Of a stretch of DNA of 64,000 nt, positions 1-64,000 are shown piece after piece. The stretch is from NCBI GenBank assembly GCA_016186765.1, contig JACPLD010000001.1, positions 42,560 through 106,559 of the forward strand, written 5' to 3'. Source of the stretch: Candidatus Kaiserbacteria bacterium. GTDB lineage: Bacteria > Patescibacteriota > Minisyncoccia > Phycocordibacterales > UBA2100. The translations under genes and the position numbers were made by a program. The notes under the pieces were generated by a model. The model worked only from the letters and a program-made list of their open reading frames with translations. It did no database searches and had not been told where the DNA came from. Numbering within the stretch: the first letter of the stretch is position 1; each line of letters opens with the position of its first letter.

Positions 1-411
1 TGGCTTGTGACGCGTGTATGGCTAACGCTCTCGAGCGTTGATACATCTCTGAGCTTGCGGCTCATAGAAGAAACGATCCGCGAGCGGGAAAAGCGGCACA
101 TTCAGAACGTGCGCGCAGCCGGTTCGTTCTTCGTGAATCCTGTCGCGCCGCAAGAGGTGCGGGGGCAATTTGAGAAAGAGAAGGGCATAAAGTCGCGCGA
201 AGGACGCGTGCCGGCTGGGTGGCTCATCGAAAAGGTTGGGCTCAAGGGTGCACGTATAGGTGGTGCCGTTGCGAGCGAACAGCACCCCAACTACATCAAA
301 AACGACGACAACGCGACAGCTGCGCAGGTGAAAGAACTCGCCCAAAAGATCAAAGACGCGGTGCGCGAGAAGTTTGGCGTAGAACTTCAGGAAGAAGCTG
401 TTGTCCTCTGA
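1..411 (+). CDS. murB: UDP-N-acetylenolpyruvoylglucosamine reductase MurB, C-terminal fragment (5' truncated by window edge)
   Basis: Translation ...GGAVASEQHPNYIKN..KFGVELQEEAVVL matches the conserved MurB C-terminal region; ORF runs in from the window start. Confidence 0.7.
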   Translation, partial: WLVTRVWLTLSSVDTSLSLRLIEETIREREKRHIQNVRAAGSFFVNPVAPQEVRGQFEKEKGIKSREGRVPAGWLIEKVGLKGARIGGAVASEQHPNYIKNDDNATAAQVKELAQKIKDAVREKFGVELQEEAVVL

Positions 412-456
412 TTCTTGTTTTATACTCCATACGCGATACCTTATACTCCATACGCT

Positions 457-1032
457 ATGTCTTTTGAACCATACGCTGCGCGGACGCACGAGAAGATGAA
501 AGAGGTTCTGATGAATCCCGACGTGCCGGGGCCTGCGATCCACTACTACATGATCCGCGGCGGCTCGGAGAAGCGAAATATCACGATTTGGGAAAGCGGC
601 ACGGTGGGTGGTGAGTACATCAAAACGTACGGACATTACCATGTGGATGAGCTCGATGAGACCTATTGGGTGCTCACGGGCGAAGGCATCATCCTGCAGC
701 AAAAGCTCGCAGATCCGACAGTGCCGGACGTGGTTGAGGAATTCAAGGCCATTCGCGTGAAGGCAGGAGATTCCGTATACATGCCGCCGCAGGTCGGACA
801 CCTTGCCGTGAACATCGGGAAAACGTGGCTCGTCACTGCAGATGATAGTCCCGTGGCCGGTACCGGTGATTCCGCTTCAATGCCGGTCCATGCCGATTAC
901 GAATCAGTAAAGAAAATGTGCGGCTTCGCGTACTACGTTGTCGAAAAAGACGGCAAACCCGTGCTCGTCCCGAACAAGCTCTACAAAGAAATACGGAAAT
1001 CAGATTTCGGCGGAGTGCGTGTCTTGCAATAG
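457..1032 (+). CDS. pgi: cupin-type (archaeal-type) glucose-6-phosphate isomerase
   Basis: Cupin PGI signatures TYGHYHVDELDETYWVL and YMPPQVGHLAVNIG (PPxxxHxxxN), ~190 aa. Start taken at second Met (MSFEPYAART); ORF track extends to 415. Confidence 0.6.
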   Translation: MSFEPYAARTHEKMKEVLMNPDVPGPAIHYYMIRGGSEKRNITIWESGTVGGEYIKTYGHYHVDELDETYWVLTGEGIILQQKLADPTVPDVVEEFKAIRVKAGDSVYMPPQVGHLAVNIGKTWLVTADDSPVAGTGDSASMPVHADYESVKKMCGFAYYVVEKDGKPVLVPNKLYKEIRKSDFGGVRVLQ

Positions 1033-1094
1033 GGCAAGTTATAGTGTATTTCTTTTGAGGGTACATTCCAGTACCGGAATAGGAGTTTCCGCCC

Positions 1095-1403
1095 ATGATC
1101 ATGATCCTTGAGATGAACCCGGATGCCCGCGAGCGCATGAAAGTTGCGCTTGTCGAAGCAGGCTATTCAGTGCGAGGCTTTGACGATAAAGAAGCGCTTA
1201 TCGAAGCCTTGTGCCAAGACCCGCACAGCTGCGAGCTCGTTTTGATCGGAAATGGTAACCAGAGCTCGCTGTTCGACGCGATGAACATGTATTCATTTCT
1301 CGACTCGGTTCCAAGAGCGTCTGTCGGCAAAGCCATACCCGGCGACACGGACAGAAAGGAAAGATTAGTCCGCGTCGTGAAGAGATCCAAAAGAGCACTA
1401 TAA
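1095..1403 (+). CDS. hypothetical protein with degenerate CheY-like receiver fold (no phospho-acceptor Asp; LVLIGNGN in place of the hhhhD motif)
   Basis: Weak receiver-like pattern MKVALVEAGYSV..DDKEALIEAL..CELVLIG; sits between pgi and uvrA. Confidence 0.35.
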   Translation: MIMILEMNPDARERMKVALVEAGYSVRGFDDKEALIEALCQDPHSCELVLIGNGNQSSLFDAMNMYSFLDSVPRASVGKAIPGDTDRKERLVRVVKRSKRAL

Positions 1404-1532
1404 CTTCTCGCGATGGCTGACTTGTTCTCGAGAAGCCCCGAAGGAAACTTTGGGGCTCTCATTTTATGTAAGGCGTTGTGTTATACTTTCGCACTACCTA
1501 CCCCTACTGACCGTGTGGGGAGGGTTTGCGTT

Positions 1533-4160
1533 ATGGAAGACAAAATCATCGTCAAGGGCGCGCGTACGCATAATTTGAAAGATATTACCGTGGAGATACC
1601 GCGCAATAAGATGGTCGTATTTACGGGACTCTCGGGCAGCGGGAAGTCGTCTTTGGCGTTCGACACGATCTTCGCCGAAGGCCAGCGCAAATATGTGGAG
1701 TCGCTCTCGGCGTACGCACGACAATTCCTTCGGCAAATGCAGAAGCCGGATGTCGATGAGATCTCGGGGCTTTCTCCGGCGATCTCGATAGATCAAAAAA
1801 GTCGTTCAAACAATCCACGTTCAACGGTGGCGACTATCACGGAAATCTATGACTACCTGCGCGTCCTCTACGCGCGTATCGGCAAACCACACTGTCTCCT
1901 ATGTGGAAGGGAAGTACGGAAGCGTTCCAACGAGGAAATTCTTGATACGGTGCTCAGGATTGTTGATAAGGCGCTGAAACATCAAGGACCGTCCTCGATG
2001 AAATATAAAGGACGGTCCTTGATATCTAGTGTGTCGAGGACAAAAATTCGCATCGGCGCGCCGCTTATAGTTGGTCGTAAGGGAGAATACTACCAACTGC
2101 TCTACGATCTGCTTAACAAAGGCTTCGAGAAGGTGGTCGTGGATGGGCAGGAGAAATCGCTACGCGAGCGGATAGAGCTCAAGAAACATTTTAAACACTC
2201 GATAGACGTTGTAGTGGACGAGATCTTCGTTTCGGAGTTCAAGGATGATCCGAAGGGAACGCGCGAGCGCGCGTCTGAGGCGATTGAGCGCGCACTACAC
2301 GAATCCGATGGTCTCGTGCGCATTACGGATCCAGACGGCACCGACCACCTTGTTTCCGCCAAATTCATGTGTGCGTACGACGGCTTTTCATTTCCAGAGG
2401 TCGAGCCGCGGCTCTTCTCATTCAACTCTCCCTACGGGGCGTGTCCGGAATGCAAGGGATTGGGCACGAAGTATTTCTTTGGTGATGAACCGTGCGACGT
2501 TTGTAGAGGAGCGCGGCTAAGGCCGGAGTCGCTGAATGTATTTCTCGGGGCTGTCAAGGAGCGCGAGGCGCACGATGGACCGGCAATCGGAACAAATATC
2601 GTGAATCTATCCTCTCTCTCGATCGAGGAAGCGATGGGTTTTTTTAAAAAGCTGAGACTCACGAAAAAAGAAGAAGAGATCTCGTATGTTGTTGTGAAGG
2701 AAATCACGAGTCGCCTGCAGTTCATGCTCAACGTCGGCATCGAATATTTAACGCTCGATCGGAAGGCGAACACACTCTCAGGTGGTGAGGCACAACGCAT
2801 ACGGCTTGCTTCGCAGCTAGGCAGTGGTCTTGTCGGCGCATTGTACGTGCTCGATGAGCCGACGATAGGGCTTCATCAGCGCGACAACGACAAGCTCATC
2901 GAGACCCTGAAGCACTTGCGCGATCTGGGCAACACGGTTCTCGTCGTCGAGCACGACGAAGATACAATCTTCGCCTCCGACTACGTGGTCGACCTTGGTC
3001 CGGGTGCCGGCACGCACGGCGGGAACGTCGTCGTCTCGGGCTGGCTCGACCCGCTCCTTACCGCAAAGTCAAACAGATCGGGCTCGCGCACACTCGCCTA
3101 TTTGCGGGATGAAGTTCGAATCGAGATACCAGAGGGGAGACGGACCGCGGACAAGGGAAAGGTAAAGATACGAGGCGCGTCGAAGTTCAACCTCAACAAA
3201 ATCAACGTCGATGTTCCGCTTGGAAAGTTGATCTGCATCACCGGTGTTTCCGGCTCAGGAAAGTCGACGTTCTTGTATGAGATCCTTCATCGAAATCTGC
3301 AAGCTCGTTTCGACAAGCGCTACCGGAGCGCAAAGACGTACAATGCCGCCGAATTTTCCGGCACAGAGTATCTTGGACGCTCCATACTCATCGATCAATC
3401 GCCGATCGGCCGCACGCCGCGCAGCAATCCTGCGACCTACACAGGAGCGTGGAGTCATATTCGCGACATGTTTGCGATGAGTGAAGAAGCACGTACGCGC
3501 GGATGGGCTCCGGGGCGCTTTTCGTTCAATGTGAAGGGTGGTCGCTGCGAGGCGTGTCAGGGGAACGGTCTCGTCGCTGTCGAAATGCACTTTTTGCCAA
3601 CAGTCTACGTTACATGCGACGTATGCAATGGAAAGCGTTTTATGAAAGAAACCCTCGAGGTGAAATATAAGAAAAAAAGCATTCACGATATTCTGACGAT
3701 GACGGTAGAAGAGGCACTCGCATTCTTCGAGGATATTCCGGCGATCGCCGATCGGCTGCAAACGCTCTCCGACGTGGGCCTCGATTACCTCGAACTCGGT
3801 CAGAGCGCTACGACCTTGAGCGGCGGAGAAGCACAACGCGTGAAGATCGCCTCCGAGCTCTATCGACCGCTCACGACAAAAACCATCTACCTCCTCGATG
3901 AGCCAACGGTGGGGCTTCACTACGACGACGTAGCGAAACTCATTTCTATTCTTCAAAAGCTCGTGGAGCGCGGCAACACGGTCGTGGTTATCGAGCACAA
4001 CCTCGATGTCCTCAAGTCAGCTGATTACATCATCGATCTTGGTCCTGAGGGCGGCGAGCGTGGTGGAACAATAGTTGCACGAGGTACTCCCGAACAGGTA
4101 TCAAAAACGGAGGGTTCCCATACGGGCTTTTATCTCAAGCGGGTTCTGAAGAAACGTTAA
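1533..4160 (+). CDS. uvrA: excinuclease ABC subunit A
   Basis: [66 protein letters not shown], two ABC ATPase modules, zinc-finger Cys pairs. ATG at 1533 is preceded by GGAGGG; the ORF track's upstream extension was discarded. Confidence 0.95.
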
Positions 4161-7100
4161 CTGTGGTACTCATCCCACGCCTTCGCCTTCAAGCCATTTC
4201 TCTTTTGCTCAGCAAGCGCGGTCACGAACGCCTCAGCGAGCTGGCGGTTCGTGATGAGGGGAATGTTCATGTCGACTGCCTTGCGCCGTATGATGAAGCC
4301 GTCGGTATTCTCCCGCTCGTACGCCCGGGTTGGAATATTGATGATGAGATCTACGGCGCCTTCTTCTATGAGCGATAGGACGCTTGGCTCGCGTTTCGAG
4401 CTTATTTTGTACACCTTCTCGCAAGCAACACCGTTTACGGAGAGGAAATCGGCCGTGTGTTCGGTAGCGAACAGTTTGAATTTCAAATCTACCAAGAGCT
4501 GCATCGAGGACAGCAGTTTCAGTTTGTTCTCTTCTTTGCCGAGTGATACGAGGATATTTTTCTTGGGCAGTCTGAAGCCGGAGGCGAGCATGGCTTTAAG
4601 AAGGGCCTCACCGTAGGTATCGCCGAAGCAGGCGACCTCGCCAGTCGAAGCCATTTCCACGAATGAACGGGGGTCTGCGCCCTTGATGCGGCCGTATGAA
4701 AATTGCGGCGACTTGACTGCCACATAATCTAATTCAAGTGTCTGATAGCGTTGATGAATGTCCTCGCCTCGCCCCGTTAGAGAAACACCCCTCTCTAACG
4801 GGGCGAGCATCGCGCGCGTCGCGATATCAATGAAATTGTAACCAGTGACTTTAGAAACGAAAGGAAAGGAACGACTGGCTCGCACATTACATTCGATTAC
4901 TTGCAGGCGATTGTCCTTTGCAATGAATTGCACGTTGAAAGGACCAGTGATCTTGAGCTCGCGGACGATCGCTCTTGCTACGTCTTTGGCGCGCCTTGTA
5001 GTTTCGAGGTAGGTGCGCTGCGGAGGTAAGACAACAGTCGCATCTCCTGAGTGCGTCCCAGCGTTCTCAATGTGCTCAGTGATCGCATAGATCAGGAGCG
5101 ATCCTTGCGTGGCAACACCGTCGATCTCTATTTCACGCGCGTTCTCGATGAACTTCGAAATCACGACAGGATGATCTGGGGAAACATCAGCAGCACGTTG
5201 GAGGTACGTAATGAGCCTCTCGCGATTCAAGGCGACACTCATTGCCGCACCCGAGAGCACATACGAGGGACGTACCAAAACTGGATACCCGATCTTTTCT
5301 GCAGCACGAATGGCTGCACTCGGACTCGTGAGCTCCGCCCACGCCGGCTGATCGATCCCCAATCGGTCGAGCAGCTTTGAGAAGGCGTGACGGTTTTCAG
5401 CACGGTCGATATTGCGCGGGTTTGTTCCAAAGATCTTTATACCGGCTTTTTGAAGCGGAAGCGCGAGGTTGTTCGGTATCTGCCCACCAGTGGAGACGAT
5501 GACGCCTTTGGGTTTTTCGAACTCGACGATATCCAAAACACGCTCGAGCGAGAGTTCCTCGAAATAGAGTCTGTCCGACATATCGTAGTCGGTCGAGACG
5601 GTTTCGGGATTCGAATTTATCATGATGGTCTGGTATCCCTTTTTGGCAAGTGTCGAAAGGGCCTGCACTCCCGACCAATCGAATTCTACTGATGAGCCGA
5701 TTGCATACGGACCGCTTCCCAGGACGATCGCACTGTGCTTTCCGGGTTTGATGTCGTGCTCGCTCCCATGGTAGGTGAGATAGAGGTAGTTCGTCTTCGC
5801 AGGAAACTCCCCGGCGAGTGTGTCTACCTGTTTGATGCTCGGGAGTATGGCGTATTTTTTGCGCAGCGTGCGGATCTTTTCTTCAGAGATTTTCTTAAGC
5901 GTTGCTACCTGCCTATCCGAAAAACCAAGCTTCTTGGCGTCGAGAAGAGCATTCCTACCAAGGTCCGACCTTGATAGAGAGCGGCCGAAGTCGGTTATGT
6001 TTTTCATCTTTTCTAGGAACCACGTGTCGATCCCGGAGAGTGCGTGAATCTTTTGCACAGAGGTTCCTTTCTTGAGCGCTTCTGCTATTGCGAAGATGCG
6101 ACGCGTTGTTGGCTCCCGGATTTCTTTGAGGTATTCGGGCATTTGAAAGTTGTTGCTTCGGTGCGCGGTGAAGCCGTCTGCGCCGATATTCAGCATCCGT
6201 AGGGCCTTTTGGAGCACCTCCTCAAAGCTTCTTCCGATCGCCATTACCTCGCCGACGCTCTTCATCTCGCTCCCTATCGCAGAGCTCGCGTGGTCGAACT
6301 TTGTGATGTCCCAACGGGGGATCTTGAGAACAAGGTAGTCGAGTGCGGGTTCGAAGCACGCCGTTGTCTTTTTCGTCACGGAGTTTTTGAGCTCGGGAAG
6401 CGTATAGCCGAGAGCAAGCATTGCGGCGACAAACGCTAAGGGATAGCCGGTTGCCTTGGAGGCAAGTGCCGAAGAGCGAGAGAGTCTCGCATTCACCTCT
6501 ATCACGCGGTACTCGCCGGTCTTGGAATGCAACGCATACTGGATGTTGCACTCGCCAACGATGCCGAGATGCCGGATGACGCGGATCGCGATCTCGCGGA
6601 GACGGTGATACTCCTCGTTCGTGAGGGTTTGCGAGGGGGCGACGACGATCGAATCTCCGGTGTGGACACCCATCGGATCGATGTTTTCCATGTTGCAGAC
6701 CGTGACGCAGTTGTCGGCCGCGTCGCGCACGACTTCGTATTCGATTTCCTTCCATCCGCCCACGTACTCCTCGATAAGAACTTGCGGCACGGCACGGAAC
6801 ACCTCCTTGAGTTTTTCGGAGAGTGCTGTTCCGTCTCGAACGACACCCGATCCTTCGCCGCCTAAGGCAAATCCAGCGCGCACCATGACAGGATAGCCGA
6901 TCTTCTCCGCCGCCTTCTGCGCTTCCGGAATGGTCGATGCCGCCTGGCTTCGGGGTGTTGCGACGCCGATCTCATTGAGGCAACGAACGAAGAGGTCGCG
7001 ATCTTCGGTGTTGCGGATGGCCGAGACTGGCGTGCCGAGCACACGGACGGCGTACTTCTTGAGGATGCCACGCTCGTCGAGAGCGAGTCCGAGGTTCAGG

Positions 7101-7378
7101 GCTGTTTGGCCTCCAAAGCCTAGGAGAATGCCGTCTGGTCGCTCTTTCTTGATGACGTGCGTTGCGAACTGGAGCGTGAGAGGGAGGAAATAGACGGTGT
7201 CGGCGAACGTCTCGTTCGTCTGAATGGTAGCGATGTTCGGATTGATGAGGACGACTTTTATGCCTTCCTCTTTAAGAGCTTTGATCGCCTGTGAACCGGA
7301 GTAGTCGAACTCACCTGCCTGGCCGATCTTGAGACCACCGGATCCGAGCAGCAATACTTTCTTTGGTTTGGATTTCAT
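4157..7378 (-). CDS. carB: carbamoyl-phosphate synthase large subunit
   Basis: MKSKPKKVLLLGSGGLKIGQAGEFDYSGSQA.. N-terminus, two ATP-grasp halves, MGS-like C-terminus, ~1073 aa. Start 7378 directly follows the carA stop. Its stop overlaps the uvrA stop in a shared TTAA. Confidence 0.95.
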   Translation of the reverse strand: MKSKPKKVLLLGSGGLKIGQAGEFDYSGSQAIKALKEEGIKVVLINPNIATIQTNETFADTVYFLPLTLQFATHVIKKERPDGILLGFGGQTALNLGLALDERGILKKYAVRVLGTPVSAIRNTEDRDLFVRCLNEIGVATPRSQAASTIPEAQKAAEKIGYPVMVRAGFALGGEGSGVVRDGTALSEKLKEVFRAVPQVLIEEYVGGWKEIEYEVVRDAADNCVTVCNMENIDPMGVHTGDSIVVAPSQTLTNEEYHRLREIAIRVIRHLGIVGECNIQYALHSKTGEYRVIEVNARLSRSSALASKATGYPLAFVAAMLALGYTLPELKNSVTKKTTACFEPALDYLVLKIPRWDITKFDHASSAIGSEMKSVGEVMAIGRSFEEVLQKALRMLNIGADGFTAHRSNNFQMPEYLKEIREPTTRRIFAIAEALKKGTSVQKIHALSGIDTWFLEKMKNITDFGRSLSRSDLGRNALLDAKKLGFSDRQVATLKKISEEKIRTLRKKYAILPSIKQVDTLAGEFPAKTNYLYLTYHGSEHDIKPGKHSAIVLGSGPYAIGSSVEFDWSGVQALSTLAKKGYQTIMINSNPETVSTDYDMSDRLYFEELSLERVLDIVEFEKPKGVIVSTGGQIPNNLALPLQKAGIKIFGTNPRNIDRAENRHAFSKLLDRLGIDQPAWAELTSPSAAIRAAEKIGYPVLVRPSYVLSGAAMSVALNRERLITYLQRAADVSPDHPVVISKFIENAREIEIDGVATQGSLLIYAITEHIENAGTHSGDATVVLPPQRTYLETTRRAKDVARAIVRELKITGPFNVQFIAKDNRLQVIECNVRASRSFPFVSKVTGYNFIDIATRAMLAPLERGVSLTGRGEDIHQRYQTLELDYVAVKSPQFSYGRIKGADPRSFVEMASTGEVACFGDTYGEALLKAMLASGFRLPKKNILVSLGKEENKLKLLSSMQLLVDLKFKLFATEHTADFLSVNGVACEKVYKISSKREPSVLSLIEEGAVDLIINIPTRAYERENTDGFIIRRKAVDMNIPLITNRQLAEAFVTALAEQKRNGLKAKAWDEYHS

Positions 7379-8490
7379 ATGTCTGTACTTTTGCCTTTTG
7401 CCCTTTGCCTTTTGAGTTGCTCTACGAATTCGTCGAATATCCATGCCGTATCTGTTGGGCCCGGAGAGGCTTCAGGGTGAAATTGAACGGAGCTCCACGG
7501 CTTCGTTTTATGTCGGATGCCCTCATTGCTGTCGTCGTTTGCGTTCACGAACCATTCCTCCCAGCCGGAGGGCAGGGATTTTCCGTCCACCGCGAAGCCG
7601 TGGTTTTGCGAGGTGATGTAGCAGCGTTTCGTGTTTTGCTCGACACATGGTTGGTTCTGTGAGCGGTGACCGTACTTGAGTTTGTAGGTTTTCCCGCCGG
7701 CGGCGAGCGCGAGTAGCTGATTGCCGAGGCATACGCCGAGGATCGGCTTTCCTCTTTTCATCGCGACGCGTATGTTCTCAATAGTCTTAGCGCACATTGT
7801 CGGATCGCCGGGGCCGTTCGAAAGCAGGAGGCCGTCGTACCTCTCTTTATTGAAATCGTAGTCCCATGGGACGCGAATTACCGTCGCACCTCGAGAAAGA
7901 AGGGAGCGGAGAATATTTTCCTTCATCCCACAGTCGACGGCAACGATCCTCGGCTTCCCGCCTTCGCGGGGCCGTAGCCCGCTTCGGCGAGGCGGAGGCC
8001 CGCCGCGATAGATTTGTTTCTTCTTCGGGCTTACCCGCTCGACGAGATTTTCTTCATTCGGATCTACGAACCCCTTTGGTTTCCCACTATGCACAAGTTC
8101 GCCTAAAAGAACGCCGTGCTCGCGCAATCTCTTTGTGAGCGTGCGTGTGTCGACGCCCGAGATCGCAGGGACGCCTGATTTTTTGAGCCAATCGGCAAGT
8201 GAGCGCACAGCCTTCGCATGCGAGTACTTCTCGGAATACTCCGAAACGACAAGACCGGCGATCTGTACTCTTTGAGATTCGAAAAACTTTTTGGCGGGTA
8301 CACCGTAGTTGCCAATGAGAGGATAGGTGCAGACCAATATTTGTCCCGCGTAGGACGGATCGGTGAATGCTTCAGGGTATCCAACCATGCCCGTGTTGAA
8401 GACAACTTCGCCAGCAACCGATCCGCCAGCTGGCGGAGCGCCGAAGCTCTTTCCCTCGATGACTGTTCCGTCTTTAAGGAATAATTTCAT
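7375..8490 (-). CDS. carA: carbamoyl-phosphate synthase small subunit (glutamine amidotransferase)
   Basis: MKLFLKDGTVIEGKSFGAP.. N-terminal domain plus class I GATase region (GVCLGNQLLALAAGG), 371 aa. Confidence 0.95.
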   Translation of the reverse strand: MKLFLKDGTVIEGKSFGAPPAGGSVAGEVVFNTGMVGYPEAFTDPSYAGQILVCTYPLIGNYGVPAKKFFESQRVQIAGLVVSEYSEKYSHAKAVRSLADWLKKSGVPAISGVDTRTLTKRLREHGVLLGELVHSGKPKGFVDPNEENLVERVSPKKKQIYRGGPPPRRSGLRPREGGKPRIVAVDCGMKENILRSLLSRGATVIRVPWDYDFNKERYDGLLLSNGPGDPTMCAKTIENIRVAMKRGKPILGVCLGNQLLALAAGGKTYKLKYGHRSQNQPCVEQNTKRCYITSQNHGFAVDGKSLPSGWEEWFVNANDDSNEGIRHKTKPWSSVQFHPEASPGPTDTAWIFDEFVEQLKRQRAKGKSTDI

Positions 8491-8574
8491 AATTTGGAGT
8501 GTCCGCCTTCGCCAAGGCTTCGGCGGATTACTTTCTTACTAAAATGCCCGCTAACCGCGGGCACTGAAGGAAAG

Positions 8575-8599
8575 TAAAAAAATACACCCGGGTGGGTGT
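8575..8599 (-). terminator. possible attenuator/terminator hairpin in the carA leader (minus strand: ACACCC-ACCC-GGGTGT followed by a T7-8 tract)
   Basis: 6-bp GC-rich stem followed by TTTTTTTT on the minus strand, ~90 nt upstream of the carA start; no convergent minus-strand gene upstream that it could terminate. Confidence 0.3.
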
Positions 8600-8679
8600 T
8601 CTTGCGGTGGAAACCACTGGAGTCCATTAAAGCCAAACTCTAGCAAATCCATTTTGTACTGTCAAACCGGATGACTTGT

Positions 8680-8724
8680 GTATACCCCATGAGATGGCGG
8701 CTTTGCCTATCTCACGGGGTATAC
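8680..8724. promoter_or_regulatory. 15-bp inverted repeat (GTATACCCCATGAGA ..17 nt.. TCTCACGGGGTATAC, 14/15 match) ending 8 nt upstream of the uvrC GTG start
   Basis: Read directly from the sequence; lies in the divergent carA/uvrC intergenic region, operator-like geometry. Confidence 0.4.
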
Positions 8725-8731
8725 TCTCGCT

Positions 8732-9994
8732 GTGAAGCGAGAGGACATTAAAAAAATCAAGCTACCGGATTCAGCTGGCGTGTATCTCTTCAAGAAGGGG
8801 AGAAAGATCCTGTACATCGGCAAAGCCGCGTCCTTGAAGGATCGCGTCCGCAGCTACTTTGCGACGGATCTCGTACAGGGGAGAGGGACGCGCATTGTGG
8901 GAATGGTGGCCGAGGCGACGTCGGTCTCATGGCAAAAGACGGATTCCGTCCTTGAAGCACTCATGCTCGAAGCGAACCTCATCAAGCATCATCAGCCGCC
9001 GTACAACGTCGACCAAAAAGACAACAAGAGTTGGAACTACGTCGTCATCACAAAGGAGGATTTTCCGCGCGTTCTTGTCGTGCGTGGGCGCGGACTGTTT
9101 CAAAATTATGGGTTTCGTAAACCCTTACATATTAGTGGTTTACGAAACCCCTACATTGTTGGGCCGTACCCGCATGGTGGCCAGCTTCGAGAGGCAGTCA
9201 GAATGGTTCGCCGGATATTTCCATTCAGAGACAAGTGCACTCCACGTGTGGGCAAGTCTTGTTTCAACAGGCAGATCGGTCTCTGCCCGGGGGTGTGCAC
9301 CGGTGAGATATCGAAAGAAGAATACGCTCGAACCATTCGCAGTATTTGCGAACTATTTTCTGGGAACTTTAAGGGCCTCAAACGGCGTCTTGCTCGGGAG
9401 ATGAAGGCAGCAGCAACACGCGAAGATTTTGAACAGGCAGAAAGCTTCCGGCGGCAGATCTCTGCTCTCGAACATGTTCGTGATGTTTCGCTCATCAAAG
9501 ATGAATTCAGGCATTCATACGGCGGCCCTTCGACTTCGCTCAGGGCAAGCGGGACGCGCATTGAGGCGTTTGATGTTGCGCATATGGCCGGGGAAGAGAC
9601 GGTGGGCGTCATGACCGTGGTTGATAATGGCGAGCCGTACAAAGCGGCATATAGAAAATTCAATGTCCGGACCGCGACAAACGACGACGTGGCTGCGCTC
9701 AAAGAAATTTTGTCACGCCGCTTGAATCACACTGAGTGGCCTCTGCCTCGTGTGTTTGTCGTTGACGGAGGCCGTGCGCAGGTATGTGCTGCAGAACGCA
9801 TCTTGGAGAAGGTCGGGGTAATGATTCCAGTTATCGGCGTCGTGAAAAATGAATTCCATCGCCCCGAGCGTCTGATTGGAGACGAACGCGCAATTCAAGC
9901 CTTCGAGCGCGATATTTTACTCGCTAACAGCGAAGCACATCGCTTTGCTGTCGCATATCATAGGAAAAAGCGACAGCAAAGAAGTATCCAATAA
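8732..9994 (+). CDS. uvrC: excinuclease ABC subunit C, short form lacking the C-terminal HhH domain
   Basis: N-terminal GIY-YIG (GVYLFKKGRKILYIGKAASLKDRVRSYF), UvrBC-interaction and RNase H-like endonuclease region (RVFVVDGGRAQV..), 420 aa; GTG start. Confidence 0.85.
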   Translation: MKREDIKKIKLPDSAGVYLFKKGRKILYIGKAASLKDRVRSYFATDLVQGRGTRIVGMVAEATSVSWQKTDSVLEALMLEANLIKHHQPPYNVDQKDNKSWNYVVITKEDFPRVLVVRGRGLFQNYGFRKPLHISGLRNPYIVGPYPHGGQLREAVRMVRRIFPFRDKCTPRVGKSCFNRQIGLCPGVCTGEISKEEYARTIRSICELFSGNFKGLKRRLAREMKAAATREDFEQAESFRRQISALEHVRDVSLIKDEFRHSYGGPSTSLRASGTRIEAFDVAHMAGEETVGVMTVVDNGEPYKAAYRKFNVRTATNDDVAALKEILSRRLNHTEWPLPRVFVVDGGRAQVCAAERILEKVGVMIPVIGVVKNEFHRPERLIGDERAIQAFERDILLANSEAHRFAVAYHRKKRQQRSIQ

Positions 9995-10081
9995 CCAAGA
10001 AACAAGTTCTAGGAAGAATTTGAATAGTTTGGAAACTGTATCTTGGAATTTGGAGCTTCACAAAGTGATATACTTTGTGCT

Positions 10082-11053
10082 ATGGCGCGCACGATCGTCG
10101 GTGTGCTGCGGGGAGGCACGTCGAGCGAGTACCCACTTTCTCTGAAGACGGGAGCTGCGATCGTGGCTGCTCTCCCGCAAGAGCGGTATGAGACGCGCGA
10201 CATACTCATCGACAAGCGCGGAGTGTGGCACCTGCGTGGCATGCCGTCGACTCCCGCTCACGCGCTCAGGCAGGTGGACGTTGTACTGAACGCGCTTCAC
10301 GGTGGCATAGGCGAGGACGGCACTGTGCAGCGGATATTGGAGCGCGCGGGTGTTGCGTATGCCGGTTCGCGCGCTCTTCCTGCAGCCCTATCGCTCAATA
10401 AGATCCGTGCACGCGAAGTCTTTACGGCGGCATCGATCCCGATGCCCCGCGCTGTCGCCTTTAGCTTGCACAATCAGATGGACACGCGCGAGATGGCGGA
10501 TGCCGTTTTCTCTCTCTTTGGCCCGCCATACATCGTGAAGCCGCCCTCTGAGGGTTCGTCGCACGGCATACGGTACGTAGCAACAATAGGAGCTTTGCCT
10601 GATGTGGTGGGAGACGTGCTCGACGAGTACGGTTCCGCGCTCGTTGAGGAGTACGTGCTCGGCGAGCATGCAACTATCGGGCTTATCGAAAATTTTCGTA
10701 ACGAGCAGCTCTACGCTCTGCCGGGAGCGCACATCGATCTTTCGGAAGGAATGCGCTACTTCGATCCAAACCAGGGGGACGAACGAGCACAACATCGTGT
10801 CCCGAGCACCTTTGCGCATGAGGTGAAGCAACGAATTGCAGATGTCGCAAGAAAGGCTCACCAAGCGCTGTCCCTCGCACATTTTTCGGACGCAGACCTC
10901 GTCGTCACCCGCCATGGTGTTTACTTGCTCGAGGTTAATGCTTCTCCGACGCTCCACGAAGACGCTGTCTTCCCGAAAATGCTCGAAGCCGTGGGCTCGT
11001 CGCTTACTGAATTTCTAGAGCATGCAATAGTGCTCGCGCGGAGAGGAATTTAA
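10082..11053 (+). CDS. ddl: D-alanine--D-alanine ligase
   Basis: MARTIVGVLRGGTSSEY.. N-terminus and ATP-grasp body (PPYIVKPPSEGSSHGI, LEVNASPTL); ATG 10082 preferred over the TTG at 10043. Confidence 0.85.
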   Translation: MARTIVGVLRGGTSSEYPLSLKTGAAIVAALPQERYETRDILIDKRGVWHLRGMPSTPAHALRQVDVVLNALHGGIGEDGTVQRILERAGVAYAGSRALPAALSLNKIRAREVFTAASIPMPRAVAFSLHNQMDTREMADAVFSLFGPPYIVKPPSEGSSHGIRYVATIGALPDVVGDVLDEYGSALVEEYVLGEHATIGLIENFRNEQLYALPGAHIDLSEGMRYFDPNQGDERAQHRVPSTFAHEVKQRIADVARKAHQALSLAHFSDADLVVTRHGVYLLEVNASPTLHEDAVFPKMLEAVGSSLTEFLEHAIVLARRGI

Positions 11054-11116
11054 GTTGTCGCAGCGGGAATGGTTTTGCTGCTTTTGTCTTTCGCTGCTAC
11101 ATTGCTGTCGTGAGGG

Positions 11117-11189
11117 GGGCCGGTAGTTCAGTGGTAGAATGCCTCATTTGCAATGAGGATGTCGCGGGTCCGATTCCCGCCCGGTCCAC
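11117..11189 (+). tRNA. tRNA-Ala (anticodon TGC)
   Basis: Manual cloverleaf: acceptor GGGCCGG/CCGGTCC with the G3:U70 Ala identity pair; D-arm GTTCAGTGGTAGAAT; anticodon stem CCTCA/TGAGG with loop TTTGCAA; T-arm GCGGG-TCCGATT-CCCGC; discriminator A. The 3' end is CC then C, so CCA is not fully encoded. Confidence 0.8.
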
Positions 11190-12694
11190 CCGATTTGATT
11201 TGACGAAGAATGCAACCCGCGCGCGGCGGAGCCGCGCGCATGGAGTGGCATTTCCGCAAGGAAATGCCACGGCTTTCCGAATTCCCCCGCCAGAATTCCC
11301 GCCGCTATGCGGCGGTTCGAGCCTATGTCCATCAGAAAATCTTTCATCCCCGAAAGATTTTCTGCCTTAATGAGATTTTCGGCTTGGTTGGCCTCTAAAA
11401 TCCAATTACGCATGAGTTCGAGCCAATGATTGCCTTTGCGTTCAAAATCAGTCAATTTTTCCTCCAGAGTCTTCTTTTCCGACATCAGCGCGTTCTTGCG
11501 CTCCAAGTACTCGCCAAGTTCCAACGCCTCTGCGAGATACGCATCTGTGAGCCGCTCCAAACGCGCTGCAATGGCGGAAATATCATTTTTGAGATTTTGA
11601 ACGAAAAGCCCGGACGATTGGCGGGATTCCGTTTGCTCGCTTTCGAGGCGAGCAATATATTTGTCCCGCCATTCGTCAGGCAAAGAAACTTTTTGACACA
11701 TGGTTTGCACTTGTTTCGCCAATTCTTCTTCCCGCAAAAAGCGAGTTTGGGAACATTTTTGAGTGCGGCTCTTGAAGGTACAGTGGTAGTAGTGATACAC
11801 ACGACCACTCCGTTTAATCTTCCTTTCCGCCGTAATCGCATAGCCGCACTCACCGCACGTTGCAAAACCGAGAAATTGGAAGTTTTTTGGTCCTCGCTTT
11901 TTGCGGGGCTTTCCATTGGCGACAAGTGCTTCCTGTATCTTGTCAAAAAGTTTCTTTGTAATCATTGGCTTGTGCGATCCGGCATGCACCTCGCCCCGAT
12001 AGCGGAAATGGCCGTAGTAAAACGGATTGTCGAGTATGTGAGAAATCGAAGCGAGGGCGAGGGGCTTGCCGGTCTTGCCAACCAAACCGACAAAAAACAT
12101 TTTGCGCTGAATCCCAGTGAGCGTGAACTGCCCCGTAGCAAAAGCCCCTAAACACTCCTTTACTTTGCCAAAGGTTTTTCTATCAGGTTCAATCGTCCGA
12201 AGTCGCGGCTCGTTGAAATATCCGAGAGGGGCTTTTGCCGATAACTCACCACGGCGTATCTTTTGGCGAATACCGCGCAAAATGTTTTCTCGCAAATTGT
12301 CGGTGTAATATTTTGCTTGACCGAACGCCACAGACAACATGAATTTACCCTGTGGCGTCGGCTCAAACCAAAATGTAGGGAATTTTAGCGTGGTAATTTT
12401 GCCAGTGTCCACTAAATAAATCACTCTGCCGCCGTCTACGCTGTTGCGCGCCAATCTATCAGGGTTCCACGCTAAAATTCCCTGTGCGGTGCCTTTTTCA
12501 ATTTCGCCAAGCATTTCGTTAAATACTTCACGACCCGGCTCCTTGGCGGTTTTCGATTCGTAATATTCTTTTACCACGAACAGATTTTGTTGCTTGGCGA
12601 ATTCCCGAAGCTCCGTTAGCTGCGCCTCAATACTCAAAACTTGGCGTTCTTCGTCCTCGCTTGATTTACGGCAATAGATAAAATATTTTGTCAT
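11144..12694 (-). CDS. large serine recombinase (resolvase catalytic domain, recombinase domain, zinc ribbon, coiled coil); 3' end uncertain because the ORF reads through the 133-bp inverted repeat and antisense into tRNA-Ala
   Basis: MTKYFIYCRKSSEDEERQVLSIEAQ.. catalytic Ser region; Cys cluster CGECGYAITAE..YHYYHC; long coiled-coil tail. Start taken at MTKYFIY (12694). The last ~45 codons lie inside inverted-repeat copy A. Confidence 0.85.
   Translation of the reverse strand: MTKYFIYCRKSSEDEERQVLSIEAQLTELREFAKQQNLFVVKEYYESKTAKEPGREVFNEMLGEIEKGTAQGILAWNPDRLARNSVDGGRVIYLVDTGKITTLKFPTFWFEPTPQGKFMLSVAFGQAKYYTDNLRENILRGIRQKIRRGELSAKAPLGYFNEPRLRTIEPDRKTFGKVKECLGAFATGQFTLTGIQRKMFFVGLVGKTGKPLALASISHILDNPFYYGHFRYRGEVHAGSHKPMITKKLFDKIQEALVANGKPRKKRGPKNFQFLGFATCGECGYAITAERKIKRSGRVYHYYHCTFKSRTQKCSQTRFLREEELAKQVQTMCQKVSLPDEWRDKYIARLESEQTESRQSSGLFVQNLKNDISAIAARLERLTDAYLAEALELGEYLERKNALMSEKKTLEEKLTDFERKGNHWLELMRNWILEANQAENLIKAENLSGMKDFLMDIGSNRRIAAGILAGEFGKPWHFLAEMPLHARGSAARGLHSSSNQIGWTGRESDPRHPHCK
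11186..11318. repeat. inverted-repeat copy A (133 bp), a perfect reverse complement of 12856..12988; starts at the CCACC core that ends tRNA-Ala
   Basis: Base-by-base comparison: ccacccgatttgatttgacgaagaatgcaacccgcgcgcggcggagccgcgcgcatgg...ccgccgctatgcggcggttc equals the reverse complement of 12856..12988. Confidence 0.9.
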
Positions 12695-12855
12695 AGCTTC
12701 GGGTTGAAAAAGCACCGCACCTTACACCGACAATTTGCAATCTCATTATATATCAAATCTGATTCGCGTTTCGCCTTTTGCTCTTGGCGAAATGCGAAAC
12801 CGAAATGTATTTTGTCATCGGCTCATGCGCGAAGCGCGTCCCATGCTTGCATGGG

Positions 12856-12988
12856 GAACCGCCGCATAGCGGCGGGAATTCTGGCGGGGGAATTCGGAAA
12901 GCCGTGGCATTTCCTTGCGGAAATGCCACTCCATGCGCGCGGCTCCGCCGCGCGCGGGTTGCATTCTTCGTCAAATCAAATCGGGTGG
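12856..12988. repeat. inverted-repeat copy B (133 bp), perfect reverse complement of 11186..11318; flanks the recombinase gene on its 5' side
   Basis: See copy A; the translated ORFs on both strands (12704..13033+, 12753..12992-) reproduce the same peptide strings as at 11186..11318. Confidence 0.9.
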
Positions 12989-13124
12989 TCATTGTATCAA
13001 AAAGTCAGAACCCACTTCCAGCAGAACCCCTGATTTCGCACGCTCCGCGTGCGTGGTGGTTTGACCCAAAAAAAGTACGCTCCGATCGCCCAGAACCCCG
13101 CCACGCGCGGAGTACCGCGCGTCC
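12984..13124. repeat. inverted-repeat R' (141 bp including a 48-bp insert 13015..13062), reverse complement of 14592..14684; shares the GGTGG/CCACC core with copy B
   Basis: 12984..13014 equals the reverse complement of 14654..14684 (31/31), and 13063..13124 equals the reverse complement of 14592..14653 (62/62). The 48-bp insert carries the palindrome CGCACGC-TCC-GCGTGCG. Confidence 0.85.
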
Positions 13125-13229
13125 GGCGGCAAAGGCGAGGGGCGGCGTCCACTATTCACACCTGTAAATTGCATGAAGAACGTGGTATTGTATTGGTGTA
13201 TTTATTAAATTGTCCCCACCTTTTTATTT

Positions 13230-14246
13230 ATGCAAAATCAACGAGGATACGTCGGTGTCGGAGTTTTGATAGCGATAATTTTGGGTATTGTTGTCGTCGG
13301 TGGTGGCGCATATTACGTCGTGCAACAACAAGCACCGACGCAAACCGTCTCGGAAAATTTTGATGATGTGCAAACATTGCCGACACAAAATACCGCTTCA
13401 AATAATGTATCGAATCCGCAACCTGTTCCAAAAGAGAATCCTTCCAAATCTCCATCTATCCAAGTAGTAGGAGACCTGTCTTTCTCACCGCCCGCATGGA
13501 ATAAGGACGCACAAGGAGCGTTCGTATCGTCCGATTACAAACAGGCCAGCCCTCCTGCAAAATTCGAACTCGGCATGGATTACAATCCTATTGCTAGAGG
13601 CGCCCAAATTGTCGTCTCACACAATGTTACCGAGGTAGCCAGTAACATCGATACATCCGAAGCATACGCGAACTTTCAATTCGCGCTTCTGCAAGATTGC
13701 AGCAATTGCAGTGGTGCGAAAAAAATGTCTATCGACGGAGTTCCGGCGGTCTTTTCTCATACGTCGTTTCCGGATCATGGAGGGTCAACCAGCATCAGCG
13801 GGAGATTCAATCACAAGAACTTCTATATCGCGGTGGTCTACGCGGGTTCGTATGCGGACGTGCAAGCCACATTCGAGCAACTCGTACAGAGCGTCTCCTT
13901 TCGAGGTCCGCGCGATTCCGTCGCTGCAACCGTAAAGCCGTCTGCAACTATCGATTCTCTCGTAATCACTCCCACAAACCGGACTATAACGGGTACAGCG
14001 ACGGGAGTATCGATTGTAAATGTGGGGCTTTATTATAAGTCGTCAGCATCTCCGCTTGGTTGGAAAATGGTTAGCGCAGAGTATTCAGGGCATTCGGAAC
14101 CAGTCGTGAACGGGCGTTGGCAATTCACCGTCTATGGAAGCGATATGGAATTAGTCAATGGCACGACAATTCGCGTCGGAATTGATGAAGGCAATGGCCA
14201 GTTTACTGAACTTGCGTCAGGAACCGTAATCGCAAAGAGTCAGTAG
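13230..14246 (+). CDS. hypothetical membrane-anchored/secreted protein (N-terminal TM anchor, S/T/N/P/Q-rich linker, beta-rich C-terminal domain); cargo of the tRNA-Ala element
   Basis: MQNQRGYVGVGVLIAIILGIVVVGGGAYYVV hydrophobic anchor, then TQNTASNNVSNPQPVPKENPSKSPS linker. Looks lower in GC than the flanks. Bounded by the R'/R inverted repeats. No recognisable family. Confidence 0.55.
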   Translation: MQNQRGYVGVGVLIAIILGIVVVGGGAYYVVQQQAPTQTVSENFDDVQTLPTQNTASNNVSNPQPVPKENPSKSPSIQVVGDLSFSPPAWNKDAQGAFVSSDYKQASPPAKFELGMDYNPIARGAQIVVSHNVTEVASNIDTSEAYANFQFALLQDCSNCSGAKKMSIDGVPAVFSHTSFPDHGGSTSISGRFNHKNFYIAVVYAGSYADVQATFEQLVQSVSFRGPRDSVAATVKPSATIDSLVITPTNRTITGTATGVSIVNVGLYYKSSASPLGWKMVSAEYSGHSEPVVNGRWQFTVYGSDMELVNGTTIRVGIDEGNGQFTELASGTVIAKSQ

Positions 14247-14265
14247 GTGAGCTTTAGCGAGGGAG

Positions 14266-14317
14266 CAGCCCTAGCCGTTTTATAATCGTCCTCAAAATGG
14301 CTAGGGCTGTTTGTGTG
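14266..14317 (+). terminator. intrinsic terminator candidate downstream of the cargo ORF
   Basis: Perfect 11-bp stem CAGCCCTAGCC...GGCTAGGGCTG with a 22-nt loop, followed by TTTGTGTG; begins 20 nt after the stop. Confidence 0.5.
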
Positions 14318-14591
14318 CGCATTGGGCGGGTGGGGCAAGCACATACAGATTTTGCGCCTCGCCATTCCTCAAAAAAAGAATACATGGCGAGGCTCCACTC
14401 TGTATTCCTGATTCTGTGCAAACGGCTCATTTGGTGTATTTGAGCCGTTTGCTCCTTATTGCATTTGAATCCCGCCCGCTTCCTTTTCTTAAAAAAAGGA
14501 AGCGCCGCCCCCCGCCTTTGCCGCCCATTCCTTTTTTCAAATCCCCCCCGCAAAAAATCAGAATGGAGAGGAGCGGCAAGGCGAGAGGGCG

Positions 14592-14684
14592 GGACGCGCG
14601 GTACTCCGCGCGTGGCGGGGTTCTGGGCGATCGGAGCGTACTTTTTTTGGGTCTGGGTTCTGACTTTTTGATACAATGACCACC
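14592..14684. repeat. inverted-repeat R (93 bp), partner of 12984..13124; ends in the CCACC core (14680..14684)
   Basis: See R' entry. Confidence 0.85.
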
Positions 14685-14836
14685 GGAGGAAGCACATTGA
14701 TGTGCTTCCGGCGGGAATCGGACGCCGGAGCGATGTGAGGCCAGTTGGCCGAACAGCGAGGCGGTGCCCAGCCCGAGGCGAGTGGCGACGAGCCGAGAGG
14801 CGAGGGAGATTCCCGCCCGGTCCACATTAATGCCTT

Positions 14837-14854
14837 ATAGGGTCTTTGTTGACG
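14837..14854 (+). repeat. 18-bp direct repeat of the tRNA-Ala 3' end (GATTCCCGCCCGGTCCAC, identical to 11172..11189)
   Basis: Exact 18/18 match, read directly; the flanking bases diverge. Confidence 0.8.
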
Positions 14855-14922
14855 GCTTCTTTTGTACGTGTTACAGAGCTTGTAGGGTCTCAGTGGAGAC
14901 CTGTAACGAGAGGAGTTGAGCC

Positions 14923-15321
14923 ATGCTTAGATTCAAAGTGAAGCTGGCATTAGGATTTCTCCTACTCGCCGGCCTTGGAGGGTTTGGCTTGGAGGAGCTG
15001 CTTTTCGGCGGCGGACTGTATTTAGATCCTCAAACGAAAGCCTTGCTGCCCGAGTCGGTCGCTTCCTCGGTCGCATTCCAAGGAAGGCCGGTCGTCATCG
15101 TTCTTGTCAAGGACCTAAAGGGCAGCGACGAGGTGGCCCGAGAAGTCATCAGGGCACAAATTGAAAGCCTCGAATCTGTCGAGCGTGCGATGGCATTCGA
15201 CGACGGTAGGGGCTTCGAGGTTCGCTTTGACCCCACCTTGACGAATTCTAATGACCTCGCAGACGAGATCGACCGGATCGTCGGAAACGCTCGGAAGACC
15301 TATGCCTATGCCAAAAACTGA
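14923..15321 (+). CDS. hypothetical small exported protein (N-terminal hydrophobic signal)
   Basis: Strong RBS GAGAGGAG 6 nt upstream of the ATG; MLRFKVKLALGFLLLAGLGGFG.. signal-like N-terminus. Confidence 0.5.
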   Translation: MLRFKVKLALGFLLLAGLGGFGLEELLFGGGLYLDPQTKALLPESVASSVAFQGRPVVIVLVKDLKGSDEVAREVIRAQIESLESVERAMAFDDGRGFEVRFDPTLTNSNDLADEIDRIVGNARKTYAYAKN

Positions 15322-15344
15322 CACAGATCTCCTGACTTGCCGTG

Positions 15345-15386
15345 ACCGCCCGCTTCCCACGTTAGGGAGTGCGGGCGGTACTTTTG
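15345..15386 (+). terminator. intrinsic terminator candidate (ACCGCCCGC..GCGGGCGGT stem followed by ACTTTTGG)
   Basis: 9-bp GC stem with a 17-nt loop, 24 nt after the stop of the 14923..15321 gene. Confidence 0.5.
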
Positions 15387-15470
15387 GTGCTTCGTCCAAC
15401 CTTGAGCATTTTGCGAGATCGTTTTGCAATCTTATCGTAGGTGGCCGTGATGGTATCATGGGGGCGTAAA

Positions 15471-15490
15471 CCTGCCTGCCGGCAGGCAGG
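15471..15490. promoter_or_regulatory. perfect 20-bp palindrome CCTGCCTGCCGGCAGGCAGG, ~20 nt upstream of the next start codon
   Basis: Read directly; followed by GGTCGTTTATTA. Could act as a terminator or an operator. Confidence 0.35.
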
Positions 15491-15508
15491 GGTCGTTTAT
15501 TAGACCTT

Positions 15509-15775
15509 TTGAAAACACAAAATATGGCGGAAAAACAGATTGGAACTGTCACCCATTGGTACGACAAGATCGGTGTTGCGGTCGTCAAGCTCACGGGAAA
15601 GCTCGCAAAAGGGGCAGCGGTCAAGGTGAAGAAAGGCGAAGAGGAATTTGAGGACACGGTCTCCTCACTCCAGATCGATCACAAGGACGTCGCCTCGGCG
15701 AAGAAGGGAGACGATGCGGCCATCAAGCTCTCGCAGAAGGCAAAGGAGGGCGCGGGTGTCTATCTCGTTGAGTAA
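15509..15775 (+). CDS. hypothetical small lysine-rich protein (predicted beta-barrel)
   Basis: ORF with start MKTQNM/MAEKQIGTVTHWYDKIGVAVVKL..; no confident family assignment. Confidence 0.45.
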   Translation: MKTQNMAEKQIGTVTHWYDKIGVAVVKLTGKLAKGAAVKVKKGEEEFEDTVSSLQIDHKDVASAKKGDDAAIKLSQKAKEGAGVYLVE

Positions 15776-15820
15776 GATTTCGAATGCTGCATGAGCCTCC
15801 AGGGAGGCAGAATTTATCAT

Positions 15821-16975
15821 ATGAAATTTTTCGTTCCCGCGATCGTGCTTCTCGTCCTTGTCGCGGGAGTTCTTTTTTTGGGAGTCGGTAATGTAGTATC
15901 GCTCGATCCGTTTCGTGCGATATCTATGCCGCCTGCACCAGAAGCGAGTACGACACCTGAGTTCGTGCCCACTTCGGGAGAAGTGTCGCAACGGGTTGAA
16001 GTTACTTCGGATGATGGGAAGCCTGCAGCGAGCACAGAGATATGCATCCCTGCGGATAGCCAAAATTTCGAATGCTATGAGAAGCACTACATCTTGCTCG
16101 TGAAGGAGAAGGGAATTGCTGCGGCATTCAATGACCTAAAAGCGCGATACCCGAAGAATAGCTACATCGTCGCGCAGTGCCATCCGCTTACGCATGTCAT
16201 AGGCCGCGAATCCGCCCTAAAGTTCGAGAACGTGAGCGATGCCTATGCGGAAGGCGACAGTTTCTGCTGGTCGGGCTACTATCACGGTGTCTTGGAGACA
16301 TTCTTAAGCGAAGTGGGGAGAGAGAACCTTGTCGCAGAGATAAACAACATTTGTGCCGGCATCGAGGGCAAGAAACGATACAGCTTCGACTACTACAACT
16401 GTGTGCATGGGCTCGGGCATGGCCTGATGGCGATCACCGAAACGGAGCTCTTCCAGTCGCTCGACTACTGCGACCTCTTGAGGGGGGATTGGGAGCAAAG
16501 ATCCTGCGCAAGTGGTGTCTTTATGGAGAATGTCATCGTAGACAATCTCAATCACTTCACGAAATATTTGAAGCCTGAAGAGCCGCTCTATCCCTGTACC
16601 GCCTCTCCGGAGAAGCACAAAGAAACTTGCTATCTCATGCAGACCTCCTACATTCTCAAGATGAACAATGGTGATTTTGCGGATACCTTCGCGTGGTGTC
16701 GAAAGGTCGAAGGTGCATATCGCGCGACTTGTTTCCAGAGTTTGGGGCGCGATGCATCTGGCCGTACTTCGAGCGATGTTGCCGCGAGCAAGCGGCTCTG
16801 TCTTCTCGGTGCCGACCACTTCGAGCGCAGCAATTGCGTCGTCGGCGCTGTCAAAGATTTCATCTCGTACTTCCATTCAGACAGAGAAGCCGAACAATTT
16901 TGCGCGGCGCTTGAAGAGCCGGAACTGATAGAGATATGTCGCTCCACCAAAATCTCCTACTACGCGCAGTTCTAA
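15821..16975 (+). CDS. hypothetical membrane-anchored cysteine-rich protein
   Basis: MKFFVPAIVLLVLVAGVLFLGVG anchor followed by a large domain with many conserved-looking Cys and His (CHPLTH, HGLGHG). Confidence 0.5.
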   Translation: MKFFVPAIVLLVLVAGVLFLGVGNVVSLDPFRAISMPPAPEASTTPEFVPTSGEVSQRVEVTSDDGKPAASTEICIPADSQNFECYEKHYILLVKEKGIAAAFNDLKARYPKNSYIVAQCHPLTHVIGRESALKFENVSDAYAEGDSFCWSGYYHGVLETFLSEVGRENLVAEINNICAGIEGKKRYSFDYYNCVHGLGHGLMAITETELFQSLDYCDLLRGDWEQRSCASGVFMENVIVDNLNHFTKYLKPEEPLYPCTASPEKHKETCYLMQTSYILKMNNGDFADTFAWCRKVEGAYRATCFQSLGRDASGRTSSDVAASKRLCLLGADHFERSNCVVGAVKDFISYFHSDREAEQFCAALEEPELIEICRSTKISYYAQF

Positions 16976-17046
16976 GCTCGGCAGGCTAGACGCCTCGTAG
17001 AAACCCCTGTACCATTTATCTGTTGATTACTAAGTAACCATTTTCT

Positions 17047-17568
17047 ATGGAGGAGAACACCTCGGTGCAGGGCGTTTCGCGGGTAAAGAACATTAATCCG
17101 AACTTTGCGGCCATAAAAGTCCTGTTCGCGGACATCGGTGTTTCTACGGCTCTTGGATTTATCGTAGGACTTTTTTTGGGGGCTGCAAAATTTACTGCAG
17201 AGGATGTCGCAAACAATCCGTTCTTGCCGATCATCGGACTGCTCGTCTCCGTGTATCTTGCGTATGTGCTGTATAGAAGGTATTCAACCGAACTATCGGC
17301 TTTAATTACGCTGCTTGTTGCTGCGGCGGTCTGGGTGTTGCTCGGCGTGTACGTTTCGGCAACGAACACTGAAGGCTACAATTTTTTTAAGGAGCTCCTT
17401 TTTGCCGCAGCGCAAATTGTCGCATACGTCGTTGGCTGGTATCTCGCAAAGACCACCAGCATGAGTCTCTATATTCCCAAGGAAGGCTGGATAACTGGAG
17501 GCAGCATTCTTGGCGGCATTGTCGTGCTGCTAAGTCTCCTCGGGATGGTCGCGCTCGTCAGCGCGTAA
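17047..17568 (+). CDS. hypothetical integral membrane protein (4-5 predicted TM helices)
   Basis: Hydrophobic segments throughout; no family recognised. Confidence 0.5.
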   Translation: MEENTSVQGVSRVKNINPNFAAIKVLFADIGVSTALGFIVGLFLGAAKFTAEDVANNPFLPIIGLLVSVYLAYVLYRRYSTELSALITLLVAAAVWVLLGVYVSATNTEGYNFFKELLFAAAQIVAYVVGWYLAKTTSMSLYIPKEGWITGGSILGGIVVLLSLLGMVALVSA

Positions 17569-17578
17569 ATTCACGAGC

Positions 17579-18406
17579 ATGAATTTCTCCAAGCAGCAGG
17601 TTCTTGTTGCAGGATTGATCGTGTTGCTTGGCGCGCTCGTGTATGTTGCTGCCACGCAATTTGAGAGCGAACCGGTTGATTTTATTGCTTCGAGTGGTTC
17701 TCGAGGAAAGTGCAACGTCGGGGTTATATCGATAAATGGTCAGCTGGCCACGTACGACTCTCCCGAATCGATAGACTCGCTCCGCATAGCGCAGTCGGTT
17801 CGTGCGCTCGAGAAAGATGTTGGCAAGAAGGCGGCTGTGCTCCTCATCAACTCGTCTGGTGGCTCCGGTCCGGCCGCAGAAGAGATTGGAGATGCGGTAC
17901 AAGATCTCGGTATGCCGAGTGTCGCCTTTATTCGCGAGTATGCCCTCTCGGGCGGGTATTGGGTTGCTGCCTCGACCGACTATATCGTTGCGCTAACCAC
18001 ATCGCTGGTTGGGAATATCGGCGTCACCGGTTCGTACCTCGAAGAAACCGCGCACAACGAGAAAGAAGGATATGTGTATCGTGAGTTTACGTCGGGCGAA
18101 TATAAAGAGGCCGGAAACGTAAATGCGCGAATAAGTCCAAAACAAAGAGAGTTTTTACAAGGCAACGTCAACGATCTCTTTGCGATTTTTAAGGATGTCG
18201 TAAAAAAGTATCGTGGCATGACCGAGCAACAGATAGAGGATATTTCTGACGGTAAGTACTACGTTGCGGAAAAAGCATTGGCGCTCGGTCTTGTCGACGA
18301 AATAGGAGGAATAGAGGAGGTCAAAGCGTACCTCGCAACACGGCTTTCGGTATCTCCGGAAGACTTGCTTTTCTGTGAACCGGAGGAAATCAGCATTATT
18401 GAATAG
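17579..18406 (+). CDS. sppA: S49 family signal peptide peptidase SppA-like (36K type)
   Basis: N-terminal TM segment plus ClpP/crotonase-like fold with LINSSGGS..SGGYWVAAS serine motif. Confidence 0.65.
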   Translation: MNFSKQQVLVAGLIVLLGALVYVAATQFESEPVDFIASSGSRGKCNVGVISINGQLATYDSPESIDSLRIAQSVRALEKDVGKKAAVLLINSSGGSGPAAEEIGDAVQDLGMPSVAFIREYALSGGYWVAASTDYIVALTTSLVGNIGVTGSYLEETAHNEKEGYVYREFTSGEYKEAGNVNARISPKQREFLQGNVNDLFAIFKDVVKKYRGMTEQQIEDISDGKYYVAEKALALGLVDEIGGIEEVKAYLATRLSVSPEDLLFCEPEEISIIE

Positions 18407-18473
18407 ACTACTTGATGTTCGTTCAGTGCCCGCTTGTCTTGGTGTGTTCGGCGATAAGTGATAAGCTTCGAAA

Positions 18474-19682
18474 ATGGCTCAAAAGATGGTAAAAGCGCTC
18501 ACGTTTGATGCGAAAAAGGACGGGTGGGAGACAAGTAAGGGCTTTGTGATGCGCGAGGTTCCGATGCCGACCTTAGACGAAAAAAAGAATCCCGAAGACT
18601 CACTTGCTGTAATTCTCAAGATCAAATATGCGGGCGTGTGCGGGTCTGACAAAGGTTTGTGGTATCGCACGGCATTCCGCGACATGGTGCATGAGTCGCT
18701 TGCGCGCGAAAAAAAGACGCTTCGCATCAACGGTCACGAGTTTGTGGGCGAGATCGTGGAAGTGGGCTCGATAGTATCGCGCCTCTACTACGATCCCGAC
18801 GAGAACAACCCCGTGAAGATAGAGAAGGGAAGTCTGGTATCTGGCGACTCACACGTGACGTGCGGACGTTGCTATCAGTGCCGCATTGGGGAAGCTCATG
18901 TGTGTCTCAACGAAGCCATCCTTGGCATTTCTATCGATGGCATTTTTGCGGAGTACGTGAAGATCCCTGCAAAAAATCTCTGGGCAGTGGACGTGCGGCG
19001 TGTGCGGCCAGAGATCGCGGCGATCTACGATCCGTTCGGGAATGCCGTCCATGCGTGCACTGCGGTGGATTTCCGCGGACAGCGCGTCGCGATATTCGGC
19101 TGCGGCCCGATTGGCATGTTCGCGATACTTCTCGCAAGGAATTTTGGCGCAGCGAAAGTAATCGCTATCGATGTAAATCCTGCGAATCTAAAAATAGCTA
19201 AAGAATTGGGGGCGCATGAGACGATCGTGATTTCAAAAAAGAAAAAGCAGCATGAGTGGCAACAAGACAAGGAAGCCGTGAATCGCGTCATGGAGCTCAC
19301 CTATGGCAAGGGCGTCGATATTTCGATGGAGATGGCAGGGCCGCCTTCCTCTCTCAACAACTGCATCATTAGCACGCGGCGCGGAGGGCACGTCATCGCG
19401 TTTGGCATCAAAGATGGCGATATGACGATTTCGAATTTTTCCCGCACCGTCATTGTACGTGGGCTTACGCTTCACGGCATCATCGGCCGGCGCATCTTCG
19501 GCACGTGGCAGATCGCCCAGCGCGTTCTCTCCGACAAAACGAACGGCATTCAAGACACGATATGGAATATTATTCTAAAGTGCGGTAAAGGCACCATCCT
19601 CGACTTCAAAAAATTCACGCCCGAACGTTTCGAAAAGGCAATGAATGAACATCCCAAGGTTATTTTCAAAATCAACGGCTAG
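18474..19682 (+). CDS. tdh: zinc-dependent alcohol dehydrogenase family, probable L-threonine 3-dehydrogenase
   Basis: GVCGSD, GHEFVGEIVEVG and CGRCYQC zinc motifs; Rossmann GCGPIGM. Directly followed by a Kbl homologue (the tdh-kbl pairing is well established). Confidence 0.6.
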   Translation: MAQKMVKALTFDAKKDGWETSKGFVMREVPMPTLDEKKNPEDSLAVILKIKYAGVCGSDKGLWYRTAFRDMVHESLAREKKTLRINGHEFVGEIVEVGSIVSRLYYDPDENNPVKIEKGSLVSGDSHVTCGRCYQCRIGEAHVCLNEAILGISIDGIFAEYVKIPAKNLWAVDVRRVRPEIAAIYDPFGNAVHACTAVDFRGQRVAIFGCGPIGMFAILLARNFGAAKVIAIDVNPANLKIAKELGAHETIVISKKKKQHEWQQDKEAVNRVMELTYGKGVDISMEMAGPPSSLNNCIISTRRGGHVIAFGIKDGDMTISNFSRTVIVRGLTLHGIIGRRIFGTWQIAQRVLSDKTNGIQDTIWNIILKCGKGTILDFKKFTPERFEKAMNEHPKVIFKING

Positions 19683-19685
19683 GGT

Positions 19686-20870
19686 ATGTACAAGAGTTTG
19701 CAGCCCATCCTAGAAAGTGAGCTCGACGCGGCGAAGAAGGATGGGACATACAAAGAGGAACGGGTTTTGGAATCACCGCAGGGGCGGGAAATCACCGTGC
19801 AAGGGAAGAAGGTTCTCAATTTTTGCGCGAACAATTACCTCGGACTTTCCGGGACGGACATAATGGAAAAAGCATCGGAAGAGGCGGTCAAAAAGTGGGG
19901 GTACGGCCTTGCATCAGTGCGATTCATCTGCGGCACGCAGACAGTGCATAAGGACCTTGAGCGCGCTGTCGCAGAGCTCGTGGGAACAGAAGATGCCGTC
20001 TTATATTCTTCGTGCTTCATGGCCAACGTCGGCCTCTTCCAGACGTTCTTCGGCGAACAGGATGCAATTATCAGCGATGAATTGAACCATGCTTCCATCA
20101 TCGACGCGATCCGGCTCTCGAAAGCGGAGCTGCATGTCTTCAAGCACATGGATATGGCGGACTTAGAGCAGAAGCTCCAAGAAACAAGAAACAAGAGACT
20201 CAAGGTCATTGCGACAGATGGCGTCTTCAGCATGGACGGCGATATTGCGCCGCTAAAAGAGATTTGCGATTTGGCGGAGAAATATAATGCGCTCGTGATG
20301 GTAGATGACGCGCATGCCGTCGGCGTGATGGGGGAAAATGGCAGTGGAACGCCAGAACATTGCGATGTAATCGGGCGCGTTGATTTCATTACGGGAACAT
20401 TCGGGAAAGCACTCGGCGGTGCGGGAGGTGCGTTTACCGCGACACACAAGGAGGCGGCGGATTATCTGCGCAATCGCTCACGCACCTACCTCTTCTCGAA
20501 TTCGCTTGATACGGCGGTGACAGGAGCGTCGCTCTGGCTCATCGGCTACCTCAAATCACATCCCGAATACCGTGAACGGCTTTGGGAAAATACGCGGCTC
20601 TTTCGCGAGCTGATGAAAAAGAACGGGTTTACGGTTTCTGATGCGCAGCACCCCATAACGCCGATAATGCTCGGCGATGAGAAGAAGGCGGTGGACATGG
20701 CGAAAGCCTTGTTCGACGAAGGTATTTATGTGATTGGCTTTGCGTACCCTGTCGTGCCGAAAGGCAAAGCGCGCATCCGCGTTCAGGTCTCCGCCGCGCA
20801 CACGAAGGCAGATATAGAAAAGGCTGTCGAAAAATTTGCTTTCGTGGGCAGGAAGTTTAGAGTCGTGTAG
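19686..20870 (+). CDS. kbl: 2-amino-3-ketobutyrate CoA ligase (glycine C-acetyltransferase), PLP-dependent
   Basis: Alpha-oxoamine synthase family layout (NNYLGLS, GTFGKALGGAGG), 394 aa, adjacent to tdh. Confidence 0.65.
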   Translation: MYKSLQPILESELDAAKKDGTYKEERVLESPQGREITVQGKKVLNFCANNYLGLSGTDIMEKASEEAVKKWGYGLASVRFICGTQTVHKDLERAVAELVGTEDAVLYSSCFMANVGLFQTFFGEQDAIISDELNHASIIDAIRLSKAELHVFKHMDMADLEQKLQETRNKRLKVIATDGVFSMDGDIAPLKEICDLAEKYNALVMVDDAHAVGVMGENGSGTPEHCDVIGRVDFITGTFGKALGGAGGAFTATHKEAADYLRNRSRTYLFSNSLDTAVTGASLWLIGYLKSHPEYRERLWENTRLFRELMKKNGFTVSDAQHPITPIMLGDEKKAVDMAKALFDEGIYVIGFAYPVVPKGKARIRVQVSAAHTKADIEKAVEKFAFVGRKFRVV

Positions 20871-20956
20871 CATCACATTGACAGCGTGTACCGTTCGCAA
20901 TACAAAGGTCACAGGCTGCTCACAGCCTCGTTGATGTTCCAAGAAGGAGTCACGCG

Positions 20957-21283
20957 ATGAGAAGGCCATGCCTGCCCATTAAGAAAGGGGATACGGGACC
21001 TCACATTCAAGTGCTTCAGGGACTCCTCCTCGCGCTTGGATGCACTGTCCCACCGATCTTGCGAGGGAGGTTTGCAGTAAACACCGAAGATGGCGTTAAG
21101 GAGCTGCAAGGGATGCTTGGGTTGGAGCCTACAGGAATATTTGACGACGAGCTTCACCGTGCCTTGGAGGAGCGCGGGATCAACTATTCAAGAATGGTCG
21201 AGTTCGCTCGGATTCGTGCTCCGTACTACGTCGGCGTCTTGCCGGTAGACATCGCGGAGCCCAACTCAAGAAACGTGAAATGA
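20957..21283 (+). CDS. putative peptidoglycan-binding domain protein
   Basis: IKKGDTGPHIQVLQGLL..VNTEDGVKELQGMLGLEPTGIFDDELHRALEE resembles PG_binding_1; candidate -35 TTGACA/-10 TACAAA and RBS AAGGAG upstream. Confidence 0.5.
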   Translation: MRRPCLPIKKGDTGPHIQVLQGLLLALGCTVPPILRGRFAVNTEDGVKELQGMLGLEPTGIFDDELHRALEERGINYSRMVEFARIRAPYYVGVLPVDIAEPNSRNVK

Positions 21284-21290
21284 CGAATAA

Positions 21291-21330
21291 GCCGCGGGCG
21301 AGCATCATGCTTGCCCGCGGCAAAAATTTT
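21291..21330 (+). terminator. terminator-like hairpin (GCCGCGGGC..GCCCGCGGC stem) followed by AAAAATTTT
   Basis: 9-bp GC stem with a palindromic loop, 8 nt after the stop of the PG-binding gene. Confidence 0.45.
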
Positions 21331-21430
21331 AATACGGACGCTGTTTTTTCAGATCATCCGAATACTTTCCTTGAGTAGCCAACGAGTTCATTTTTGAACG
21401 AAAGAGGAGGACAGGAAGGATGGTGACAGA

Positions 21431-21700
21431 TTATTTATATGCGCTGCCGCGGTAGTCTATGGTGTCGACGAATACGTCTCGTGCATGAAAGTTTATCGAA
21501 AAGATAATGCGGATCTTGCCCTTTCGGATACGGTAGAAACCTTTCCATTTCCCAGAAAGTCTCTTGATATCGATTGCGATGTTCTCTCCCGACAGTTTCC
21601 TGGCAGCGCGGCTCAACGGTTCGACAACAAAATTTTCAGACAGATGTTGCTTATCGAGAAACCGTTGCGCCTGGTCTGATAGTCCAATCTGCCAGTCCAC
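21431..21700 (-). CDS. type II toxin, RelE/ParE family
   Basis: C-terminal KIRIIFSIN..VFVDTIDYRGSAYK typical of RelE/ParE; GTG start at 21700, 8 nt after the antitoxin stop; ~89 aa. Confidence 0.6.
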   Translation of the reverse strand: MDWQIGLSDQAQRFLDKQHLSENFVVEPLSRAARKLSGENIAIDIKRLSGKWKGFYRIRKGKIRIIFSINFHARDVFVDTIDYRGSAYK

Positions 21701-21707
21701 AGAAGTG

Positions 21708-21899
21708 TTAGAATCGTGCACGGATCGTCTGTACGACCCTCCGAGACGGCTTTTTGTACGCTTTTTCAATAGCTCGCTGTTCTTTTGTGGATACGAGTGG
21801 CAACAGAGATGCACGAATGCGCATCATTTCGGCCTCTACGGCCTCTTGCACACTTTTACGAGCTAGTCTCTTTATTTCACTTTTTAGTGCAGTGGTCAT
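21708..21899 (-). CDS. putative antitoxin (small DNA-binding protein) paired with the RelE-like toxin
   Basis: 63-aa ORF immediately upstream and co-oriented; antitoxin-upstream, toxin-downstream organisation. Confidence 0.5.
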   Translation of the reverse strand: MTTALKSEIKRLARKSVQEAVEAEMMRIRASLLPLVSTKEQRAIEKAYKKPSRRVVQTIRARF

Positions 21900-22041
21900 G
21901 CAGTAAGCATATCATAAGTTCAAAAGTTCACCGAAGTCGGCAAGAAGTTTGGGGTTGTCTAGTTGTATTCCGAAAGGATAATCGAGCATCGGGTGTTCAC
22001 AATCGCGCATTGTAGCCTCCCGCGATGCGGGTGATACTGCG

Positions 22042-23100
22042 GTGATGAGGTGGTCGTCAAAGAACCTCTTGGTTGGCGCGATGCTAGCCGGGTCTCTACT
22101 GTTTGCTTCTTCGCTTGCTTCAGCGCAGGAAACGACCAAGGCAAAAACAAAAACACTACAACTGCAGCCGATTCCTTGCACACCCGGGAAAGGTCCGCGA
22201 GCTGGCGTCTCACCGATGATGGTTTGTGCCAGGGGCGTATCCATCAAAGAGGTGGGAAAGGACGTAAAGACAAATAGCGTTGTGCGAATCGAGACTGACG
22301 GACAGATTGAAGTGTGCAGTGATCCGGTCGCTCTAGACCTGAACTGTAAGCCAAAACACAATGGAAAAATCGCACTCTGTGGGCTTTCTCTGGACGGGAC
22401 GTGCAGCATATTCGAAAAAGACGAAGATACGTCAGTGAATTTCGAGGCACTCGCAAAGGCTGCCGCAGACCCCGAGGCTGTCAAGGATTTCGTCGTAGAC
22501 GCCAAGGCGGCTGCTCTTGCAGAGCGGATGCGTTACGAACTCGCGCGGGGTTCCGGGAATGGTGCGACGAGCGCTTCATTCGACGATCCATGGGGAGTAC
22601 TGGAGAGTATGGAAGGGGAGATTCAGAATGCCGGGCGACGGATTGTGACGCTTCCAGCTGATCGGATTTCCGATCTTATCCACGGTAACGACCTATCTTC
22701 TGCTGCGCGAAAGCTGGTCGAAGCATCTGGGCAAGGAGGGGTACCCCTGCCTCTCAATCCAGTCCTGGAAGCAGCCCCTCCCGTACGTTATGCTTCCGAA
22801 CCCCTCGCGGAGTATTTCACTGATAGCGGTTCAGCTATTACATTGTATCAATCTCCGACAATCCTGAACAAGGATTTCCTGCGTGATGTGCCACTGCCTC
22901 CTTCTGAGGGAGCACTGTATCCACCATTGCCACGGAATTACGGGGATTCTACCTTTGTTCCGCCCCTGGTGCCTACAGTGCCAATCGTGCCTGCAGTTCG
23001 CTCGCCTGAGTTCATACAGATTGCACAAAAACCGAGCTGGAAATGGCCTCAGCCGCTGTTGGACATGGCAACAAAGGTAAAAGCCCTGCTACGAATTTGA
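22042..23100 (+). CDS. hypothetical secreted protein with Sec signal peptide
   Basis: MMRWSSKNLLVGAMLAGSLLFASSLASA-QE signal peptide with AXA site; proline-rich C-terminal region. Confidence 0.55.
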   Translation: MMRWSSKNLLVGAMLAGSLLFASSLASAQETTKAKTKTLQLQPIPCTPGKGPRAGVSPMMVCARGVSIKEVGKDVKTNSVVRIETDGQIEVCSDPVALDLNCKPKHNGKIALCGLSLDGTCSIFEKDEDTSVNFEALAKAAADPEAVKDFVVDAKAAALAERMRYELARGSGNGATSASFDDPWGVLESMEGEIQNAGRRIVTLPADRISDLIHGNDLSSAARKLVEASGQGGVPLPLNPVLEAAPPVRYASEPLAEYFTDSGSAITLYQSPTILNKDFLRDVPLPPSEGALYPPLPRNYGDSTFVPPLVPTVPIVPAVRSPEFIQIAQKPSWKWPQPLLDMATKVKALLRI

Positions 23101-23117
23101 GATGTCCAGAGTAGACC

Positions 23118-24146
23118 TTAGTACGGACGGTCTTTTTCCATTTCATCGGAGTACTTGCCTTGCGTGGCAAGCGCATTCATCTTGGAGCGGAAAAGGAGGG
23201 TGTCTTGAGCGGCTTTCACATTAGCTGCGGGATTCTCGGCCCACTTTTTGAGCACAGGATTCTGAATGGCACGAGAGTAGGAGAAGGAGAGAGGCCACGG
23301 TTGCTTACCGGATTGATTCATTTTGTTGAGGTGCGCAGTCGCCTGCTCGTCGCCTTGTCCTCCCGAGAGGAAGACGACACCGGCGAGATTTTTTGGTACG
23401 GTCGCGTTTAAGACGCGTAGCGTTGCCTCGGCAACTTCTTCCACAGAGGATTGCTTCGGAGACTTTTTACCGGCAATGACCATGCTTGCTTTCAAAATCG
23501 TCCCTTCGGGAGCAACGCCTTCCCGGTTAAGCTCCTCAAAGACTTCCTCGAGCGTCGTTTCGGTGACCTCGTAACAGCGTTCGATAGTATGGTCACCATC
23601 GATAAGCACCTCCGGCTCAACTATTGGAACAATATCTGTTTCTTGGCAAAGCGCTGCGTAGCGAGCCAAGGCGTGGGCGTTTGCAAAGATGCATGCCTCG
23701 GACGGAATATTTTCGCCGATGGTGATGACGGCACGCCACTTTGCGAATTTTGCACCGAAGCCCTTGTATTCCGCGAGCCGCTCACGAAGCCCATCCAAAC
23801 CCTCGGTGACCTTTTCGTCAGGATGGAGCGCGAGATCCTTTGCACCTGCGTCTACCTTTATCCCCGGGAGAATTCCCTTCTTCGAGAGAATCTCCGATAC
23901 AGCAGTTCCATCACTTCCTTTCTGACGGATGGTTTCGTCATAGAGAATGACACCGCTGACGAATTGTTCAAGACTGGGAGTTTCGAACATCATCGTCCGG
24001 TACAAGCGTCGATTCTCTTCAGTGCACTCCACTCCGACGGCGTCGAACCGCTTCTTGCAGGTGCCTGAGCTCTCATCCGCGGCAATAATTCCTTTCCCGG
24101 GAGCAACCATCTGTTTCGCAATTTTTTTCAAAACATCGAGATTCAT
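23118..24146 (-). CDS. fba: fructose-bisphosphate aldolase, class I
   Basis: GKGIIAADESSGT, GILPGIKVD and LSGGQ motifs of class I aldolase, 342 aa. Confidence 0.85.
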   Translation of the reverse strand: MNLDVLKKIAKQMVAPGKGIIAADESSGTCKKRFDAVGVECTEENRRLYRTMMFETPSLEQFVSGVILYDETIRQKGSDGTAVSEILSKKGILPGIKVDAGAKDLALHPDEKVTEGLDGLRERLAEYKGFGAKFAKWRAVITIGENIPSEACIFANAHALARYAALCQETDIVPIVEPEVLIDGDHTIERCYEVTETTLEEVFEELNREGVAPEGTILKASMVIAGKKSPKQSSVEEVAEATLRVLNATVPKNLAGVVFLSGGQGDEQATAHLNKMNQSGKQPWPLSFSYSRAIQNPVLKKWAENPAANVKAAQDTLLFRSKMNALATQGKYSDEMEKDRPY

Positions 24147-24150
24147 AATT

Positions 24151-24170
24151 CCCTAGTGGCTAGTGGCTAA
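24151..24170. promoter_or_regulatory. family-1 promoter-proximal motif (CCCTAGTGGCTAGTGGCTAA; reads TTAGCCACTAGCCACTAGGG in the fba sense)
   Basis: Same motif family as 31061..31138, 35253..35302 and 55037..55115, all directly upstream of start codons in the gene's sense orientation. Confidence 0.5.
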
Positions 24171-24180
24171 TTCCTAATGA

Positions 24181-25143
24181 CTATGTACCGATGTGCCGCG
24201 TATTAATATACCGTATTGTCCTCGGATTCGAGGTCATCACGACCGAATGCGTATTTGTGTATGCCGCGCCGATCGTGACGCCTTTCACGAGAGGACCGGT
24301 CATGACCCCTGTGGCTGTGAAGCTCAAATCCTCGCCTTTCGCGAGGTCGTGCGAGCGAAACACCGTTGAAAAATCGACGATCCCGGCAGAGTTCAGCCGC
24401 GCGACGTGCTTCTCATCTTTCGGCTTCCAGCGGCAGAGTATCTCGCCGCCGAGGCACCGGAGCGCGGCTGCGCTGATAACGGCCTCAGCGCTTCCGCCGA
24501 TGCCCATAAGTATATCTACCGCCGAGCTTCCCTTGCATGTCGCGATCGCCATGGCAATATCGCCATCGGTAAAAAGCTGCACGCGCGCGCCTGTCGCGCG
24601 GACTTCGGCAATGAGAGCCTCGTGACGCGGTCGCTCGAGAATCGCCACCGTAATCTCCGAAATTTCCTTGCCGAGTGCTGAAGCTACCTTCCGCACGTTC
24701 TCTGAGGGCGTGAAATCAATGTCGATGACGGATGCTGCGCCGGGACCCACTGCAATCTTTTCCATGTATGAATCCGCAGCGCGGTATAGCGAGCCCTCGG
24801 GGCCTGTTGCGATGACCGAAATAGCATTTGTGCGCCCATACGCAACGGAGTTGGTACACTCGAGGGGATCAACCGCGATGTCAAAACGCGCTCCCGCGCC
24901 GCGACCAAGTTTCTCGCCAATGTAGAGCTCAGCGGCCTCGTCTTTGGCTCCTTCACCAATGACGATCTCGCCCCGAAAATCGATGGTGTTGAAGTACTCG
25001 CGCATCGCGTCCACCGCCGCCTGGTCGGCGGCCTTGCCGTCGCCTTTGCCGATCCATCGCGACGCCGCGATGGCGCCGACTTCTGTTACGCGCACGAACT
25101 CAAGTGCGACGTTTGCAAACACCGAGCCATTTTTTTCCGCCAT
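24181..25143 (-). CDS. glpX: fructose-1,6-bisphosphatase class II (GlpX family)
   Basis: GlpX-like sequence along its whole length (VIGEGAKDEAAELYIGEKLG, DPLECT, DGDIAMAI). Confidence 0.8.
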   Translation of the reverse strand: MAEKNGSVFANVALEFVRVTEVGAIAASRWIGKGDGKAADQAAVDAMREYFNTIDFRGEIVIGEGAKDEAAELYIGEKLGRGAGARFDIAVDPLECTNSVAYGRTNAISVIATGPEGSLYRAADSYMEKIAVGPGAASVIDIDFTPSENVRKVASALGKEISEITVAILERPRHEALIAEVRATGARVQLFTDGDIAMAIATCKGSSAVDILMGIGGSAEAVISAAALRCLGGEILCRWKPKDEKHVARLNSAGIVDFSTVFRSHDLAKGEDLSFTATGVMTGPLVKGVTIGAAYTNTHSVVMTSNPRTIRYINTRHIGT

Positions 25144-25336
25144 GGGTTCGACACATTATACACGTTTGCTCGAGCGTGTAAGGTAGGCGCAAACAGTCGT
25201 ATGCTATTGACAACGTCTTGAGTGCACGTATGATTCGCGGCGAATGTATGGTTCCAGTGCGCTGAGGGTTGTATAGACCGCAAGTGGCAGGGAAAGGGCG
25301 ATATACATCATTAGAGGAATACAACCCAACAATACA

Positions 25337-25645
25337 ATGGCTAAGAAGCTTTATGTCGGTGGTTTGCCCTACAGCACTACCGATGAAGAGTTGCGCGACG
25401 CGTTTGCGCAGGCCGGAGCTGTTTCGAGCGCCGTCGTCATCATGGACAAAATGAGTGGTCGTTCGAAGGGTTTCGGTTTCGTCGAATTTGCCAACGATGA
25501 CGACGCTACAAAGGCGATCGACATGTGGAACGGCAAAGATTTCGGCGGCCGGACCTTGACCGTGAACGAAGCTCGTCCGATGGAGCCCCGCCGCGATTCC
25601 CGCGGAGGTGGCGGCTACGGCGGTGGCAGGGGCGGCAGATGGTAA
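25337..25645 (+). CDS. RNA-binding protein with RRM domain and glycine-rich tail
   Basis: KLYVGGLPYSTTDEELRDAF (RNP2) and KGFGFVEF (RNP1); C-terminal GGGGYGGGRGG. Confidence 0.85.
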   Translation: MAKKLYVGGLPYSTTDEELRDAFAQAGAVSSAVVIMDKMSGRSKGFGFVEFANDDDATKAIDMWNGKDFGGRTLTVNEARPMEPRRDSRGGGGYGGGRGGRW

Positions 25646-25747
25646 AGACAGTGTCTTTTCGGCGCCTCGGCTCGGAAATGCATGAGCAAGACTCCTGCAT
25701 TTCCCTCGCTCTACGTTGCCGATAACAATTTGCGTCAGCGCGAATTT

Positions 25748-25788
25748 GGCAATGGCCGCGTCTCAAGACGCGGCCATTGCTTTTGTGT
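25748..25788 (+). terminator. intrinsic terminator (perfect 14-bp stem GCAATGGCCGCGTC-TCAA-GACGCGGCCATTGC plus TTTTGTGTC)
   Basis: Read directly; ~100 nt downstream of the RRM gene stop. Confidence 0.7.
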
Positions 25789-25962
25789 CGCTTTCGGCAG
25801 GCAGGCTATCCACACGGCGTGAGCGAATAAAGCTGTTCGTCGTCCATAATGGTGCGTATGGGTTTGCGCGTTGTGCCACTTCTCGGCTGGGGTATTGCGA
25901 TATACGCGGTGATGTTTCTGCTCGCATCCATATTTGCAACGTATAATTTTCAAGGAGTAACG

Positions 25963-26232
25963 ATGCGATTAGTTAGCCTTGCTGTACTTCTCACAACAGG
26001 AATCATCGCCGGCCACTCGCTCCCTGTGCATTCGTGGCGGGATATCCTCCCGTATTCGCTCTCGTGGGCTATCATTGCAGCAGTCATCGATGGGGTCATG
26101 CTCCTGCCACTTACCGGCTGGCAGGTGTATGCGAATTGGAGCGTGTGGCTCGGGTACGCGCTTGTTGTGATCGCGCCTCTGCTTGCGCACTATCCACGAT
26201 TCAACAGATTCAGCCTATCCCCCGGCGTGTGA
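25963..26232 (+). CDS. hypothetical small membrane protein
   Basis: RBS AAGGAG 7 nt upstream of ATG 25963, and a TATAAT box at 25942..25947; hydrophobic helices. Confidence 0.5.
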   Translation: MRLVSLAVLLTTGIIAGHSLPVHSWRDILPYSLSWAIIAAVIDGVMLLPLTGWQVYANWSVWLGYALVVIAPLLAHYPRFNRFSLSPGV

Positions 26233-26278
26233 ACCCCGTTGGAAAATCACGAACGCGTATTTCTTCTGTCATGCCTCT

Positions 26279-27472
26279 ATGAGCCTTTCTAACGGGGTGA
26301 ACGAATCAGCACTCCACGCGCACCGCTTTCTGCTTCGCACCGGGCTCTCGCTCGTACATGCATTTGCCTGGGTATTTATCTTTGAGTACTTTTACCTGCT
26401 TTCGACAAGCGTAGCGCGCGCGCTAGAGAGTGTAGTGCTTCTCTACGCCTTTGCACAATTTATAACGATCGTCACAACGCCAGTTTCAGCCGCCCATCTC
26501 GCAAAGGGGACGCGACGTTCTCTCGTCGTGGGCGCGCTCACTGCCGCATGCGCGTTCGTTGTGCTCGGTGCTTCATTCAGCGGGTTCTTCAATTCACCAG
26601 CGCTGTGGGGTCTCGCCCTCTTCGCAACACTGCTTGGCCTCTATCGAGCGCTCTACTTTGTACCGTACAAGCTCGTAAGTGCAGGGCCGAGCACTATCGC
26701 GCATGCACACACCTATTTCGAAGTGCTGCTCGCGCTCATGCCGCTCTTCGCCGGCCTCACCCTTGTTGGCACGCAATCTGCGCCAGCGCGGCTTCTATTC
26801 GGAGCAGGAGCAATCATCGTGCTTGCCTCGGTCATTGCGTATTTGATCCCCGACACGCGTGAGCGATTTTCATGGCCATACATATACACGTTCAAGCAGC
26901 TTTTTAGAAAGAAGAATCAGGAGCTCGTCTTGCAGTCGCTCTTAGAAGGTATGCAAGGCGCGGCGCTCTTTCTCATCTGGCCGCTCGCCATCTTTCTCAT
27001 CGTCGAGTGGTCATATGTCATGCTGGGAGTAGTCTTTAGCGTGACGCTGCTTGCGATCTTGCTCATGCGACGCTTCTATCTTTGGTTTTCTCATCGGATT
27101 AGTGTCCACGATTCACCGATCGTACACACGGTCGTTGCTGTTTCTGGATGGATCGCGAGACTTGCTGCGGGAACGCCAGTTGGCATCATCATCGCAGACG
27201 TGTACTCGTACTCAACGCTTCCCGAGCGCGGTACTCGCGTTGATCCGACGACCTTTGAGCACGTAAGCGACAGGGGTGCGTTTCTCGACGAATACACGGC
27301 ACTCAAAGAAATCGGACTCGCACTCGGACGAATCATGCTCTGCGTGCTCGTGTTCTTCCTTGCATTCGCATTTGTGCTTCCGGTCGTCCTTGCAATTGCG
27401 CTCTCGATTGCGGCCGTTGCCTCCGGGATCTCGGTCTTGGTTGCGCGACGCGGTCTTGCTCCTGCATACTAG
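26279..27472 (+). CDS. hypothetical polytopic membrane protein (transporter-like)
   Basis: ~10-12 hydrophobic segments; start taken at MSLSNGV. Confidence 0.5.
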   Translation: MSLSNGVNESALHAHRFLLRTGLSLVHAFAWVFIFEYFYLLSTSVARALESVVLLYAFAQFITIVTTPVSAAHLAKGTRRSLVVGALTAACAFVVLGASFSGFFNSPALWGLALFATLLGLYRALYFVPYKLVSAGPSTIAHAHTYFEVLLALMPLFAGLTLVGTQSAPARLLFGAGAIIVLASVIAYLIPDTRERFSWPYIYTFKQLFRKKNQELVLQSLLEGMQGAALFLIWPLAIFLIVEWSYVMLGVVFSVTLLAILLMRRFYLWFSHRISVHDSPIVHTVVAVSGWIARLAAGTPVGIIIADVYSYSTLPERGTRVDPTTFEHVSDRGAFLDEYTALKEIGLALGRIMLCVLVFFLAFAFVLPVVLAIALSIAAVASGISVLVARRGLAPAY

Positions 27473-27478
27473 CGGGCG

Positions 27479-28018
27479 ATGGCTCGCGTACTCCGCAGGA
27501 ACTTTTTTGAGCGGCGGCCGCAAACTGTCGCCCGTGAGCTTCTTGGTAAGTTCCTCGTCCGCAGGGTGGGCGGCAAGACGCGCGCGTACGTGATTACGGA
27601 AACGGAAGCCTACGATGGGACGCATGATCTCGCATGCCATGCCTCGAAGGGGCGAACCAGGCGCACGGAGGTCATGTTCGGCCCTGCGGGCTACTGGTAC
27701 GTTTATTTCGTCTACGGCATGTACGACATGCTCAACATCGTGACCGGACTGAAAGGCTACCCGTCGGCGGTTCTCATCCGCGCGTGTCAAGGTAAGACCT
27801 TGACATTGGATGGGCCGGGAAAGCTTACGCGCGAGCTTGGCATTACGCACATGATGAACGGAAAACCGGCTGTGAAATCATCAGGATTGTGGGTTGAAGA
27901 TCGTGGAGTTGAGATCAAGCTGGGAGATATAAAACGAACTCCCCGAATAGGTGTTGCCTACGCGGGGAGTTATGCCGACAAACTATGGAGGTTCGTTCTT
28001 CACAAGAGGAGAAATTGA
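27479..28018 (+). CDS. mpg: DNA-3-methyladenine glycosylase (Mpg/AAG family)
   Basis: FFERRPQTVARELLGKFLV..AYVITETEAYDG..DLACHASKGRT..MFGPAGYWYVYFVYGMYDMLNIV matches the MPG family. Confidence 0.8.
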   Translation: MARVLRRNFFERRPQTVARELLGKFLVRRVGGKTRAYVITETEAYDGTHDLACHASKGRTRRTEVMFGPAGYWYVYFVYGMYDMLNIVTGLKGYPSAVLIRACQGKTLTLDGPGKLTRELGITHMMNGKPAVKSSGLWVEDRGVEIKLGDIKRTPRIGVAYAGSYADKLWRFVLHKRRN

Positions 28019-28410
28019 CCCTTATGCTTCGGATCCTCCGGATGCTCCGTCGGCTTCGGCTTCGGCGGTACTTCACGACCTGCCGCTCGCTTGCGTGCGT
28101 CCGCGCCGCGCTTCTGTACACTGCGGTCGCTCAGGATTTTCATGACGGCACCTTTATACGCTTCAATCTTGGGTGCGCGTTCCTTGTCCTTGAGCGGAAT
28201 TGCTTCACGGACCACAGTCGCCGCAAGGAAGGGGAGAATCGTTTTCGGACTTCGACGCTCCAGCGTCGTGTTGACGAGAACACGAAGCATGTCTCGATCG
28301 ACATCCTTCGCATATTCCTTTCTTGCATACGCAACACCTACGTCAAGCTCGTAATCGCTTACGGGCTCGAAGCCAACCTCCTCTGTTTCGAGGACAGGTC
28401 TCTGGGCCAT
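28000..28410 (-). CDS. hypothetical protein
   Basis: 136-aa ORF convergent with mpg (overlapping 3' ends by 19 nt); charged, no family recognised. Confidence 0.35.
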   Translation of the reverse strand: MAQRPVLETEEVGFEPVSDYELDVGVAYARKEYAKDVDRDMLRVLVNTTLERRSPKTILPFLAATVVREAIPLKDKERAPKIEAYKGAVMKILSDRSVQKRGADARKRAAGREVPPKPKPTEHPEDPKHKGQFLLL

Positions 28411-28507
28411 TTGACACTCCTTGGATTCGAGTTGTCGGAAACACCGTACTACGCTCCCAGTATTTTGCCATCAAAATAGTCTCTTGTAAAGTTACGTTTA
28501 TTTAGCT

Positions 28508-28981
28508 CTAAGAAGTAAGAAGCTTTTGTACTACCTCTTTCACATCGTTGCCGTCGGCGCGGCCGGCGAATTCTTTCATCACGGCGCCAGTGAGCTTGCC
28601 CGCCTTCGCCGAGACTTCGGCGGGCGAGCCTGCTTCCATACCGAGTTCCTGCATTTTCTGGCGAGCGACTTCCTCGATTTCTTCGCGGCTCGCCATCTGA
28701 GGCAGATACTCCTCAATTATTTTCAGTTCTTTATTTTCTTTCTCGGCAAGCTCCGCGCGGCCGCCCTTTTCATACACCTCGGCGGCTTCCTTGCGCTGCT
28801 TCGCGAGACGCTTGAGGACAGCAACTGCGTCGGCATCAGATATTTCCTCCGTTGGTTTTCGTCCTTTGGCTACGAGCTCGTTTACGAACGCCGCGAGCGC
28901 GCCGCGCAGCGTCTGCACGCGAAGATCGTCCCTCGCTTTCATTGCGGCCGTCATGTCGGCGCGGATTTTTTGCGCAAGCAT
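28508..28981 (-). CDS. GatB/YqeY domain-containing protein
   Basis: MLAQKIRADMTAAMKARDDLRVQTLRGALAAF..; size ~157 aa typical of YqeY. Confidence 0.75.
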   Translation of the reverse strand: MLAQKIRADMTAAMKARDDLRVQTLRGALAAFVNELVAKGRKPTEEISDADAVAVLKRLAKQRKEAAEVYEKGGRAELAEKENKELKIIEEYLPQMASREEIEEVARQKMQELGMEAGSPAEVSAKAGKLTGAVMKEFAGRADGNDVKEVVQKLLTS

Positions 28982-29015
28982 GGTGCGAGTATAACACGGG
29001 TGCTAGAATCGCCGC

Positions 29016-30092
29016 ATGGATTGGCTCATTATCGTACTCTTGTTTGCGGTACTCAGCGCTCTTCTGTATCTGCTTTGGGGTAGAAACCAGACACAGGATA
29101 CACAGGGGATGCTCTTGCTTCAGCAGAGGATTCAGGAGCTTGAGAAGACGCTCGAAAACAAGCTTGGAGAGGGAACAACGAGAATGTTCGAGAGCATGCG
29201 CGCGCAGTTCGAGCAATCTCAACGACTCGTTACCGACACCCGTGATCTCGTGCATCGGCAACTCTCCGAAGTGGTTCGCGGTGTAGCCGAGACGAAGGAG
29301 TCCACAAAACAGGTCTTTACTATCGCCGAGCAGCTCCAGAATCTCGAAAAAGTGCTTACGCATCAAAAGCAACGAGGGAATCTCGGCGAGGCATCGCTCG
29401 AACTCGTCCTTTCGAACATCCTTCCGCCCGGAACGTACAAAATGCAGCATGAGTTTCCCGGAGGAGAGACGGTAGATGCAATCATACAGACGAAAGAGGG
29501 CATCATACCGATAGATGCGAAATTCTCCCTCGACAACTACAATCGGCTCGTAAACGCAGTCGACGACAGACAACGCGAAGAACTGGAGAAGCTGTTCAAG
29601 AATGACCTCAAGCTACGCATCGATGAATGCGCAAAATATGTGCGGCCGAAGGACGGGACGCTTCCGTTCGCATTCATGTACATCCCGGCGGAGGCGATTT
29701 ATTACGACCTTCTCGTGAACGAGGTGGGTGCGGTGAAAGTGAACACGAGAAACCTCATCGATTACGCATACAACGAGAAAAGGGTCATTATCGTCTCGCC
29801 AACCACCTTTGCCGCCTACCTTCAGTCGGTCCTGTACGGATTCAAAGCGTTCAAGATCGAAGAGACAGCAAAAGACATCGCGAAGAACGTTGAGAATCTC
29901 TCGCGACATCTCAAAGCCTATGAGGATTACTACAAGCGCCTTGGGAACTCGCTTTCAACGACAGTCGGCCACTACAACGCAGGCTCTAAAGAACTCGGTA
30001 AGATAGATAAAGACGTGCTTCGCATTACGGGTACCTCTGTGGAGCTTGAGTCGCCTCTTCTTGAGAAACCTTCTCTTGCGATTGATGAATAG
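29016..30092 (+). CDS. rmuC: DNA recombination protein RmuC
   Basis: N-terminal TM, coiled coil, conserved RmuC C-terminal region (FAFMYIPAEAIYYDLL..VIIVSPTTFAAYLQSV). Confidence 0.8.
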   Translation: MDWLIIVLLFAVLSALLYLLWGRNQTQDTQGMLLLQQRIQELEKTLENKLGEGTTRMFESMRAQFEQSQRLVTDTRDLVHRQLSEVVRGVAETKESTKQVFTIAEQLQNLEKVLTHQKQRGNLGEASLELVLSNILPPGTYKMQHEFPGGETVDAIIQTKEGIIPIDAKFSLDNYNRLVNAVDDRQREELEKLFKNDLKLRIDECAKYVRPKDGTLPFAFMYIPAEAIYYDLLVNEVGAVKVNTRNLIDYAYNEKRVIIVSPTTFAAYLQSVLYGFKAFKIEETAKDIAKNVENLSRHLKAYEDYYKRLGNSLSTTVGHYNAGSKELGKIDKDVLRITGTSVELESPLLEKPSLAIDE

Positions 30093-30114
30093 ACACGGTA
30101 TAGTGCCGCGACTT

Positions 30115-30432
30115 ATGGCAAAGATCGCCATCATCGAGACGGGCGGGAAGCAGTATGTTGTCACAAAGGACAGCGTTTTGAGCGTCGAGAAACTCGATGT
30201 TTCAGAAAAAGGGGATAAAGTCACGTTTGATAAAGTTTTGCTCACTGACGACGGGAGCGAGACGAAAGTTGGTTCGCCCTACATCAGTGGCGCAAAGGTC
30301 TCCGCAGAACTCATCGAAGCAGGCAAAGGTGACAAGGTGACCGTCATTCGCTACCGCCAGAAGAGTCGACATTTCGTAAAGAAGGGACACCGCCAACCGT
30401 ACGCGAAAGTGCGCATTACTGGCTTGCCCTGA
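30115..30432 (+). CDS. rplU: 50S ribosomal protein L21
   Basis: MAKIAIIETGGKQYVVTKDSVLSVEKL..VIRYRQKSRHFVKKGHRQPYAKVRI. Confidence 0.9.
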   Translation: MAKIAIIETGGKQYVVTKDSVLSVEKLDVSEKGDKVTFDKVLLTDDGSETKVGSPYISGAKVSAELIEAGKGDKVTVIRYRQKSRHFVKKGHRQPYAKVRITGLP

Positions 30433-30454
30433 GCGCAGTCGAAAGGGCGCTGCC

Positions 30455-31048
30455 CTAGCGCCTGCTTTCGAGCGCGCTCTTGAGGGTCTCCGCGTCCGCA
30501 TACTCAAGTTCGCTCCCGGTTGAAAGGCCGCGGCCCAGCGATGTAACAGTGAGTTTAAATGGACTAATTTCTTCCCGAAGCCGGACAGCTGTTGCATCAC
30601 CTTCAGGGTTGGCAGGGAAGGCGAGGATGACCTCCTTTAATCCATTTTTGGTGCGAGAGGGAAGCGAATCGAGTAGCTGTTTGATGCGCAGTCCGTTAGT
30701 TTTCTCCGACGCGAGCGAGATCGTGCCGCCTAAGACGAAATAGCTGCCTTTGTAGGTGCCGCTCTTTTCGAGCGCTGTAAGATCCGCGTTGGAGGCGACG
30801 ATCGCGAGGTGCTGCGTATCGCGCTGTGTATCCGAACAAATCGAACAGACCTTTGTTTTTGCCGAGTGGTAGCGCATGCATTCCGGGCATTGACGGACGT
30901 TCGTACCGAGAGAACGGGTTGAGTCGATAAGTTCGCGCCGAAGGGAGGGTGAGGCGCGCAGAAGGAATTGCACGAATCGCTGCGCCTGCCGAGGGCCGAT
31001 ACCGGGGAATTTCTCAAAGAGGGAAGTCAACCGCTCGATTGCATCCAT
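30455..31048 (-). CDS. recR: recombination protein RecR
   Basis: LTSLFEKFPGIGPRQAQR (HhH), C4 zinc finger CPECMRYHSAKTKVCSIC, Toprim region. Confidence 0.9.
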   Translation of the reverse strand: MDAIERLTSLFEKFPGIGPRQAQRFVQFLLRASPSLRRELIDSTRSLGTNVRQCPECMRYHSAKTKVCSICSDTQRDTQHLAIVASNADLTALEKSGTYKGSYFVLGGTISLASEKTNGLRIKQLLDSLPSRTKNGLKEVILAFPANPEGDATAVRLREEISPFKLTVTSLGRGLSTGSELEYADAETLKSALESRR

Positions 31049-31060
31049 ACGTTAGTTGTT

Positions 31061-31138
31061 AGCCAATAGGGTATAGCCAATAGGAAAACATGAAAAACAT
31101 CCCAATCACTATACCCTAAACCCTAGTGGCTAGTGGCT
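31061..31138. promoter_or_regulatory. family-1 inverted-repeat promoter module upstream of recR (arms AGCCAATAGGGTATAGCCAATAGG / TATACCCTAAACCCTAGTGGCTAGTGGCT)
   Basis: Read directly; occupies the recR-dnaB intergenic gap; in the recR sense it reads AGCCACTAGCCACTAGGGTTTAGGGTATAGTG then CCTATTGGCTATACCCTATTGGCTAA before the ATG. Confidence 0.5.
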
Positions 31139-31141
31139 GAT

Positions 31142-32524
31142 TTAAAACGGTGCTTCCTGCTCCACTTCCGCCTCCGGCGTAAAGTCGCCGAAGTCACTCT
31201 TGTCGATGGAGAGGAAGGTCGTACGCTGCTCGTCGAAGCGAAGCTCGATCCTCCCGGTAGGACCGTTCCGATGTTTTTCTACCAAAATCTCGGCGATGCC
31301 GGGACGGTCGGAATTTTCGTTCATTTTGTCGTCGCGGTGAATGAACATTACGACATCGGAGTCCTGCTCGAGGGAACCCGAGTCGCGAAGGTCTGAAAGA
31401 CGCGGCCGCCCGCGCCGCTGCTCGACGGCGCGCGAAAGCTGTGAGAGCGCAAGCACTGGCACATCGAGCTCTCGCGCCATCGCCTTAAGCGAGCGCGAAA
31501 TTTCTGTGACCTGCTGCACCATCGAGTCGCTGACTCGTGTGTACGAGGGTGTGATGAGCTGGAGATAATCGATGATGACAAGGCCGAGGTCCCGTTCCAC
31601 CTTGAGGCGGCGTGCCACCGAGCGCATCTGCAGGACGGTCGAGGAGGGCTTGTCGTCGATGTAGATCGGGGCCTCTGAAAGTACGCTCAAGCCCGCCTGA
31701 AGACGTCCGAATTCCTCGTCGCTCCTAATTTTTCCCGTGCGCAACTTCCACGAATCGACGCCGGCTTGCGCCGCAAGCATGCGATCGACGAGCTGCTGCG
31801 AACTCATTTCGAGACTAAAGATCCCAACCGATGTGCCGTGCTTCGTTGCCGTCTTTCGCGCGATGTCGAGGGCAAGTGCGGTCTTTCCCATGGAAGGGCG
31901 TGCCGCGAGGAGAATGAGATCGGACTTCTGCAAGCCAGCGAGAAGATTGTCGAGCTGCGTGAAGCCAGTAGGAATGCCGCGCAAAGTTGCTTCGTGCTTC
32001 TGCAGATGCTCGAGCCGCTCCCACGCTTCGGTGAGCTCGTCTTTGATCGCGCGGAACGAGCGGAGCATCGGTGTTTGCGAGACGCTGAAGACGGCCGACT
32101 GCGCCTCGTCGAGCGTCGTTGCAATGTCCTTATCTTCCTCGAAGCCGAGCTCATGGATTTTCGCAGCTGCATCGATGAGGCTACGCAACACGAACTTCGT
32201 CTGCACGACCTCGGCATAGTGGCGGGCGCTTCCGGGTGAGGCAGCGGCAGAAACGAGCTCGGAAAGGTAGGCTGCGCCGCCGATCTCCCCGAGAAGTTTG
32301 CGCTGCTTGAGCTTACCCGAGACTGTCACCACGTCGATGGGCTCGCCCTTGCTGTGTAGGCTAAGCATCGCATCGTAGATGGTGCGGTGCTTGCCCACGT
32401 AGAAGGAGTCAACACCGACGACGTCGGCGACTTCGTACATCGCGTTTTGGTTTAGCATGAGTGCGCCAAGCAGCGCACGCTCGGTTTCGGTGTCTTGCGG
32501 CGGGACGCGCAAAGGCTTGTTCAT
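31142..32524 (-). CDS. dnaB: replicative DNA helicase DnaB
   Basis: N-terminal DnaB domain (PPQDTETERALLGALMLN), RecA-like core with Walker A (ARPSMGKTALAL), 460 aa, no intein. Confidence 0.9.
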   Translation of the reverse strand: MNKPLRVPPQDTETERALLGALMLNQNAMYEVADVVGVDSFYVGKHRTIYDAMLSLHSKGEPIDVVTVSGKLKQRKLLGEIGGAAYLSELVSAAASPGSARHYAEVVQTKFVLRSLIDAAAKIHELGFEEDKDIATTLDEAQSAVFSVSQTPMLRSFRAIKDELTEAWERLEHLQKHEATLRGIPTGFTQLDNLLAGLQKSDLILLAARPSMGKTALALDIARKTATKHGTSVGIFSLEMSSQQLVDRMLAAQAGVDSWKLRTGKIRSDEEFGRLQAGLSVLSEAPIYIDDKPSSTVLQMRSVARRLKVERDLGLVIIDYLQLITPSYTRVSDSMVQQVTEISRSLKAMARELDVPVLALSQLSRAVEQRRGRPRLSDLRDSGSLEQDSDVVMFIHRDDKMNENSDRPGIAEILVEKHRNGPTGRIELRFDEQRTTFLSIDKSDFGDFTPEAEVEQEAPF

Positions 32525-32589
32525 GAGAGCATCGTACCACGCGTATTTTCCGCTGCTCGTTCACCGATGGAGGCAGCTTTGTTCCTTTT

Positions 32590-33702
32590 GTGTGGAAAAG
32601 GGTTGTGGACTTGACCAGTTGTGTTGCTTTTGATACAACGTATGCCACACTATCACGGATAGTCAAATGCGCTGTATTTATGCTATCTTTTGCCCCGAAA
32701 ACGGTCACCAAAGAATTGCTCGCAGGTCTTCCTGAGCGCTCGCGGAAAGTTCTCATTGATCGTTACGGCCTTTCTCCAAAAGGAGAGCGACGCACACTAG
32801 ATGCTATCGGGAAGGAGTATGGCATTACTCGCGAGCGTATTCGGCAGATCGAGAACCACAGCCTTTCGGTGGTGCGGGAATCAGAGAGCTATGCGGCGCA
32901 GGTGGTCGCGCTGGAGGACCTGAAACGCGCGCTGCATACGCTCGGCGGCATCATTGCCGAGCAAACGATTCTTGAGCACGTCCCAAAGGGCGAGTCTGAC
33001 CACAATCACGTCATTTTCCTCCTCACGGTCGGCCATCATTTCGCCGACCGTCGCGAAGACGCAAATTTCAAAGCGCGATGGCACGTCGACGAGCAGCTCG
33101 CCGAGGCAGTTGAGCGCGCACTCTCCGCTCTCTACGAATCGATCGAAACGAGCCGCCTCATGCCTGAGGAAGAATTCGTCGAATTCTTCGCAAAGCACCT
33201 GCGCGAACAGGGAATAAAGAACCGCTCCCCGGAGGTGATGCTCCGCTGGCTTTCGATATCGAAGCGCATAGGAAAGAACCCGCTCGGCGAGTGGGGCAGG
33301 ATCGAATCGCCACACGTGCGCATCAAGAATACGCGCGACTTTGCCTATCTGACGTTGAAGCGGCACGGCTCTCCGATGCACTTCACCGAGGTCGCGAAGA
33401 GTGTTGAGAAGCTCTTCAACCGTCCTGCGCATCCTGCGACGACCCACAACGAACTCATCAAGGACAACCGATTCGTTCTGGTCGGCCGCGGCCTCTATGC
33501 GCTTCGGGAGTGGGGCTACGAGCCCGGTGTAGTGCGCGATGTTATCAAAGGAATCCTCGCCCGCGACGGCGCACTCTCGCGCGAAGAAATTGTTGAGCGG
33601 GTGAAACGCGAGCGCTACGTGAAGGATGCAACGATCGCCGTAAATCTCCAGAATCCGATGTTTGTACGACTTCCCGACGGCAAATACACACTTTCAAAGT
33701 AA
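32590..33702 (+). CDS. putative transcription regulator with an N-terminal sigma-70 region-4-like HTH and a C-terminal HARE-HTH-like domain
   Basis: LLAGLPERSRKVLIDRYGL..RTLDAIGKEYGITRERIRQIE resembles sigma region 4; the C-terminal FTEVAKSVEKLF..LVGRGLYALREWGY resembles HARE-HTH; the true start may be the internal Met at 32680. Confidence 0.45.
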   Translation: MWKRVVDLTSCVAFDTTYATLSRIVKCAVFMLSFAPKTVTKELLAGLPERSRKVLIDRYGLSPKGERRTLDAIGKEYGITRERIRQIENHSLSVVRESESYAAQVVALEDLKRALHTLGGIIAEQTILEHVPKGESDHNHVIFLLTVGHHFADRREDANFKARWHVDEQLAEAVERALSALYESIETSRLMPEEEFVEFFAKHLREQGIKNRSPEVMLRWLSISKRIGKNPLGEWGRIESPHVRIKNTRDFAYLTLKRHGSPMHFTEVAKSVEKLFNRPAHPATTHNELIKDNRFVLVGRGLYALREWGYEPGVVRDVIKGILARDGALSREEIVERVKRERYVKDATIAVNLQNPMFVRLPDGKYTLSK

Positions 33703-33764
33703 TGACCAAATTCCAAGAGACAATAACCAAAGGAACTCTTTCCGTGTTTTCCTCATTTTGGTGA

Positions 33765-35249
33765 TTGTTTCTTGAGTTTTGGAGCTTCCTCAATGATAGT
33801 ATTGAGGTCATGGCTTTTCAAATTCCTGGCGTCGGGGAGGAGCGAGAGCGACAGCAGCAGTGGGGACTTGGCTCGCATGTCCTGCGCGGTATCGTTGCCG
33901 AGATAGTCAGCCTCGATCTAAAGGTATTCGTCGAAGGAACGATCGGTAACCTCCTCGGCATCTCGCGCGGCACCTTCCTCACTTCGATTTTTATCGGACT
34001 CCTCTTATCGCTCTGGGGCTTGATCCCGAATCTTCCGTTCTTCATCTTCGCGTGGGTAGTGGGGACTATGCCGATCTGGATCTTGCCTGCAGCAGTAGGT
34101 GGCGCTTGGAAGGCCTGGATCTGGTACGTGCAGGCATACTTTATTACTCGCCGAGAGCCCTTACTCCTTGAAGTAAAAATGCCTCGCGAGCTCGTCAAAT
34201 CTCCTCGCGGGATGGAGCTCGCGCTTGCACAGCTGTGGATACTCTCTGGCGAGACGACGTATTTCCACCGTAAGTGGCTCGGCCAGGTGCGTCCCGTCTT
34301 CTCTTTCGAGATCGTGAGCTTCGGCGGCGATGTTCGCTTTTACATCTGGCTGTGGAAAGCGTACCGGAAGGTCGTCGAATCGGCCATCTATGCGCAGTAC
34401 CCTGAAGTAGAAATCGTCGAGGCGGAGGACTACGCGATGAAGTACGTCTACGATCCTTCGAAACACGCGGTATTCTGCACCGACTACCGCTACGAACCAC
34501 GCAATGACGCCTATCCAATAAAGACCTACATCGAGTTCGAGCTCGATGAGGATCCGAAGGAAGAATATAAGGTTGACCCGCTCGCACAGGTGATCGAGCG
34601 CCTAAGCTCACTCGGGCCCGACGAGCAGATCTGGCTTCAGATTGTTATCTCGTTGGACAACGAACAGAGACGGAAGCCGGGGGGACGATATTGGGAGACG
34701 GAACCCCGCTTCCGAGGTATTGCGGAGGCAGAAGTCGACAAGCTCCGCAAGTCGATCATAGGAGATTTTGAGAAGCCGGGGCAGGAATGGAGACGCTACT
34801 CGCGCGTGGCACTGTATCGCGTTACCGAACAGATCAAAGCGATCGAGCGCAATATGGGTAAACATCCCTACCACGTCGGGATGCGCGGAGTATGGATCTC
34901 GAATCCGGAGAATTTTGGCCCGCAAGGCTTTAACAGCATGCGTTGGATCTGGCTTCCCATGGGGAATCCGCAATACCTGAATCAAATGCGTCCACGTCGC
35001 TGGCACACACCCTTCGACTATCCTTACCAGGATCTCTGGGACTTTCGTTGGAACCTTCACGCCGAGCGTTTTTTTGATTGCTACCGCAGACGCGCGCACT
35101 TCTATGCGCCGTACACGCTTCCCGACAATGTTATGTCGACGGAAGTTATAGCAACATTCTGGCATCCCATCTCGACAGCGATCGCATCGCCCGGCGTGCA
35201 GCGAATTCCGGCGAAGAAAGCGCAGCCGCCACCGAATTTGCCAAAGTAA
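33765..35249 (+). CDS. hypothetical membrane protein (N-terminal TM helices plus a large Trp/Tyr/Arg-rich soluble domain)
   Basis: Long ORF, hydrophobic N-terminal third, no recognisable domain. Confidence 0.5.
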   Translation: MFLEFWSFLNDSIEVMAFQIPGVGEERERQQQWGLGSHVLRGIVAEIVSLDLKVFVEGTIGNLLGISRGTFLTSIFIGLLLSLWGLIPNLPFFIFAWVVGTMPIWILPAAVGGAWKAWIWYVQAYFITRREPLLLEVKMPRELVKSPRGMELALAQLWILSGETTYFHRKWLGQVRPVFSFEIVSFGGDVRFYIWLWKAYRKVVESAIYAQYPEVEIVEAEDYAMKYVYDPSKHAVFCTDYRYEPRNDAYPIKTYIEFELDEDPKEEYKVDPLAQVIERLSSLGPDEQIWLQIVISLDNEQRRKPGGRYWETEPRFRGIAEAEVDKLRKSIIGDFEKPGQEWRRYSRVALYRVTEQIKAIERNMGKHPYHVGMRGVWISNPENFGPQGFNSMRWIWLPMGNPQYLNQMRPRRWHTPFDYPYQDLWDFRWNLHAERFFDCYRRRAHFYAPYTLPDNVMSTEVIATFWHPISTAIASPGVQRIPAKKAQPPPNLPK

Positions 35250-35252
35250 GTT

Positions 35253-35302
35253 AGCCACTAGCCATTAGGGTTTAGGGTATAGTGTATTTCACTAGTGGCT
35301 AA
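35253..35302. promoter_or_regulatory. family-1 promoter module upstream of mltG (AGCCACTAGCCATTAGGGTTTAGGGTATAGTG ... CACTAGTGGCTAA), with a -10-like TATAGT 28 nt before the ATG
   Basis: Read directly. Confidence 0.5.
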
Positions 35303-35310
35303 TTATCTTC

Positions 35311-36345
35311 ATGCAGTCTTTCAAGGAATCTCTCGAGCACTTCTTCGATCGAAGCAGCGCCTCCCTCCTACACATCTCCGAGCGGTGGCGGGTCCACGCG
35401 AATCGCCGCACGCTGCTTGCCCTCATCTTCGGAGGTACGATCGTGCTCACGCTCTACATTGGTGTGGTGCAGCCGCCGGAGAGGTTTCCTGTCGATACGC
35501 TCGTGACGATCCCGCAGGGAGCTACGCTTTCGGAAACAGCCGAATCGTTCCAAAGAGAAGGAGTTGTCCGCTCCAGCGTCGCGCTAAAATTTCTCCTCAC
35601 GCTTTCGGGAAAACAGGACGAGATACATGCGGGCGACTACCTGTTCAAGGAGCCAAAGAACATGTTCGTTGTTGCGCGCGCGATCGTTATTGGCGCCTAC
35701 GGTCTTGAGCCCACGCGCATCCGCGTTCCAGAGGGTGCGACAACCGCGAAGATGGCAAGAATCTTTGGATCGCAACTTCAGCGATTCGACGAAGAACGCT
35801 TTCTCAAGAACGCCCAGCCGCAGGAAGGGTACCTCTTTCCCGACACGTACTTCTTTCTTCCCAACGCAACCGACGAGCTTGTTCTCCTGACGATGCGACA
35901 GAATTTCGACGCGCACGTAGCGACGATCCAAGGAGTGCTCGAAACCTTCGGGAAACCGCTCAACGACATTGTCATCATGGCGTCGCTCCTCGAACGAGAA
36001 GCCGAGAACACAGAGGATCGCCGCAAGATCGCCGGTGTCTTGTGGAACCGCCTCGATCGCGACATGCTTTTGCAGGTCGACGCTGCCTTTATTTACACGC
36101 TCGGAAAGGGAAGTTTCGAGCTAACGATTGAAGACCTTTCGAGCGACGATCCATACAACACGTACGTGTATAAGGGGCTACCGCCTGGTGCAATCGGCTC
36201 GCCCTCGCTCGATTCCTTGCTTGCCGCCGTGACGCCGGTCGAGCACAACTACTTGTACTATCTCGCCGATCGGAACCATGTCACGCACTACTCGAAAACG
36301 TACCAAGAACATCTGCGGAAGAAGAGGTTGTATTTGGGATCGTAA
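35311..36345 (+). CDS. mltG: endolytic murein transglycosylase MltG (YceG-like)
   Basis: N-terminal TM segment, then YceG domain motifs (LLEREAENTEDRRKIAGVLWNRL, DDPYNTYVYKGLPPGAIGSP). Confidence 0.8.
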   Translation: MQSFKESLEHFFDRSSASLLHISERWRVHANRRTLLALIFGGTIVLTLYIGVVQPPERFPVDTLVTIPQGATLSETAESFQREGVVRSSVALKFLLTLSGKQDEIHAGDYLFKEPKNMFVVARAIVIGAYGLEPTRIRVPEGATTAKMARIFGSQLQRFDEERFLKNAQPQEGYLFPDTYFFLPNATDELVLLTMRQNFDAHVATIQGVLETFGKPLNDIVIMASLLEREAENTEDRRKIAGVLWNRLDRDMLLQVDAAFIYTLGKGSFELTIEDLSSDDPYNTYVYKGLPPGAIGSPSLDSLLAAVTPVEHNYLYYLADRNHVTHYSKTYQEHLRKKRLYLGS

Positions 36346-36422
36346 AAGACACAAGAGACAAGATACAATAACCAAACTAGTTTGGAGCTTGTTTCTTGGT
36401 GTTTGGTTATTACACTGTGCCG

Positions 36423-37475
36423 ATGGCAACAGTGTTTGTAGGACTTTCGGGTGGCGTCGATAGCGCGGTTGCGGCCGCGATTCTCAAACAGCAAGGCCAC
36501 GATGTCACTGGCGTGTTCATAAAAATTTGGCAACCCGAATTTATCGAGTGCACCTGGCGAGAAGATAGACTCGACGCGATGCGGGTAGCCGCCACTCTCG
36601 GCATCCCACTGCGCGAAGTGGACTTCTCCGAAGAATATAAACGGGAAGTCGTGGAAAACATGATCGCAGATTATGCGCGAGGCATCACACCGAACCCCGA
36701 CGTCGTTTGCAATCGTGCGATCAAATTCGGGCAATTCGCCATGTGGGCTCGTGAGAATGGTGCCGAGTACGTGGCAACGGGGCACTACGCCCGCCTACGC
36801 CAAGGCTCCGGCGGGCAAGCCCGCGTGGAATTGTTGCGAGGTGCAGATAGAAACAAAGACCAGTCGTACTTTCTCTACGTGCTAACGCAGGAGAATCTCA
36901 CGCGCACCTTATTTCCTATCGGCGAGCTCACGAAGCATCAGGTGCGCTCGCTCGCAAAAAAGTTCAGATTGCCAAATGCCGAGAAGCCTGACAGTCAGGG
37001 CATTTGCTTTCTCGGAGATGTCACGATGGACGAATTTCTTGCCCGATTCATTCCGCTTGAGCGAGGGGTTGTGCTCGACATGACAGGTACCATAATCGGG
37101 GAGCACCAGGGTGCCGCGCTCTACACGGTAGGGCAGCGGCATGGGTTTATGGCTCGAAGTTCGGAGGAAAAGGCAAGAGAGCACTACGTTGTTGCAACTG
37201 ACACTCGCGCAAATACCGTCACCGTATCTCCGAATCGATCCGATGCCGCGCGCAAGGAGGTAGCTTTGGAGCACGTGTACTGGATAGAGCCGCAGCAACT
37301 CCCGCTTACGGCGGATGCACAGGCACGATATCGAGAAGCACCGGTTCGAGTACGTGTCGAAGAAAGAGCCGAAAAAATGAGCGCTATTTTTTTCGAACCC
37401 CACATTGCAGCGCCGGGTCAGTCACTTGTCCTCTACGAAGGAGAGCGCTGTCTCGGAGGCGGAATCATTTGCTAG
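36423..37475 (+). CDS. mnmA: tRNA-specific 2-thiouridylase MnmA
   Basis: VFVGLSGGVDSAVAA PP-loop and the conserved MnmA body (NPDVVCNRAIKFG, YVATGHYARL). Confidence 0.85.
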   Translation: MATVFVGLSGGVDSAVAAAILKQQGHDVTGVFIKIWQPEFIECTWREDRLDAMRVAATLGIPLREVDFSEEYKREVVENMIADYARGITPNPDVVCNRAIKFGQFAMWARENGAEYVATGHYARLRQGSGGQARVELLRGADRNKDQSYFLYVLTQENLTRTLFPIGELTKHQVRSLAKKFRLPNAEKPDSQGICFLGDVTMDEFLARFIPLERGVVLDMTGTIIGEHQGAALYTVGQRHGFMARSSEEKAREHYVVATDTRANTVTVSPNRSDAARKEVALEHVYWIEPQQLPLTADAQARYREAPVRVRVEERAEKMSAIFFEPHIAAPGQSLVLYEGERCLGGGIIC

Positions 37476-37484
37476 AATGTATCC

Positions 37485-38348
37485 ATGAGTACTGTGGGAT
37501 TCGCGGGCCGTTCGCTGCGTGCGCCGGTGAATGTGCTGATAACAAAGGCTGACGGTGAACAGGAACCCTTCGACCCGGAGAAATTACTCGCATCGCTGGA
37601 ACACTCCGGCGCATCCGCAGCAATCTGCGATCGCATTGTCTCCCACATCTTGGAAGAGTTGCGTCCCGGTATGACAACGGAGGAGATCTATCGACACGCG
37701 TACGAGATGCTGCGAAGGGAGGAAGAGCAGCCTGTTGCTGCGCGTTATTCGGTAAAGCGAGCGCTCTTCGCACTTGGCCCCTCCGGTTTTCCGTTCGAGC
37801 AATTTTTAGCGGAAGTTCTGCGCGCGCATGGATGGAGCGTACGCACGGGCGTTGCGCTCACGGGACGTTGTGCGCCGCACGAAGTCGACGTGTTCGCAGA
37901 GAAGGGTGGGCGGCGTGTAGGTATTGAGGCGAAATTCCACAATGAGCCCGGCGGAAAAACCGATATCAAAGACGCGCTCTACGTGAAAGCACGGTACGAA
38001 GATCTTCGCAACTCTCCCGATACCTCGTCGCGGGTAGACGAAGGCTGGCTCGTCACCAACACGACGTTCACTCGAAACGCGATCCGCTACGCGCAATGCT
38101 CGAACCTCACGCTCATTGCATGGGATTATCCGCGTGAGAACAACCTCATGCAGATGATAGAAGAAGCACGTGTGCATCCACTCACCTGTCTCACCACGCT
38201 CACCGAGGGCGAAAAGCACAGACTCCTCGACAATAAGATCGTGCTATGCAAAAGCATTTCCTCACCGCACCTCTTGAGCGAATACGGTGTAAAGCCCGCA
38301 CGCATTCCACAGGTTCTCTACGAAGCACAACGCCTGTGTGGCGTTTGA
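37485..38348 (+). CDS. ATP-cone domain fused to a restriction-endonuclease-like (PD-(D/E)xK) domain
   Basis: N-terminal ITKADGEQEPFDPEKLLASLEHSG..ICDRIVSHILEEL resembles ATP-cone (NrdR/RNR-like); central HEVDVFAEKGGRRVGIEAKF resembles an Mrr/PD-(D/E)xK catalytic core. Confidence 0.5.
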   Translation: MSTVGFAGRSLRAPVNVLITKADGEQEPFDPEKLLASLEHSGASAAICDRIVSHILEELRPGMTTEEIYRHAYEMLRREEEQPVAARYSVKRALFALGPSGFPFEQFLAEVLRAHGWSVRTGVALTGRCAPHEVDVFAEKGGRRVGIEAKFHNEPGGKTDIKDALYVKARYEDLRNSPDTSSRVDEGWLVTNTTFTRNAIRYAQCSNLTLIAWDYPRENNLMQMIEEARVHPLTCLTTLTEGEKHRLLDNKIVLCKSISSPHLLSEYGVKPARIPQVLYEAQRLCGV

Positions 38349-38397
38349 ATTCACACATTTGCCTTTTGCCCTTTGCTTTTTGCCTTAGAATTAAGGT

Positions 38398-38922
38398 ATG
38401 CCTACTCCCGAAAGCTTCTTGGATCCGAACATTGTCGTTTTTGGGAAACTTCTGCTTGCGATGGTGCTCGGCGGCATCATCGGGACTGAGCGCGCCGTCA
38501 TCGCCAAGCAAGCTGCGGGCACGCGCACGTTTGGGCTCGTCTCGCTCGGCGCATGTCTTTTTATCGTTGTAGGGAGCTATGTCGACACCGCCTACCTCGG
38601 GATTCTTTCTTTTGATCCGCTGCGCATCGGCGCGGCCGTTATTATGGGCATCGGCTTTTTGGGCGGGGGGCTCATTATCTTTCGAGGCGACTCACTCCAT
38701 GGCGTGACGACAGCCGCGGGCCTCTGGATCGTCTCTGGGATCGGCATGGCCGTGGGTTTTGGCATGTACAGCGTTTCCATCTTCGCGACACTCCTCGCGC
38801 TCATCATGTTCACCGGCATGTGGTACGTGGAAAATCGCTTCAAGCACTGGTTCGAAGATCACGAGCTCGTACGGCCAGATCATCAGAACGAGACACAAAA
38901 TCACACTACTAGCACGTCATAA
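38398..38922 (+). CDS. mgtC: MgtC/SapB family membrane protein
   Basis: LLLAMVLGGIIGTERAVIAKQAAGTRTFGLVSLGACLF, typical MgtC N-terminal domain. Confidence 0.75.
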   Translation: MPTPESFLDPNIVVFGKLLLAMVLGGIIGTERAVIAKQAAGTRTFGLVSLGACLFIVVGSYVDTAYLGILSFDPLRIGAAVIMGIGFLGGGLIIFRGDSLHGVTTAAGLWIVSGIGMAVGFGMYSVSIFATLLALIMFTGMWYVENRFKHWFEDHELVRPDHQNETQNHTTSTS

Positions 38923-38946
38923 GTCTCGAGTACTTCCACTTACGAA

Positions 38947-39762
38947 GTGCGGCGAACGGGTTATACTTCGCTGATGCCGAGAGGATACGTGCGCCGCACG
39001 AGAGGGCTTTATAATCCGAAAGACGGTGAGCCGTTTCGCATAAGCCGCTCGAAGATCGATCTCTTTTTGGAATGCCCACGCTGCTTCTGGCTCGATCAGC
39101 GTCTTGGCGTGAAGCGCCCGGAGTGGCCCGCATTTTCCTTAAACAATGCCGTCGACGAGCTTTTGAAGCGAGAGTTCGACATCCATCGCGCCAAAGGCGA
39201 GCCTCACCCTCTCATGAAGACTTACAAGGTTGATGCGATCCCGCTCAAGGACCCGCGCATGGACGAGTGGCGCGATGCGATGCGCCGCGGCGTTCAGTTC
39301 CACCATGCGCGGACGAATTTGATACTCCGCGGCGGCGTGGACGATGTGTGGGTCACGCCCCAAAACGAGCTCGTCGTCGTCGATTACAAGGCGACAAGCA
39401 AGAAGGAGGAAGTCTCGCTCGATGGCTACTGGCAGCAAGCGTATAAGCGACAGGTTGAAGTGTACCAATGGCTCTTACGTAAGAATGGGCTCACGGTCTC
39501 CGATACCGCATACTTTGTCTACGTGAACGCAAAGAGCGACGTAGCAGCTTTCGACGGCAGACTTGAGTTTGACGTAAGGCTTCTTTCGTACAAAGGCGAT
39601 GATTCGTGGATCGAGCCGACGATTCTTAAACTCGCGGAGTGCCTCCGTTCAGAATCTATTCCCGAGCGCTCCAAAACATGCGAATACTGTGGGTATCGGG
39701 AAGAAGCGGGCAAAGAGTTGCAAGCGCGTGTGAAGAGAGAAACCAAAAGTCTTGGCATATAA
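38947..39762 (+). CDS. PD-(D/E)xK nuclease superfamily protein, Cas4/RecB-exonuclease-like with Cys cluster
   Basis: N-terminal CPRC plus C-terminal C..C.YC cysteines (Fe-S-like spacing); central VVVDYKAT..QVEVYQWLL nuclease core. Confidence 0.5.
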   Translation: MRRTGYTSLMPRGYVRRTRGLYNPKDGEPFRISRSKIDLFLECPRCFWLDQRLGVKRPEWPAFSLNNAVDELLKREFDIHRAKGEPHPLMKTYKVDAIPLKDPRMDEWRDAMRRGVQFHHARTNLILRGGVDDVWVTPQNELVVVDYKATSKKEEVSLDGYWQQAYKRQVEVYQWLLRKNGLTVSDTAYFVYVNAKSDVAAFDGRLEFDVRLLSYKGDDSWIEPTILKLAECLRSESIPERSKTCEYCGYREEAGKELQARVKRETKSLGI

Positions 39763-39770
39763 TCATAACG

Positions 39771-40031
39771 ATGAAGACGTTTGCAGAAAGGGTTCGCGCA
39801 GTCGTTCGTAAAATCTCGAAAGGGAAGACCATGACCTACGCGCAAGTCGCGCGTGCCGCCGGTAGGCCCCGAGCTGCTCGGGGGGTAGGTGCTATCATGC
39901 GAAGCAATTACGACGAACGCATTCCGTGCCATCGTGTCGTTCGCTCGGATGGCAAGCTCGGTGGATACAATCGCGGTGGCACGGGACGCAAGCGAACGAT
40001 TTTGAAGAAAGAAGGTGTGTATGAGTGGTGA
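39771..40031 (+). CDS. MGMT family protein (methylated-DNA-protein-cysteine methyltransferase DNA-binding domain)
   Basis: MTYAQVARAAGRPRAARGVGAIMRSN..IPCHRVV active-site region. Confidence 0.7.
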   Translation: MKTFAERVRAVVRKISKGKTMTYAQVARAAGRPRAARGVGAIMRSNYDERIPCHRVVRSDGKLGGYNRGGTGRKRTILKKEGVYEW

Positions 40032-40614
40032 GAAGTACGAGAAGATGAAACAGATTCGGGATGAGGTGGTCGCGCTTCAAGGTGGACTGGCGGATTACCG
40101 GCGGGAGAACAACTACCACGCGGTCTTGGGGGAGGGAAGCCATGATGCGAAAATTATGTTCATCGGTGAAGCGCCGGGACAGAACGAGGCGAAAACGGGG
40201 CGACCTTTTTGTGGCGCTGCGGGCAAACTTCTCGATCAATTGCTCGAAGGAATAGGCGTCCCACGCGATAGTGTCTACATCACCAACATCGTGAAGGATA
40301 GGCCGCCGGGAAATCGCGATCCCTTGCCAAGCGAGATCGAGCTCTACGCGCCCTTCCTCGACAGGCAGATCGAAATTATCCAGCCAAAGTGCATCTCGAC
40401 GCTCGGCCGCTTCTCGATGGAGTACATCATGCGAAAGTTTGGTCTCTCATTCGAGCTCGAGCCCATCAGCCGCGCGCATGGCAAAAGCTACGAAGCAGAG
40501 ACCTCGTGGGGCCCGATGAAAATCGTCCCCCAATACCATCCCGCCGCCGCGATTTATAACCAATCCCTCGTCGAAACCCTCAAAAAAGATTTTCAGATCC
40601 TAAAAACCATCTAG
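40021..40614 (+). CDS. udg: uracil-DNA glycosylase, family 4
   Basis: IMFIGEAPGQNE..GRPFCGAAGKLL..HPAAAIY motifs of type-4 UDG. Confidence 0.8.
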   Translation: MSGEKYEKMKQIRDEVVALQGGLADYRRENNYHAVLGEGSHDAKIMFIGEAPGQNEAKTGRPFCGAAGKLLDQLLEGIGVPRDSVYITNIVKDRPPGNRDPLPSEIELYAPFLDRQIEIIQPKCISTLGRFSMEYIMRKFGLSFELEPISRAHGKSYEAETSWGPMKIVPQYHPAAAIYNQSLVETLKKDFQILKTI

Positions 40615-40619
40615 CCACT

Positions 40620-40647
40620 ATATTCTAATTCGCGCGAATTAGAATAT
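40620..40647. repeat. perfect 28-bp palindrome CTATATTCTAATTCGCGCGAATTAGAATATAG between convergent genes
   Basis: Read directly; no adjoining U-tract, so it is a bidirectional terminator or a protein-binding site. Confidence 0.4.
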
Positions 40648-40755
40648 AGGCATGAATACCTCCGCAAGGATTTTCAGGTGTTGAAAGAGATATAAAAAGC
40701 CACCCCCTCGCGCAAGACGAGAGTTTGGCTCTTTGTCCCGCGAGGGGGATATGGA

Positions 40756-41031
40756 TCACGCCGTTTGCTGTCTGCGTTTCGCTAATCGCGCGTTCATGGC
40801 GTCCGCGTCAATGTTACCGGAGAGTGGTGCGATAGGCACTTCCGTAACTTCGGCAAGTGCCTGCTTCGCAGCGTCTTCGTCGGGGAAGTAATAACATGAG
40901 CATCCCCATGTTCCGCCCAACTGTAGGTAATCTGCGAATTCGCTAACGCTGCGGCTCACATAGAATTTGCCAACCAGGGCAGCGATGCCACTCGGCGCAC
41001 GCCTGACTCGCGGTTTGTCTCTGTTACACAT
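40756..41031 (-). CDS. hypothetical protein
   Basis: ORF MCNRDKPRVRRAPSGIAALVGKFYVS..; no family recognised. Confidence 0.35.
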   Translation of the reverse strand: MCNRDKPRVRRAPSGIAALVGKFYVSRSVSEFADYLQLGGTWGCSCYYFPDEDAAKQALAEVTEVPIAPLSGNIDADAMNARLAKRRQQTA

Positions 41032-41164
41032 GGCCGTATCCTCCGTTTGCCGCGCAGATAGTACAACACGGTGCAACGTTCGTCAACCAAAACTCCTCTG
41101 CAAGGATTTGAGGATGTTGACGAAAGTGCTTGGAGTTACCGCGTAGTCGAGGTATAAAGTCGCC

Positions 41165-41338
41165 ATGAACTGGAACCTGTTTGGCCTGAACCCGAAGTTC
41201 AAGGATTTCATCGAGAAATATCCCAATAAAACTGTTTTAGGAGTTGCTTGGGCGATGTATTGGCGGTTCCTGGTACTAGTACTGGCACTTGAGATGATTA
41301 TTGGAATTATTTTTGTCCTTTCGAATATTATTTTCTGA
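41165..41338 (+). CDS. possible small membrane protein (57 aa), not in the ORF track
   Basis: ATG..TGA ORF MNWNLFGLNPKFKDFIEKYPNKTVLGVAWAMYWRFLVLVLALEMIIGIIFVLSNIIF with a clear TM helix; its 3' end overlaps the convergent peptidase gene. Confidence 0.3.
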   Translation: MNWNLFGLNPKFKDFIEKYPNKTVLGVAWAMYWRFLVLVLALEMIIGIIFVLSNIIF

Positions 41339-42599
41339 GAAGGGTGAGTGATGCATCCTTATTTGTGTGCGGGCCGATGATGGCGAGGTTGAGGCGCTCG
41401 GTACGTAGCAGGTCGCGGGCGACGCGTTCTATGTCGGCGGCGGAGACAGTGTCAATGCCTTCGAGCATCTCTTCGAGCAGGCGGACGCGAGCGAGATTGA
41501 TCATCGAGGTCGCCGCGTGATTCGCTATCTCGTCGCTCGTTTCAAGCGAGAGCGTCATGGTGCCCTTGATGTACTGCTTTGCTTTCGCAAGCTCCGCCGC
41601 CGACACCTTCGTCTTCTTTATCTTCTTAAACTCATCGAGAATCGTCTTCACCGTCTTCTCGAGCTTCGCGTGCTCGACGCCGGCTTGTACGGCGAGATAG
41701 CCGGTGTCGGGGTAGCGTTCCACCCACGCGTGCACGGAGTAGGCGAGACCGCGCTTCTCACGCACTTCGAGGAAGAGGCGGCTGCTCATGCCCGCGCCGA
41801 GGATGGTCGAGAGCACCGCGAGCGCGTATTCATCTTTGTGTAAATACGGATACGCCGGCACGCCGAGGATGAAGTGCGTCTGGTCAGTCTTCTTTTCTTT
41901 TATCGAGACTCTTGGTTCATTCTGTTCCGAGACGAACGCGATGAAGTTCGGAGGATTGCCATGCGGGAGCCTCCCGAAGTCTTTCTTTATTCTCGCGAGC
42001 ACTTTCTTTTCGTCGAATGAGCCGGCGATACAAACGACCGTATTGAGCGGCGTGTAGTTGCGCTTCAGGTAGGCAGCAAAATCTTTGCGCGTGAACGAGC
42101 GAATGTTCTCCTTTGGCCCAAGGATTGTTCGCCCGAGCGGATGCTCTTTGCCGAAAAGGAGTGCCTCGAACACATTGTCCACTGTGCGCATCGGCATGTC
42201 TTCGTACATGTCTATCTCTTGAATAATTGCACCGCGCTCCTTCGTTATTTCCTTTTCAGGCAGCCTCGAGTTGAGAAAGATGTCGCTAATGACGTCGAGT
42301 GCAGTATCAAGGTATTGCTCCGAGACTTTGGCAAAGTAGGCGGTGCGCTCTTTGGCAGTAAAGGCGTTGTAGACTGCACCAATGCCGTCGAGCTCCTCGC
42401 TGATAGCTTTTGCGCTCGGCCGCTTTTGGGTGCCTTTGAAAAACATGTGCTCCAAAAAGTGCGCGAGGCCGTTCTCATGACCGTTTTCATAGCGTGAGCC
42501 CGTGCCCGTCATCACGATTACTGTCGCCGTCCTGTTCTCCGGCATTGGTGCGAGCACGATACGCAAGCCGTTTTTCAACGTATGAGCGATGTATTGCAT
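41328..42599 (-). CDS. M16 family zinc peptidase (insulinase-like)
   Basis: HFLEHMFFKGT inverted zinc-binding motif (HxxEH), ~424 aa. Confidence 0.8.
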   Translation of the reverse strand: MQYIAHTLKNGLRIVLAPMPENRTATVIVMTGTGSRYENGHENGLAHFLEHMFFKGTQKRPSAKAISEELDGIGAVYNAFTAKERTAYFAKVSEQYLDTALDVISDIFLNSRLPEKEITKERGAIIQEIDMYEDMPMRTVDNVFEALLFGKEHPLGRTILGPKENIRSFTRKDFAAYLKRNYTPLNTVVCIAGSFDEKKVLARIKKDFGRLPHGNPPNFIAFVSEQNEPRVSIKEKKTDQTHFILGVPAYPYLHKDEYALAVLSTILGAGMSSRLFLEVREKRGLAYSVHAWVERYPDTGYLAVQAGVEHAKLEKTVKTILDEFKKIKKTKVSAAELAKAKQYIKGTMTLSLETSDEIANHAATSMINLARVRLLEEMLEGIDTVSAADIERVARDLLRTERLNLAIIGPHTNKDASLTLLRK

Positions 42600-42680
42600 T
42601 GCTGCGCATAGTATCGCCTCGTCCATCTTACAGCAACAAAATCTCGCCATTCCTCGGAGGCAGTGATAAACTCATGGTCA

Positions 42681-44582
42681 ATGACGGTCAACGAAATTCG
42701 GGCAAAGTACCTCGAGTTCTTTGAGAAGCGCGGACACTTCATCATCTCCTCCGCTTCGCTCGTGCCCCACAACGATCCGACGACGCTCTTTACGGGAAGC
42801 GGCATGCAGCCTCTCATCCCATATCTCCTCGGCAAAGACCATCCCGCCGGAAAACGCCTCGCTAATTCACAGAAGAGCTTCCGCACCGAAGACATCGAGG
42901 AGGTGGGCGACAACCGCCACACGACCTTTTTCGAGATGCTCGGCAACTGGTCTTTGGGCGACTACTTTAAGAAAGAAGAACTTCCGTGGCTGTTTGAATT
43001 CCTTACCGACGAGATCGACCTCGATCCCTCGAAGCTCTACGTAACCGCATTCGCTGGCGACGAAAGGCTCAAACTTTCTCGTGACACCGAATCAGCGGCC
43101 ATTTGGAAAGAGCTTTTCGCGAAGAAGGGAATTGATGCGAGAGACGTCGTCATCGGTTCGCAAGAAGACGGTGCTCGCCTCGGGATGCAAGGTGGACGCA
43201 TTTTTTATTACGATGCAACCAAGAACTGGTGGAGTAGAGCGGGCGCGCCGGAGAACATGCCCGCTGGAGAGCCGGGAGGACCGGACTCGGAAATTTTCTA
43301 CGATTTTGGTCTGCCGCATGATGCCCGCTTCGGCGACGAGTGTCATCCGAATTGCGACTGCGGACGCTTCCTCGAGATCGGGAATTCGGTCTTCATGCAG
43401 TACATCAAGAAGAGTTTGCCAGCTCCCGAGGGTTCCTTCGGCCTCTTGCCGAAGCAGAACGTCGACTTTGGCGGAGGCTTAGAGCGCATCGCAGCGGCTT
43501 CCGAGAACAGTGCAGACATCTTCGCCATAGATGTTTTTTCCGACATCATCGGGCTCCTCATTCACTTCTCCAAAAAGGAGTATACCGACAGCCGCTATGC
43601 ACGGAGCTTCCGCATCATCGCCGATCACATCCGCGCGGCAACCTTCATCATTAGCGACGGTGTGAAGCCTTCGAATACCGAGCGCGGCTACGTGCTTCGC
43701 CGTCTCATCCGCCGCGCAGCCCAGCACGCTCTCAAGCTATCGGTGGGCGACAAAGACAAAGAAGACAGCATGCTCGTGCGGGCAGCTGTCGTCACGATCG
43801 AGAAATACAAGGAGGTGTATCCCGAGCTCGATGGCGAGGCGGCCTACAAGGAGATCACCGAGACGATCTGGAACGAGGAGAAACAATTCGCGCTTACGCT
43901 CGAGCGTGGCATGCGTGAGTTCGAGCGGATCGCTTCGACAGGGCACATCGAAGCGAGCGAGGCGTATACGCTCTTCACGACACACGGCTTTCCGTTCGAG
44001 ATGACACTCGAGCTCGCGAAAGAGCGCGGCATCGATGTTGACGAAGAAGGTTTTAAGAGGGAAATGAAGAAACACCAAGAAATTTCGCGTGCGGGCGTCA
44101 CCCAGAAATTCAGGGGAGGTCTTGCCGATACTTCGGAGAAAACGACACGCCTCCACACCGCGCATCACCTTCTTCTGAAAGCACTCCAGGTCGTGCTTGG
44201 TGCGCATGTGAAGCAACGTGGATCCAACATTACACAAGAACGCCTCCGCATCGATTTTTCACATGGCGAAAAAATGAGCAAAGAGCAACTTGCCGAGGTG
44301 GAGCGCATCGTGAATGAGAAGATACAGGAAGGCATACCGGTCATCCGGACAGAGATGTCAAAAGAGGAGGCCGAGAAACTGGGTGCCGAACACGAGTTCG
44401 GCGCAAAATATCCCGAGCGCGTATCCGTGTACTCCGTCGGCCCCCTCGATAAGGCCTTCTCAATAGAGTATTGCGGCGGCCCGCACGTTTCTAATACGAG
44501 CGAACTCAAAGGTACATTCAAAATACAAAAAGAAGAGGCGGTTGCGGCCGGTATCAGGAGAATCAAGGCTGTTCTCCAGTGA
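42681..44582 (+). CDS. alaS: alanine--tRNA ligase, short form lacking the C-terminal C-Ala domain
   Basis: MTVNEIRAKYLEFFEKRGHFIISSASLVPHNDPTTLFTGSGMQP class II AlaRS N-terminus; editing-domain HxxxH and CGGPHV motifs present; ~633 aa. Confidence 0.85.
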   Translation: MTVNEIRAKYLEFFEKRGHFIISSASLVPHNDPTTLFTGSGMQPLIPYLLGKDHPAGKRLANSQKSFRTEDIEEVGDNRHTTFFEMLGNWSLGDYFKKEELPWLFEFLTDEIDLDPSKLYVTAFAGDERLKLSRDTESAAIWKELFAKKGIDARDVVIGSQEDGARLGMQGGRIFYYDATKNWWSRAGAPENMPAGEPGGPDSEIFYDFGLPHDARFGDECHPNCDCGRFLEIGNSVFMQYIKKSLPAPEGSFGLLPKQNVDFGGGLERIAAASENSADIFAIDVFSDIIGLLIHFSKKEYTDSRYARSFRIIADHIRAATFIISDGVKPSNTERGYVLRRLIRRAAQHALKLSVGDKDKEDSMLVRAAVVTIEKYKEVYPELDGEAAYKEITETIWNEEKQFALTLERGMREFERIASTGHIEASEAYTLFTTHGFPFEMTLELAKERGIDVDEEGFKREMKKHQEISRAGVTQKFRGGLADTSEKTTRLHTAHHLLLKALQVVLGAHVKQRGSNITQERLRIDFSHGEKMSKEQLAEVERIVNEKIQEGIPVIRTEMSKEEAEKLGAEHEFGAKYPERVSVYSVGPLDKAFSIEYCGGPHVSNTSELKGTFKIQKEEAVAAGIRRIKAVLQ

Positions 44583-44660
44583 ACAGAAAACATCAAACAG
44601 AGAACAGAAAATCCCAAAGTATTATCCCTTGTCCACTGTTCACTGTTCTCTGTTCTCTGT
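44582..44660. promoter_or_regulatory. family-2 inverted-repeat module (AACAGAAAACATCAAACAGAGAACAG ... CCACTGTTCACTGTTCTCTGTTCTCTG) ending at TATACT, 9 nt before the next ATG
   Basis: Read directly; a paralogous module lies at 48487..48574 upstream of rpsD. Confidence 0.5.
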
Positions 44661-44673
44661 ATACTGACTGACG

Positions 44674-45828
44674 ATGTTCCGCCTCACGGGGAAACAGAGT
44701 GGAAGGACGGTCGCCGTTGCCGATATCGGGAGCAGCAGTGTTGCTGTTGGTATCGTGCGCGTCGTGCCGCATGGAGGAGCTCGCGTGCTTGTTGCGGAGC
44801 GCGCAACCCTTCCTGTAAGCGAGCGGAGTTTGGAGGCGACCGCTACCGGAGTTATCTCCCTGCTAGAAGAAACGGCCACAAAAGTGCTCGCTACATATGC
44901 AGGAGCAGCGGAAAGGCCGAAGCATGTAGAAGCGGCGTACGCTGTCATTCATTCGCCTTGGACGCGCTCGAAAACGATCCGCGCCACATTGCAGCTTCCG
45001 GAAGAGTTGCGCATCGAGCGGGGGATGATCAGCAATCTTGCGCAAGAGGCACTACAGGCCGATGCCGAATATCAGCACGACAAAGTTCTTGAAGCCGGCG
45101 TTATCCGAGTGGAGTTGAATGGATATCCAACGCTAAAGCCTGTCGGGAAGCGCGCGCATCATGTCGCTGCCTCCGCACTTCTTTCGGAGTGCGACCCTCG
45201 CATTCGCGCGGGTGTCGCAGAGGTGCTTGCAAAGGTATTCGCATGTCCACCACCCACGCTTCGATCGGACACACGAGCCCTTCTCTCGGTCACGCGCGAG
45301 AGCTCTACACTTCCGAAAGAGGCGCTCATTGTCAATATGACGTACGAGGCGACCAACATTGTCGTTGTGCGAAAGGGTATCATTGCTGAAACGGCACTCG
45401 TTGCCGAAGGCATCGGCTCGATCTTGCGTCGCATTGCGGGGGAGAAAATGCCCGAAGAGACGCTTGCGCTGATACGGCTACTCGCGCTCGACCAGTGCGA
45501 CTCCGACGCATGCGAAGCGACAAAAGCGGCGATCGCTCGTGCCGAACCGGAGCTTGCGAGAATCTTCGGCGAAACGTTCGGTCACTTGAGTGCCTCGCGG
45601 CGCCTGCCTAACAGGCTCGTCCTTGTGGCCCATGAGGACCTCGCGGGATGGCTTTCGCGTTTTTTCGATCGCATTGACTTCGCGCCGTTCACGGTGACAA
45701 CGCGCCCATTCCTGCCAGTTCCGCTTTCGTTGGAAAGTATTAAAGAACTCGCCGTCTTCGAGAATGCGTCGGGAGACGTCTCGCTTGGCATTGCAGCCGC
45801 GCTTGTCAACATGGAAGAATACGTATGA
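44674..45828 (+). CDS. hypothetical protein, possibly ASKHA (actin/FtsA/PilM-like) fold
   Basis: N-terminal VAVADIGSSSVAVGIV resembles a phosphate-1 loop; otherwise unassigned. Confidence 0.4.
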   Translation: MFRLTGKQSGRTVAVADIGSSSVAVGIVRVVPHGGARVLVAERATLPVSERSLEATATGVISLLEETATKVLATYAGAAERPKHVEAAYAVIHSPWTRSKTIRATLQLPEELRIERGMISNLAQEALQADAEYQHDKVLEAGVIRVELNGYPTLKPVGKRAHHVAASALLSECDPRIRAGVAEVLAKVFACPPPTLRSDTRALLSVTRESSTLPKEALIVNMTYEATNIVVVRKGIIAETALVAEGIGSILRRIAGEKMPEETLALIRLLALDQCDSDACEATKAAIARAEPELARIFGETFGHLSASRRLPNRLVLVAHEDLAGWLSRFFDRIDFAPFTVTTRPFLPVPLSLESIKELAVFENASGDVSLGIAAALVNMEEYV

Positions 45829-45920
45829 GATATAGGGCACGGAGTATAGGGTATAATGCGAACCAATGGTAAATCCTTTTTCTTGCCGCCGTACGCGACA
45901 CTCCATACACGATACTTCTT

Positions 45921-47273
45921 ATGGCTAAGGATTACTTCCAGGACATTACGCCGCCCTCTCCTGACACGCCGCGTTCGCTCAAAGTAAACTCCGCTGCGGG
46001 AGAGACGGCGTCTCCTGATCCGCCACCGTCCTCTTCAGCAGATAGTGGCGAGAGAAGCATCCGCAATATTCAAGTGCCCATTAGGTCGCGCCGCATTCCC
46101 GATATCAGAGAAAATGCCACTGCCGCTCCGCCTCGCCGCGTAGAGCGCATGTGGCTGTGGGGAGGCTCTGCACTCGCGCTCCTCGTCTTGGGAGCGCTCG
46201 CGCTCGTGGCGCTTCGGCCGACGACCGTGACCGTCATTCCACGCTCGCACACCGTGTTCTTCGACGATACAGCACGATTCGTCGCCTACGCTGCGGACAC
46301 GGCGGCTACCGGCACGCTCTCGTTCACGATCGAGGAGAGCACGTATGAAGATTCACAATTGGTCGCGGCGAAGGGCGTGGAACGCGTAGAAGAGCGCGCA
46401 AGTGGCAACGTCACCGTCTACAATGAATACTCGAGCGCCCCCGTGAGGCTTCTGAAGAACACCCGTTTCGAAACGCCAGACGGACTCATTTTTCGTGCTC
46501 CCGCTGAAGTGCTCGTTCCCGGCCGCAAAGGAACTACGCCGGGAGAGATCACTATCACCGTCTTTGCAGACGCCCCGGGAGAGAAGTACAACGTCGGTCC
46601 GATCTCACGCTTCACGCTTCCCGGACTGAAATCGTCCAGCATGTATAGCAAAGTTTATGCGCGCTCGACAAGCGCGATGAGCGGCGGCTTTGCAGGAGAG
46701 CGCCCCGCTGCAGAAAAGAGCGCGCTCGACGCCGCGGTTTCGGAAATTCGCGGTCGCCTCGAGGAAAAAGCGCGCGCGGCTGTAGGGGAAGTTGGCGCGG
46801 ACGAGGCAGCGTTCTTCGATCTCGCTCGTCTCACGTATGAAAGCCTCCCGGCAACAATGGAGGGAGAGGGCAATGTCCGCATCACCGAGCGCCTTCGCGT
46901 CGAACTCCCGATATTTCCCGGGGACATGTTCGCGCATGTCGTTGCGGAGAGCGTTTCCGCAGGCGCCGAGGAAGGAAGCATCGTCTTGAAGCCGCTTGAG
47001 GGTCTCTCCGCACACACGGAAACGAAGATATTCTCGGCGACTTCGCCGCTCACGTTCGCGCTTTCAGGTCAGGCACAGCTCGTGTGGAAGGTTGACACGG
47101 AGGAGCTCGCGCAGGCGCTCGCCGGCCGCGACGAATCGGCATTTCAAACGATCGTGGAGGGTTTTTCGAGCATTGAAGAGGCGCACGCACGAATCGAACC
47201 GTTCTGGAGCAACTCGTTCCCGAACGATCCGAGTGACATCAAAATCAAAGTGAAAGAGCCCGACGCCAGGTAA
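45921..47273 (+). CDS. hypothetical single-pass membrane protein with a Pro/Ser-rich N-terminal region
   Basis: One TM helix (WLWGGSALALLVLGALALVAL) then a large extracytoplasmic domain. Confidence 0.5.
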   Translation: MAKDYFQDITPPSPDTPRSLKVNSAAGETASPDPPPSSSADSGERSIRNIQVPIRSRRIPDIRENATAAPPRRVERMWLWGGSALALLVLGALALVALRPTTVTVIPRSHTVFFDDTARFVAYAADTAATGTLSFTIEESTYEDSQLVAAKGVERVEERASGNVTVYNEYSSAPVRLLKNTRFETPDGLIFRAPAEVLVPGRKGTTPGEITITVFADAPGEKYNVGPISRFTLPGLKSSSMYSKVYARSTSAMSGGFAGERPAAEKSALDAAVSEIRGRLEEKARAAVGEVGADEAAFFDLARLTYESLPATMEGEGNVRITERLRVELPIFPGDMFAHVVAESVSAGAEEGSIVLKPLEGLSAHTETKIFSATSPLTFALSGQAQLVWKVDTEELAQALAGRDESAFQTIVEGFSSIEEAHARIEPFWSNSFPNDPSDIKIKVKEPDAR

Positions 47274-47278
47274 AAAAA

Positions 47279-47307
47279 TTGACTCGCTCTCTCTAGTCTG
47301 CTATTGT
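47279..47307 (+). promoter_or_regulatory. sigma-70-like promoter candidate for the infA/ribosomal cluster (-35 TTGACT, 17-bp spacer, -10 TATTGT)
   Basis: Read directly; the predicted TSS is only ~7 nt upstream of infA ATG 47321. Confidence 0.45.
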
Positions 47308-47320
47308 TTTGCCGCACGTT

Positions 47321-47527
47321 ATGCAAGAGCCGCAGCTCGTTGAGGGAGTCATCGAAGAAGCACTCCCCAACACCCTCTTCCGCGTGAAAACGAAAGAGGG
47401 GGAAACGATGCTTGCCTACTTGGCGGGAAAGATGCGGCTCCATCGGATCAAGGTGCTCGTCGGTGACAAAGTCACGTTGCAGCTTGATCCATACGGTGGC
47501 CGAGCCCGGATCATTCGAAGGGTGTAG
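47321..47527 (+). CDS. infA: translation initiation factor IF-1
   Basis: VEGVIEEALPNTLFRVKTKEGETMLAYLAGKMRLHRIKVLVGDKVTLQLDPY, S1-like; ATG 47321 preferred over the TTG at 47309. Confidence 0.85.
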   Translation: MQEPQLVEGVIEEALPNTLFRVKTKEGETMLAYLAGKMRLHRIKVLVGDKVTLQLDPYGGRARIIRRV

Positions 47528-47539
47528 CGTGCATAGACC

Positions 47540-47653
47540 ATGAAAGTAAAAGCTTCAGTCAAGAAGATTTGCATGAACTGCCGCGTCGTCCGAAGGCGCG
47601 GCCGCGTGTGGGTTATTTGTACGAACCCCCGCCACAAACAGCGGCAGGGCTAA
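47540..47653 (+). CDS. rpmJ: 50S ribosomal protein L36
   Basis: [37 protein letters not shown] (37 aa); below the ORF-track size cutoff. Confidence 0.85.
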
Positions 47654-47658
47654 GTAGT

Positions 47659-48039
47659 ATGCGTATTGCAGGAGTCACCATACCGGATGGGAAACGCTTG
47701 GAGATAGCACTCACCGCGATTTACGGCGTCGGCAGACCGCGCGCACTTTCGACACTCGAGACTCTCGGGATCAATCCGGGGAAGCGCTCGTCTGAATTGA
47801 GTGCGAAAGAAGAGAGCTCTCTGCGCGAGGCGATAGAGAAATTCAAGATCGAAGGCGAACTGCGCCGCGAGATAAGCGGGAACGTCCGTCGCCTCAAAGA
47901 TATCAAGACATACCGAGGTGTGCGACACACAAAGAAACTTCCCGTGCGCGGCCAGCGCACGCGAACAAACTCGCGAACCGTTCGCGGCAATGTGCGAAAG
48001 ACCATGACATCGGGTCGCCGCAAGCTCGAAAAGACATAA
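47659..48039 (+). CDS. rpsM: 30S ribosomal protein S13
   Basis: MRIAGVTIPDGKRLEIALTAIYGVGR.. Confidence 0.9.
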   Translation: MRIAGVTIPDGKRLEIALTAIYGVGRPRALSTLETLGINPGKRSSELSAKEESSLREAIEKFKIEGELRREISGNVRRLKDIKTYRGVRHTKKLPVRGQRTRTNSRTVRGNVRKTMTSGRRKLEKT

Positions 48040-48043
48040 ACCT

Positions 48044-48478
48044 ATGGGGAAAAAACGAATCATCAGAAAATCCGGCGGTACCGTCGATCAGGGACTCAAG
48101 TCCCGATCGCTGGCGCGTGTCGCGAAAAAGAATATCATCGCGGGCACACTGCACATTCACGCAACCTACAACAACACGAAAGTGCTGCTCTCCGATAAAG
48201 AGGGCAACGCGGTTGCGTGGTCATCCTCTGGGGCGCTCGGGTTCTCAGGTGCAAAGAAAGGAACGCCCTTTGCTGCAGCGAAAGTAGGCGAGCTCGTCGG
48301 CGACAAGGCGAATATCATCGGTGTCAAAGAAGTCGATGTCGTCATTCGCGGCGTCGGGGCAGGAAGAGAATCTGCACTTCGCGGTTTTGCGGGAAAGGGC
48401 ATCGAGATCAGCCGCATCGCCGATCAGACCCCCGTACCGCACAACGGTCCGCGACCGCCGAAACCCCGAAGGGTCTAG
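48044..48478 (+). CDS. rpsK: 30S ribosomal protein S11
   Basis: AGTLHIHATYNNTKVLLSDKEGNAVAWSSSGALGFSGAKKGTPFAA.. Confidence 0.9.
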   Translation: MGKKRIIRKSGGTVDQGLKSRSLARVAKKNIIAGTLHIHATYNNTKVLLSDKEGNAVAWSSSGALGFSGAKKGTPFAAAKVGELVGDKANIIGVKEVDVVIRGVGAGRESALRGFAGKGIEISRIADQTPVPHNGPRPPKPRRV

Positions 48479-48486
48479 TTATCAGC

Positions 48487-48574
48487 AAACAGAAAACAGA
48501 GAACAGTATGAATGCGGCAAGAAAATTATCGTACGATCAGAGTTTCTGTTCACTGTTCACTGTCCACTGTTCAC
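48487..48574. promoter_or_regulatory. family-2 inverted-repeat module upstream of rpsD (AACAGAAAACAGAGAACAG ... CTGTTCACTGTTCACTGTCCACTGTTCAC)
   Basis: Read directly; paralogue of 44582..44660. Confidence 0.5.
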
Positions 48575-48583
48575 TATCCTGAT

Positions 48584-49189
48584 ATGTTGCCGATAAAATC
48601 GAAATACAAGATCGCGAAGAGACTGGGACCTGCGATTTTTGAGCAAACGCAAACGCAGAAATTCGCGCTCTCGGACGCCCGTGCGAAAAAGTCTCGGCCG
48701 CGCCGCCGCGGCGCTTCTGATTACGGTCGGCAGCTGCTCGAGAAGCAGCGCGTTCGCTACACGTATGGCATCACCGAGTCGCAGCTCGCAAACTACGTAA
48801 AAAAGGCTTACACGACAGCTGATCCTTCCACGAGCCTCCACAAGATGCTCGAGATGCGTGCAGACTCGATTGTCTACCGCGCAGCGCTCGCGCCCACGCG
48901 GCGCGCGGCGCGACAGCTTGTGAGTCACGGCCATATCCTCGTGGGCAGCGTACGCATCACGACTCCTTCCTACCGTCTCAACAAGGGAGATACGCTCAGT
49001 GTTCGGGAGGGAAGCCGCCGAGGGCCGCTCTTTGCGGTTCAAAGCGAGGAAGGTGAGACGCGGCAGGTGCCACAGTGGCTTTCGGTAGACCGGGAGACAC
49101 TCTCGATAAAGGTGACAGGCGAGCCTCTGTATGGTCCGGCCGAAACGACTCTCGACTACAAAACAGTATTTGAGTTTTACAGTCGATAA
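48584..49189 (+). CDS. rpsD: 30S ribosomal protein S4
   Basis: MLPIKSKYKIAKRLGPAIFEQTQ.. with an S4 RNA-binding domain. Confidence 0.9.
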   Translation: MLPIKSKYKIAKRLGPAIFEQTQTQKFALSDARAKKSRPRRRGASDYGRQLLEKQRVRYTYGITESQLANYVKKAYTTADPSTSLHKMLEMRADSIVYRAALAPTRRAARQLVSHGHILVGSVRITTPSYRLNKGDTLSVREGSRRGPLFAVQSEEGETRQVPQWLSVDRETLSIKVTGEPLYGPAETTLDYKTVFEFYSR

Positions 49190-49259
49190 GTGTTGGTGTA
49201 TACTTCTCGCCGTTTTTTATTCGAATGTGTTCTAATACCAACAGGTCTGCAATGAACAT

Positions 49260-50225
49260 ATGTCTGATTACTATATAGCGCTTCCTTCGAAGCCGCGCGT
49301 GGTTTCAGAGTCGGAGCGCTGTGGCACCTACGAGGTAGATGGTCTCTACCCGGGCTATGGCTATACGCTTGGCAACTCGCTCCGGCGCATTATCCTCTCG
49401 TCGCTCCCCGGCGCCGCCATCATCCACGTCAAGATCCCCGGCGTCTCCCACGAGTTCTCGACGATCGAGGGCGTGAAGGAAGACGTCGTTACCCTCCTCC
49501 TTAACATCCGCAAGATCCGCATCAAAATCGCGGTCGATGAGCCACAAACCCTCACGCTTTCTGTAAAAGGTCCTCGCGTCATCACTGCCGCGGATCTCAA
49601 GGTGCCCGGGCAGGTCGAATTGCTGAATCCAGAGAGCTACATTGCGGAAATCACCGGCAAAGGCACGCTCGAGATCGAAATGCGGGCCGAGCGAGGATTA
49701 GGTTACGTGCCGAAGGAGGCTCATCAGAAAGAACGCGTCGAGGTCGGCGTGATCGCGCTCGACGCCATCTTCTCGCCGATACGCCGTGTGAACTACGAGG
49801 TAGAGAACATGCGCGTAGGCGACAGGACCGACTTCAACCGCCTTCGCATCCTTATCGAAACCGACGGCGCACTTTCGCCGCGCGAGGCGCTGGAGCGCTC
49901 CATCGAGACCATGATCCACCAGCTGAAGGCAATTGTCGGCTTCAAAGAAGAGGAGGTGATTGAGCTCGGTGCGAGAGCACCCGAGGTATTGCCCGAGCGG
50001 CCGGATCGCTCCGCGCCTGATTCCGAGATCCTCAAGACACGCGTATCGGAATTAAACCTTCCGCAGCGCGTTGAAGCGGCGCTCGACAATGCATCTATTC
50101 GTACCGTCGGAGGCTTGGTACGAAAACGCGAAGATGATCTGCTCGCGATCGAGGGCTTAGGGCAAAAAGGATTGCAAGAAGTGAAGCGAGCGTTGTCGAA
50201 TCTTGGACTTACCTTGAGACAATAG
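49260..50225 (+). CDS. rpoA: DNA-directed RNA polymerase subunit alpha
   Basis: GYGYTLGNSLRRIILSSLPGAAI.. N-terminal domain plus C-terminal alpha-CTD. Confidence 0.9.
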   Translation: MSDYYIALPSKPRVVSESERCGTYEVDGLYPGYGYTLGNSLRRIILSSLPGAAIIHVKIPGVSHEFSTIEGVKEDVVTLLLNIRKIRIKIAVDEPQTLTLSVKGPRVITAADLKVPGQVELLNPESYIAEITGKGTLEIEMRAERGLGYVPKEAHQKERVEVGVIALDAIFSPIRRVNYEVENMRVGDRTDFNRLRILIETDGALSPREALERSIETMIHQLKAIVGFKEEEVIELGARAPEVLPERPDRSAPDSEILKTRVSELNLPQRVEAALDNASIRTVGGLVRKREDDLLAIEGLGQKGLQEVKRALSNLGLTLRQ

Positions 50226-50228
50226 CCT

Positions 50229-50579
50229 ATGCGTCACCACGACCGCAACAAAAAGCTCGGCCGCGTCAAACGACAGCGCACAGCACTTCTACGAAGCCTC
50301 GCGCGCTCCCTCATCCTGCATGAGGGCATCACGACAACGGAGGGGAAGGCGAAAGCATTGCGCCCGTTTGTGGAGCGGCTCGTGACCATGAGTAAAAACG
50401 GCTCTCTTTCCCACACGCGCACGGTCGCAAAGCGGCTCGACTCCGCGCAAGCAAGTAAAAAGCTGAGTGAGCTCGCGAAACGCTACGAGAAACGTGCAGG
50501 CGGCTACACGCGCATCGTGCGGCTCGGCAGAGTGGGAAAGCGCGTCGGAGAAATGTCTCGGATTGAATTCGTCAAATAG
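50229..50579 (+). CDS. rplQ: 50S ribosomal protein L17
   Basis: MRHHDRNKKLGRVKRQRTALLRSLARSLILHEGITTTEGKAKALRPFVERLVT. Confidence 0.9.
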   Translation: MRHHDRNKKLGRVKRQRTALLRSLARSLILHEGITTTEGKAKALRPFVERLVTMSKNGSLSHTRTVAKRLDSAQASKKLSELAKRYEKRAGGYTRIVRLGRVGKRVGEMSRIEFVK

Positions 50580-50582
50580 CAT

Positions 50583-50930
50583 ATGAAAGAGTACACGATA
50601 GATGCTGCAGGAAAAACACTCGGAAGGGTTGCTTCGGAAGCTGCGAAAGCTCTGATGGGAAAAACCTCTGCCGATTACACGCCGCACATACGCTCGGAGG
50701 TGCGCGTGAAGATCGTAAATGTTGGCAAACTGTACATGCGCGCGCGCAAACGCTCGACCAAAACCTACACCACCTACTCTGGCTATCCGAGTGGTCGGAA
50801 AGTGGAGACCTACGCCGCACTTTCTTCGCGACGTGGCGCCGATGTTCCGCTTCGCCACGCGATCCGCCGCATGCTGCCGCGCAACACATTCTTGAAGGCA
50901 CGGATGAGACAGCTTGAGATCTCACTCTAA
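50583..50930 (+). CDS. rplM: 50S ribosomal protein L13
   Basis: L13 family sequence, 115 aa, upstream of rpsI as in the conserved L13-S9 operon. Confidence 0.8.
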   Translation: MKEYTIDAAGKTLGRVASEAAKALMGKTSADYTPHIRSEVRVKIVNVGKLYMRARKRSTKTYTTYSGYPSGRKVETYAALSSRRGADVPLRHAIRRMLPRNTFLKARMRQLEISL

Positions 50931-50934
50931 TTTT

Positions 50935-51330
50935 ATGGCAAAAGCACACGCGTACACGGAGGCAACGGGGCGTCGCAAGACGGCGACCGCGCGCGTTCGC
51001 ATCGCAGAGGCGAAAAATGCTTCGATGGTCGTGAACGGTAAGCCCGCCGAGCAATACTTTCCGCTCCCCCTGATGCTGAAGACCGCTTACGCGCCAATGC
51101 AAACGCTCTCTGCCACATACACCGTATCAGTCAAAGTGCAGGGAGGAGGGCTCAAAGCGCAAGCCGAAGCCGTTCGTCATGGACTTTCTCGCGCGATTGC
51201 AGAGCTCGTGCCCGAACAACGCAAGGACCTGAAAGTACACGGCTTCTTGAAACGCGACCCGCGCGCGAAGGAGCGGAAGAAATTCGGCCTCAAGGCAGCC
51301 CGAAGAGCGCCGCAATGGTCGAAGCGTTAG
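50935..51330 (+). CDS. rpsI: 30S ribosomal protein S9
   Basis: C-terminal ..HGFLKRDPRAKERKKFGLKAARRAPQWSKR; start taken at MAKAHAY. Confidence 0.9.
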   Translation: MAKAHAYTEATGRRKTATARVRIAEAKNASMVVNGKPAEQYFPLPLMLKTAYAPMQTLSATYTVSVKVQGGGLKAQAEAVRHGLSRAIAELVPEQRKDLKVHGFLKRDPRAKERKKFGLKAARRAPQWSKR

Positions 51331-51448
51331 CTTCGATCATTGCGGCAAGGAGAGGGTCGGGGAACCTGCTGGTTCCCCGTGGAGGAAGGAATGGGAAAAC
51401 CGTGGGTTTCCCAGAACCGCGAGTGGAGTAAACGATAGTCCCAACTGT

Positions 51449-51457
51449 GGTATAATC
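51449..51457 (+). promoter_or_regulatory. extended -10 element TGgTATAAT, 8 nt upstream of the grpE ATG (near-leaderless transcript)
   Basis: Read directly; preceded by two GC hairpins (GGGGAACC-TGCT-GGTTCCCC and GGGAAAACC-GTG-GGTTTCCC); no CIRCE inverted repeat was found. Confidence 0.4.
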
Positions 51458-51465
51458 CCGCCGCT

Positions 51466-52008
51466 ATGGCGGAGGACGATGTGCGTTTTGAAGCAGAAGA
51501 GGATCTCGGCGATGTTGCGGCGGCAAAAGCGAAGCTGAAAAAGCTGCGTGATGAGCTCGAGCGAGTGAAAAAAGAGCGGCAAGAGTACCTCGACGGTTGG
51601 CAGCGCTGCAAAGCCGACAGCATCAATCTCAAAAAAGAAGCTGAATCCCGTGCATCACGCACGGCCGAGCTGCTTCGCGAGGAGCTCATCCACGACATTA
51701 TTCCTGCGCTCGACAGCTTTGACATGGCGGCAGGAAGCGAGGCGTGGGCCTCTGTTTCCGACGGCTGGAAAAGCGGCATGGAATTGGTCCGCGACCAGCT
51801 CCTCGACGCGCTTTCGCGCCACGGCATTGAGCGGATAGGCAAGGTAGGGGAGTCGCTCGACCATGCGCGGCATGCGATCCTTGAGGAGCGAGATGATGTT
51901 GCTGGCGAAGAGGGAACGGTGGCGCGTGTCATCCGCTACGGCTACAAAACAAAAGATAGGGTCTTGCGTCCCGCGCAGGTTGTATTAAAATCTTCGCGCG
52001 CAAAATAA
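51466..52008 (+). CDS. grpE: nucleotide exchange factor GrpE
   Basis: Coiled-coil N-terminus and GrpE C-terminal domain (..TVARVIRYGYKTKDRVLRPAQVVL). Confidence 0.9.
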   Translation: MAEDDVRFEAEEDLGDVAAAKAKLKKLRDELERVKKERQEYLDGWQRCKADSINLKKEAESRASRTAELLREELIHDIIPALDSFDMAAGSEAWASVSDGWKSGMELVRDQLLDALSRHGIERIGKVGESLDHARHAILEERDDVAGEEGTVARVIRYGYKTKDRVLRPAQVVLKSSRAK

Positions 52009-52023
52009 ATTCATGAACGTTAT

Positions 52024-53889
52024 ATGGCACGAATCCTGGGCATAGATTTAGGAACAACGAACTCCGCGATGGCGGCCGTTATGGTGGGCGAGCCCGAGAT
52101 CATTGAGAACGCCGAGGGCGCACGCACGACGCCCTCCGTCGTCGCGATCTCAAAGACCGGCGAAAAACTCGTCGGTCTCCTTGCGAAACGCCAGGCGGTC
52201 ACAAACCCGAAAAACACGGTCTATCAGATCAAACGCTTCATCGGACACACCTTCGACGAACCGGGTGTTGCGAAAGACCGCGAATCAGTGCCATTCGAAG
52301 TACGTAAATCGGATGGGGGTATCCAGGTGCAAATGGGTGAGAAATGGTACCGACCGGAAGAAATTTCTGCGATGATCCTCCAAAAGTTGAAGCAGGACGC
52401 CGAAGCGCGTCTCGGCGAGACGATCACCGAAGCCGTCATCACCGTCCCTGCCTACTTCAACGACTCTCAGCGACAGGCCACCAAAGATGCGGGCAGGATC
52501 GCGGGATTGGACGTAAAGCGCATCATCAACGAGCCTACCGCGGCCGCGCTCGCGTACGGCTTCAACAAAAAGAAAAATGAGAAAATCGTCGTCTTCGACT
52601 TCGGCGGCGGCACCTTTGACATCTCGGTGCTGGAAGTGGGAGACGACGTCATCGAAGTTCGCTCGACCGACGGCGATTCACATCTCGGCGGCAAGGATTT
52701 GGACCAAAAAATCATGAATTGGATCGCCGACGAGTTCAAAAAAGAAAGCGGCATTGATGTACGCAACGACCCACTCGCGCGCCAGCGCCTCGATGAGGCT
52801 GCTGAGAAGGCAAAAATCGAGCTCTCGACGGCGCTCGAAAGCGAGATAAACATCCCATTCATCACCTCTGACGCTTCTGGACCCCGACACCTCTTGATCA
52901 AGATGACACGGGCAAAACTCGAAGAGCTCGCCAGCGAATTCATTGAGCGCGCGATGGCGATTACGAAGCGCGCCATGGACGCATCGCCCTTTGCTGTAGG
53001 CGATATCAACGAAGTCGTCCTCGTCGGCGGCCAAACGCGCATGCCAGCACTTCAGAAGTCTGTTGAACAATTTTTCGCAAAGAAACCGCACATGGGCGTG
53101 AACCCGGATGAAGTCGTCGCAATTGGTGCGGCAATACAGGGAGGAATACTGCGGGGCGATGTGAAGGACGTGCTCCTTCTCGATGTCATCCCGCTCTCAC
53201 TCGGCATTGAAACCCTCGGCGGTGTGGCGACCAAACTCATCGAACGAAACACCACGATCCCGACCTCACGCGCACAGACCTTCTCGACCGCATCGGACAA
53301 TCAACCTTCGGTCGAGATCCATGTGGTGCAAGGCGAGCGCCCAATGGCCGCCGACAACAAATCGCTCGGTCGCTTCAACCTCGACGGCATTCCTCCTGCG
53401 CCGCGCGGCATGCCCCAGATCGAAGTCAGCTTCGACATCGACGCAAACGGTATCCTCACGGTGAAAGCGAAGGATAAAACAACGAACAAGGAGCAATCTA
53501 TCCGCATCGAGGGCTCGTCTGGCCTCTCGGAAACCGACATCGAGAAGATGCGTAAGGATGCCGAAGCGAACGCCGAAGCCGATCGGAAAAAGAAAGAGCT
53601 CGTCGAGGCACAGAATGCCGCCGATCAACTCGTCTACGCGGCAGAGAAAGCGCTCAAAGAGCACGGGGGGAAGGTGGGCGATGATATTAGGAAAAATGTG
53701 CAGGAGAAAATCGACGCGCTCAAAACTATACGTGGTCGTTCCGACGTACATGCCATCAAGTCTGGCTCCGATGCACTCTCAAGCGCGATGAGTGCGATAG
53801 GCGAAGCGATGTCCAAAAGGGAGCAGCCTCCACCGAGCGACCAACCCGGGCGTCCAGGCGAATCCGGTGATGAGCCACCAAAGCCATAA
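52024..53889 (+). CDS. dnaK: molecular chaperone DnaK (Hsp70)
   Basis: [41 protein letters not shown] and other Hsp70 signatures. Confidence 0.97.
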
Positions 53890-53941
53890 GAATGAAGAGG
53901 TGCCTTTGCATTGCTCCTTGGGCTGTCTATAATGGGACGCG

Positions 53942-55027
53942 ATGAAAGATTATTACTCCATCCTCGGCGTTTCCAAGACGGCAACAGAAGAAGAAATAAA
54001 GAGTGCGTTCAGAAAACTAGCACATAAGTATCACCCCGACAAGAAAGGCGGCGATGAGAAGAAATTCAAAGAGGTAAGTGAGGCTTACGCGGTTCTTTCC
54101 GACAAAAAGAAGCGCGCCGAATACGACACCCACGGCCGCACCTTCGCAGGCGGAGGGCCGGGAAGCGGGGGTTTTGCTGGCTTCGACTTCGCCGACTTCG
54201 CTCGACGCGGCGGGTTCGAGAGTTTCCCGGGAGGCGGTCAGGCGTTTGAGTTTGATCTCGGCGATATCTTTGGCGAATTTTTCGGCGGTTCACCCCGAGC
54301 AAAGTCGAGGGGCAGGGATATCTCGATCGATATAGAGTTACCCTTCCGCGAGAGCGTGTTCGGCACGGAGCGCCGCATTCTCATCGCAAAGCAAGCCGTG
54401 TGTGCGACCTGCGGCGGCGGAGGTGCGAAAAAAGGATCGAAGCTCATCACCTGCACAACGTGCAATGGCAAAGGCGATATCCGCGAAACGCGCAGCTCAT
54501 TCTTCGGCACGTTCACGACAAGCCGCACGTGTCCACGCTGCAACGGCCGCGGCGAAGTACCAGAAATGCCTTGTGAGACGTGTCGCGGCGAAGGCGTAAC
54601 GAAGCGCGAAGAGGAGATACGCGTGGTGGTCCCCGCCGGCGTTGAAGACGGTGAAATGATCCGCATGCCGCGTATGGGAGAAGTGGCTCCCGGCGGAGCC
54701 TCCGGCGACCTCTATGTGAAGGTCCATGTGCGTGCGGATCGTGCATTCGCGCGCGACGGCAACAATCTCGTCACGGTGCTGCCTATCAGGCTCACCGACG
54801 CGCTGCTTGGGGGCGAATACCGCATCAAATCGCTCGACGGAGAGGAGCTGCTCACGGTTCCAGCAGGCGTTTCTCACGGAGAGATACTTCGCATACGCGG
54901 GAAGGGCGTCCCATTCGACAGAGGCATGCGCGGCGATCTCTTGGTTCGCATCGACATAGAATTCCCAAAACGACTCTCGAAGAGCGCACGCGATCTGATA
55001 GAAAAACTGCGCAAGGAGGGGTTGTAG
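53942..55027 (+). CDS. dnaJ: molecular chaperone DnaJ
   Basis: J domain with HPD (KYHPDKK), Gly/Phe region, four CxxCxGxG zinc repeats. Confidence 0.95.
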   Translation: MKDYYSILGVSKTATEEEIKSAFRKLAHKYHPDKKGGDEKKFKEVSEAYAVLSDKKKRAEYDTHGRTFAGGGPGSGGFAGFDFADFARRGGFESFPGGGQAFEFDLGDIFGEFFGGSPRAKSRGRDISIDIELPFRESVFGTERRILIAKQAVCATCGGGGAKKGSKLITCTTCNGKGDIRETRSSFFGTFTTSRTCPRCNGRGEVPEMPCETCRGEGVTKREEEIRVVVPAGVEDGEMIRMPRMGEVAPGGASGDLYVKVHVRADRAFARDGNNLVTVLPIRLTDALLGGEYRIKSLDGEELLTVPAGVSHGEILRIRGKGVPFDRGMRGDLLVRIDIEFPKRLSKSARDLIEKLRKEGL

Positions 55028-55036
55028 TCAGCTCAT

Positions 55037-55115
55037 AGCCACTAGCCAATAGGGTTTAGGGTTGCGGTATACTTTAGGCAATGGATTTCTCTAGTGGCTA
55101 TACCCTAGTGGCTAA
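55037..55115. promoter_or_regulatory. family-1 inverted-repeat promoter module (AGCCACTAGCCAATAGGGTTTAGGGTT..GGTATACT ... CTAGTGGCTATACCCTAGTGGCTAA) overlapping the called start of the next gene
   Basis: Read directly; the ATG at 55081 lies inside the module, so the true start of the downstream gene may lie further downstream. Confidence 0.45.
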
Positions 55116-55584
55116 TTTCTTTTCCGCTATTCCGACTGATTGGTTCATCATCGGCGGCATTGTGCTTCTCTCTGCATTCGATTGCGTCCGCACAGGAGTG
55201 CGGCGCGTCTCACAGATCGCGCTTGCCTTCCCGCTTTCAGCACTCCTCATGCAAAACCTTCCAAAAGCGTTCATTCTCGGCGAAGCGGCAGCGCAATTCT
55301 CCACACCCCTCATGCAAGCACTGCTACTTGGCTTTGTGTTCGCCGTTCTCTACGTGCTCATCGGACGCATTGGCATTTCGTGGGGAGGCGAGGAAGGGCA
55401 GCCGATTCAAGCAGCGCTCGCCGGCGTGGCGAGCGCAGGCATCGTCACGACTATGTGGATCGCGACGCCCGCGCTCGACTCGCTGTGGCATTTTGGCCCA
55501 CAGGTGCAAGAGATTTTCGGGGAAGCCTATCGTTTCTGGTGGCTCTTGGGCTCGCTTGCAGCACTTGCCTACGTGCGAGGCTAA
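55081..55584 (+). CDS. hypothetical membrane protein (CvpA-like size and topology)
   Basis: Several hydrophobic helices; start uncertain (see the overlapping module). Confidence 0.45.
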   Translation: MDFSSGYTLVANFFSAIPTDWFIIGGIVLLSAFDCVRTGVRRVSQIALAFPLSALLMQNLPKAFILGEAAAQFSTPLMQALLLGFVFAVLYVLIGRIGISWGGEEGQPIQAALAGVASAGIVTTMWIATPALDSLWHFGPQVQEIFGEAYRFWWLLGSLAALAYVRG

Positions 55585-55692
55585 AAGAATCCGGGGACTG
55601 TCCGGGTTTAGTGATCTTGCCTGCCGTGTGCAGACGTGGCATATTCAGTCGGGCAATAACATAGAGCAACAACATAGAACAGAGAGGATGAG

Positions 55693-56310
55693 ATGTTCAA
55701 CCCTGCCTTTTGGGGACAGGCGGCGGGACTTCTCAATCTTGCCGCCTTTGTTCCATACGTCTTGGCAATATTCGGATGGGGAATTGGACTGAACAGCCGA
55801 GTTCTCCGCCAAATTGAGCCGACAAAACCCAACAGAGCCACGTGGTTCATCTGGGCCTTCGTCGGAGCGGTAATGCTTCCCGCCTACTCCCAATCGGGAG
55901 CAGAGGAAACGATTTGGGTACCAGCTGCGTTGACAGCCGGACCCCTCATCGTGGCGCTGCTTTCGCTGAAGTGGGGAGAAGGAGGGTGGACGCGCTTCGA
56001 TCAAGCGTGCCTCGCTGGCGCCTGCGTGAGCGTTGCCATGTGGTACATCACCGGATCACCCATCGTTGGACTTCTGTTCATTCTAGCGACGGACGGGTTC
56101 GGTGCGCTAGCGACGATACGCCACGCGTATCGTCGTCCCGAGGAGGAAAACCGACTCGCATGGACACTCTTTCTCGTCGGCGACGTGGCCAACCTCCTTG
56201 CCGTGACCGACTGGTCGTGGTCGGCATTCCCAATCTGGTGTCTGCCCGTCGCACTGGTTGTGTACACGGCTCCCGTCACTATGCTTCTGTACGGGAAGAG
56301 AAAAACTTGA
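55693..56310 (+). CDS. hypothetical integral membrane protein
   Basis: Hydrophobic throughout; no family recognised. Confidence 0.5.
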   Translation: MFNPAFWGQAAGLLNLAAFVPYVLAIFGWGIGLNSRVLRQIEPTKPNRATWFIWAFVGAVMLPAYSQSGAEETIWVPAALTAGPLIVALLSLKWGEGGWTRFDQACLAGACVSVAMWYITGSPIVGLLFILATDGFGALATIRHAYRRPEEENRLAWTLFLVGDVANLLAVTDWSWSAFPIWCLPVALVVYTAPVTMLLYGKRKT

Positions 56311-56341
56311 CCCGCTGGCGTGGAATCCAGCGGGTCATTTC

Positions 56342-56863
56342 TTAATCGCGTGCGCATAGCACGAGCATGCAGAGCGCAACTGCGCTCACCCACACGTCAC
56401 CTCCTGGATGCCGTATGGATGCTGCGGCAGCTTCGATGTTCTCGAGCTCGAGGTCGGCGATCTTGCAGCCGAACTTGACCTCAAACATTTCTCTCGCGAG
56501 CCACTGCGCAGTTCGCGCGGCATCTTCCCTGCTCGACGCATGGCCGTGGTATTCCGAAAGATACCCGGCGCGATTTGGATCCTTCGGCTTCACGACGCCG
56601 ACCGAAGCCGACGCCCACCTGTCGGGCACGTCGGTATCTTCACGAGCCATCACGCAAAACGTGATGGCACCGAGCTTCAGCATAGCGAAGCCCTCTCCCG
56701 GCGTGATGATTTTGCATCCCGCCGGCAAAATGCTGGAAACCGCGACAAGGTTGTGCGCGATCGGACCAGCATTGAGAAGCGCATTTTCGAAGGCGTGCAG
56801 CCGGTTTAGATGTGTCCCGGTGCCAGCCACGAAAAAAGCATATTGCGGCACGAGGTTCATCAC
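56342..56863 (-). CDS. pdaD: pyruvoyl-dependent arginine decarboxylase
   Basis: PdaD family with the self-cleavage region NLVAVSSILPAG (Ser-Ser site), ~170 aa. Confidence 0.7.
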   Translation of the reverse strand: MMNLVPQYAFFVAGTGTHLNRLHAFENALLNAGPIAHNLVAVSSILPAGCKIITPGEGFAMLKLGAITFCVMAREDTDVPDRWASASVGVVKPKDPNRAGYLSEYHGHASSREDAARTAQWLAREMFEVKFGCKIADLELENIEAAAASIRHPGGDVWVSAVALCMLVLCARD

Positions 56864-56947
56864 GAGCCTCCTTCTTGCTTGACCCTGTGATCGCTCGACT
56901 CTTTCTGCTTGGCAGTGAACGTGCGAGCCGTGCGTACTATACAGGTA

Positions 56948-58684
56948 TTAAGTCAGTTTGCCAGTCTTCTTGCCTACGAGATAATCACCGAGTGCGAGGT
57001 AATCTATTTCAGTGTGCTGAAAGGTTCTTATTGCGTCCCCGGGAGTGCAAACGATTGGTTCGTTATCGTTGAATGAGGTGTTCAAGACGATGGGGACTCC
57101 GGTCAATTTGTAGAATCGGCTAATTAGTTTGTGGTAGAGAGAATTTGTCTTCCTATCCACAAGCTGGGCCCGTGCAGTGCCGTCGACGTGCGTAACAGCG
57201 GGGATTCGATTCTTTTTATTTGCCTTCACATCAAAGTTGATAATCATGAACTCGGAGGAAAGGGAACGTGATTTCTTCGAGATTGAAAACCATGTACGGG
57301 CTTTCTCCGCAAGAACACTCGGTGCGAATGGACGAAACGGCTCGCGCCGTTTGATCCGCTCGTTCAATATCATTTTCATGTCGGGCCACCTCGGATCCGC
57401 AAGGAGAGAACGGTTCCCGAGAGCACGCGGACCCCATTCGACCCGGCCCTGAAACCATCCGATGATGTGTCCCTCAGCAAGACGAGAAGCAACTTCCTTT
57501 GTGATGTCTTTCATCTTCTTATAGTTTGTTACTCTCGCTCTTTTTAGTGCCCGTCGAATATCAGCGTCAGAAAACCGTGGACCCCAATAGGGATGTCGTA
57601 AGACGAAATTCCGCTTTTTGCCAAGCACACTGTTCCAAATGTAGTATGCGGCGCCAAGCGCCGTACCGGCATCGTTTGCGGCAGGCTGAATGTAGAGACG
57701 CTTGAACAATCCGCTCCTCGCAAGAAGGCCATTAGACACGCAGTTCAACGCGACCCCCCCGGCAAGGCACAAATTTTCCGATTTCGTCTTCTGCCTCAAG
57801 AAGCGCGCGACGTGGAGCACCACATCGTCTGTAACCTTTTGGAGCGCGGCAGCGATATCCTCTTGGTCGCGGCGGATGAGCGAGGGAGAGGTAATGCGCA
57901 AAACACCAAAGAGCTTCTCCAGCTGCGAAAAGTCGTCGACGCGCACCCGCAATATTTCATTGTCAACTATAAATTCACCATTGGGTCTCAAAGAAACGAT
58001 CCGCTGAAATGCCGGATAAAAACGATTTGTGTCTCCATATGCGGCAAGACCCATCACCTTTGAGGAATCATATTCCGTAAAGCCAAGGTATTTGGAAATC
58101 TTCTCCCAAAGAAAACCGATCGAGTGCGGATAGCCGATCTCTTTCAGGCGTTGAAGGTTTGTATCGACGCCGTGCCCCATCCATGTCGAGGTAAATTCGC
58201 CAATACCGTCCATCGAGAGCACGGCGGCTTCTCTAAAGGGCGACACCAAGAATGCACTCGCGGCGTGCGCCACATGGTGTGGAACCCACACGATCTTTCC
58301 ATTCATATTCTCGCGGGCAAGGCGATTCAAAAGCGTTGGGACCTTCCTGATTTTCGTGTAAAAGAGTTTCTCTCCCTTTTCAGAACCCCAGTCTCCCTCC
58401 ACGAAATATTTGTCCGCGTTGATGTTTTTGAGCCGATCCTCCGGCAGAAACGAAAGCCCGATGTGATCAACGTCCTTTAGCTCGATGCCTGCCGTCTTAA
58501 GGCAGAAGCGAATCGATTCGCGCGGAAGAACGTCGGGGTTGCTCACGAGCGCTTTTTTTCCGCGCTTGATGCGTGAAAACCGCTCTTCCTCGATGGCAGC
58601 CAGCAAGCGGCCGTTCTTTATGATGCAGGCCGAGAGTTCGTGATAGGCAAAATTGAGCCCTAAAATATAGCGGTGCCTATCCAT
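56948..58684 (-). CDS. carbamoyltransferase, NodU/CmcH (HypF-like) family
   Basis: N-terminal YILGLNFAYHELSACII (ASKHA-like Carbam_trans_N), HHVAHAASAF metal-binding motif, C-terminal carbamoyltransferase domain. Confidence 0.75.
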   Translation of the reverse strand: MDRHRYILGLNFAYHELSACIIKNGRLLAAIEEERFSRIKRGKKALVSNPDVLPRESIRFCLKTAGIELKDVDHIGLSFLPEDRLKNINADKYFVEGDWGSEKGEKLFYTKIRKVPTLLNRLARENMNGKIVWVPHHVAHAASAFLVSPFREAAVLSMDGIGEFTSTWMGHGVDTNLQRLKEIGYPHSIGFLWEKISKYLGFTEYDSSKVMGLAAYGDTNRFYPAFQRIVSLRPNGEFIVDNEILRVRVDDFSQLEKLFGVLRITSPSLIRRDQEDIAAALQKVTDDVVLHVARFLRQKTKSENLCLAGGVALNCVSNGLLARSGLFKRLYIQPAANDAGTALGAAYYIWNSVLGKKRNFVLRHPYWGPRFSDADIRRALKRARVTNYKKMKDITKEVASRLAEGHIIGWFQGRVEWGPRALGNRSLLADPRWPDMKMILNERIKRREPFRPFAPSVLAEKARTWFSISKKSRSLSSEFMIINFDVKANKKNRIPAVTHVDGTARAQLVDRKTNSLYHKLISRFYKLTGVPIVLNTSFNDNEPIVCTPGDAIRTFQHTEIDYLALGDYLVGKKTGKLT

Positions 58685-58754
58685 AGTGGAGCTTTGACGC
58701 CTTACAAGCGCACTTTATAATGATAGCAATAGGTAAGACGGATTCGCAAGAACC

Positions 58755-59579
58755 ATGAAGACGAACCTTACAATACGAGTTCTCGCACTAAATTACATCG
58801 CTGCGGTCGTCGTTACGCTCATTGTCCTCTTTTTTGGGTTGCGTGGGACACTCTGGAGTGACTTATATGGAGTTTTGTTCCTGGGATTTATTCCAGTGTT
58901 CGGGGGCATACATGGGATTACCTTGGCAAAGGCATGGGGTGGATTTCAAAGTGCAGTCGGAAGGGGCATTATGTTGCTGTCCCTCGGTCTGATTTCATGG
59001 GGGATAGGCACCTATATTTTCTCCGGCGTGTACAATTTTATCCTCAGCGTCGAAGTTCCATACCCATCACTCGCAGATGTGGGATACATACTTGCACTCC
59101 CTCTCTGGGCAGCTGCGATGATACAGCTCTCGCGCGCGACCGGTGCAAAATATGGTCTTCGAAAGGGAAGTGGTAAGATCGCATTGCTCGCAATTCCTAC
59201 AGTTGTCATACTTATCTCATACTATCTACTCGTGGTCGTCGCACGAGGTGGAGCAATTCCCACTTCAGATGAAGGACTTCTCAAGTTGTTCTTCGACCTC
59301 GCTTACCCAATAGGCGATGTTGTTATTCTCACGCTCGCAACGCTCGTGTACGGTCTCTCGTACAGCTACTTTGGAGGCATGTACAAAAAAGCCATTTACA
59401 CTATTCTCTTTGGGTTCGTGCTCATGTATGTTGCCGACTTCTCTTTTTCATATACAACAACCTTGGAAACCTGGTATCCTGGTGATTGGGTAGACCTTCT
59501 GTTCACCACCGCGGTTCTTACTCTTGCACTCGGTGTTGCAATGCTCGATCCTCGAGCCCAACCCCAAACGAGAACGTAA
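58755..59579 (+). CDS. hypothetical integral membrane protein (7-8 TM)
   Basis: Hydrophobic profile only. Confidence 0.5.
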   Translation: MKTNLTIRVLALNYIAAVVVTLIVLFFGLRGTLWSDLYGVLFLGFIPVFGGIHGITLAKAWGGFQSAVGRGIMLLSLGLISWGIGTYIFSGVYNFILSVEVPYPSLADVGYILALPLWAAAMIQLSRATGAKYGLRKGSGKIALLAIPTVVILISYYLLVVVARGGAIPTSDEGLLKLFFDLAYPIGDVVILTLATLVYGLSYSYFGGMYKKAIYTILFGFVLMYVADFSFSYTTTLETWYPGDWVDLLFTTAVLTLALGVAMLDPRAQPQTRT

Positions 59580-59585
59580 AAAACT

Positions 59586-59870
59586 ATGTCAATGCTTGAT
59601 ACAGTGGCAACAAAAATCATTCGCGAGCAGGAGCTCGTCATCGGCCCCCTCGCATGGAGCGAGGCGGCAAAAGTAGCGGGGATGCGAGTAGATCCAGCGC
59701 GAAGAGGAGTAACGATTTCAAATGGAGATCCAAAAGCAACCGTTGACCGGCTCGTCGGTCAATACGAGCGACTCTTTGGGCGTGCATCACAAGAGGTGTG
59801 CAAGGAAGCGGCGGCAAGTCTTATCACAAGTCTGGCAAAAACAGAGGTTCCGGTCAGTCTACTCGCATAG
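59586..59870 (+). CDS. hypothetical small protein
   Basis: 94-aa ORF between the membrane protein and the histidine kinase. Confidence 0.35.
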   Translation: MSMLDTVATKIIREQELVIGPLAWSEAAKVAGMRVDPARRGVTISNGDPKATVDRLVGQYERLFGRASQEVCKEAAASLITSLAKTEVPVSLLA

Positions 59871-59884
59871 GTTAGAATAGACCT

Positions 59885-60700
59885 ATGATGAGCGGCTCTC
59901 AAGCCAAAACGAAGAGCACTTCAGAGTACGAAGCCGAGCTCAAGGCCGCAAACGAGATCGTCTACAAACACTCGCTCGAGCTCGCACAGCTCACCAAACA
60001 GCTCGAACTCGCAAATAGAGAGCAGGAATCGCTCCTCCACTTCATCAGCCACGAAGTGAAGGGCTACCTCACGGAGAGCGAGGCAGGATTCGCCTCCATT
60101 GCTGAAGGTGACTACGGCGCAATTCCCGAGAAACTTCGGACGATGTCGAAAGAAGCGCTTGCGAACGTGCGACGCGGGGTTTCGACCGTGTTGGAAATAC
60201 TCGACGCATCGAACTTCAAAAAGGGAACCGTGCAATACGCAAAAAAGCCATTCGATCTCCGCAAAGCTATCACTGAAGTGGTCGGAGAACTAAAACCCCT
60301 TGCAGAAGAAAAGGACATAACGATCAATCTCGATATCGAGAAGGGTGAGTACGAATTCGTCGGAGACGAAGATAAGCTCCGCCGGCACGTGCTGCGCAAC
60401 CTCATAGATAATGCCATTAGGTACACTCTAGGGGGAGCGATAAACATTGAACTCACCGATGGTAAGGTTCTGCGTTTCAGCGTCAAAGATAATGGCGTCG
60501 GCATCACGCCGGAAGACATGAAAAATCTTTTTACCGAGGGCGGACACGGTAAAGATTCGATCAAGATAAATGTTCACTCCACAGGCTATGGGCTTTTTAT
60601 CGCGAAGCAGGTCGTCGAAGCTCACGGCGGGAAGATCTGGGCAGAATCGGAGGGGCAGGGGAAGGGCGCGACTTTCATCGTCGAATTCCCAACGAAGTAG
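59885..60700 (+). CDS. cytoplasmic sensor histidine kinase (HisKA plus HATPase_c, no TM or sensor domain)
   Basis: H-box LHFISHEVKG; N box LRNLIDNAIRYT; G boxes DNGVGI and GYGLFIAKQ. Confidence 0.8.
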   Translation: MMSGSQAKTKSTSEYEAELKAANEIVYKHSLELAQLTKQLELANREQESLLHFISHEVKGYLTESEAGFASIAEGDYGAIPEKLRTMSKEALANVRRGVSTVLEILDASNFKKGTVQYAKKPFDLRKAITEVVGELKPLAEEKDITINLDIEKGEYEFVGDEDKLRRHVLRNLIDNAIRYTLGGAINIELTDGKVLRFSVKDNGVGITPEDMKNLFTEGGHGKDSIKINVHSTGYGLFIAKQVVEAHGGKIWAESEGQGKGATFIVEFPTK

Positions 60701-60721
60701 GTTTTCTGCTATATTTATTCA

Positions 60722-61657
60722 ATGCAGAAGCTATTTACCGGTCTTCAGCCCTCGGGCTCGCTCCACATTGGCAACTATTTTGGCGCACTGAAACCGGCGG
60801 TTGAGATGTGCAAGGCCTACAACGGCATGCTCATGATCGCCGACTACCACGCGCTCACCACCCTTAAAGACCCGCGTGCGATGCGCGAGAACATCATGAG
60901 CGTTGTGAAGGATTACCTCGCCGCAGGCCTCGATCCTACGCGTACTACCATCTTCAAGCAATCCGACGTGCCGGAGCACACCGAACTTAGCTGGATTTTC
61001 CAATGCCTCGTCACCACTGCCTTCCTAGAACTCTCGCACGCGTACAAAGACAAAGTGGCAAAGGGACTCGAAGCAAACGCCGGCCTCTTCGCATATCCGA
61101 TACTCATGGCTGCCGACATCTTGCTCTACGACACGGATGTCGTCCCGGTAGGAGAGGATCAGCGGCAGCACCTCGAATATGCGCGCGAGACGGCCGCGAA
61201 GTTCAACAATACCTTCGGCCAGACATTCAAGGAACCAAAGGAGATGATCATAGAATCTGTCGCGGTCATTCCGGGTACGGATGGGAGAAAAATGAGCAAG
61301 AGTTACAACAACATCATCCCGCTCTTCGGCTCGAAGGACGAAATCGCGAAAGCCGTCATGTCGATTGTCACCGATTCGAAGGGCAAACGACCGGAAAACG
61401 TTTTTGCGATACACCGTGCATTCAAGCGCGAAGAGGAAATCGCGCCGCTGTATGAGAGGAGCAAAAGCAACTACAAAGCGATTAAAGAAGCGCTCATCGA
61501 GGACATCGAAGCCCTCATCGGCCCGATGCGTGCAAAACGCGATTCGATCTCCGATGATGACGCAAGACGCGTACTTGAGGGTGGCGGAGAGCGGGCTCGA
61601 AAGCGGGCGTCAAAGAAAATGCTCGATGTGCGGGAGAAAATCGGCGTCACCATATGA
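60722..61657 (+). CDS. trpS: tryptophan--tRNA ligase
   Basis: HIGH-type LHIGNY and KMSKS motifs, ~311 aa class Ic size. Confidence 0.8.
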   Translation: MQKLFTGLQPSGSLHIGNYFGALKPAVEMCKAYNGMLMIADYHALTTLKDPRAMRENIMSVVKDYLAAGLDPTRTTIFKQSDVPEHTELSWIFQCLVTTAFLELSHAYKDKVAKGLEANAGLFAYPILMAADILLYDTDVVPVGEDQRQHLEYARETAAKFNNTFGQTFKEPKEMIIESVAVIPGTDGRKMSKSYNNIIPLFGSKDEIAKAVMSIVTDSKGKRPENVFAIHRAFKREEEIAPLYERSKSNYKAIKEALIEDIEALIGPMRAKRDSISDDDARRVLEGGGERARKRASKKMLDVREKIGVTI

Positions 61658-62967
61658 GTGCGCGCACGCTCAATAGAGATCTGCCAAAGAACGTCGGGAG
61701 GGTAGCGACGGTCGCTGGTTGGGTGGAGGTTCGGCGTGACCACGGCAAATTGATTTTTCTCGACATCCGTGACCGCTCCGGCATCGTCCAAGTTGTTGTG
61801 ACGCCGAAGACAAAAGAGGTACTCAAGATTGCCGCAACGGTGCGCCCCCAGTGGGTCGTCGAGCTTGAGGGCGAGGTGAAGGAGCGTCCAGCGGACATGA
61901 AAACCCAGAAGCCGCTGGGCGACATCGAGCTGGTCGTCCAAAGAATCTCAATCCTCGCCCAGGCAGACGAGCTTCCTTTCGATCTTTCGACCGAACTCAA
62001 CCTCGATACGTATCTCGACCACCTTCCGCTCACGCTGCGCACAAAACGAGCTCGCGACATATTCACGCTCCAGGAAACCATCATCGAGGGCTTCCGCGAG
62101 GCACTCCGTGCACAGGAATTCCGAGAATTTCAAGCACCGACGCTCGTCGGCGGCGACGCCGAAGGCGGCGCAGCCGCGTTCAAGGTCGGGTACTATTACG
62201 ACAAGCACGCCTATCTTGCCACTTCTCCCCAGCTCTACAAGCAGATTATGGTCGGCGTCTACGAGAGGGTATTTTCTACACCAAAGGTGTTCCGCGGCGA
62301 GAAGCACGCGACGACGCGACACCTTTCCGAATACAGCTCGATGGACTTTGAAATGGGTTTTATCAACGATCACCTCGACGTCATGCGCGTTGTCGAGCAC
62401 GCGATGCGACACATCGTCGGACAGGTTGGAAAAATACACGGAGACCTCTTGAGACGCTTCTCGGTCGAGATGCCTGCGATGGCGTCAAGCATGCCATCCC
62501 TCAAACTCCGCGAAGCGCAAAAGATACTCGGCGTCGGTGAGACGCCGGACCTCGAGCCGGAGCACGAGCGCGAGATATGCGCGTGGGCGAGGAATGAGAA
62601 GAGTTCCGATTTTCTGTTCATTACGCACTACCCGGTAAAAAAGCGTCCCTTCTACACCTACGAAGACGAGGCAGATCCTGGCTATACCAAGAGTTTCGAT
62701 CTCTTGTTCCGCGGACTTGAGATCACAACCGGCGGCCAGCGGATCCATGAGTACAAGCTACTCGTCGAGCGGATTCGCGAGTGGAACCTCGATCCCGAGC
62801 AATTTTCTTATTACCTCCAAGCATTCAAGTATGGAATGCCGCCGCACGGCGGCTCAGCAACGGGCCTCGAGCGTCTCACCGCGCGTATGCTCGGCCTCGC
62901 GAACATAAAAGAGGCCACGCTCTTTCCGCGCGATCTCAACCGCATCGACACACAGCTCTCCAAATAG
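61654..62967 (+). CDS. aspS: aspartate--tRNA ligase, archaeal/type-2 short form (possibly non-discriminating); AsnRS not excluded
   Basis: N-terminal OB anticodon-binding domain (GWVEVRRDHGKLIFLDIRDRSG), class IIb motifs (FRGEKHATTRHLSEYSSMDFEM, GGSATGLERL), 437 aa. Confidence 0.6.
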   Translation: MSARTLNRDLPKNVGRVATVAGWVEVRRDHGKLIFLDIRDRSGIVQVVVTPKTKEVLKIAATVRPQWVVELEGEVKERPADMKTQKPLGDIELVVQRISILAQADELPFDLSTELNLDTYLDHLPLTLRTKRARDIFTLQETIIEGFREALRAQEFREFQAPTLVGGDAEGGAAAFKVGYYYDKHAYLATSPQLYKQIMVGVYERVFSTPKVFRGEKHATTRHLSEYSSMDFEMGFINDHLDVMRVVEHAMRHIVGQVGKIHGDLLRRFSVEMPAMASSMPSLKLREAQKILGVGETPDLEPEHEREICAWARNEKSSDFLFITHYPVKKRPFYTYEDEADPGYTKSFDLLFRGLEITTGGQRIHEYKLLVERIREWNLDPEQFSYYLQAFKYGMPPHGGSATGLERLTARMLGLANIKEATLFPRDLNRIDTQLSK

Positions 62968-62984
62968 GTGATACCATTTTCCAC

Positions 62985-63707
62985 ATGAGTAGGTTTTCGG
63001 TTGAAACCGCCGGCTTCTCGGGACCGCTTGAAGCACTTCTCAATCTCATTGAAGAGCGGAAGCTCTCTATCTCGCAAGTATCGCTCGCGGAGGTGACCGA
63101 TGCCTACCTTACCTACGTTGAAAAGCTCCCGCAGCTCCCTTTGGGAGAGACAGCGCAATTCGTCCTCGTCGCCTCAACGCTGCTCCTCATCAAATCTCGC
63201 ACCCTGCTGCCATCGCTTACGCTCACCGAAGAAGAACGCGAGAGTGTGCAGGAGCTTGAGCGAAGGTTGGCGCGCTACGCGCTCATTAGGAAAGCCGCGA
63301 GGAGCTTGCGCAAGGAGTGGGGAAAGCGCCCGCTCCTCTTCCCGAAGCACGCGCCGGAAACGCCGGCGGTCTTCAGCCCAGCAGAGACTTCCCTCGGCGC
63401 AATCGCGGAAGCGGCGCGAAGACTCGTGAGCATCCTTCCGAAGCCGGAGGAGCTCGCAAAAGCAGCCGTTGCGCCCGTGCTCGCGCTCGAAGACGTGATC
63501 ATCCACCTCAAGAAGCGACTCTCGTCGGCGATCATCGCTCGTTTTTCGGAGCTGACGCACTCGCGCGACAAGCATGAGACCATCGTCTATTTCTTAGCAA
63601 CACTCGAGCTCGTTCGCGCAGGTTCGATCTCCGTGACGCAGGAGCGTCTCTTCGCAGATATCACGCTTGAAGCCGAACATACTGGGGTCCCTCGCTATGG
63701 AACATGA
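62985..63707 (+). CDS. scpA: segregation and condensation protein A
   Basis: FSGPLEALLNLIEERKLSISQVSLAEVTDAYLTYVEK.. Confidence 0.8.
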   Translation: MSRFSVETAGFSGPLEALLNLIEERKLSISQVSLAEVTDAYLTYVEKLPQLPLGETAQFVLVASTLLLIKSRTLLPSLTLTEEERESVQELERRLARYALIRKAARSLRKEWGKRPLLFPKHAPETPAVFSPAETSLGAIAEAARRLVSILPKPEELAKAAVAPVLALEDVIIHLKKRLSSAIIARFSELTHSRDKHETIVYFLATLELVRAGSISVTQERLFADITLEAEHTGVPRYGT

Positions 63708-63740
63708 ATAGGTTATAGGGACTAGGTTCTAGGTTTTAGC

Positions 63741-64000
63741 ATGACCCAAAACGTAACAACTGAAGACTTGGCAAAGAGGGCAGCGGCATTCCTGTTTGCC
63801 GAGGGAGGGGAGATACCACGAAAGAAACTCGCCTCGCTCGTCAGCTGCAAGGAGGAGGCAGAACTAAAGAGCATACTCGGAAGCGTGAGGAATCGCCTGA
63901 AGGGAAGCGGGATTGGATTAATAGAAACAGATACAGCGGTCAGTCTCGCGGTTTCGGAAGATACCAGTGGTGTTGTGCAAGAGGCCTTGAAGCGCGAGCT
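63741..64000 (+). CDS. scpB: segregation and condensation protein B, N-terminal fragment (3' truncated by window edge)
   Basis: MTQNVTTEDLAKRAAAFLFAEGGEIPRKKLASLV.. typical ScpB start, following scpA. Confidence 0.6.
   Translation, partial: MTQNVTTEDLAKRAAAFLFAEGGEIPRKKLASLVSCKEEAELKSILGSVRNRLKGSGIGLIETDTAVSLAVSEDTSGVVQEALKRE

Follow-up and report, generated by a model that had tools for sequence, protein, structure and literature searches.

The systems closest to the locus described here are large serine recombinases with a Resolvase, Recombinase and zinc-ribbon architecture, such as those of SCCmec (CcrAB/CcrC), phiC31, Bxb1, A118, SPbeta (SprA) and Anabaena (XisF). Elements of this kind insert site-specifically at the 3' end of a conserved gene, and SCC is a small platform with interchangeable accessory cargo. 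Excision by canonical serine integrases requires a directionality factor. In Tn4451 and Tn5397, a large serine recombinase (TnpX/TndX) is the sole mobility gene of a small cargo element that has no directionality factor. SSV1-type archaeal integrases and IntP/IntX of Myxococcus phage Mx8 are tyrosine recombinases with long attP/attB identity, in which attP lies inside the int gene and integration alters or splits that gene. Long inverted repeats with a crossover site bracket segments in phage P1 (C-segment, Cin), phage Mu (G, Gin) and the yeast 2-micron circle (FLP).

The 64-kb window, that is, the whole stretch of DNA analysed here, contains a ~3.5-kb element (11186-14687) at the 3' end of a tRNA-Ala(UGC) gene, which shares traits with each of these systems. 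It has the domain architecture, the site-specific insertion at a conserved gene's 3' end and the platform-and-cargo organization of large-serine-recombinase elements. It differs from SCCmec and the phage integrases in that its recombinase is at most 29% identical to those in the phage and plasmid collections searched, its target is the tRNA-Ala acceptor end, its attP appears to lie inside the recombinase ORF, no directionality factor is recognisable within it, and a second, inverted and apparently intact attP gives rise to long inverted repeats around recombinase and cargo. With the SSV1-type and Mx8 integrases it shares a crossover within the recombinase ORF, a tRNA target and a C-terminus that would change on integration, whereas its enzyme is a serine recombinase, the common core is ~5 nt and only the last 16 codons are displaced. 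It resembles Tn4451 and Tn5397 in its sole mobility gene, small size and lack of a recognisable directionality factor. Excision and insertion by the present enzyme are predicted, however, and those transposons are not bounded by long inverted repeats and insert at GA-containing sites, not at the end of a tRNA gene. Long crossover-bearing repeats beside or around the recombinase gene recall the P1 and Mu invertible segments and the 2-micron circle, and an excised circle of the element would likewise be split by two inverted repeats. The enzyme class differs, however: Cin and Gin are small serine invertases that need an enhancer and Fis, and FLP is a tyrosine recombinase. Those systems also switch gene fusions or amplify copy number, neither of which is evident here. 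A full-text literature search found no description of this element. Our best explanation, to which we assign a probability of roughly 0.78, is that the envelope-protein gene is the payload of a tRNA-Ala-targeted serine-recombinase integrative element with twin attP sites.

Anatomy of the element

The element is presumably driven by a large serine recombinase and carries a single-gene payload. From left to right it comprises the tRNA gene, repeat A, the recombinase gene pointing towards the tRNA, repeat A' joined directly to repeat B, the cargo gene and backbone segment PC (both pointing rightwards), and repeat B' against the host flank. This anatomy, the junctions, their conservation and the variability of the cargo are direct observations.

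11117..11190, + strand: tRNA-Ala(UGC) gene (ARAGORN; Rfam tRNA, 68.7 bits); its 3' end GGTCCAC|C is the putative attachment site (left half of attB, attL junction)
11144..12694, - strand: recombinase gene, 516 aa as now read, with Pfam Resolvase, Recombinase and Zn_ribbon_recom domains
11186..11318, - strand: IR-A, the last 133 nt (~44 codons, NRRIAAG...NQIGW) of the recombinase body, ending in the core CCACC at the tRNA
12695..12855, no strand assigned: region upstream of the recombinase (presumed promoter), with a hairpin that abuts IR-A' and a 'recup' piece partly conserved elsewhere
12856..12988, + strand: IR-A', inverted duplicate of the recombinase 3' body, with core GGTGG at 12984-12988
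12981..13147, + strand: IR-B, the left arm, with the native last 16 recombinase codons (WSLYQKVRTHFQQNP, then a stop at 13031-13033) and downstream non-coding sequence
13148..13229, + strand: cargo-specific upstream region (presumed promoter and 5' UTR), inside the repeats and travelling with the gene family
13230..14246, + strand: cargo ORF, 338 aa with an ATG start; predicted transmembrane anchor at residues 8-33, disordered tether at ~35-75, Mog1/PsbP/DcrB-like domain with a DCSNC motif at 78-225 and Ig-like domain at 238-335
14259..14352, + strand: PC, the backbone segment past the cargo, with a terminator-like hairpin (14266-14309) and a conserved stretch
14503..14687, - strand: IR-B', the right arm, whose outer end is the putative attR (...CAATGACCAC, then CGGAGG), with the core at 14680-14684
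14688..14832, no strand assigned: sequence beyond attR, where part of the tRNA T-arm is copied in inverted orientation (14695-14723) and 18 nt of the tRNA 3' end recur as a direct repeat (14808-14825)

IR-A and IR-A' form a perfect 133-nt inverted repeat (11186-11318/12856-12988) around the recombinase. The inverted repeats around the cargo are real and consist of three pairs: 12981-13014/14654-14687 (34 nt, 97%), 13063-13127/14589-14653 (65 nt, 98%) and 13125-13147/14503-14525 (23 nt, 96%). Neither A nor B has another copy within the window. IR-A carries conserved hairpins, and in one stem six of the nine pairs have changed on both sides, a pattern of covariation; RNAalifold gave a weak consensus on the whole alignment of A joined to B, and the hairpins were then specified by hand and tested directly. 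A hairpin of variable sequence sits just outside IR-A' in each element. An Rfam scan of 10800-15200 (E<=1) matched the tRNA and nothing else, and the hairpin-rich repeats fit no known RNA family. Consensus promoters and terminators in the element were not above the counts in shuffled sequence; the one suggestive feature of that scan is two terminator-like hairpins, one in B (13079-13096) and one in B', that face outward. PC is conserved at 79-93% in loci L014, L015 and L019 despite different cargo.

The right boundary is reproduced by two independent Logan contigs (L093, L094) that begin at 14655 and have the identical attR junction. Among the 17 loci with both copies of B, the base just outside GTGG at attR varies. 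The window differs from three Logan contigs of the same strain by a 63-nt deletion in the B arm at 13124/13125, which points either to a local error of assembly or to heterogeneity in the population. The 18-nt direct repeat (11172-11189/14808-14825) was considered as a pair of element ends in the style of tyrosine integrases and rejected as the primary boundary, because the conserved backbone stops at 14684-14687 and a serine recombinase leaves no such duplication. The stretch 14688..14832 may be the scar of an older insertion; its 18-nt repeat and inverted T-arm fragment are features that simple insertion by a serine integrase does not predict.

The recombinase and its putative attachment sites

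The recombinase has a resolvase catalytic domain with the Y-x-R-x-S serine motif (FIYCRKSSEDEE; PF00239, E 5.5e-20, residues 5-150), followed by a Recombinase domain (PF07508, E 1.7e-8) and a zinc ribbon (PF13408, E 3.2e-8). Its distant matches are the SPbeta and A118 integrases, XisF and Ccr, and it aligns to the SPbeta integrase and to the C-terminal domain of A118 integrase. An exact protein look-up returned no record. With 516 aa and both C-terminal domains, it is not built like the small serine invertases, which have ~190 aa and end in a helix-turn-helix, and its domain content identifies it as an integrase-type large serine recombinase, not a Hin/Gin-type invertase.

The repeats can be understood from the end of this gene. 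Past IR-A, the recombinase ORF runs into the antisense of the tRNA, which replaces its native 16-codon tail. That tail reads ...NQIGWSLYQKVRTHFQQNP and is found in IR-B. In locus L010, the ORF continues through A into B (...NQFWWCLFEKVRTHFEQNP, then a stop). To judge from these frames, the recombinase ORF natively ends in A joined to B, a stretch that contains the crossover core CCAC|C; the repeats that flank the cargo would therefore be arms of attachment sites and no dedicated switch. IR-A' and IR-B together make up an intact, internal attP-like site, whose junction is conserved in 32 loci, and the start of B is conserved in more than 40 copies. The junction of tRNA-Ala with A (GGTCCACC followed by AAATTTGA...) is also present in ~55 other loci. 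The tRNA-A, A'-B and B'-host junctions have only the core CCAC(C) in common. This core is shared with the target, the tRNA-Ala gene is restored and left intact by the insertion (ARAGORN, Rfam), and the tRNA-A and B'-host junctions recur in many loci.

We propose that the recombinase acts on an attP inside the 3' end of its own ORF, which would have three parts: arm A, made of the final 133 nt of the ORF body; the core CCAC|C; and arm B, with the 16 terminal codons and downstream sequence. Its partner would be the tRNA-Ala acceptor end (GGTCCAC|C), which is conserved universally, and integration would split attP into the tRNA-A junction (attL) and the B'-host junction (attR). The element appears to hold a second, inverted and intact copy of attP (A'-B) between recombinase and cargo, so that each of the two is bracketed by inverted repeats. 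This second site, or the long repeats alone, would permit inversion of either segment, and recombination with a second tRNA-Ala gene would separate the recombinase module from the cargo module. The arm of 133 nt far exceeds the normal length of an attP half-site. As pure speculation, a single strand that folds back on itself through A/A' and B/B' might regenerate a double-stranded attP. Catalysis by the recombinase at these sites and a circular intermediate are inferred. The junction of an excised circle would be identical to the internal A'-B junction, so short contigs cannot tell the two apart; IMG/VR yielded two partial matches, both at contig ends, and no circular copy, and the retrieved sequences included no empty attB allele of the locus.

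Recombinase and cargo modules can separate. In metagenomic loci L101 and L105 the recombinase has tRNA genes on both sides, an arrangement found in 16 such contigs, and orphan modules with the cargo between B and B', or with B and cargo against the host, occur in L098, L005 and L010. Loci L018, L086 and L087 were read at first as isomers with a flipped recombinase. Of these, only L087 shows a recombinase module with tRNA on both sides; its contig ends in ...GGTGGACC, which is reverse-complementary to the 3' end of a tRNA. L018 and L086 end inside IR-A with the far junction out of view, which fits either reading. Separate modules would also be expected if the locus consisted of two adjacent transposon-like units, an autonomous one (A-recombinase-A') and a non-autonomous one (B-cargo-B'), moved by a TnpX/TndX-type large serine transposase that recombines ends or joints in any pairing and is not strictly directional for attP x attB. 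Each module is indeed bounded by its own inverted repeats that end at the core, the recombinase occurs between two tRNAs (L101, L105) and the cargo alone (L098), no directionality factor could be identified in the element, and some genomes have several copies (L067/L070, L056/L064, L060/L084). Against this, A and B are read in a single unbroken frame that is conserved together with its stop, so that the "ends" of the two modules would be halves of a single gene end, and the ends of the recombinase module join only tRNA 3' ends or B, never other targets. We regard this alternative as unlikely; it departs from the integrative element with twin attP sites mostly in the directionality of the enzyme.

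The payload protein and the orientation of its gene

The coordinates of the cargo ORF, its length of 338 aa and its ATG start agree exactly with the original ORF call. The protein begins MQNQRGYVGVGV... and has no match in Pfam or NCBIfam. A single-sequence AlphaFold run was unusable (pLDDT 41) and was replaced by an AF2 run with a 28-sequence alignment (pLDDT 81.7), which gave a helix at residues 8-33, a low-complexity, low-confidence stretch at 35-62, an alpha/beta sandwich at 78-225 and a beta-sandwich at 238-335. The N-terminal anchor and low-complexity linker described in the earlier note are thus recovered in the model. Its single ~230-aa beta-rich domain is modelled as two domains, and its statement that the protein has no recognisable domain holds for the sequence-family databases but not for the predicted folds.

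Structure comparison places the first of these domains, where pLDDT exceeds 90 and the model is well supported, in the Mog1/PsbP-like fold superfamily. The top Foldseek matches in the PDB all have one fold (Apa, PsbP, CyanoP, DcrB, Mog1, Tsi3 and EagT6), with E values of 2e-5 to 3e-3, probabilities of 0.99-1.0 and target TM scores of 0.34-0.57; Apa (5zx9, E 2e-5), PsbP (4rti, 1e-4) and DcrB (6e8a, 5e-4) each have a probability of 1.0. Target-normalised TM scores among the matches with E<=0.001 range from 0.31 to 0.57 (Apa 0.47, PsbP 0.40, DcrB 0.34). The cargo protein is like the extracytoplasmic proteins of this group in the predicted fold of residues 78-225, and like DcrB, LpqN-type proteins and Apa in its membrane-tethered extracytoplasmic context. 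It differs from them in lacking sequence-level membership, in its own DCSNC motif and in the added Ig-like domain. The protein has no match at the Pfam PsbP or PsbP_2 gathering threshold and one of 21 family members has a weak PsbP match (E 0.003); a PDB profile search by sequence and a Pfam search with the 21 members gave no significant match. The middle domain forms a family of its own with ~20 representatives that share the DCSNC motif, and homologue P0033 is built of the same three parts. A second word-indexed search, run with the alignment, yielded P0047 as the only further homologue.

The suggestion that the protein is not a pilin stands. Its N-terminus, MQNQRG|YVGVGV, departs from the class III signal G|F(T/S)LIE with Glu5, there is no G-F-T-L-I-E motif and no PF07963 match, and in the model the helix at 8-33 is followed by ~30-45 aa of disordered linker before the first domain instead of being packed on a head. 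The product of the ORF at 13230-14246 is predicted to be a single-pass, N-in/C-out, membrane-tethered envelope protein. Its domains are generic binding modules, so that, going by fold similarity, cell-envelope or cell-contact binding is its likely role.

A surface protein between inverted repeats and beside a serine recombinase could be a phase-variable determinant, as the earlier note suggested, in which the recombinase flips the segment from B to B' and switches the protein on or off. Orientation does vary: cargo genes are in sense orientation relative to the internal B at 11 loci and relative to B' at 3-4, and L026 has both PC and cargo the opposite way round from the window and from L014, L015 and L019. 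Restriction-modification (RM) genes are also common as cargo of the element, and phase-variable RM systems are known. Inversion as such is plausible. These differences are, however, known between genomes rather than within one population; Logan contigs break inside the repeats, and in short-read MAGs perfect repeats can lead to wrong orientation calls. The upstream region specific to the gene family (13148-13229) is enclosed by the repeats and has a 71.6% match (13165-13367) even in L012, which has no element backbone; with ~80 nt upstream of the ORF travelling with the family, an inversion would not obviously cut the gene off from a promoter. No ORF extends into the cargo across 13147 or 14503, no consensus promoter spans a repeat boundary, and the promoter scan is at chance level. 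Both repeat arms are symmetric and face inward, so the same outer sequence lies upstream in either orientation. The repeats themselves appear to be the recombinase's own 3' end, present regardless of cargo, and the enzyme is of the integrase type with a zinc ribbon rather than a ~190-aa invertase. An ON/OFF switch is accordingly improbable, somewhat more so than the pair of transposon-like units, and the claim of phase variation is not supported.

Distribution and meaning

The backbone of this integrative element recurs widely. At least 564 relatives of the recombinase, with 73-90% amino acid identity, occur in Patescibacteria genomes, and the architecture is present in dozens of genomes, including the complete chromosome CP055308.1. 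The A/A' pair (124-133 nt) was found in ~60 loci and is 95-100% identical within a genome and ~70-75% between genomes; B and B' (166-397 nt) are mostly 94-100% identical in the 17 loci with both copies (86.7% in L091). A abuts tRNA-Ala in ~55 loci and tRNA-Val, -Ser, -Ile or -Glu in a few. Other elements carry RM systems, C5-methylases, OLD-family nucleases, NUDIX/HAM1, Erm-like and APH genes, or PAP2/LssY. Recombinase GC content is 0.42 +/- 0.03, while that of the host flanks ranges from 0.31 to 0.60. These patterns support horizontal spread of the element with variable, accessory-type cargo.

The element is AT-richer than its host within the window. The AT-richness suspected by eye proved real but modest: the cargo has a GC content of 0.487 and a GC3 of 0.469 against means of 0.548 and 0.627 for the 48 long ORFs of the window (z = -2.1 and -2.8), its GC3 is the lowest of the 48, and the recombinase has a GC content of 0.488 (z = -2.0). 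By codon-usage distance, cargo and recombinase rank 8th and 7th of 48. The association with a mobile element is likewise borne out by att-type junctions at tRNA-Ala, the adjoining intact recombinase, a backbone with unrelated cargo elsewhere, and the context of cargo homologues, where five of the six loci with DNA have backbone remnants (B, A, tRNA-Ala or a truncated recombinase). The cargo upstream region is conserved in L005, L009, L010 and L098 (317-nt L005 leader query spanning 13148-13229), and the 71.6% alignment is its sole match in L012.

Some family members lie in housekeeping contexts (after aldolase in L009 and L098, near IF-2/RbfA in L010 and L012), which, with the disagreement between window and Logan contigs at 13124/13125, would suit an ordinary chromosomal envelope gene whose neighbouring repeats and recombinase are incidental or an assembly artefact. 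Backbone remnants at the homologue loci, independent assemblies that reproduce the attR junction and cargo contigs, the recurrence of the architecture, a complete chromosome included, and the outlying GC and GC3 of the cargo largely refute this reading, which is very improbable.

Patescibacteria (CPR) are for the most part uncultured bacteria with tiny genomes; to our knowledge, little is understood of how they exchange genes, and genetic tools for them are few. The cargo gene, which had seemed to lack a recognisable domain, can now be described as encoding a predicted tethered PsbP/DcrB-like and Ig-like envelope protein of a mosaic family. For the biology of serine integrases, a putative attP that sits in the recombinase ORF and has an inverted duplicate poses a mechanistic puzzle that can be tested. 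The recombinase family, which spans many CPR classes, mostly at tRNA-Ala, with defence, resistance-type and envelope cargo, would be a major and simple route of gene transfer. We suggest tentatively, as a possibility with less than even odds, that the element is a previously undescribed gene shuttle of Patescibacteria, consisting of one large serine recombinase and a payload, targeted to tRNA-Ala, with twin inverted attP sites, that inverts, splits and swaps payloads. If so, the twin sites would allow segment inversion, splitting of modules via other tRNA-Ala genes and payload swaps without a directionality factor, and the att pair would be a ready-made site-specific integration tool for CPR bacteria. 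Envelope payloads, which in the host lineage combine a near-identical 5' leader with different ectodomains, would then diversify the cell surface of these episymbionts.

Composition and fold of the cargo protein

The cargo gene is horizontally acquired and encodes a tethered envelope protein to which folds can now be assigned. It occupies 13230-14246 on the plus strand (338 aa, ATG start), as the earlier note placed it, and the AT-richer look reported there for it and the recombinase gene is borne out against the 48 long ORFs of the window (GC 0.548 +/- 0.029, GC3 0.627 +/- 0.056). Cargo GC is 0.487 (z = -2.1) and its GC3 of 0.469 (z = -2.8) is the lowest of the 48; recombinase GC is 0.488 (z = -2.0), and the two genes rank eighth and seventh most deviant, respectively, in codon-usage distance. 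An ORF at 58755-59579 (274 aa, no Pfam match) also has outlying low GC (0.484; GC3 0.491) and is a possible second foreign gene.

At sequence level the protein indeed has no recognisable domain, with no match in Pfam or NCBIfam. AlphaFold was useless with the single sequence (pLDDT 41); with 28 aligned relatives pLDDT rose to 81.7, exceeding 90 across most of residues 80-225. The model comprises a helix (residues 8-33), a low-complexity tether of low confidence (35 to ~75), an alpha/beta sandwich (78-225) and a beta-sandwich (238-335). Pilin identity, already denied in the earlier note, is rejected: the N-terminus (MQNQRGYVGVGVLIAIILGIVVVGGGAYYVV) lacks the G-F-T-L-I-E motif, and a disordered linker parts the helix from the first domain, with no packing between them. 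The top Foldseek matches in the PDB are all Mog1/PsbP-type folds, led by M. tuberculosis Apa (E 2e-5), with plant and cyanobacterial PsbP (1e-4 to 5e-4), Salmonella DcrB (5e-4) and then Mog1, Tsi3 and EagT6.

Searching 1.8 billion representatives exhaustively with HMMER turned up ~20 relatives of the middle domain. Most are 220-240 aa long, carry a TM segment at the N-terminus and conserve the motif DCSNC...GVPA...GG; P0033 among them matches the cargo in its three-part architecture. Among the 25 matches of the first search, P0001 is 92% identical to the cargo over its full length. The others have little in common with it beyond the N-terminus, save for the C-terminal Ig-like module (ATIDSL...TITGTA.GVS...VVNGRWS) in P0002, P0003, P0005 and P0022. 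The leader, or first ~55 residues (MQNQRGFVGVGVLIAIL.G..VLGGGAYYVVQQQAPTQTASENFDN.QTLPT), is mostly 55-83% identical across matches (46-51% in three), and the ectodomains are otherwise unrelated. The cargo is thus a member of a mosaic family made up of tethered envelope proteins.

Element layout and proposed attachment sites

Features of the element in window order
before the tRNA gene: ddl
11117-11190: tRNA-Ala(UGC)
11186-11318: repeat A, 133 nt, perfect
minus strand: large serine recombinase, 516 aa, its last ~44 codons before the tRNA being A
~160 nt between recombinase and A': upstream region of the recombinase
12856-12988: A', inverted copy of A
12981-13147: repeat B, joined directly to A'
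82 nt between B and the cargo ORF: cargo upstream region
14259-14352: PC, hairpin-containing backbone segment after the cargo
14503-14687: B', inverted copy of B, followed by host sequence

The repeats have no further copies within the 64-kb window. The cargo and the B'/host junction also appear in independent Logan assemblies, whose breaks fall within the repeats, as real repeats would predict. CCACC is the sole sequence common to the three junctions: tRNA/A (...CCCGGTCCACC|CGATTTGATTTG), A'/B in reverse complement (...ACAATGACCACC|CGATTTGATTTG) and B'/host (...ACAATGACCACC|GGAGGAAGC). At the related locus L010 (NCBI GCA_043747375.1) a recombinase remnant runs unbroken through A into B, ending ...NQFWWCLFEKVRTHFEQNP before the stop, and A'.B of the window encodes ...NQIGWSLYQKVRTHFQQNP before a stop. 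In its native form the recombinase gene therefore ends in A.B, with the core 16 codons before the stop codon. Insertion into the tRNA end would split one A.B-type site into tRNA/A (attL) and B'/host (attR), and A'.B would be a second copy of that site, intact and inverted. No recognisable directionality factor is present in the element.

Coding arm A has three hairpins kept across 23 distinct elements, with 80% of cells paired overall vs 37-48% with partners slid, and compensatory changes (CG<->GC) occur at 6/9 pairs of one 9-bp GC stem. This covariation fits DNA or RNA, on either strand, as the selected form; the hairpins have no Rfam match.

Past attR, part of the tRNA-Ala T-arm recurs in inverted orientation (14695-14723), and an 18-nt stretch (14808-14825; GATTCCCGCCCGGTCCAC) repeats the 3' end of the tRNA perfectly and in direct orientation. 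Serine-recombinase insertion predicts neither, so an older island that targeted the tRNA may have left them as a scar. The two B arms also differ. A 63-nt segment missing from B at 13124/13125 is present upstream of GGCGGCAAAGG in three Logan contigs of a 100%-identical strain and in several relatives (loci compared: L001-L003, L005, L010 and L098), and B' lacks a 48-nt segment (13015-13062) that sits between short direct repeats (G[A]ACCCA). Either population heterogeneity or local assembly collapse would explain the discrepancy.

The recombinase family in Patescibacteria

With the recombinase minus A as query, one-genome-per-species GTDB contigs yielded at least 564 relatives at 73-90% amino acid identity, nearly all from Patescibacteria and across many named classes, on contigs that include a complete Woesebacteria chromosome and others of 300-600 kb. 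Phage and plasmid collections gave no match above 29% identity. Among 80 retrieved loci, A/A' (124-133 nt) occurs in about 60, with 95-100% identity inside one genome vs only about 70-75% across genomes. B/B' (166-397 nt, mostly 94-100% identical; 86.7% in L091) brackets 1-5 kb of cargo, and both copies were found in 17 loci. In many cases the contig runs out 100-400 nt away from the recombinase, as repeats that break assemblies would predict.

The tRNA gene adjoining A is convergent with the recombinase and is tRNA-Ala, of any isoacceptor, in about 55/80 loci (occasionally Val, Ser, Ile or Glu). Its junction with A is always GGTCCACC|AAATTTGA-like, and the base immediately outside GTGG at the outer B' junction is variable, which puts the crossover at CCAC|C or close to it, where the tRNA has its discriminator/CCA end. 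Recombinase GC is steady at 0.42 +/- 0.03 against host flanks of 0.31 to 0.60. This explains the AT-rich look of the element in a 54% GC host and points to recent horizontal spread.

Three MAGs carry two recombinase copies on separate contigs (L067/L070, L056/L064, L060/L084), consistent with more than one tRNA-Ala gene occupied per genome. Five loci with a recombinase of the Patescibacteria type and a tRNA-Ala or tRNA-Val junction (L016, L029, L049, L065, L078) come from MAGs labelled Gammaproteobacteria, Rickettsia, Bdellovibrionales or Proteobacteria; their contigs are of 1.8-27 kb (4/5 at most 5 kb) and probably reflect mis-binning of a repeat-bounded element.

Payload variety, a proposed second site and probable inversion

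The window cargo and its leader are absent from all 80 recombinase loci, in which payloads are typical accessory or defence content: NUDIX and HAM1 hydrolases (L014), GrpB and DUF218 (L017), C5-methylases (L040, L052), OLD-family ATPase-nucleases (L052, L080, L092), a PAP2/LssY membrane protein (L055), a Na/Ca exchanger (L061) and a trypsin-like protease (L066). The payload of L015, from a MAG, is an Erm-type 23S rRNA adenine methylase with an APH-family phosphotransferase (kinase) at 3322-5239, genes of antibiotic-resistance type carried by a CPR mobile element.

Leader-family genes usually adjoin backbone remnants, so the earlier note's proposed check for homologues beside serine recombinases or inverted repeats was positive. 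P0001 follows host/B in L005; P0022 follows host/B in L010, ahead of a truncated recombinase and A.B; P0010 lies between host/B and an inverted B in L098; P0015 follows tRNA-Ala, an A remnant and B in L009; and P0019 precedes an inverted B in L097. L012 alone lacks any remnant. Synteny between L009 and L098 (MreB-MreC-PBP-GreA-IMPase-aldolase) stops after the aldolase gene, where L009 continues with P0015 preceded by tRNA-Ala and L098 with P0010 and no tRNA; this site looks like an exchange hotspot for these envelope genes. In L006 and L007 the last ~120 nt, 3' of the 92%-identical cargo homologue, diverge and end ...LRRQLVNVIWCMLKYKTVYRS before a stop, which by eye looks like the C-terminus of an IS110-family transposase.

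The internal site also seems to be used, judging from locus arrangements. A JGI metagenome scan for a tRNA end and A followed by the non-recombinase side found 16 contigs. In L101 two convergent tRNA-Ala genes (CGC, UGC) bracket the recombinase module with an A copy at each, and in L105 the module lies between tRNA-Val and tRNA-Ala. Recombination of A'.B with a second tRNA gene would give a recombinase module with a tRNA on both sides, and would also account for orphan cargo modules bounded by host/B. A flipped-recombinase isomer was rejected for L087, whose end (...GGTGGACC) is the reverse complement of a tRNA end; the two-tRNA arrangement is shown only for L087, L101 and L105, and L018 and L086, which end inside repeat A, fit either arrangement.

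The earlier note suggested that the cargo sits on a possibly invertible cassette and could be phase-variable. Orientation does vary between loci: in 11 the payload genes share the sense of the internal B, in 3-4 that of the outer B', and PC, homologous in the window, L014, L015, L019 and L026, adjoins the internal B in opposite orientation in L026, where the cargo gene converges on it. These differences make inversion over evolutionary time likely, by the enzyme or by homologous recombination between the 130-400-nt repeats. An ON/OFF regulatory switch is, however, unsupported: the ~80 nt upstream of the cargo ORF lie inside the repeats and are kept with the gene family even in backbone-less L012, no ORF spans a repeat boundary, the same sequence faces the interior from both arms, the enzyme belongs to the large serine recombinases of integrase type, and the repeats are present regardless of cargo. 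What the earlier note observed is confirmed, and its interpretation was half right. Its horizontally acquired surface-protein cargo stands. The supposed invertible cassette fits better as a set of att sites belonging to an integrative element with a serine recombinase.

Full-text literature searches turned up no account of the element, which is common across CPR genomes and, so far as these searches show, undescribed. The cargo gene alone is of modest interest, and it is the element family and its twin-attP layout that are worth following up.

Follow-up and report, generated by a model that had tools for sequence, protein, structure and literature searches.

TAG-phased heptamer repeats in short gaps between genes of a Candidatus Kaiserbacteria genome

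Repeated blocks between genes of the window

The stretch of DNA analyzed here, termed the window, spans 64,000 nt of contig JACPLD010000001.1 from a Candidatus Kaiserbacteria bacterium. Copies of one repeat family, termed family 1, lie in five spacers that are flanked by housekeeping genes (glpX/fba, dnaB/recR, DUF8128/mltG, dnaJ/membrane ORF, and scpA/scpB), and all window copies sit stop-to-start between co-directional genes (Table 1). The blocks that a sequence-only reading had reported ahead of fba, recR, mltG, and the membrane ORF are all present, and the weaker variant it had placed ahead of scpB is a genuine five-unit TAG-phased array between ScpA and ScpB. A supposedly related fragment at 40611-40622 does contain one TAGCCAC unit, but the TAG of that unit serves as the stop codon of UDG, and the 30-nt perfect palindrome that directly follows in this convergent gap (40619-40648) is unrelated.

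The motif CTAGTGGCTA, with at most one mismatch, has 14 matches in the window versus 1.23 ± 0.87 in shuffled sequences, and TAGGGTTTAGGGTATA, with at most three mismatches, has four versus 0.08 expected. Intergenic spacers hold all of these matches, and none falls inside a Pfam-supported gene of the window. A repeat search of the window places the copies in direct families D1 and D8 and in inverted pairs I4, I7, and I10. In pair I4, the intervals 31107-31144 and 35247-35284 are identical at 35 of 38 nt (92%), including the preceding TAA. Period-7 arrays of other units are found in at least seven further window spacers. One array at 7387-7414, related to the single-arm array at 38355, is translated as the C-terminal tail of carA.

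Table 1. Heptamer arrays and modules in the window
Feature	Coordinates	Strand	Units and flanks	Predicted RNA fold
glpX/fba, single-arm family-1 array	24149..24183	-	TAGTCAT TAGGAAT TAGCCAC TAGCCAC TAGGGAA; first TAG is glpX stop codon; 2 nt from array end to fba ATG (24146)	none, z = +0.37
dnaB/recR, complete family-1 module	31049..31141	-	dnaB stop TAA 31142-31144 to recR ATG 31048; sense 5' arm 31105-31139 (CAGCCAC TAGCCAC TAGGGTT TAGGGTA TAGTGAT); center 31088-31104; sense 3' CTA arm 31053-31087	-30.3 kcal/mol, z = -2.9
DUF8128/mltG, family-1 module	35250..35310	+	DUF8128 stop TAA 35247-35249; 5' arm 35252-35286 (TAGCCAC TAGCCAT TAGGGTT TAGGGTA TAGTGTA); short 3' arm 35288-35301 (TTCACTA GTGGCTA); mltG/YceG ATG 35311	-16.8 kcal/mol, z = -2.2
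dnaJ/membrane ORF, family-1 module	55028..55114	+	follows dnaJ stop TAG 55025-55027; 5' arm 55036-55063 (TAGCCAC TAGCCAA TAGGGTT TAGGGTT); center 55064-55086, with ATG 55081; 3' arm 55087-55114 (TTCTCTA GTGGCTA TACCCTA GTGGCTA)	-28.9 kcal/mol, z = -1.7
scpA/scpB, single-arm TAG-phased array	63709..63740	+	TAGGTTA TAGGGAC TAGGTTC TAGGTTT TAGC; fills spacer from scpA stop 63705-63707 to scpB ATG 63741	none
Doubtful family-1 member	40612..40618	+	single TAGCCAC	
Other-heptamer module, sigma-70-like gene/DUF8128 spacer	33703..33790	+	CCAAATT CCAAGAG ... TTTTGGT GATTGTT TCTTGAG	z = -3.6
Other-unit module, mltG/mnmA spacer	36346..36412	+	AAGACAC AAGAGAC AAGATAC ... CTTGTTT CTTGGTG TTTGGTT	
Other-unit inverted module (D5, D17, I13)	44583..44660	+	AACAGAR arm, then YCTGTTC arm; second copy at 48479-48589	
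Single-arm array (D2)	38355..38386	+	(C/T)TTTGCC	

Heptamer units, arms, and gap placement

The sequence-only reading had taken a 30-mer as the repeat unit. TRF and custom scans instead give a period of 7, and the unit is therefore a heptamer. At this period TAG ranks first among phased trinucleotides, with 272 arrays in the loci; it is followed by CCAC, CCAA, CCAT, GGTT, GGTA, GGAA, GGAT, or GGAC (consensus TAG-S-S-W-N). Array length has a sharp limit, with three units in 75 arrays, four in 85, five in 90, and six in 12. A full module consists of a TAG-phased arm of three to five units, a variable center of ~10-45 nt, and then a CTA-phased arm, and therefore the TAG strand reads inward from both sides. 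This arm order occurs 42 times and the reverse order twice, and the TAG strand is directed away from the nearest gene in 121 cases versus 34 (p = 1e-12). The common asymmetric module carries TAGCCAC-TAGCCAN-TAGGGNN (AAB) on one side and TAGCCAC-TAGGGTA-TAGCCAC (ABA) on the other; the partner of an AAB arm is ABA in 13 cases and AAB in three. As for the palindromic character ascribed to CTAGTGGCTAG, it holds for the CTAG core only, whereas the whole motif has no reverse-complement symmetry.

Predicted folding does not differ between the sense and antisense strands (-27.43 vs. -27.41 kcal/mol, p = 0.83), and collinearity is no higher for true partner arms (0.56) than for random ones (0.60). Arm flanks resemble each other more within a genome (0.44) than between genomes (0.36; p = 2.5e-5).

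Gap statistics were drawn from 118 loci. Arrays are held by 21% of co-directional gaps, 21% of convergent gaps, and 9% of divergent gaps (Fisher p = 0.013 and 0.003). Because convergent gaps hold no promoter and divergent gaps hold only promoters, this placement is unlike that of promoters. The median distance from an array to the upstream stop codon is 5.5 nt versus 27 nt to the downstream start, and a TAG of the array often serves as the upstream stop codon (12 cases each at offsets -3 and -10). The promoter-proximal placement reported earlier is accurate insofar as the blocks lie upstream of genes, but they lie equally downstream of genes and fill the whole stop-to-start spacer. Likewise, a sense orientation relative to the downstream gene is the rule in the window but not elsewhere, where the AAB/ABA module is oriented 4:4 with respect to its flanking genes.

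Turnover among relatives and related repeats elsewhere

The same-species contigs available for comparison are 100% identical and show no polymorphism in array length. Beyond the host genome, family 1 is present at no fewer than 100 loci of other genomes, which bears out the suggestion that the blocks are a dispersed miniature repeat. They are not conserved in related genomes: the spacer from the dnaB stop to the recR start measures 2 nt in L119, 21 nt in L121, 93 nt in the window, where it holds family 1, and 141 nt in L039, where the module is made of a different heptamer, and all four conserve the ends of the flanking proteins. L039 also carries a TAGCCAC/TAGGG module in the spacer orthologous to 33703-33790. 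Orthologous spacers vary between relatives in the presence, length, and unit type of their arrays.

Identical heptamers occur in many CPR phyla, in Phycisphaerae, and in methanogen-type archaeal contigs, within genomes of 33-71% GC. Undirected slippage does not predict the same heptamers across phyla; their recurrence speaks for a common constraint, a common binding factor, or horizontal spread.

This kind of repeat is already known from cyanobacteria and Xanthomonas, and the window family is a new member with TAG units. The STRR heptamers, reportedly described by Mazel and colleagues in 1990, are said to form several families per cyanobacterial genome, to be intergenic and dispersed, and to have gone unexplained for decades. 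Their units (CCCCAGT, TTGGTCA, and CAACAGT) and host lineage differ from those seen here, and STRR arrays reach far greater lengths in some cases. Enterobacterial REP/BIME (REPIN) elements are imperfect palindromic modules of transcribed extragenic spacers, in operons or between convergent genes. They too form inverted pairs with variable linkers, but their units are 35-40 nt long, lack 7-nt periodicity, and are mobilized by RAYT transposases.

The Xanthomonas (GGGANTN)n repeats mostly have four units, and 70-75 pairs of them are convergent; 89-93% are intergenic, and the repeats lie ~28 nt from the upstream ORF versus 160 nt from the downstream one. Convergent ORFs flank 16% of them and divergent ORFs 7-8%, and the repeats have no known function (Rehm et al. 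2015, PMC4692102). Together with the Nostoc GGGGA(C/T)T repeats, they share with our modules 7-nt units, about four units per array, inverted convergent pairs, ~90% intergenic location, proximity to the upstream ORF end, mostly co-directional neighbors, independence of gene function, and variability between related species (PMC4692102). Some window-family units (GGGACTA, GGGATTA, and GGGAATA) even match GGGANTN. Unlike the Xanthomonas repeats, however, those described here have an invariant TAG, mix C-rich (GCCAC) and G-rich (GGGTT) units on one strand, reside in a CPR bacterium, and use units common to phyla and domains. Each arm has only two or three G-tracts, which makes the quadruplex proposed for Xanthomonas impossible here.

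TAACTGA repeats of marine Beggiatoaceae, cyanobacteria, and Bacteroidetes are also mostly intergenic heptamers that provide stops in three frames, end a few nucleotides before the start codons of functionally unrelated genes, and have a patchy phylum distribution with no known transfer mechanism (MacGregor 2015, PMC4679880). They sometimes overlap upstream stops, their downstream genes mostly lack a Shine-Dalgarno sequence, and nearly all of their sets are direct repeats that run "forward" relative to the downstream gene, with only one inverted set reported (PMC4679880). In our modules, by contrast, inverted pairs dominate, orientation to genes is not fixed, and the unit sequence is different. 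Finally, the site of HutP on hut mRNA consists of UAG/XAG motifs at period 7 in two sets of three, (UAG N4)x3 and (XAG N4)x3, separated by a 12-17-nt linker that flanks a stem (Gopinath et al. 2008, PMC2425495). The period and triplet are the same as here, but the HutP site is a single regulatory Bacillus site with a dedicated protein, whereas the present modules occupy many sites per genome and half of their arms are CUA-phased.

Origin and possible function

The sequence-only reading had proposed a strong promoter or operator shared by unrelated genes, which we regard as extremely unlikely. Although each window copy is followed by a same-strand gene, the hexamers TATAGT and TATACT arise at junctions of TAGGGTA with TAG, and the TATACT at 55068-55073 ends 7 nt ahead of ATG 55081 in a geometry that fits a leaderless transcript, a σ70-type promoter scan found no -35/-10 pair in the three modules it covered (fba, recR, and mltG; those of dnaJ and scpB were inspected by eye only). 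The same scan located a canonical TTGACA-16-TATGAT at 25207, in a divergent gap. The -10-like TTATGA claimed at fba contains the ATG start codon of that gene. The model also conflicts with the use of convergent gaps as often as co-directional ones and the depletion of divergent gaps, with the lack of conservation of modules at orthologous genes, with their even orientation, and with their adjacency to upstream stop codons. Individual copies may have weak promoter activity. Functional RNA hairpins in polycistronic transcripts, which would set the relative expression of neighboring genes through partial termination, RNase III cleavage, or 3'-end stabilization, are an unlikely explanation. The sense strand folds no better than its complement, arm complementarity is not module-specific, the single-arm fba and scpB copies do not fold, no terminator-like site was found in the three scanned modules (fba, recR, and mltG), and close relatives lack modules at the same junctions. 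What speaks for hairpins is that paired modules are predicted to fold at -17 to -30 kcal/mol (z = -1.7 to -3.6), that their operon and convergent placement and divergent depletion resemble REP elements, and that several other genomes have a perfect GC-rich hairpin with a tetraloop as the center.

A non-autonomous mobile element of the MITE, REPIN, or BIME type, whose heptamer arms would be terminal or sub-terminal sites for a trans-acting transposase or recombinase, is unlikely but would account for several observations. In this model, whole modules or single arms would insert at gene junctions. Orthologous junctions are either filled or empty; the two ends of a module differ, AAB from ABA, and either orientation occurs; inward polarity is expected of inverted terminal repeats; arms are closer within than between genomes; some genomes have related centers (e.g., CAYGHQ, L037); and short-read contigs end inside a module. 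Against such an element, the three window copies have unrelated centers, the single junction with an empty counterpart, where the sequences have diverged, shows no evident target-site duplication, long homogeneous runs elsewhere (L004, L054, and L111) resemble slippage, and a search of a viral collection gave only one match. The ~40 window ORFs scanned against Pfam include no transposase, and their sole recombinase is a serine recombinase beside tRNA-Ala. It is very unlikely that a HutP-like oligomeric protein reads XAG triplets spaced 4 nt apart in single-stranded RNA and exerts global control of termination or translation at junctions. The arms do present (UAG N4) three to five times around a center of ~10-45 nt, other window unit types show CAG or AAG in phase within the 5' arm, and the C that often closes a TAGCCAC unit gives rise to CTAG, whereby UAG appears in the transcript of the 3' arm as well; recognition of the unit by one protein could explain recurrence across phyla. 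However, the likeness is one of pattern only, modules are dispensable at orthologous sites, and heptamers will often contain AG by chance. HutP is known as a protein of Bacillota that acts at one operon.

The blocks are fast-changing 7-base tandem repeats in short gaps between neighboring genes of a small CPR genome. The modules keep to no particular set of genes, occur in either orientation relative to transcription, and are gained, lost, and switched in unit type at orthologous stop-to-start junctions of related genomes. They occupy transcribed but untranslated spacers, beginning at or beside the upstream stop codon. On balance, we lean toward a REP/STRR-like dispersed repeat that is confined to such spacers, an element of one kind with the Xanthomonas, cyanobacterial STRR, and Beggiatoaceae TAACTGA heptamers and placed much as REP/BIME elements are. 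Its units may have arisen through slipped-strand amplification of 7 nt, may have spread by copying or gene conversion between sites of one genome, and would persist where harm is least. As 7 is not divisible by 3, in-phase TAGs stop every reading frame within three units. The CTA arm would stay open and can even be read as an N-terminus; in the dnaJ module, the membrane ORF that follows takes its N-terminus from the 3' arm, in the frame of 55081. Any effect on expression would probably be generic rather than gene-specific, such as an imperfect hairpin that uncouples neighboring cistrons. Arms limited to three to five units, strict inward polarity of the arm beside a start codon, and the recurrence of AAB/ABA speak against this reading, since they resemble a defined element more than a microsatellite that runs freely. 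Also against it, the presence of modules of 60-140 nt in about a third of the co-directional spacers of a streamlined ~1-Mb genome suggests benefit or active spread.

Anatomy of the modules in the window

The repeat blocks of family 1, which are built from heptamers beginning with TAG (TAGCCAC, TAGCCAA, TAGGGTT and TAGGGTA), are present in the window as a sequence-only reading had described them, and they recur well above chance. The motif CTAGTGGCTA has 14 matches in the window with at most one mismatch, where 1.2 are expected, and the longer near-identical block TAGGGTTTAGGGTATA has 4 matches with at most three mismatches, where 0.08 are expected. The neighboring genes are indeed functionally unrelated by Pfam (fba, recR, mltG, a membrane ORF and scpB). 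Some details of that reading did not hold: the claimed palindrome CTAGTGGCTAG is not one, the “-10-like TTATGA” at fba includes the fba start codon, and a supposedly related fragment at 40611-40622 is a single unit composed of the UDG stop codon plus CCAC.

All family-1 matches in the window lie in short intergenic spacers. TRF reports a period of 7 at four of them, which establishes the heptamer as the repeat unit, and the phased TAG arrays comprise 4-5 units each. A module consists of a TAG-phased arm, a non-conserved center and a CTA-phased arm, and occupies the entire spacer from stop to start codon. Three of the five copies in the window are paired in this manner, and a repeat search found 31107-31144 and 35247-35284 to be 92% complementary across 38 nt. 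Since 7 is not divisible by 3, TAG appears in all three reading frames once three units are present.

The start of the membrane ORF downstream from dnaJ, whether ATG 55081 or GTG 55108, falls within the module (55064-55114). Codon statistics favor the frame of ATG 55081 (0.24 per codon vs -0.31 and -0.23 in the two rival frames), and the CTA arm of this module is therefore the predicted N-terminus of the next gene (MDFSSGYTLVAN...).

Period-7 arrays made of other units occupy at least seven further spacers. A strong period-7 signal is found in roughly a third of the window's co-directional gaps that measure at least 25 nt, and in none of its divergent gaps. Such repeats are prominent in streamlined CPR genomes. 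One stop-free array lies near the 3' end of carA, within its final ~13 codons and directly ahead of carB, and continues the reading frame as a Lys-rich C-terminal tail. An Rfam scan of the whole window returned tRNA-Ala alone and no family for the heptamer modules. The window has a GC content of 54%. A cyanobacterial origin, suspected from its CGATCG-rich text, was rejected: GCGATCGC occurs only five times, and the relatives are Patescibacteria.

Repeat features of the window, with genes flanking the family-1 modules assigned by Pfam and module sequences given in the sense orientation, beginning with the stop codon of the upstream gene
Feature	Position	Strand	Units or description
glpX / class-I fba spacer	24153 (TRF)	-	TAGTCAT TAGGAAT TAGCCAC TAGCCAC TAGGGAA tt ATG (fba)
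dnaB / recR spacer	31123 (TRF)	-	TAA at CAGCCAC TAGCCAC TAGGGTT TAGGGTA TAGTGAT ... CTATTGG CTATACC CTATTGG CTAACAA CTAACGT ATG (recR)
DUF8128 / YceG/mltG spacer	35266 (TRF)	+	TAA gt TAGCCAC TAGCCAT TAGGGTT TAGGGTA TAGTGTA ... TTCACTA GTGGCTA attatcttc ATG (mltG)
dnaJ / membrane ORF spacer	55028	+	TAG tcagctca TAGCCAC TAGCCAA TAGGGTT TAGGGTT ... TTCTCTA GTGGCTA TACCCTA GTGGCTA
scpA / scpB spacer	63709 (TRF)	+	TGA a TAGGTTA TAGGGAC TAGGTTC TAGGTTT TAGC ATG (scpB)
Other array	33703		CCAAGAG / CTCTTGG
Other array	36346		AAGACAC / CTTGTTT
Other arrays	44583 and 48479		AACAGAG / CTGTTCA
Other arrays	38355 and 7387		TTTTGCC
Other array	9985		CAAGAAA
carA array	7387-7414	-	CAAAAGG CAAAGGG CAAAAGG CAAAAGT
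Perfect palindrome	40619-40648		TATATTCTAATTCGCGCGAATTAGAATATA, 30 nt
Dispersed intergenic motif	40659-40684, 41095-41120		CCTCYGCAAGGATTT(T/G)NRGRTGTTGA
GC-rich hairpin-like motif	8500-8526, 28597-28623, 36788-36814		TGYCCGCCTWCGCCRAGRCTYCGGCGG, 27 nt
tRNA-Ala	11117-11190
Perfect inverted repeat	11186-11318 / 12856-12988		133 nt
Large serine recombinase ORF	11144-12715	-	Resolvase + Recombinase + Zn_ribbon_recom
Further inverted repeats	12981-13014/14654-14687; 13063-13127/14589-14653

Distribution and regularities across genomes

Searching for exact copies of AGCCACTAGCCANTAGGG, with each prokaryotic species represented by one genome, gave at least 118 loci, a list that does not include the window's own genome; a random 17-mer would produce about 70 matches in the whole collection by chance. 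Among the matches listed, 103 of 122 have either a CTA arm as partner or four or more TAG units in phase. The same listed matches include 77 loci from many candidate phyla of the Patescibacteria (33-59% GC), 11 from Phycisphaerae (54-71% GC) and 7 from archaea; several genomes supply 3-7 loci each, and the closest named locus (L074) is on a Candidatus Kaiserbacteria MAG. TAGCCAC/TAGGG units are present on four archaeal MAG contigs (L075, L079, L095 and L005) and on two putatively archaeal ones (L065 and L073). Genes for archaeal S-layer glycoproteins (MEMAR_RS02690 and HVO_2072 families) lie on L075 and L079; L075 additionally carries one for an archaeal-type phosphoglycerate mutase (apgM), and L005 one for a homoaconitase-family protein. 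Viral carriage is represented by one doubtful match in IMG/VR.

The 118 loci listed, together with the window, reveal a number of regularities. Units consist of TAG followed by CCAC, CCAA, CCAT, GGTT, GGTA, GGAA, GGAT or GGAC. Arms of 3, 4 and 5 units number 75, 85 and 90, but only 12 have 6 units. A TAG arm precedes a CTA arm in 42 cases versus 2 in the reverse order, and the TAG strand is directed away from the nearest gene in 121 cases versus 34 (p = 1e-12), a polarity that holds for both 3' and 5' gene edges. When A denotes a TAGCCAN unit and B a TAGGGNN unit, the arm TAGCCAN-TAGCCAN-TAGGG (AAB) is partnered 13 times with TAGCCAN-TAGGGNN-TAGCCA (ABA) and 3 times with its own type. Of the co-directional gaps, 82 of 396 (21%) contain arrays, compared with 22 of 103 convergent gaps (21%) and 11 of 122 divergent gaps (9%); the former two each differ from the last (p = 0.003 and 0.013). 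Arrays start a median of 5.5 nt past the upstream stop codon, which is itself an array TAG in 24 of 82 cases, and the median distance to the downstream start codon is 27 nt. The flanks of arm cores resemble each other more within a genome (0.44) than between genomes (0.36; p = 2.5e-5).

Turnover at orthologous junctions and the roles considered

Syntenic relatives of the window can be ranked by MltG identity: L119 and L120 (83%), L121 (76%) and L039 (61%). All four genomes compared (the window, L119, L121 and L039) keep the DnaB C-terminus (...APF*) as well as the RecR N-terminus. The spacer between them is a 93-nt family-1 module in the window, 2 nt in L119, 21 nt in L121, and a 141-nt AAGTATC/GATACTT module in L039. 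Likewise, the DUF8128/mltG spacer carries family 1 in the window, an AGCTGCG/CGCAGCT heptamer module in L119, just 9 nt in L121 and a module of another unit type in L039. At the sigma/DUF8128 junction, compared between the window and L039, the former has a CCAAGAG module and the latter a TAGCCAC/TAGGG module. Because the spacers differ among orthologous junctions, the modules are optional and exchangeable between sites, and are not bound to particular genes. At dnaB/recR no target-site duplication was seen between the window and L119, two genomes that have diverged.

Five same-species contigs, inspected for length variation at the population level, are all 100% identical, and identical contigs are present in Logan assemblies of runs SRR12113384 to SRR12113422. 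Two contigs assembled independently from short reads of the same strain (L129 and L131) end at window position 31138, broken inside the dnaB/recR module, and the ends of two others (L127 and L128) correspond to 25519.

The proposal that the blocks serve as a shared promoter or operator failed every test run, namely a σ70 scan, gap type and conservation at orthologs. In a scan of 24000-39000, no σ70-type -35/-10 pair with 16-18 nt spacing was found on the fba, recR or mltG modules, and the same scan detected a textbook TTGACA-16-TATGAT at 25207 in a divergent gap. At the dnaJ module, inspection by hand matched the -35 consensus at just 1-2 of 6 positions. The distribution of arrays among gap types (convergent 21%, divergent 9%) runs opposite to the expectation for promoters, and modules are not kept upstream of orthologous genes in related genomes. 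The TATAGT and TATACT hexamers that suggested -10 elements are by-products of TAGGGTA/TAG junctions. The dnaJ module has TATACT, then 7 nt, then ATG 55081, a geometry compatible with a putative leaderless start. A fixed orientation to transcription was rejected on the basis of the asymmetric AAB/ABA modules, whose orientation relative to flanking genes is 4:4.

Folding is predicted for paired modules (-17 to -30 kcal/mol, z = -1.7 to -3.6) but not for single arms. A structure acting in the sense-strand RNA was rejected because the antisense folds just as well (-27.43 sense vs -27.41 kcal/mol antisense, p = 0.83). Neither simple palindromic duplication nor selection for a perfect hairpin was accepted, on the ground that true partner arms are no more collinear (0.56) than random cross-module pairs (0.60). 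The scan of 24000-39000 found no intrinsic terminator, defined as a GC-rich stem plus U-tract, on the fba, recR or mltG modules; a T-rich run follows only the dnaJ module, positioned beyond the range scanned. Each arm has two GGG tracts where a G-quadruplex needs at least four. Integron attC sites were rejected as well: the modules do not match the core-site consensus, and the genes are syntenic housekeeping genes. As in MITEs or REPINs, the modules have terminal inverted repeats in the form of inward-facing arms. Their centers are unrelated in the window, with no shared internal sequence, but partly related in some other genomes, and no transposase is present among the window ORFs scanned.

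Relation to known repeats, and neighboring elements

Heptanucleotide repeats are the most over-represented long simple repeats of prokaryotic intergenic DNA, known since 1990 and 2007, and REP/BIME elements have a placement similar to that of family-1 modules. To our knowledge, heptanucleotide repeats are still without an accepted origin or function. According to Mrázek et al. (2007), as relayed in PMC4692102 and PMC4679880, no long simple repeats are more abundant in prokaryotes than heptamers, for which the authors suggested polymerase slippage. The (GGGANTN)n repeats of Xanthomonas, whose function is unknown, have ~4 units per array and form 70-75 convergent pairs per genome; they are 89-93% intergenic, lie 28 nt from the upstream ORF vs 160 nt from the downstream ORF, fall between convergent ORFs in 16% and divergent ORFs in 7-8% of cases, and differ between species (PMC4692102). 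Nearly all of these properties are common to family 1. The TAACTGA repeats place stops in all frames, overlap upstream stop codons, precede genes that mostly are without a Shine-Dalgarno sequence, and have a puzzling cross-phylum distribution (PMC4679880). Family 1 shares each of these traits, including the downstream genes, since those after the window modules have no clear Shine-Dalgarno sequence.

Family 1 is a dispersed, fast-turnover, heptamer-based inverted-repeat module of the STRR / (GGGANTN)n / TAACTGA kind. It has tandem 7-nt units, an intergenic bias toward the upstream ORF end, few copies in divergent gaps, inverted pairs, arrays that vary among orthologs and no link to gene function. 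Its units are not identical to those of the described families (CCCCAGT, TTGGTCA, CAACAGT, GGGAATC and TAACTGA), so that TAGCCAC, TAGCCAA, TAGGGTT and TAGGGTA are a new unit set of this kind. Literature searches found no description of heptamer repeats in Patescibacteria or Phycisphaerae. The modules sit in transcribed-but-untranslated spacers and carry no gene-specific or strand-specific signal. We infer that they would originate by 7-nt slippage and copying inside the genome, and would persist where harmless, with the TAG arm closing any upstream frame within three units. Stop-free arrays would instead be read through, as in the carA tail.

Slippage and copying leave unexplained the same units across domains and GC contents, the strict arm polarity beside start codons, the arm length of 3-5 units and the AAB/ABA architecture. 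For these reasons we keep alive the transposon-like and protein-binding rivals. The HutP site, with (UAG N4)x3, a linker and then (XAG N4)x3 (PMC2425495), is a pattern-level analogue. The modules display the HutP/TRAP-type pattern, in which at least three evenly spaced XAG triplets form two sets separated by a linker or stem: their 5' arms are (UAG N4) repeated 3-5 times, and their 3' arms give UAG only where a CTA-ending unit precedes G. On a bolder reading, which we consider improbable, TAGCCAC/TAGGGNN arrays would be a conserved “intergenic punctuation” of CPR bacteria, Phycisphaerae and methanogenic archaea at any GC content, either maintained by an unrecognized conserved factor or spread by unknown cross-domain copying, and the inward all-frame stops and 4-5-unit arms would be functional rather than incidental. 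By analogy with HutP, such a factor might, for example, be a ring-shaped protein that reads UAG-N4 repeats.

A single unit set, in which a stop codon is invariant, is found again in different phyla and in both prokaryotic domains. Any model must now account for inward TAG polarity, 3-5-unit arms and AAB/ABA architecture, as well as the absence of transcription-strand bias and the filled versus empty junctions of relatives. In practical terms, the modules fragment short-read assemblies and provide stop codons or even N- or C-terminal coding sequence. In uncultured genomes they can lead gene callers, and promoter prediction from motifs, astray.

Several other repeats accompany the heptamer arrays. 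A candidate bidirectional terminator, the perfect palindrome (40619-40648) lies in a convergent gap directly behind the stop codon of UDG and is partly kept in L119. The second dispersed intergenic motif, CCTCYGCAAGGATTT, has no Rfam match and could represent a further repeat family or a small structured RNA; it is kept in relatives, at L119 11520-11560 and at three sites in L121 16472-18222, there with an inserted GC-rich hairpin. At least two of the three copies of TGYCCGCCTWCGCCRAGRCTYCGGCGG are apparently inside ORFs. A perfect inverted repeat directly follows tRNA-Ala and surrounds the serine recombinase ORF, with further inverted repeats nearby; the region 11117-14687 represents an element integrated at the tRNA gene or else a fold-back artifact of assembly. 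Between the near-identical contigs L119 and L120, the mltG/mnmA spacers differ by a 14-nt indel, and a palindromic block, TTCGGGTTTCGTAAACCCGAATATTCGGGTTTACGAAACCCGAATATG, within the mnmA homolog (L119 7625-7690 and L120 11195-11260) has indels on either side.

Follow-up and report, generated by a model that had tools for sequence, protein, structure and literature searches.

An ATP-cone/Mrr-type nuclease fusion of Candidatus Kaiserbacteria: catalogued family, gene neighbourhoods and possible housekeeping role

ATP-cones sense adenine nucleotides and are known as the allosteric switches that control ribonucleotide reductases and the NrdR repressor. A gene that joins such a cone to a nuclease core, with DNA-repair genes following it, raises the question of which process a nuclease with a built-in nucleotide sensor would serve. 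An earlier note on the 64-kb stretch of Candidatus Kaiserbacteria DNA analysed here (the window) described positions 37485-40614 as a nuclease/DNA-repair neighbourhood, and proposed that the fusion protein might cleave DNA under ATP or dATP control as an effector of defence or repair. All five genes of this stretch were found at the expected coordinates, on the + strand.

The ATP-cone nuclease and its family

The gene at 37485..38348 (+) encodes a 287 aa protein composed of an ATP-cone, an AF1548-Mrr-type PD-(D/E)xK nuclease core and an HhH-like C-terminal domain, and is an exact match to GenBank MBI2610391.1, annotated as a 'restriction endonuclease' of Candidatus Kaiserbacteria. Its ATG at 37485 lies 9 nt past the mnmA stop, and close relatives whose alignment covers 100% of the query share its N-terminal extension. 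The cone has been detected by Pfam at residues 19-92 (37539..37760, +; E 4.9e-10, 40.3 bits against a cut-off of 25.8), followed by the nuclease core at residues 101-211 (37785..38117, +), which is delimited both by Pfam Mrr_cat (PF04471; E 2.4e-10, 41 bits against a cut-off of 21) and by alignment with PDB 1Y88, and by an AF1548-like helical domain at approximately residues 232-287 (38178..38345, +). Residues 106-286 match 1Y88, which is AF1548, with an E of 6e-26. With both Pfam domains above cut-off and this structural template, the fusion of an ATP-cone to an Mrr/restriction-endonuclease-like core that had been read from the sequence is well founded. The AlphaFold2 model has a pLDDT of 91.2 and a pTM of 0.75, and structural comparison has placed NucS and restriction endonucleases among the neighbours of the protein, revealed a resemblance of the C-terminal domain to the HhH modules of RAD51B and NusA, and matched the cone to that of NrdR.

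The catalytic D, E and K residues, whose integrity the earlier note had wished to see checked, are all present as D135 (37887-37889), E148 (37926-37928) and K150 (37932-37934, all +) and are invariant in three family alignments (A1, A2 and A4); together with E105 and H132/E133, they are also invariant across approximately 100 aligned sequences from two phyla. The equivalent residues of AF1548, D38/E51/K53, have been predicted to be catalytic in papers that predict a nuclease in this structural-genomics protein (PMC1821046, PMC1874628). Five cysteines (C129, C205, C235, C255 and C285) are conserved in the bacterial family, and in the cone K21, G24, F29 and K33 are invariant or nearly so among diverse members. 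A cone-only profile run against PDB sequences was dominated by designed helical repeats, with ribonucleotide reductases and NrdR marginal (E 0.08-0.7), and likeness to NrdA was judged by hhalign in place of this search. The alignment of the window cone with residues 1-100 of E. coli NrdA reached 91% probability, the activity-site residues K9/E15/K21/T55 of NrdA aligning with identical residues, while A/S and Y stand in the places of R10 and H59. Judged from these alignments, adenine-nucleotide binding by the cone is putative, and nucleotide gating of the nuclease, as previously suggested, may be regarded as a reasonable idea.

The fusion is an already-known architecture, annotated in GenBank and provided with its own Pfam model for the C-terminal domain (AF1548-like_C), and the window gene is an ordinary member of a large catalogued family whose NCBI product names are 'ATP cone domain-containing protein' and 'restriction endonuclease'. 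The protein carries the ATP-cone, an Mrr_cat core with the D...ExK residues and AF1548-like_C, and shows full-length collinear homology to database family members at 40-90% identity. At 50% identity, the family falls into 1,230 clusters with E<=1e-3, of which 433 reach values below 1e-30, and almost all members are full length at 270-295 aa. Close relatives share 70-90% identity over 94-100% of the query, while identity to 150 cluster representatives is 36-60%. At least 596 GTDB species encode a member, mostly Patescibacteria and Bacteroidota, and a Chlamydiota plasmid is also a carrier. NCBIfam has no model for the ATP-cone nuclease, and literature searches combining the ATP-cone with nuclease, restriction endonuclease, the architecture or the NCBI product name retrieved no paper on the family.

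Neighbouring genes in the CPR and in other phyla

Paceibacteria (CPR) carry the family as a core gene that is present in single copy and evolves slowly. Across 70 CPR loci, identity to the window protein has a median of 48.2%, compared to 48.0% for MnmA and 49.1% for AlaRS, and the gene order is fixed as sigma-DUF8128-YceG-MnmA-X-(MgtC)-(PDDEXK)-(MGMT)-(UDG)-AlaRS, where X is the ATP-cone nuclease. The tRNA 2-thiouridylase gene mnmA (36396..37475, +; identified by Pfam) is the conserved upstream neighbour, present in 67 of the 70 loci and at a distance of <=250 nt in 40 of these 67. Directly 3' of the ATP-cone gene, at 38398..38922 (+), lies a gene for an MgtC/SapB-family membrane protein (Pfam MgtC, E 2.3e-30), which had been missing from the earlier note; an MgtC gene occurs downstream in 37 of the 59 CPR loci with enough flank. 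Within 4.5 kb on the 3' side of the ATP-cone gene, the Cas4-like nuclease has been detected in 36 of the same 59 loci, MGMT in 30 and UDG in 15. A promoter and terminator scan of positions 32000-41500 gave counts equal to chance expectation and is thus uninformative on operon boundaries. The ATP-cone gene and the repair genes have a lineage-specific synteny in common, and probably also a long co-directional transcription unit.

The repair genes themselves are largely as had been described. The gene at 38974..39762 (+; alternative start 38947) encodes a stand-alone Cas4/Dna2/EXO5-like PD-(D/E)xK exonuclease of 262 aa (GenBank MBI2610393.1), which matches PDDEXK_1 with E 2.2e-14 and Pfam Cas_Cas4 with 28.4 bits against a cut-off of 22.7, and whose nearest folds are Dna2, Cas4, AdnAB, RecE and EXO5. 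It displays D123/D124, D137-x-K139 and Q160...Y164 motifs and the invariant cysteines C34, C37, C236 and C239, and these RecB motifs, with four cysteines bracketing the core, are the hallmarks of the RecB/Cas4/Dna2-type Fe-S ('iron-staple') nucleases, although the spacing is CxxC...CxxC rather than the C...CxxC(x5)C of Cas4, Dna2, AddB-AdnB and EXO5. Identification as a true CRISPR Cas4 has been rejected, given a TIGR00372 score of 37 bits against a cut-off of 65, the context and the cysteine spacing. No CRISPR array or repeat was found in the window by TRF or direct-repeat search, an Rfam scan returned nothing but a tRNA, and PADLOC detected no cas model besides Cas4, and no cas1 or cas2, among the 65 window ORFs, in agreement with the earlier view of a Fe-S-like, Cas4-like nuclease standing alone. 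In the CPR it is usually followed by MGMT, here a single-domain O6-alkylguanine-DNA alkyltransferase at 39771..40031 (+) that consists of the MGMT C-domain with its PCHR active site. Its IPCHRVV stretch aligns with the Ada C-domain and the N-terminal domain is absent; with homologues of 84-86 aa, the 86 aa frame is probably the real gene. Profile matches above cut-off substantiate both the MGMT-family call (DNA_binding_1, E 1.9e-27; TIGR00589, 73.5 bits against 46.4) and that of a family-4 uracil-DNA glycosylase at 40015..40614 (+; TIGR00758, 191.5 bits against 125.3; 4ZBX match, E 2.4e-49). The latter also bears the GEAPG and HPAA motifs of family 4, while the CxxC, VKC and TAC cysteines that serve as [4Fe-4S] ligands in 4ZBX are replaced by non-cysteine residues, so that all four Fe-S cysteines are lacking.

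Outside the CPR, the neighbours differ. Among 95 loci from Bacteroidota, a Chlamydiota plasmid and metagenomes, a TTHA0252-type beta-CASP RNase gene occurs in 45, at a median offset of +891 nt from the start of the ATP-cone gene, usually directly 3' of it and often with stop and start codons that overlap. Of the 95 loci, 30 have a P-type cation ATPase gene, with overlapping genes in L084-L086. In Bacteroidota and the Chlamydiota plasmid, the ATP-cone gene is translationally coupled to either the RNase or the ATPase, within clusters of nucleotide-salvage, fermentation and stress genes. Tandem universal stress protein (USP) genes occur in 25 loci, an archaeal-type thymidine/AMP-phosphorylase-like gene in 20, Prs in 15, genes for GAPDH-like, 2-hydroxyacid dehydrogenase and PFK proteins in 11-13, and MgtC with DUF4010 in eight. 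A related trio of MBL, Prs and thymidine phosphorylase has been reported as microoxia-induced in Bradyrhizobium (PMC6515984). Neither the window nor any of the 70 CPR loci contains the beta-CASP, phosphorylase or Prs partners, while MgtC near CPR copies and MgtC or P-type ATPases near non-CPR copies mean that a neighbour of this kind recurs in both phyla. No relative of the window Cas4-like nuclease was found by tblastn near 63 non-CPR homologues, and no MGMT or UDG cluster is among the 22 commonest neighbour families of the 95 loci, clusters that are annotated in part. The survey of homologous neighbourhoods proposed earlier has given a divided answer, with repair genes adjoining the nuclease in the CPR and RNase, ATPase, salvage and stress genes as its partners elsewhere.

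A housekeeping nuclease and its alternatives

The reading preferred here, with a probability of roughly 45%, is that of a housekeeping nuclease that would be gated by adenine nucleotides and connected with energy and cation status. Slow evolution as a core gene, within a large catalogued family, points to housekeeping turnover tied to energy state rather than to anti-phage activity. By analogy with ribonucleotide reductase and NrdR, binding of ATP or dATP to the cone would alter how the nuclease oligomerizes or how its domains pack, such that Mg2+-dependent cleavage would be licensed only at a particular adenylate status, while the HhH-like C-terminal domain would hold nucleic acid without sequence specificity. 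Counting against this reading, the HhH domain, together with the NucS and restriction endonuclease structural neighbours, suggests DNA rather than RNA as substrate. The neighbours in other phyla would point to nucleic-acid turnover coupled to energy and cation state, in which endonucleolytic cuts would feed exonucleases and nucleotide salvage; carrying this context over to the CPR orthologue is an assumption.

A further version of this idea, for which the odds are low, is that the family may supply the combined sensor and effector that sets off a so far undescribed module for nucleic-acid catabolism under energy or Mg2+ stress. Ribosomal RNA is the main store of Mg2+ and nucleotides, and at a particular ATP/dATP status the nuclease might nick RNA of this or another kind, after which the co-translated TTHA0252-type beta-CASP RNase would degrade the fragments, the archaeal-type AMP/thymidine phosphorylase and a Prs-like kinase would recycle the nucleotides, and MgtC or P-type ATPases with universal stress proteins would adjust the cation and ATP balance. 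CPR bacteria live on salvaged nucleotides, and in them the sensor-nuclease would have turned into a core gene that is constitutive and stays beside MgtC.

The strongest competitor of the housekeeping reading, though itself rather unlikely, is a structure-specific DNA endonuclease that acts in repair with the Cas4-like exonuclease, MGMT and UDG and is tuned by the dATP/ATP pool. It is favoured because the nearest CPR nucleic-acid enzymes are DNA-repair proteins, at the frequencies given above; UvrA and UvrC are also encoded in the window, and a restriction-endonuclease core combined with HhH modules like those of RAD51B and NusA follows the same logic as XPF/Mus81/Hef or NucS. The Cas4-like nuclease is nonetheless missing from the tblastn survey of 63 non-CPR loci, and MGMT and UDG from the commonest, partly annotated neighbour families there; in the CPR, MgtC usually stands between the ATP-cone gene and the repair genes, and MnmA is the steadier neighbour. 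Moreover, sigma, YceG and AlaRS belong to the CPR block as well, a housekeeping string at the level of the class, which makes adjacency to repair genes unspecific, and conserved synteny within one class is weak functional evidence either way. The notion of a DNA-repair neighbourhood as a functional unit therefore finds no support beyond the Paceibacteria synteny, and the best reading of the Cas4-like nuclease, MGMT and UDG is a separate set for base-damage and end-processing repair that has its synteny in common with the ATP-cone gene.

Two other roles are improbable. As an anti-phage effector, the protein would sense through its cone a phage-caused ATP/dATP depletion or dNTP surge and respond with indiscriminate DNA cleavage, in parallel to the CARF/SAVED-nuclease effectors Can2, Card1, NucC and Cap4. 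A sensor joined to a restriction-endonuclease-fold effector is an established defence design, some non-CPR copies are located on plasmids or mobile metal-resistance islands, and PADLOC matched the protein weakly with the Mrr-like end of ZorD (E 6.5e-5), which, apart from the Cas4 models for the PDDEXK gene, was its only result for the five genes; on all 65 window ORFs it gave no further cas gene, no CBASS gene and no other credible defence system. Conservation at the level of MnmA and AlaRS, the fixed place in a housekeeping operon, the absence of an adjacent methyltransferase, immunity or other defence gene and the metabolic, transport and stress genes beside non-CPR copies all stand against this role, as does the lack of viral homologues, a phage origin having been rejected with no match in INPHARED (tblastn), IMG/VR or PHROGs. 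The defence effector envisaged earlier is thus disfavoured, and the ATP-cone nuclease is probably not a defence system. Slightly less probable still is a non-catalytic, NrdR-like transcription factor that responds to ATP or dATP and controls adjacent transport and stress genes, its restriction-endonuclease fold and HhH domain binding DNA. NrdR is itself an ATP-cone DNA-binding repressor with a structurally matching cone, the ATP-cone gene comes first in many non-CPR operons, and in L086 it overlaps with the genes of an ArsR-type regulator and of a P-type ATPase, but the full catalytic set is invariant in the sequences aligned, which is unusual for inactivated restriction-endonuclease folds.

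For the window, the result is a modest one, namely a correctly spotted fusion that had already been catalogued. The wider interest lies in the family, which ranks with the better-conserved uncharacterized genes of Paceibacteria, whose gene complement leaves very little to spare. Knowledge of its substrate and gating nucleotide would assign a function to thousands of 'restriction endonuclease' genes, and could show how bacteria with small genomes tie the turnover of nucleic acids to their energy state.

Relation to known systems

Among the closest known proteins, AF1548 of Archaeoglobus fulgidus (COG1787; Pfam Mrr_cat and AF1548-like_C) has 199 aa and is devoid of an ATP-cone; of the five cysteines that the bacterial family conserves, it has retained only three. 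Mrr, a type IV methyl-dependent restriction endonuclease, shares the Mrr_cat catalytic-domain family with the ATP-cone nuclease, which has an ATP-cone instead of the Mrr_N winged-helix and an added HhH-like domain. Assignment as a type IV Mrr has been rejected, with no Mrr_N match and a fixed synteny unlike a defence-island-type distribution. When compared to Can2, Card1, Cdn1 and NucC, the sensor is an ATP-cone and not a CARF or SAVED domain, neither of which was matched in Pfam or PADLOC searches of the protein, and a cyclase, a CRISPR partner and a defence context are all absent. Ribonucleotide reductases and NrdR share the cone, but here the output is a nuclease and not a reductase or a Zn-ribbon repressor; a nuclease under ATP-cone control, if true, would be a new output for this sensor. 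With respect to the database family, the window protein agrees in all three domains and in the invariant residues and does not differ structurally, and it is the genomic context that varies, from the housekeeping string of the CPR to islands with beta-CASP RNase, P-type ATPase and stress genes elsewhere.

Domain architecture and gene string in the window

The ATP-cone nuclease is encoded at 37485-38348 within a string of eight co-directional, tightly packed genes on the + strand (33765-40614), where intergenic gaps measure 9-50 nt and the MGMT and UDG genes overlap. Assignment of the products by Pfam and NCBIfam gives YceG (35311-36345), MnmA (36396-37475), the ATP-cone and Mrr_cat protein, an MgtC-family membrane protein (38398-38922), a PDDEXK_1/Cas4-like nuclease (38947/38974-39762), an MGMT C-domain (39771-40031) and a family-4 UDG (40015-40614). 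At the head of the string, a 494-aa protein (33765-35249) has no Pfam match in the window copy, and its homologue at L003, one of the compared loci, matches DUF8128 weakly. The genes observed in the earlier note are thus confirmed, and its listing was accurate except that it omits the MgtC gene, which separates the two nuclease genes. Exact GenBank entries exist for the ATP-cone nuclease (MBI2610391.1) and the Cas4-like nuclease (MBI2610393.1, "PD-(D/E)XK nuclease family protein"), both encoded on one 227-kb contig. No CRISPR-like repeats were found in the window, and among its 65 ORFs Cas4 was the only cas model matched.

The fusion of an ATP-cone to a nuclease core, as originally read from 37485-38348, has proved accurate. 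Mrr_cat covers residues 101-211 (E 2.4e-10), and D135, E148 and K150, which are invariant in three family alignments, correspond to D38, E51 and K53 of AF1548 from Archaeoglobus fulgidus, for which a catalytic role has been predicted (PMC1821046, PMC1874628). E105, G127, C129, H132, E133, R170, D173, T191, N192 and C205 are likewise invariant in these alignments. The protein combines an AF1548/Mrr-type nuclease whose catalytic set is complete with a canonical-looking ATP-cone and an HhH-like domain. Further fold neighbours are NucS, AspBHI, FokI and MspJI, together with Can2, Card1 and NucC in their nuclease cores. Across the family, five cysteines show wide conservation: C129 and C205 of the nuclease core and C235, C255 and C285 of the C-terminal domain. 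C235 and C285 tend to be retained or lost jointly, and AF1548 has only three of the five. A metal site or disulfides are possible roles for these residues.

Downstream, the MGMT protein consists of a single C-terminal domain of 86 aa, in which the PCHR active site is intact; the N-terminal domain is lacking. The longer ORF that begins at 39639 (130 aa) extends over the end of the Cas4-like gene, and its start is probably not the real one. In canonical family-4 UDGs, four cysteines hold a [4Fe-4S] cluster. The window UDG belongs to family 4 by profile and lacks all four, the CxxC, VKC and TAC positions being non-cysteine when aligned to the S. tokodaii UDG (4ZBX), and it retains the GEAPG and HPAA motifs. 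Together with the Cas4-like nuclease, these proteins plausibly form a small set of enzymes that repairs base damage and DNA ends. The remaining window content is housekeeping, including UvrA, CarAB, UvrC, DnaB, DnaK, AlaRS and an M16 peptidase. UvrA (1413-4160) and UvrC (8732-9994), with carAB between them, lie approximately 27-36 kb from the two nucleases and their repair neighbours, so DNA-repair genes are scattered across the window and not concentrated at 37-41 kb. Elsewhere, a large serine recombinase (Resolvase, Recombinase and Zn_ribbon_recom; 11144-12715, minus strand) abuts a tRNA-Ala (11117-11190), and this junction may mark one boundary of an integrated element.

Distribution of the family and conservation in the CPR

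A word-indexed search returned 2,869 relatives of the ATP-cone nuclease, the best 120 of which are Kaiserbacteria proteins with 70-90% identity. An exhaustive search of 50%-identity representatives gave 1,230 clusters, with E-values below 1e-30 for 433; the proteins almost all measure 270-295 aa and align end to end. Scanning one genome per species, confirmed homologues were detected in at least 596 GTDB species, the best 80 being mostly Patescibacteria/Paceibacteria, along with Bacteroidota such as Cyclobacterium, Kaistella and Owenweeksia. The window gene is a typical case of a fusion that databases already contain in large numbers. Databases name the family "restriction endonuclease", "ATP cone domain-containing protein", "ATPase" or "Holliday junction resolvase", and a literature search found no paper on it; the architecture is therefore known to databases and functionally unexplored.

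Across 70 CPR loci the order sigma-DUF8128-YceG-MnmA-ATP-cone gene is nearly constant, with MnmA upstream in 67 of the 70; at 40 of these it lies no more than 250 nt away. The downstream side was counted within 4.5 kb at the 59 loci whose flank there reaches 3 kb or more, and MgtC occurs in 37, the Cas4-like nuclease in 36, AlaRS in 31, MGMT in 30 and UDG in 15. Unrelated genes have been inserted into the string in some CPR genomes, and one CPR locus (L030) has a P-type ATPase instead of MgtC. The ATP-cone proteins have a median identity of 48.2% to the one in the window, compared with 48.0% for MnmA, 49.1% for AlaRS, 43.3% for YceG and 34.9% for DUF8128. Near-constant order and core-enzyme-like conservation mark the ATP-cone nuclease as a core gene of Paceibacteria that is subject to strong purifying selection; this pattern is not that of a defence gene. 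The 494-aa/DUF8128 protein is the fastest-evolving member of this conserved string.

Partners in other phyla

Outside the CPR, 95 loci were compared (12 Bacteroidota genomes, three look-ups, two plasmids and 80 metagenome contigs), with neighbour families obtained by de novo clustering. The commonest partner, in 45 of the 95, is a TTHA0252-type beta-CASP/RMMBL RNase (PDB 2DKF, E 1e-69), usually directly downstream at a median offset of +891 nt. Next in frequency come a P-type cation ATPase (30), a tandem universal stress protein (25), an archaeal-type thymidine/AMP-phosphorylase-like protein (20; TIGR02645 above cut-off), CusB/HlyD (15), a Prs-type ribose-phosphate diphosphokinase (15), a GAPDH-like protein (13), a 2-hydroxyacid dehydrogenase (12), PFK (11), MgtC with DUF4010 (8) and AAA_28 (7). 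Stop and start codons frequently overlap between the ATP-cone and beta-CASP genes, as in the annotated 4-nt overlap on the Criblamydia plasmid, which also carries phosphoketolase, glycogen phosphorylase and acetate kinase. In eleven non-CPR loci, an 84-aa conserved ORF with no Pfam match lies between these two genes (L119:8864-9118 and ten others). The dominant partner outside the CPR is thus an RNase, then nucleotide-salvage enzymes, inside stress and fermentation clusters, and a cation-transport partner (MgtC or P-type ATPase) is the only theme common to both phyla.

A cassette of nuclease, beta-CASP RNase, phosphorylase-like protein and Prs-type kinase is present in Bacteroidota and on the plasmid of Criblamydia (Chlamydiota), with conserved examples at L084:4390-11657, L087:1972-6597 and L088:2137-14886. 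Its frequent companions are P-type cation ATPase, tandem USPs, PFK, GAPDH-like protein, 2-hydroxyacid dehydrogenase, phosphoketolase and acetate kinase. Adjacent MBL, Prs and thymidine-phosphorylase genes in Bradyrhizobium (bll3115-3117), which are induced by microoxia at the protein and RNA level (PMC6515984), represent a three-gene part of the cassette without the nuclease. In L084-L086, the ATP-cone gene and that of the P-type ATPase share 11-14 nt. In L084 (protein listed by NCBI under Sphingobacterium spiritivorum), L085 (a Saprospiraceae MAG) and L089 (a metagenome contig), two CzcA-type genes and the gene of a P-type ATPase of 873 aa have the same spacing relative to the ATP-cone gene, which overlaps the ATPase gene (approximately 1197-7011 in L084 and L085), a layout which suggests a horizontally mobile cation/metal island.

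No relative of the Cas4-like nuclease was found in 63 of the non-CPR loci by tblastn with the window protein, and the repair neighbourhood named in the earlier note is better described as lineage synteny. MGMT and UDG clusters were absent from the 22 commonest non-CPR neighbour families, of which annotation covered some clusters only.

Possible role and likeness to known systems

A housekeeping, energy-linked role is tentatively the preferred reading, at a probability of 0.45. Adenine nucleotides would gate the nuclease, as the earlier note sensibly proposed, most simply through an altered oligomeric state as in RNR and NrdR, and the enzyme would serve nucleic-acid turnover coupled to energy and cation status. 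REase-fold enzymes usually require dimerisation. With beta-CASP and salvage partners, RNA would be the expected substrate; DNA is suggested by the HhH domain, by the NucS-like fold and by the repair genes nearby in the CPR. These last features would suit a repair nuclease acting together with its CPR neighbours, a less likely reading, against which stands the lineage-bound synteny of those genes. The defence effector also put forward earlier is not supported by the core-gene signature in the CPR and appears very improbable. A non-catalytic regulator is about as improbable in a family whose D135, E148 and K150 are invariant.

Interest remains in how well the gene is conserved in the CPR, and in its accompaniment in other phyla by cation pumps and by a cassette for RNA cleavage and nucleotide salvage. 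The make-up of the non-CPR ATP-cone clusters may resemble that of the DosR dormancy regulon of mycobacteria, which includes USPs, CtpF, PfkB and NrdZ.
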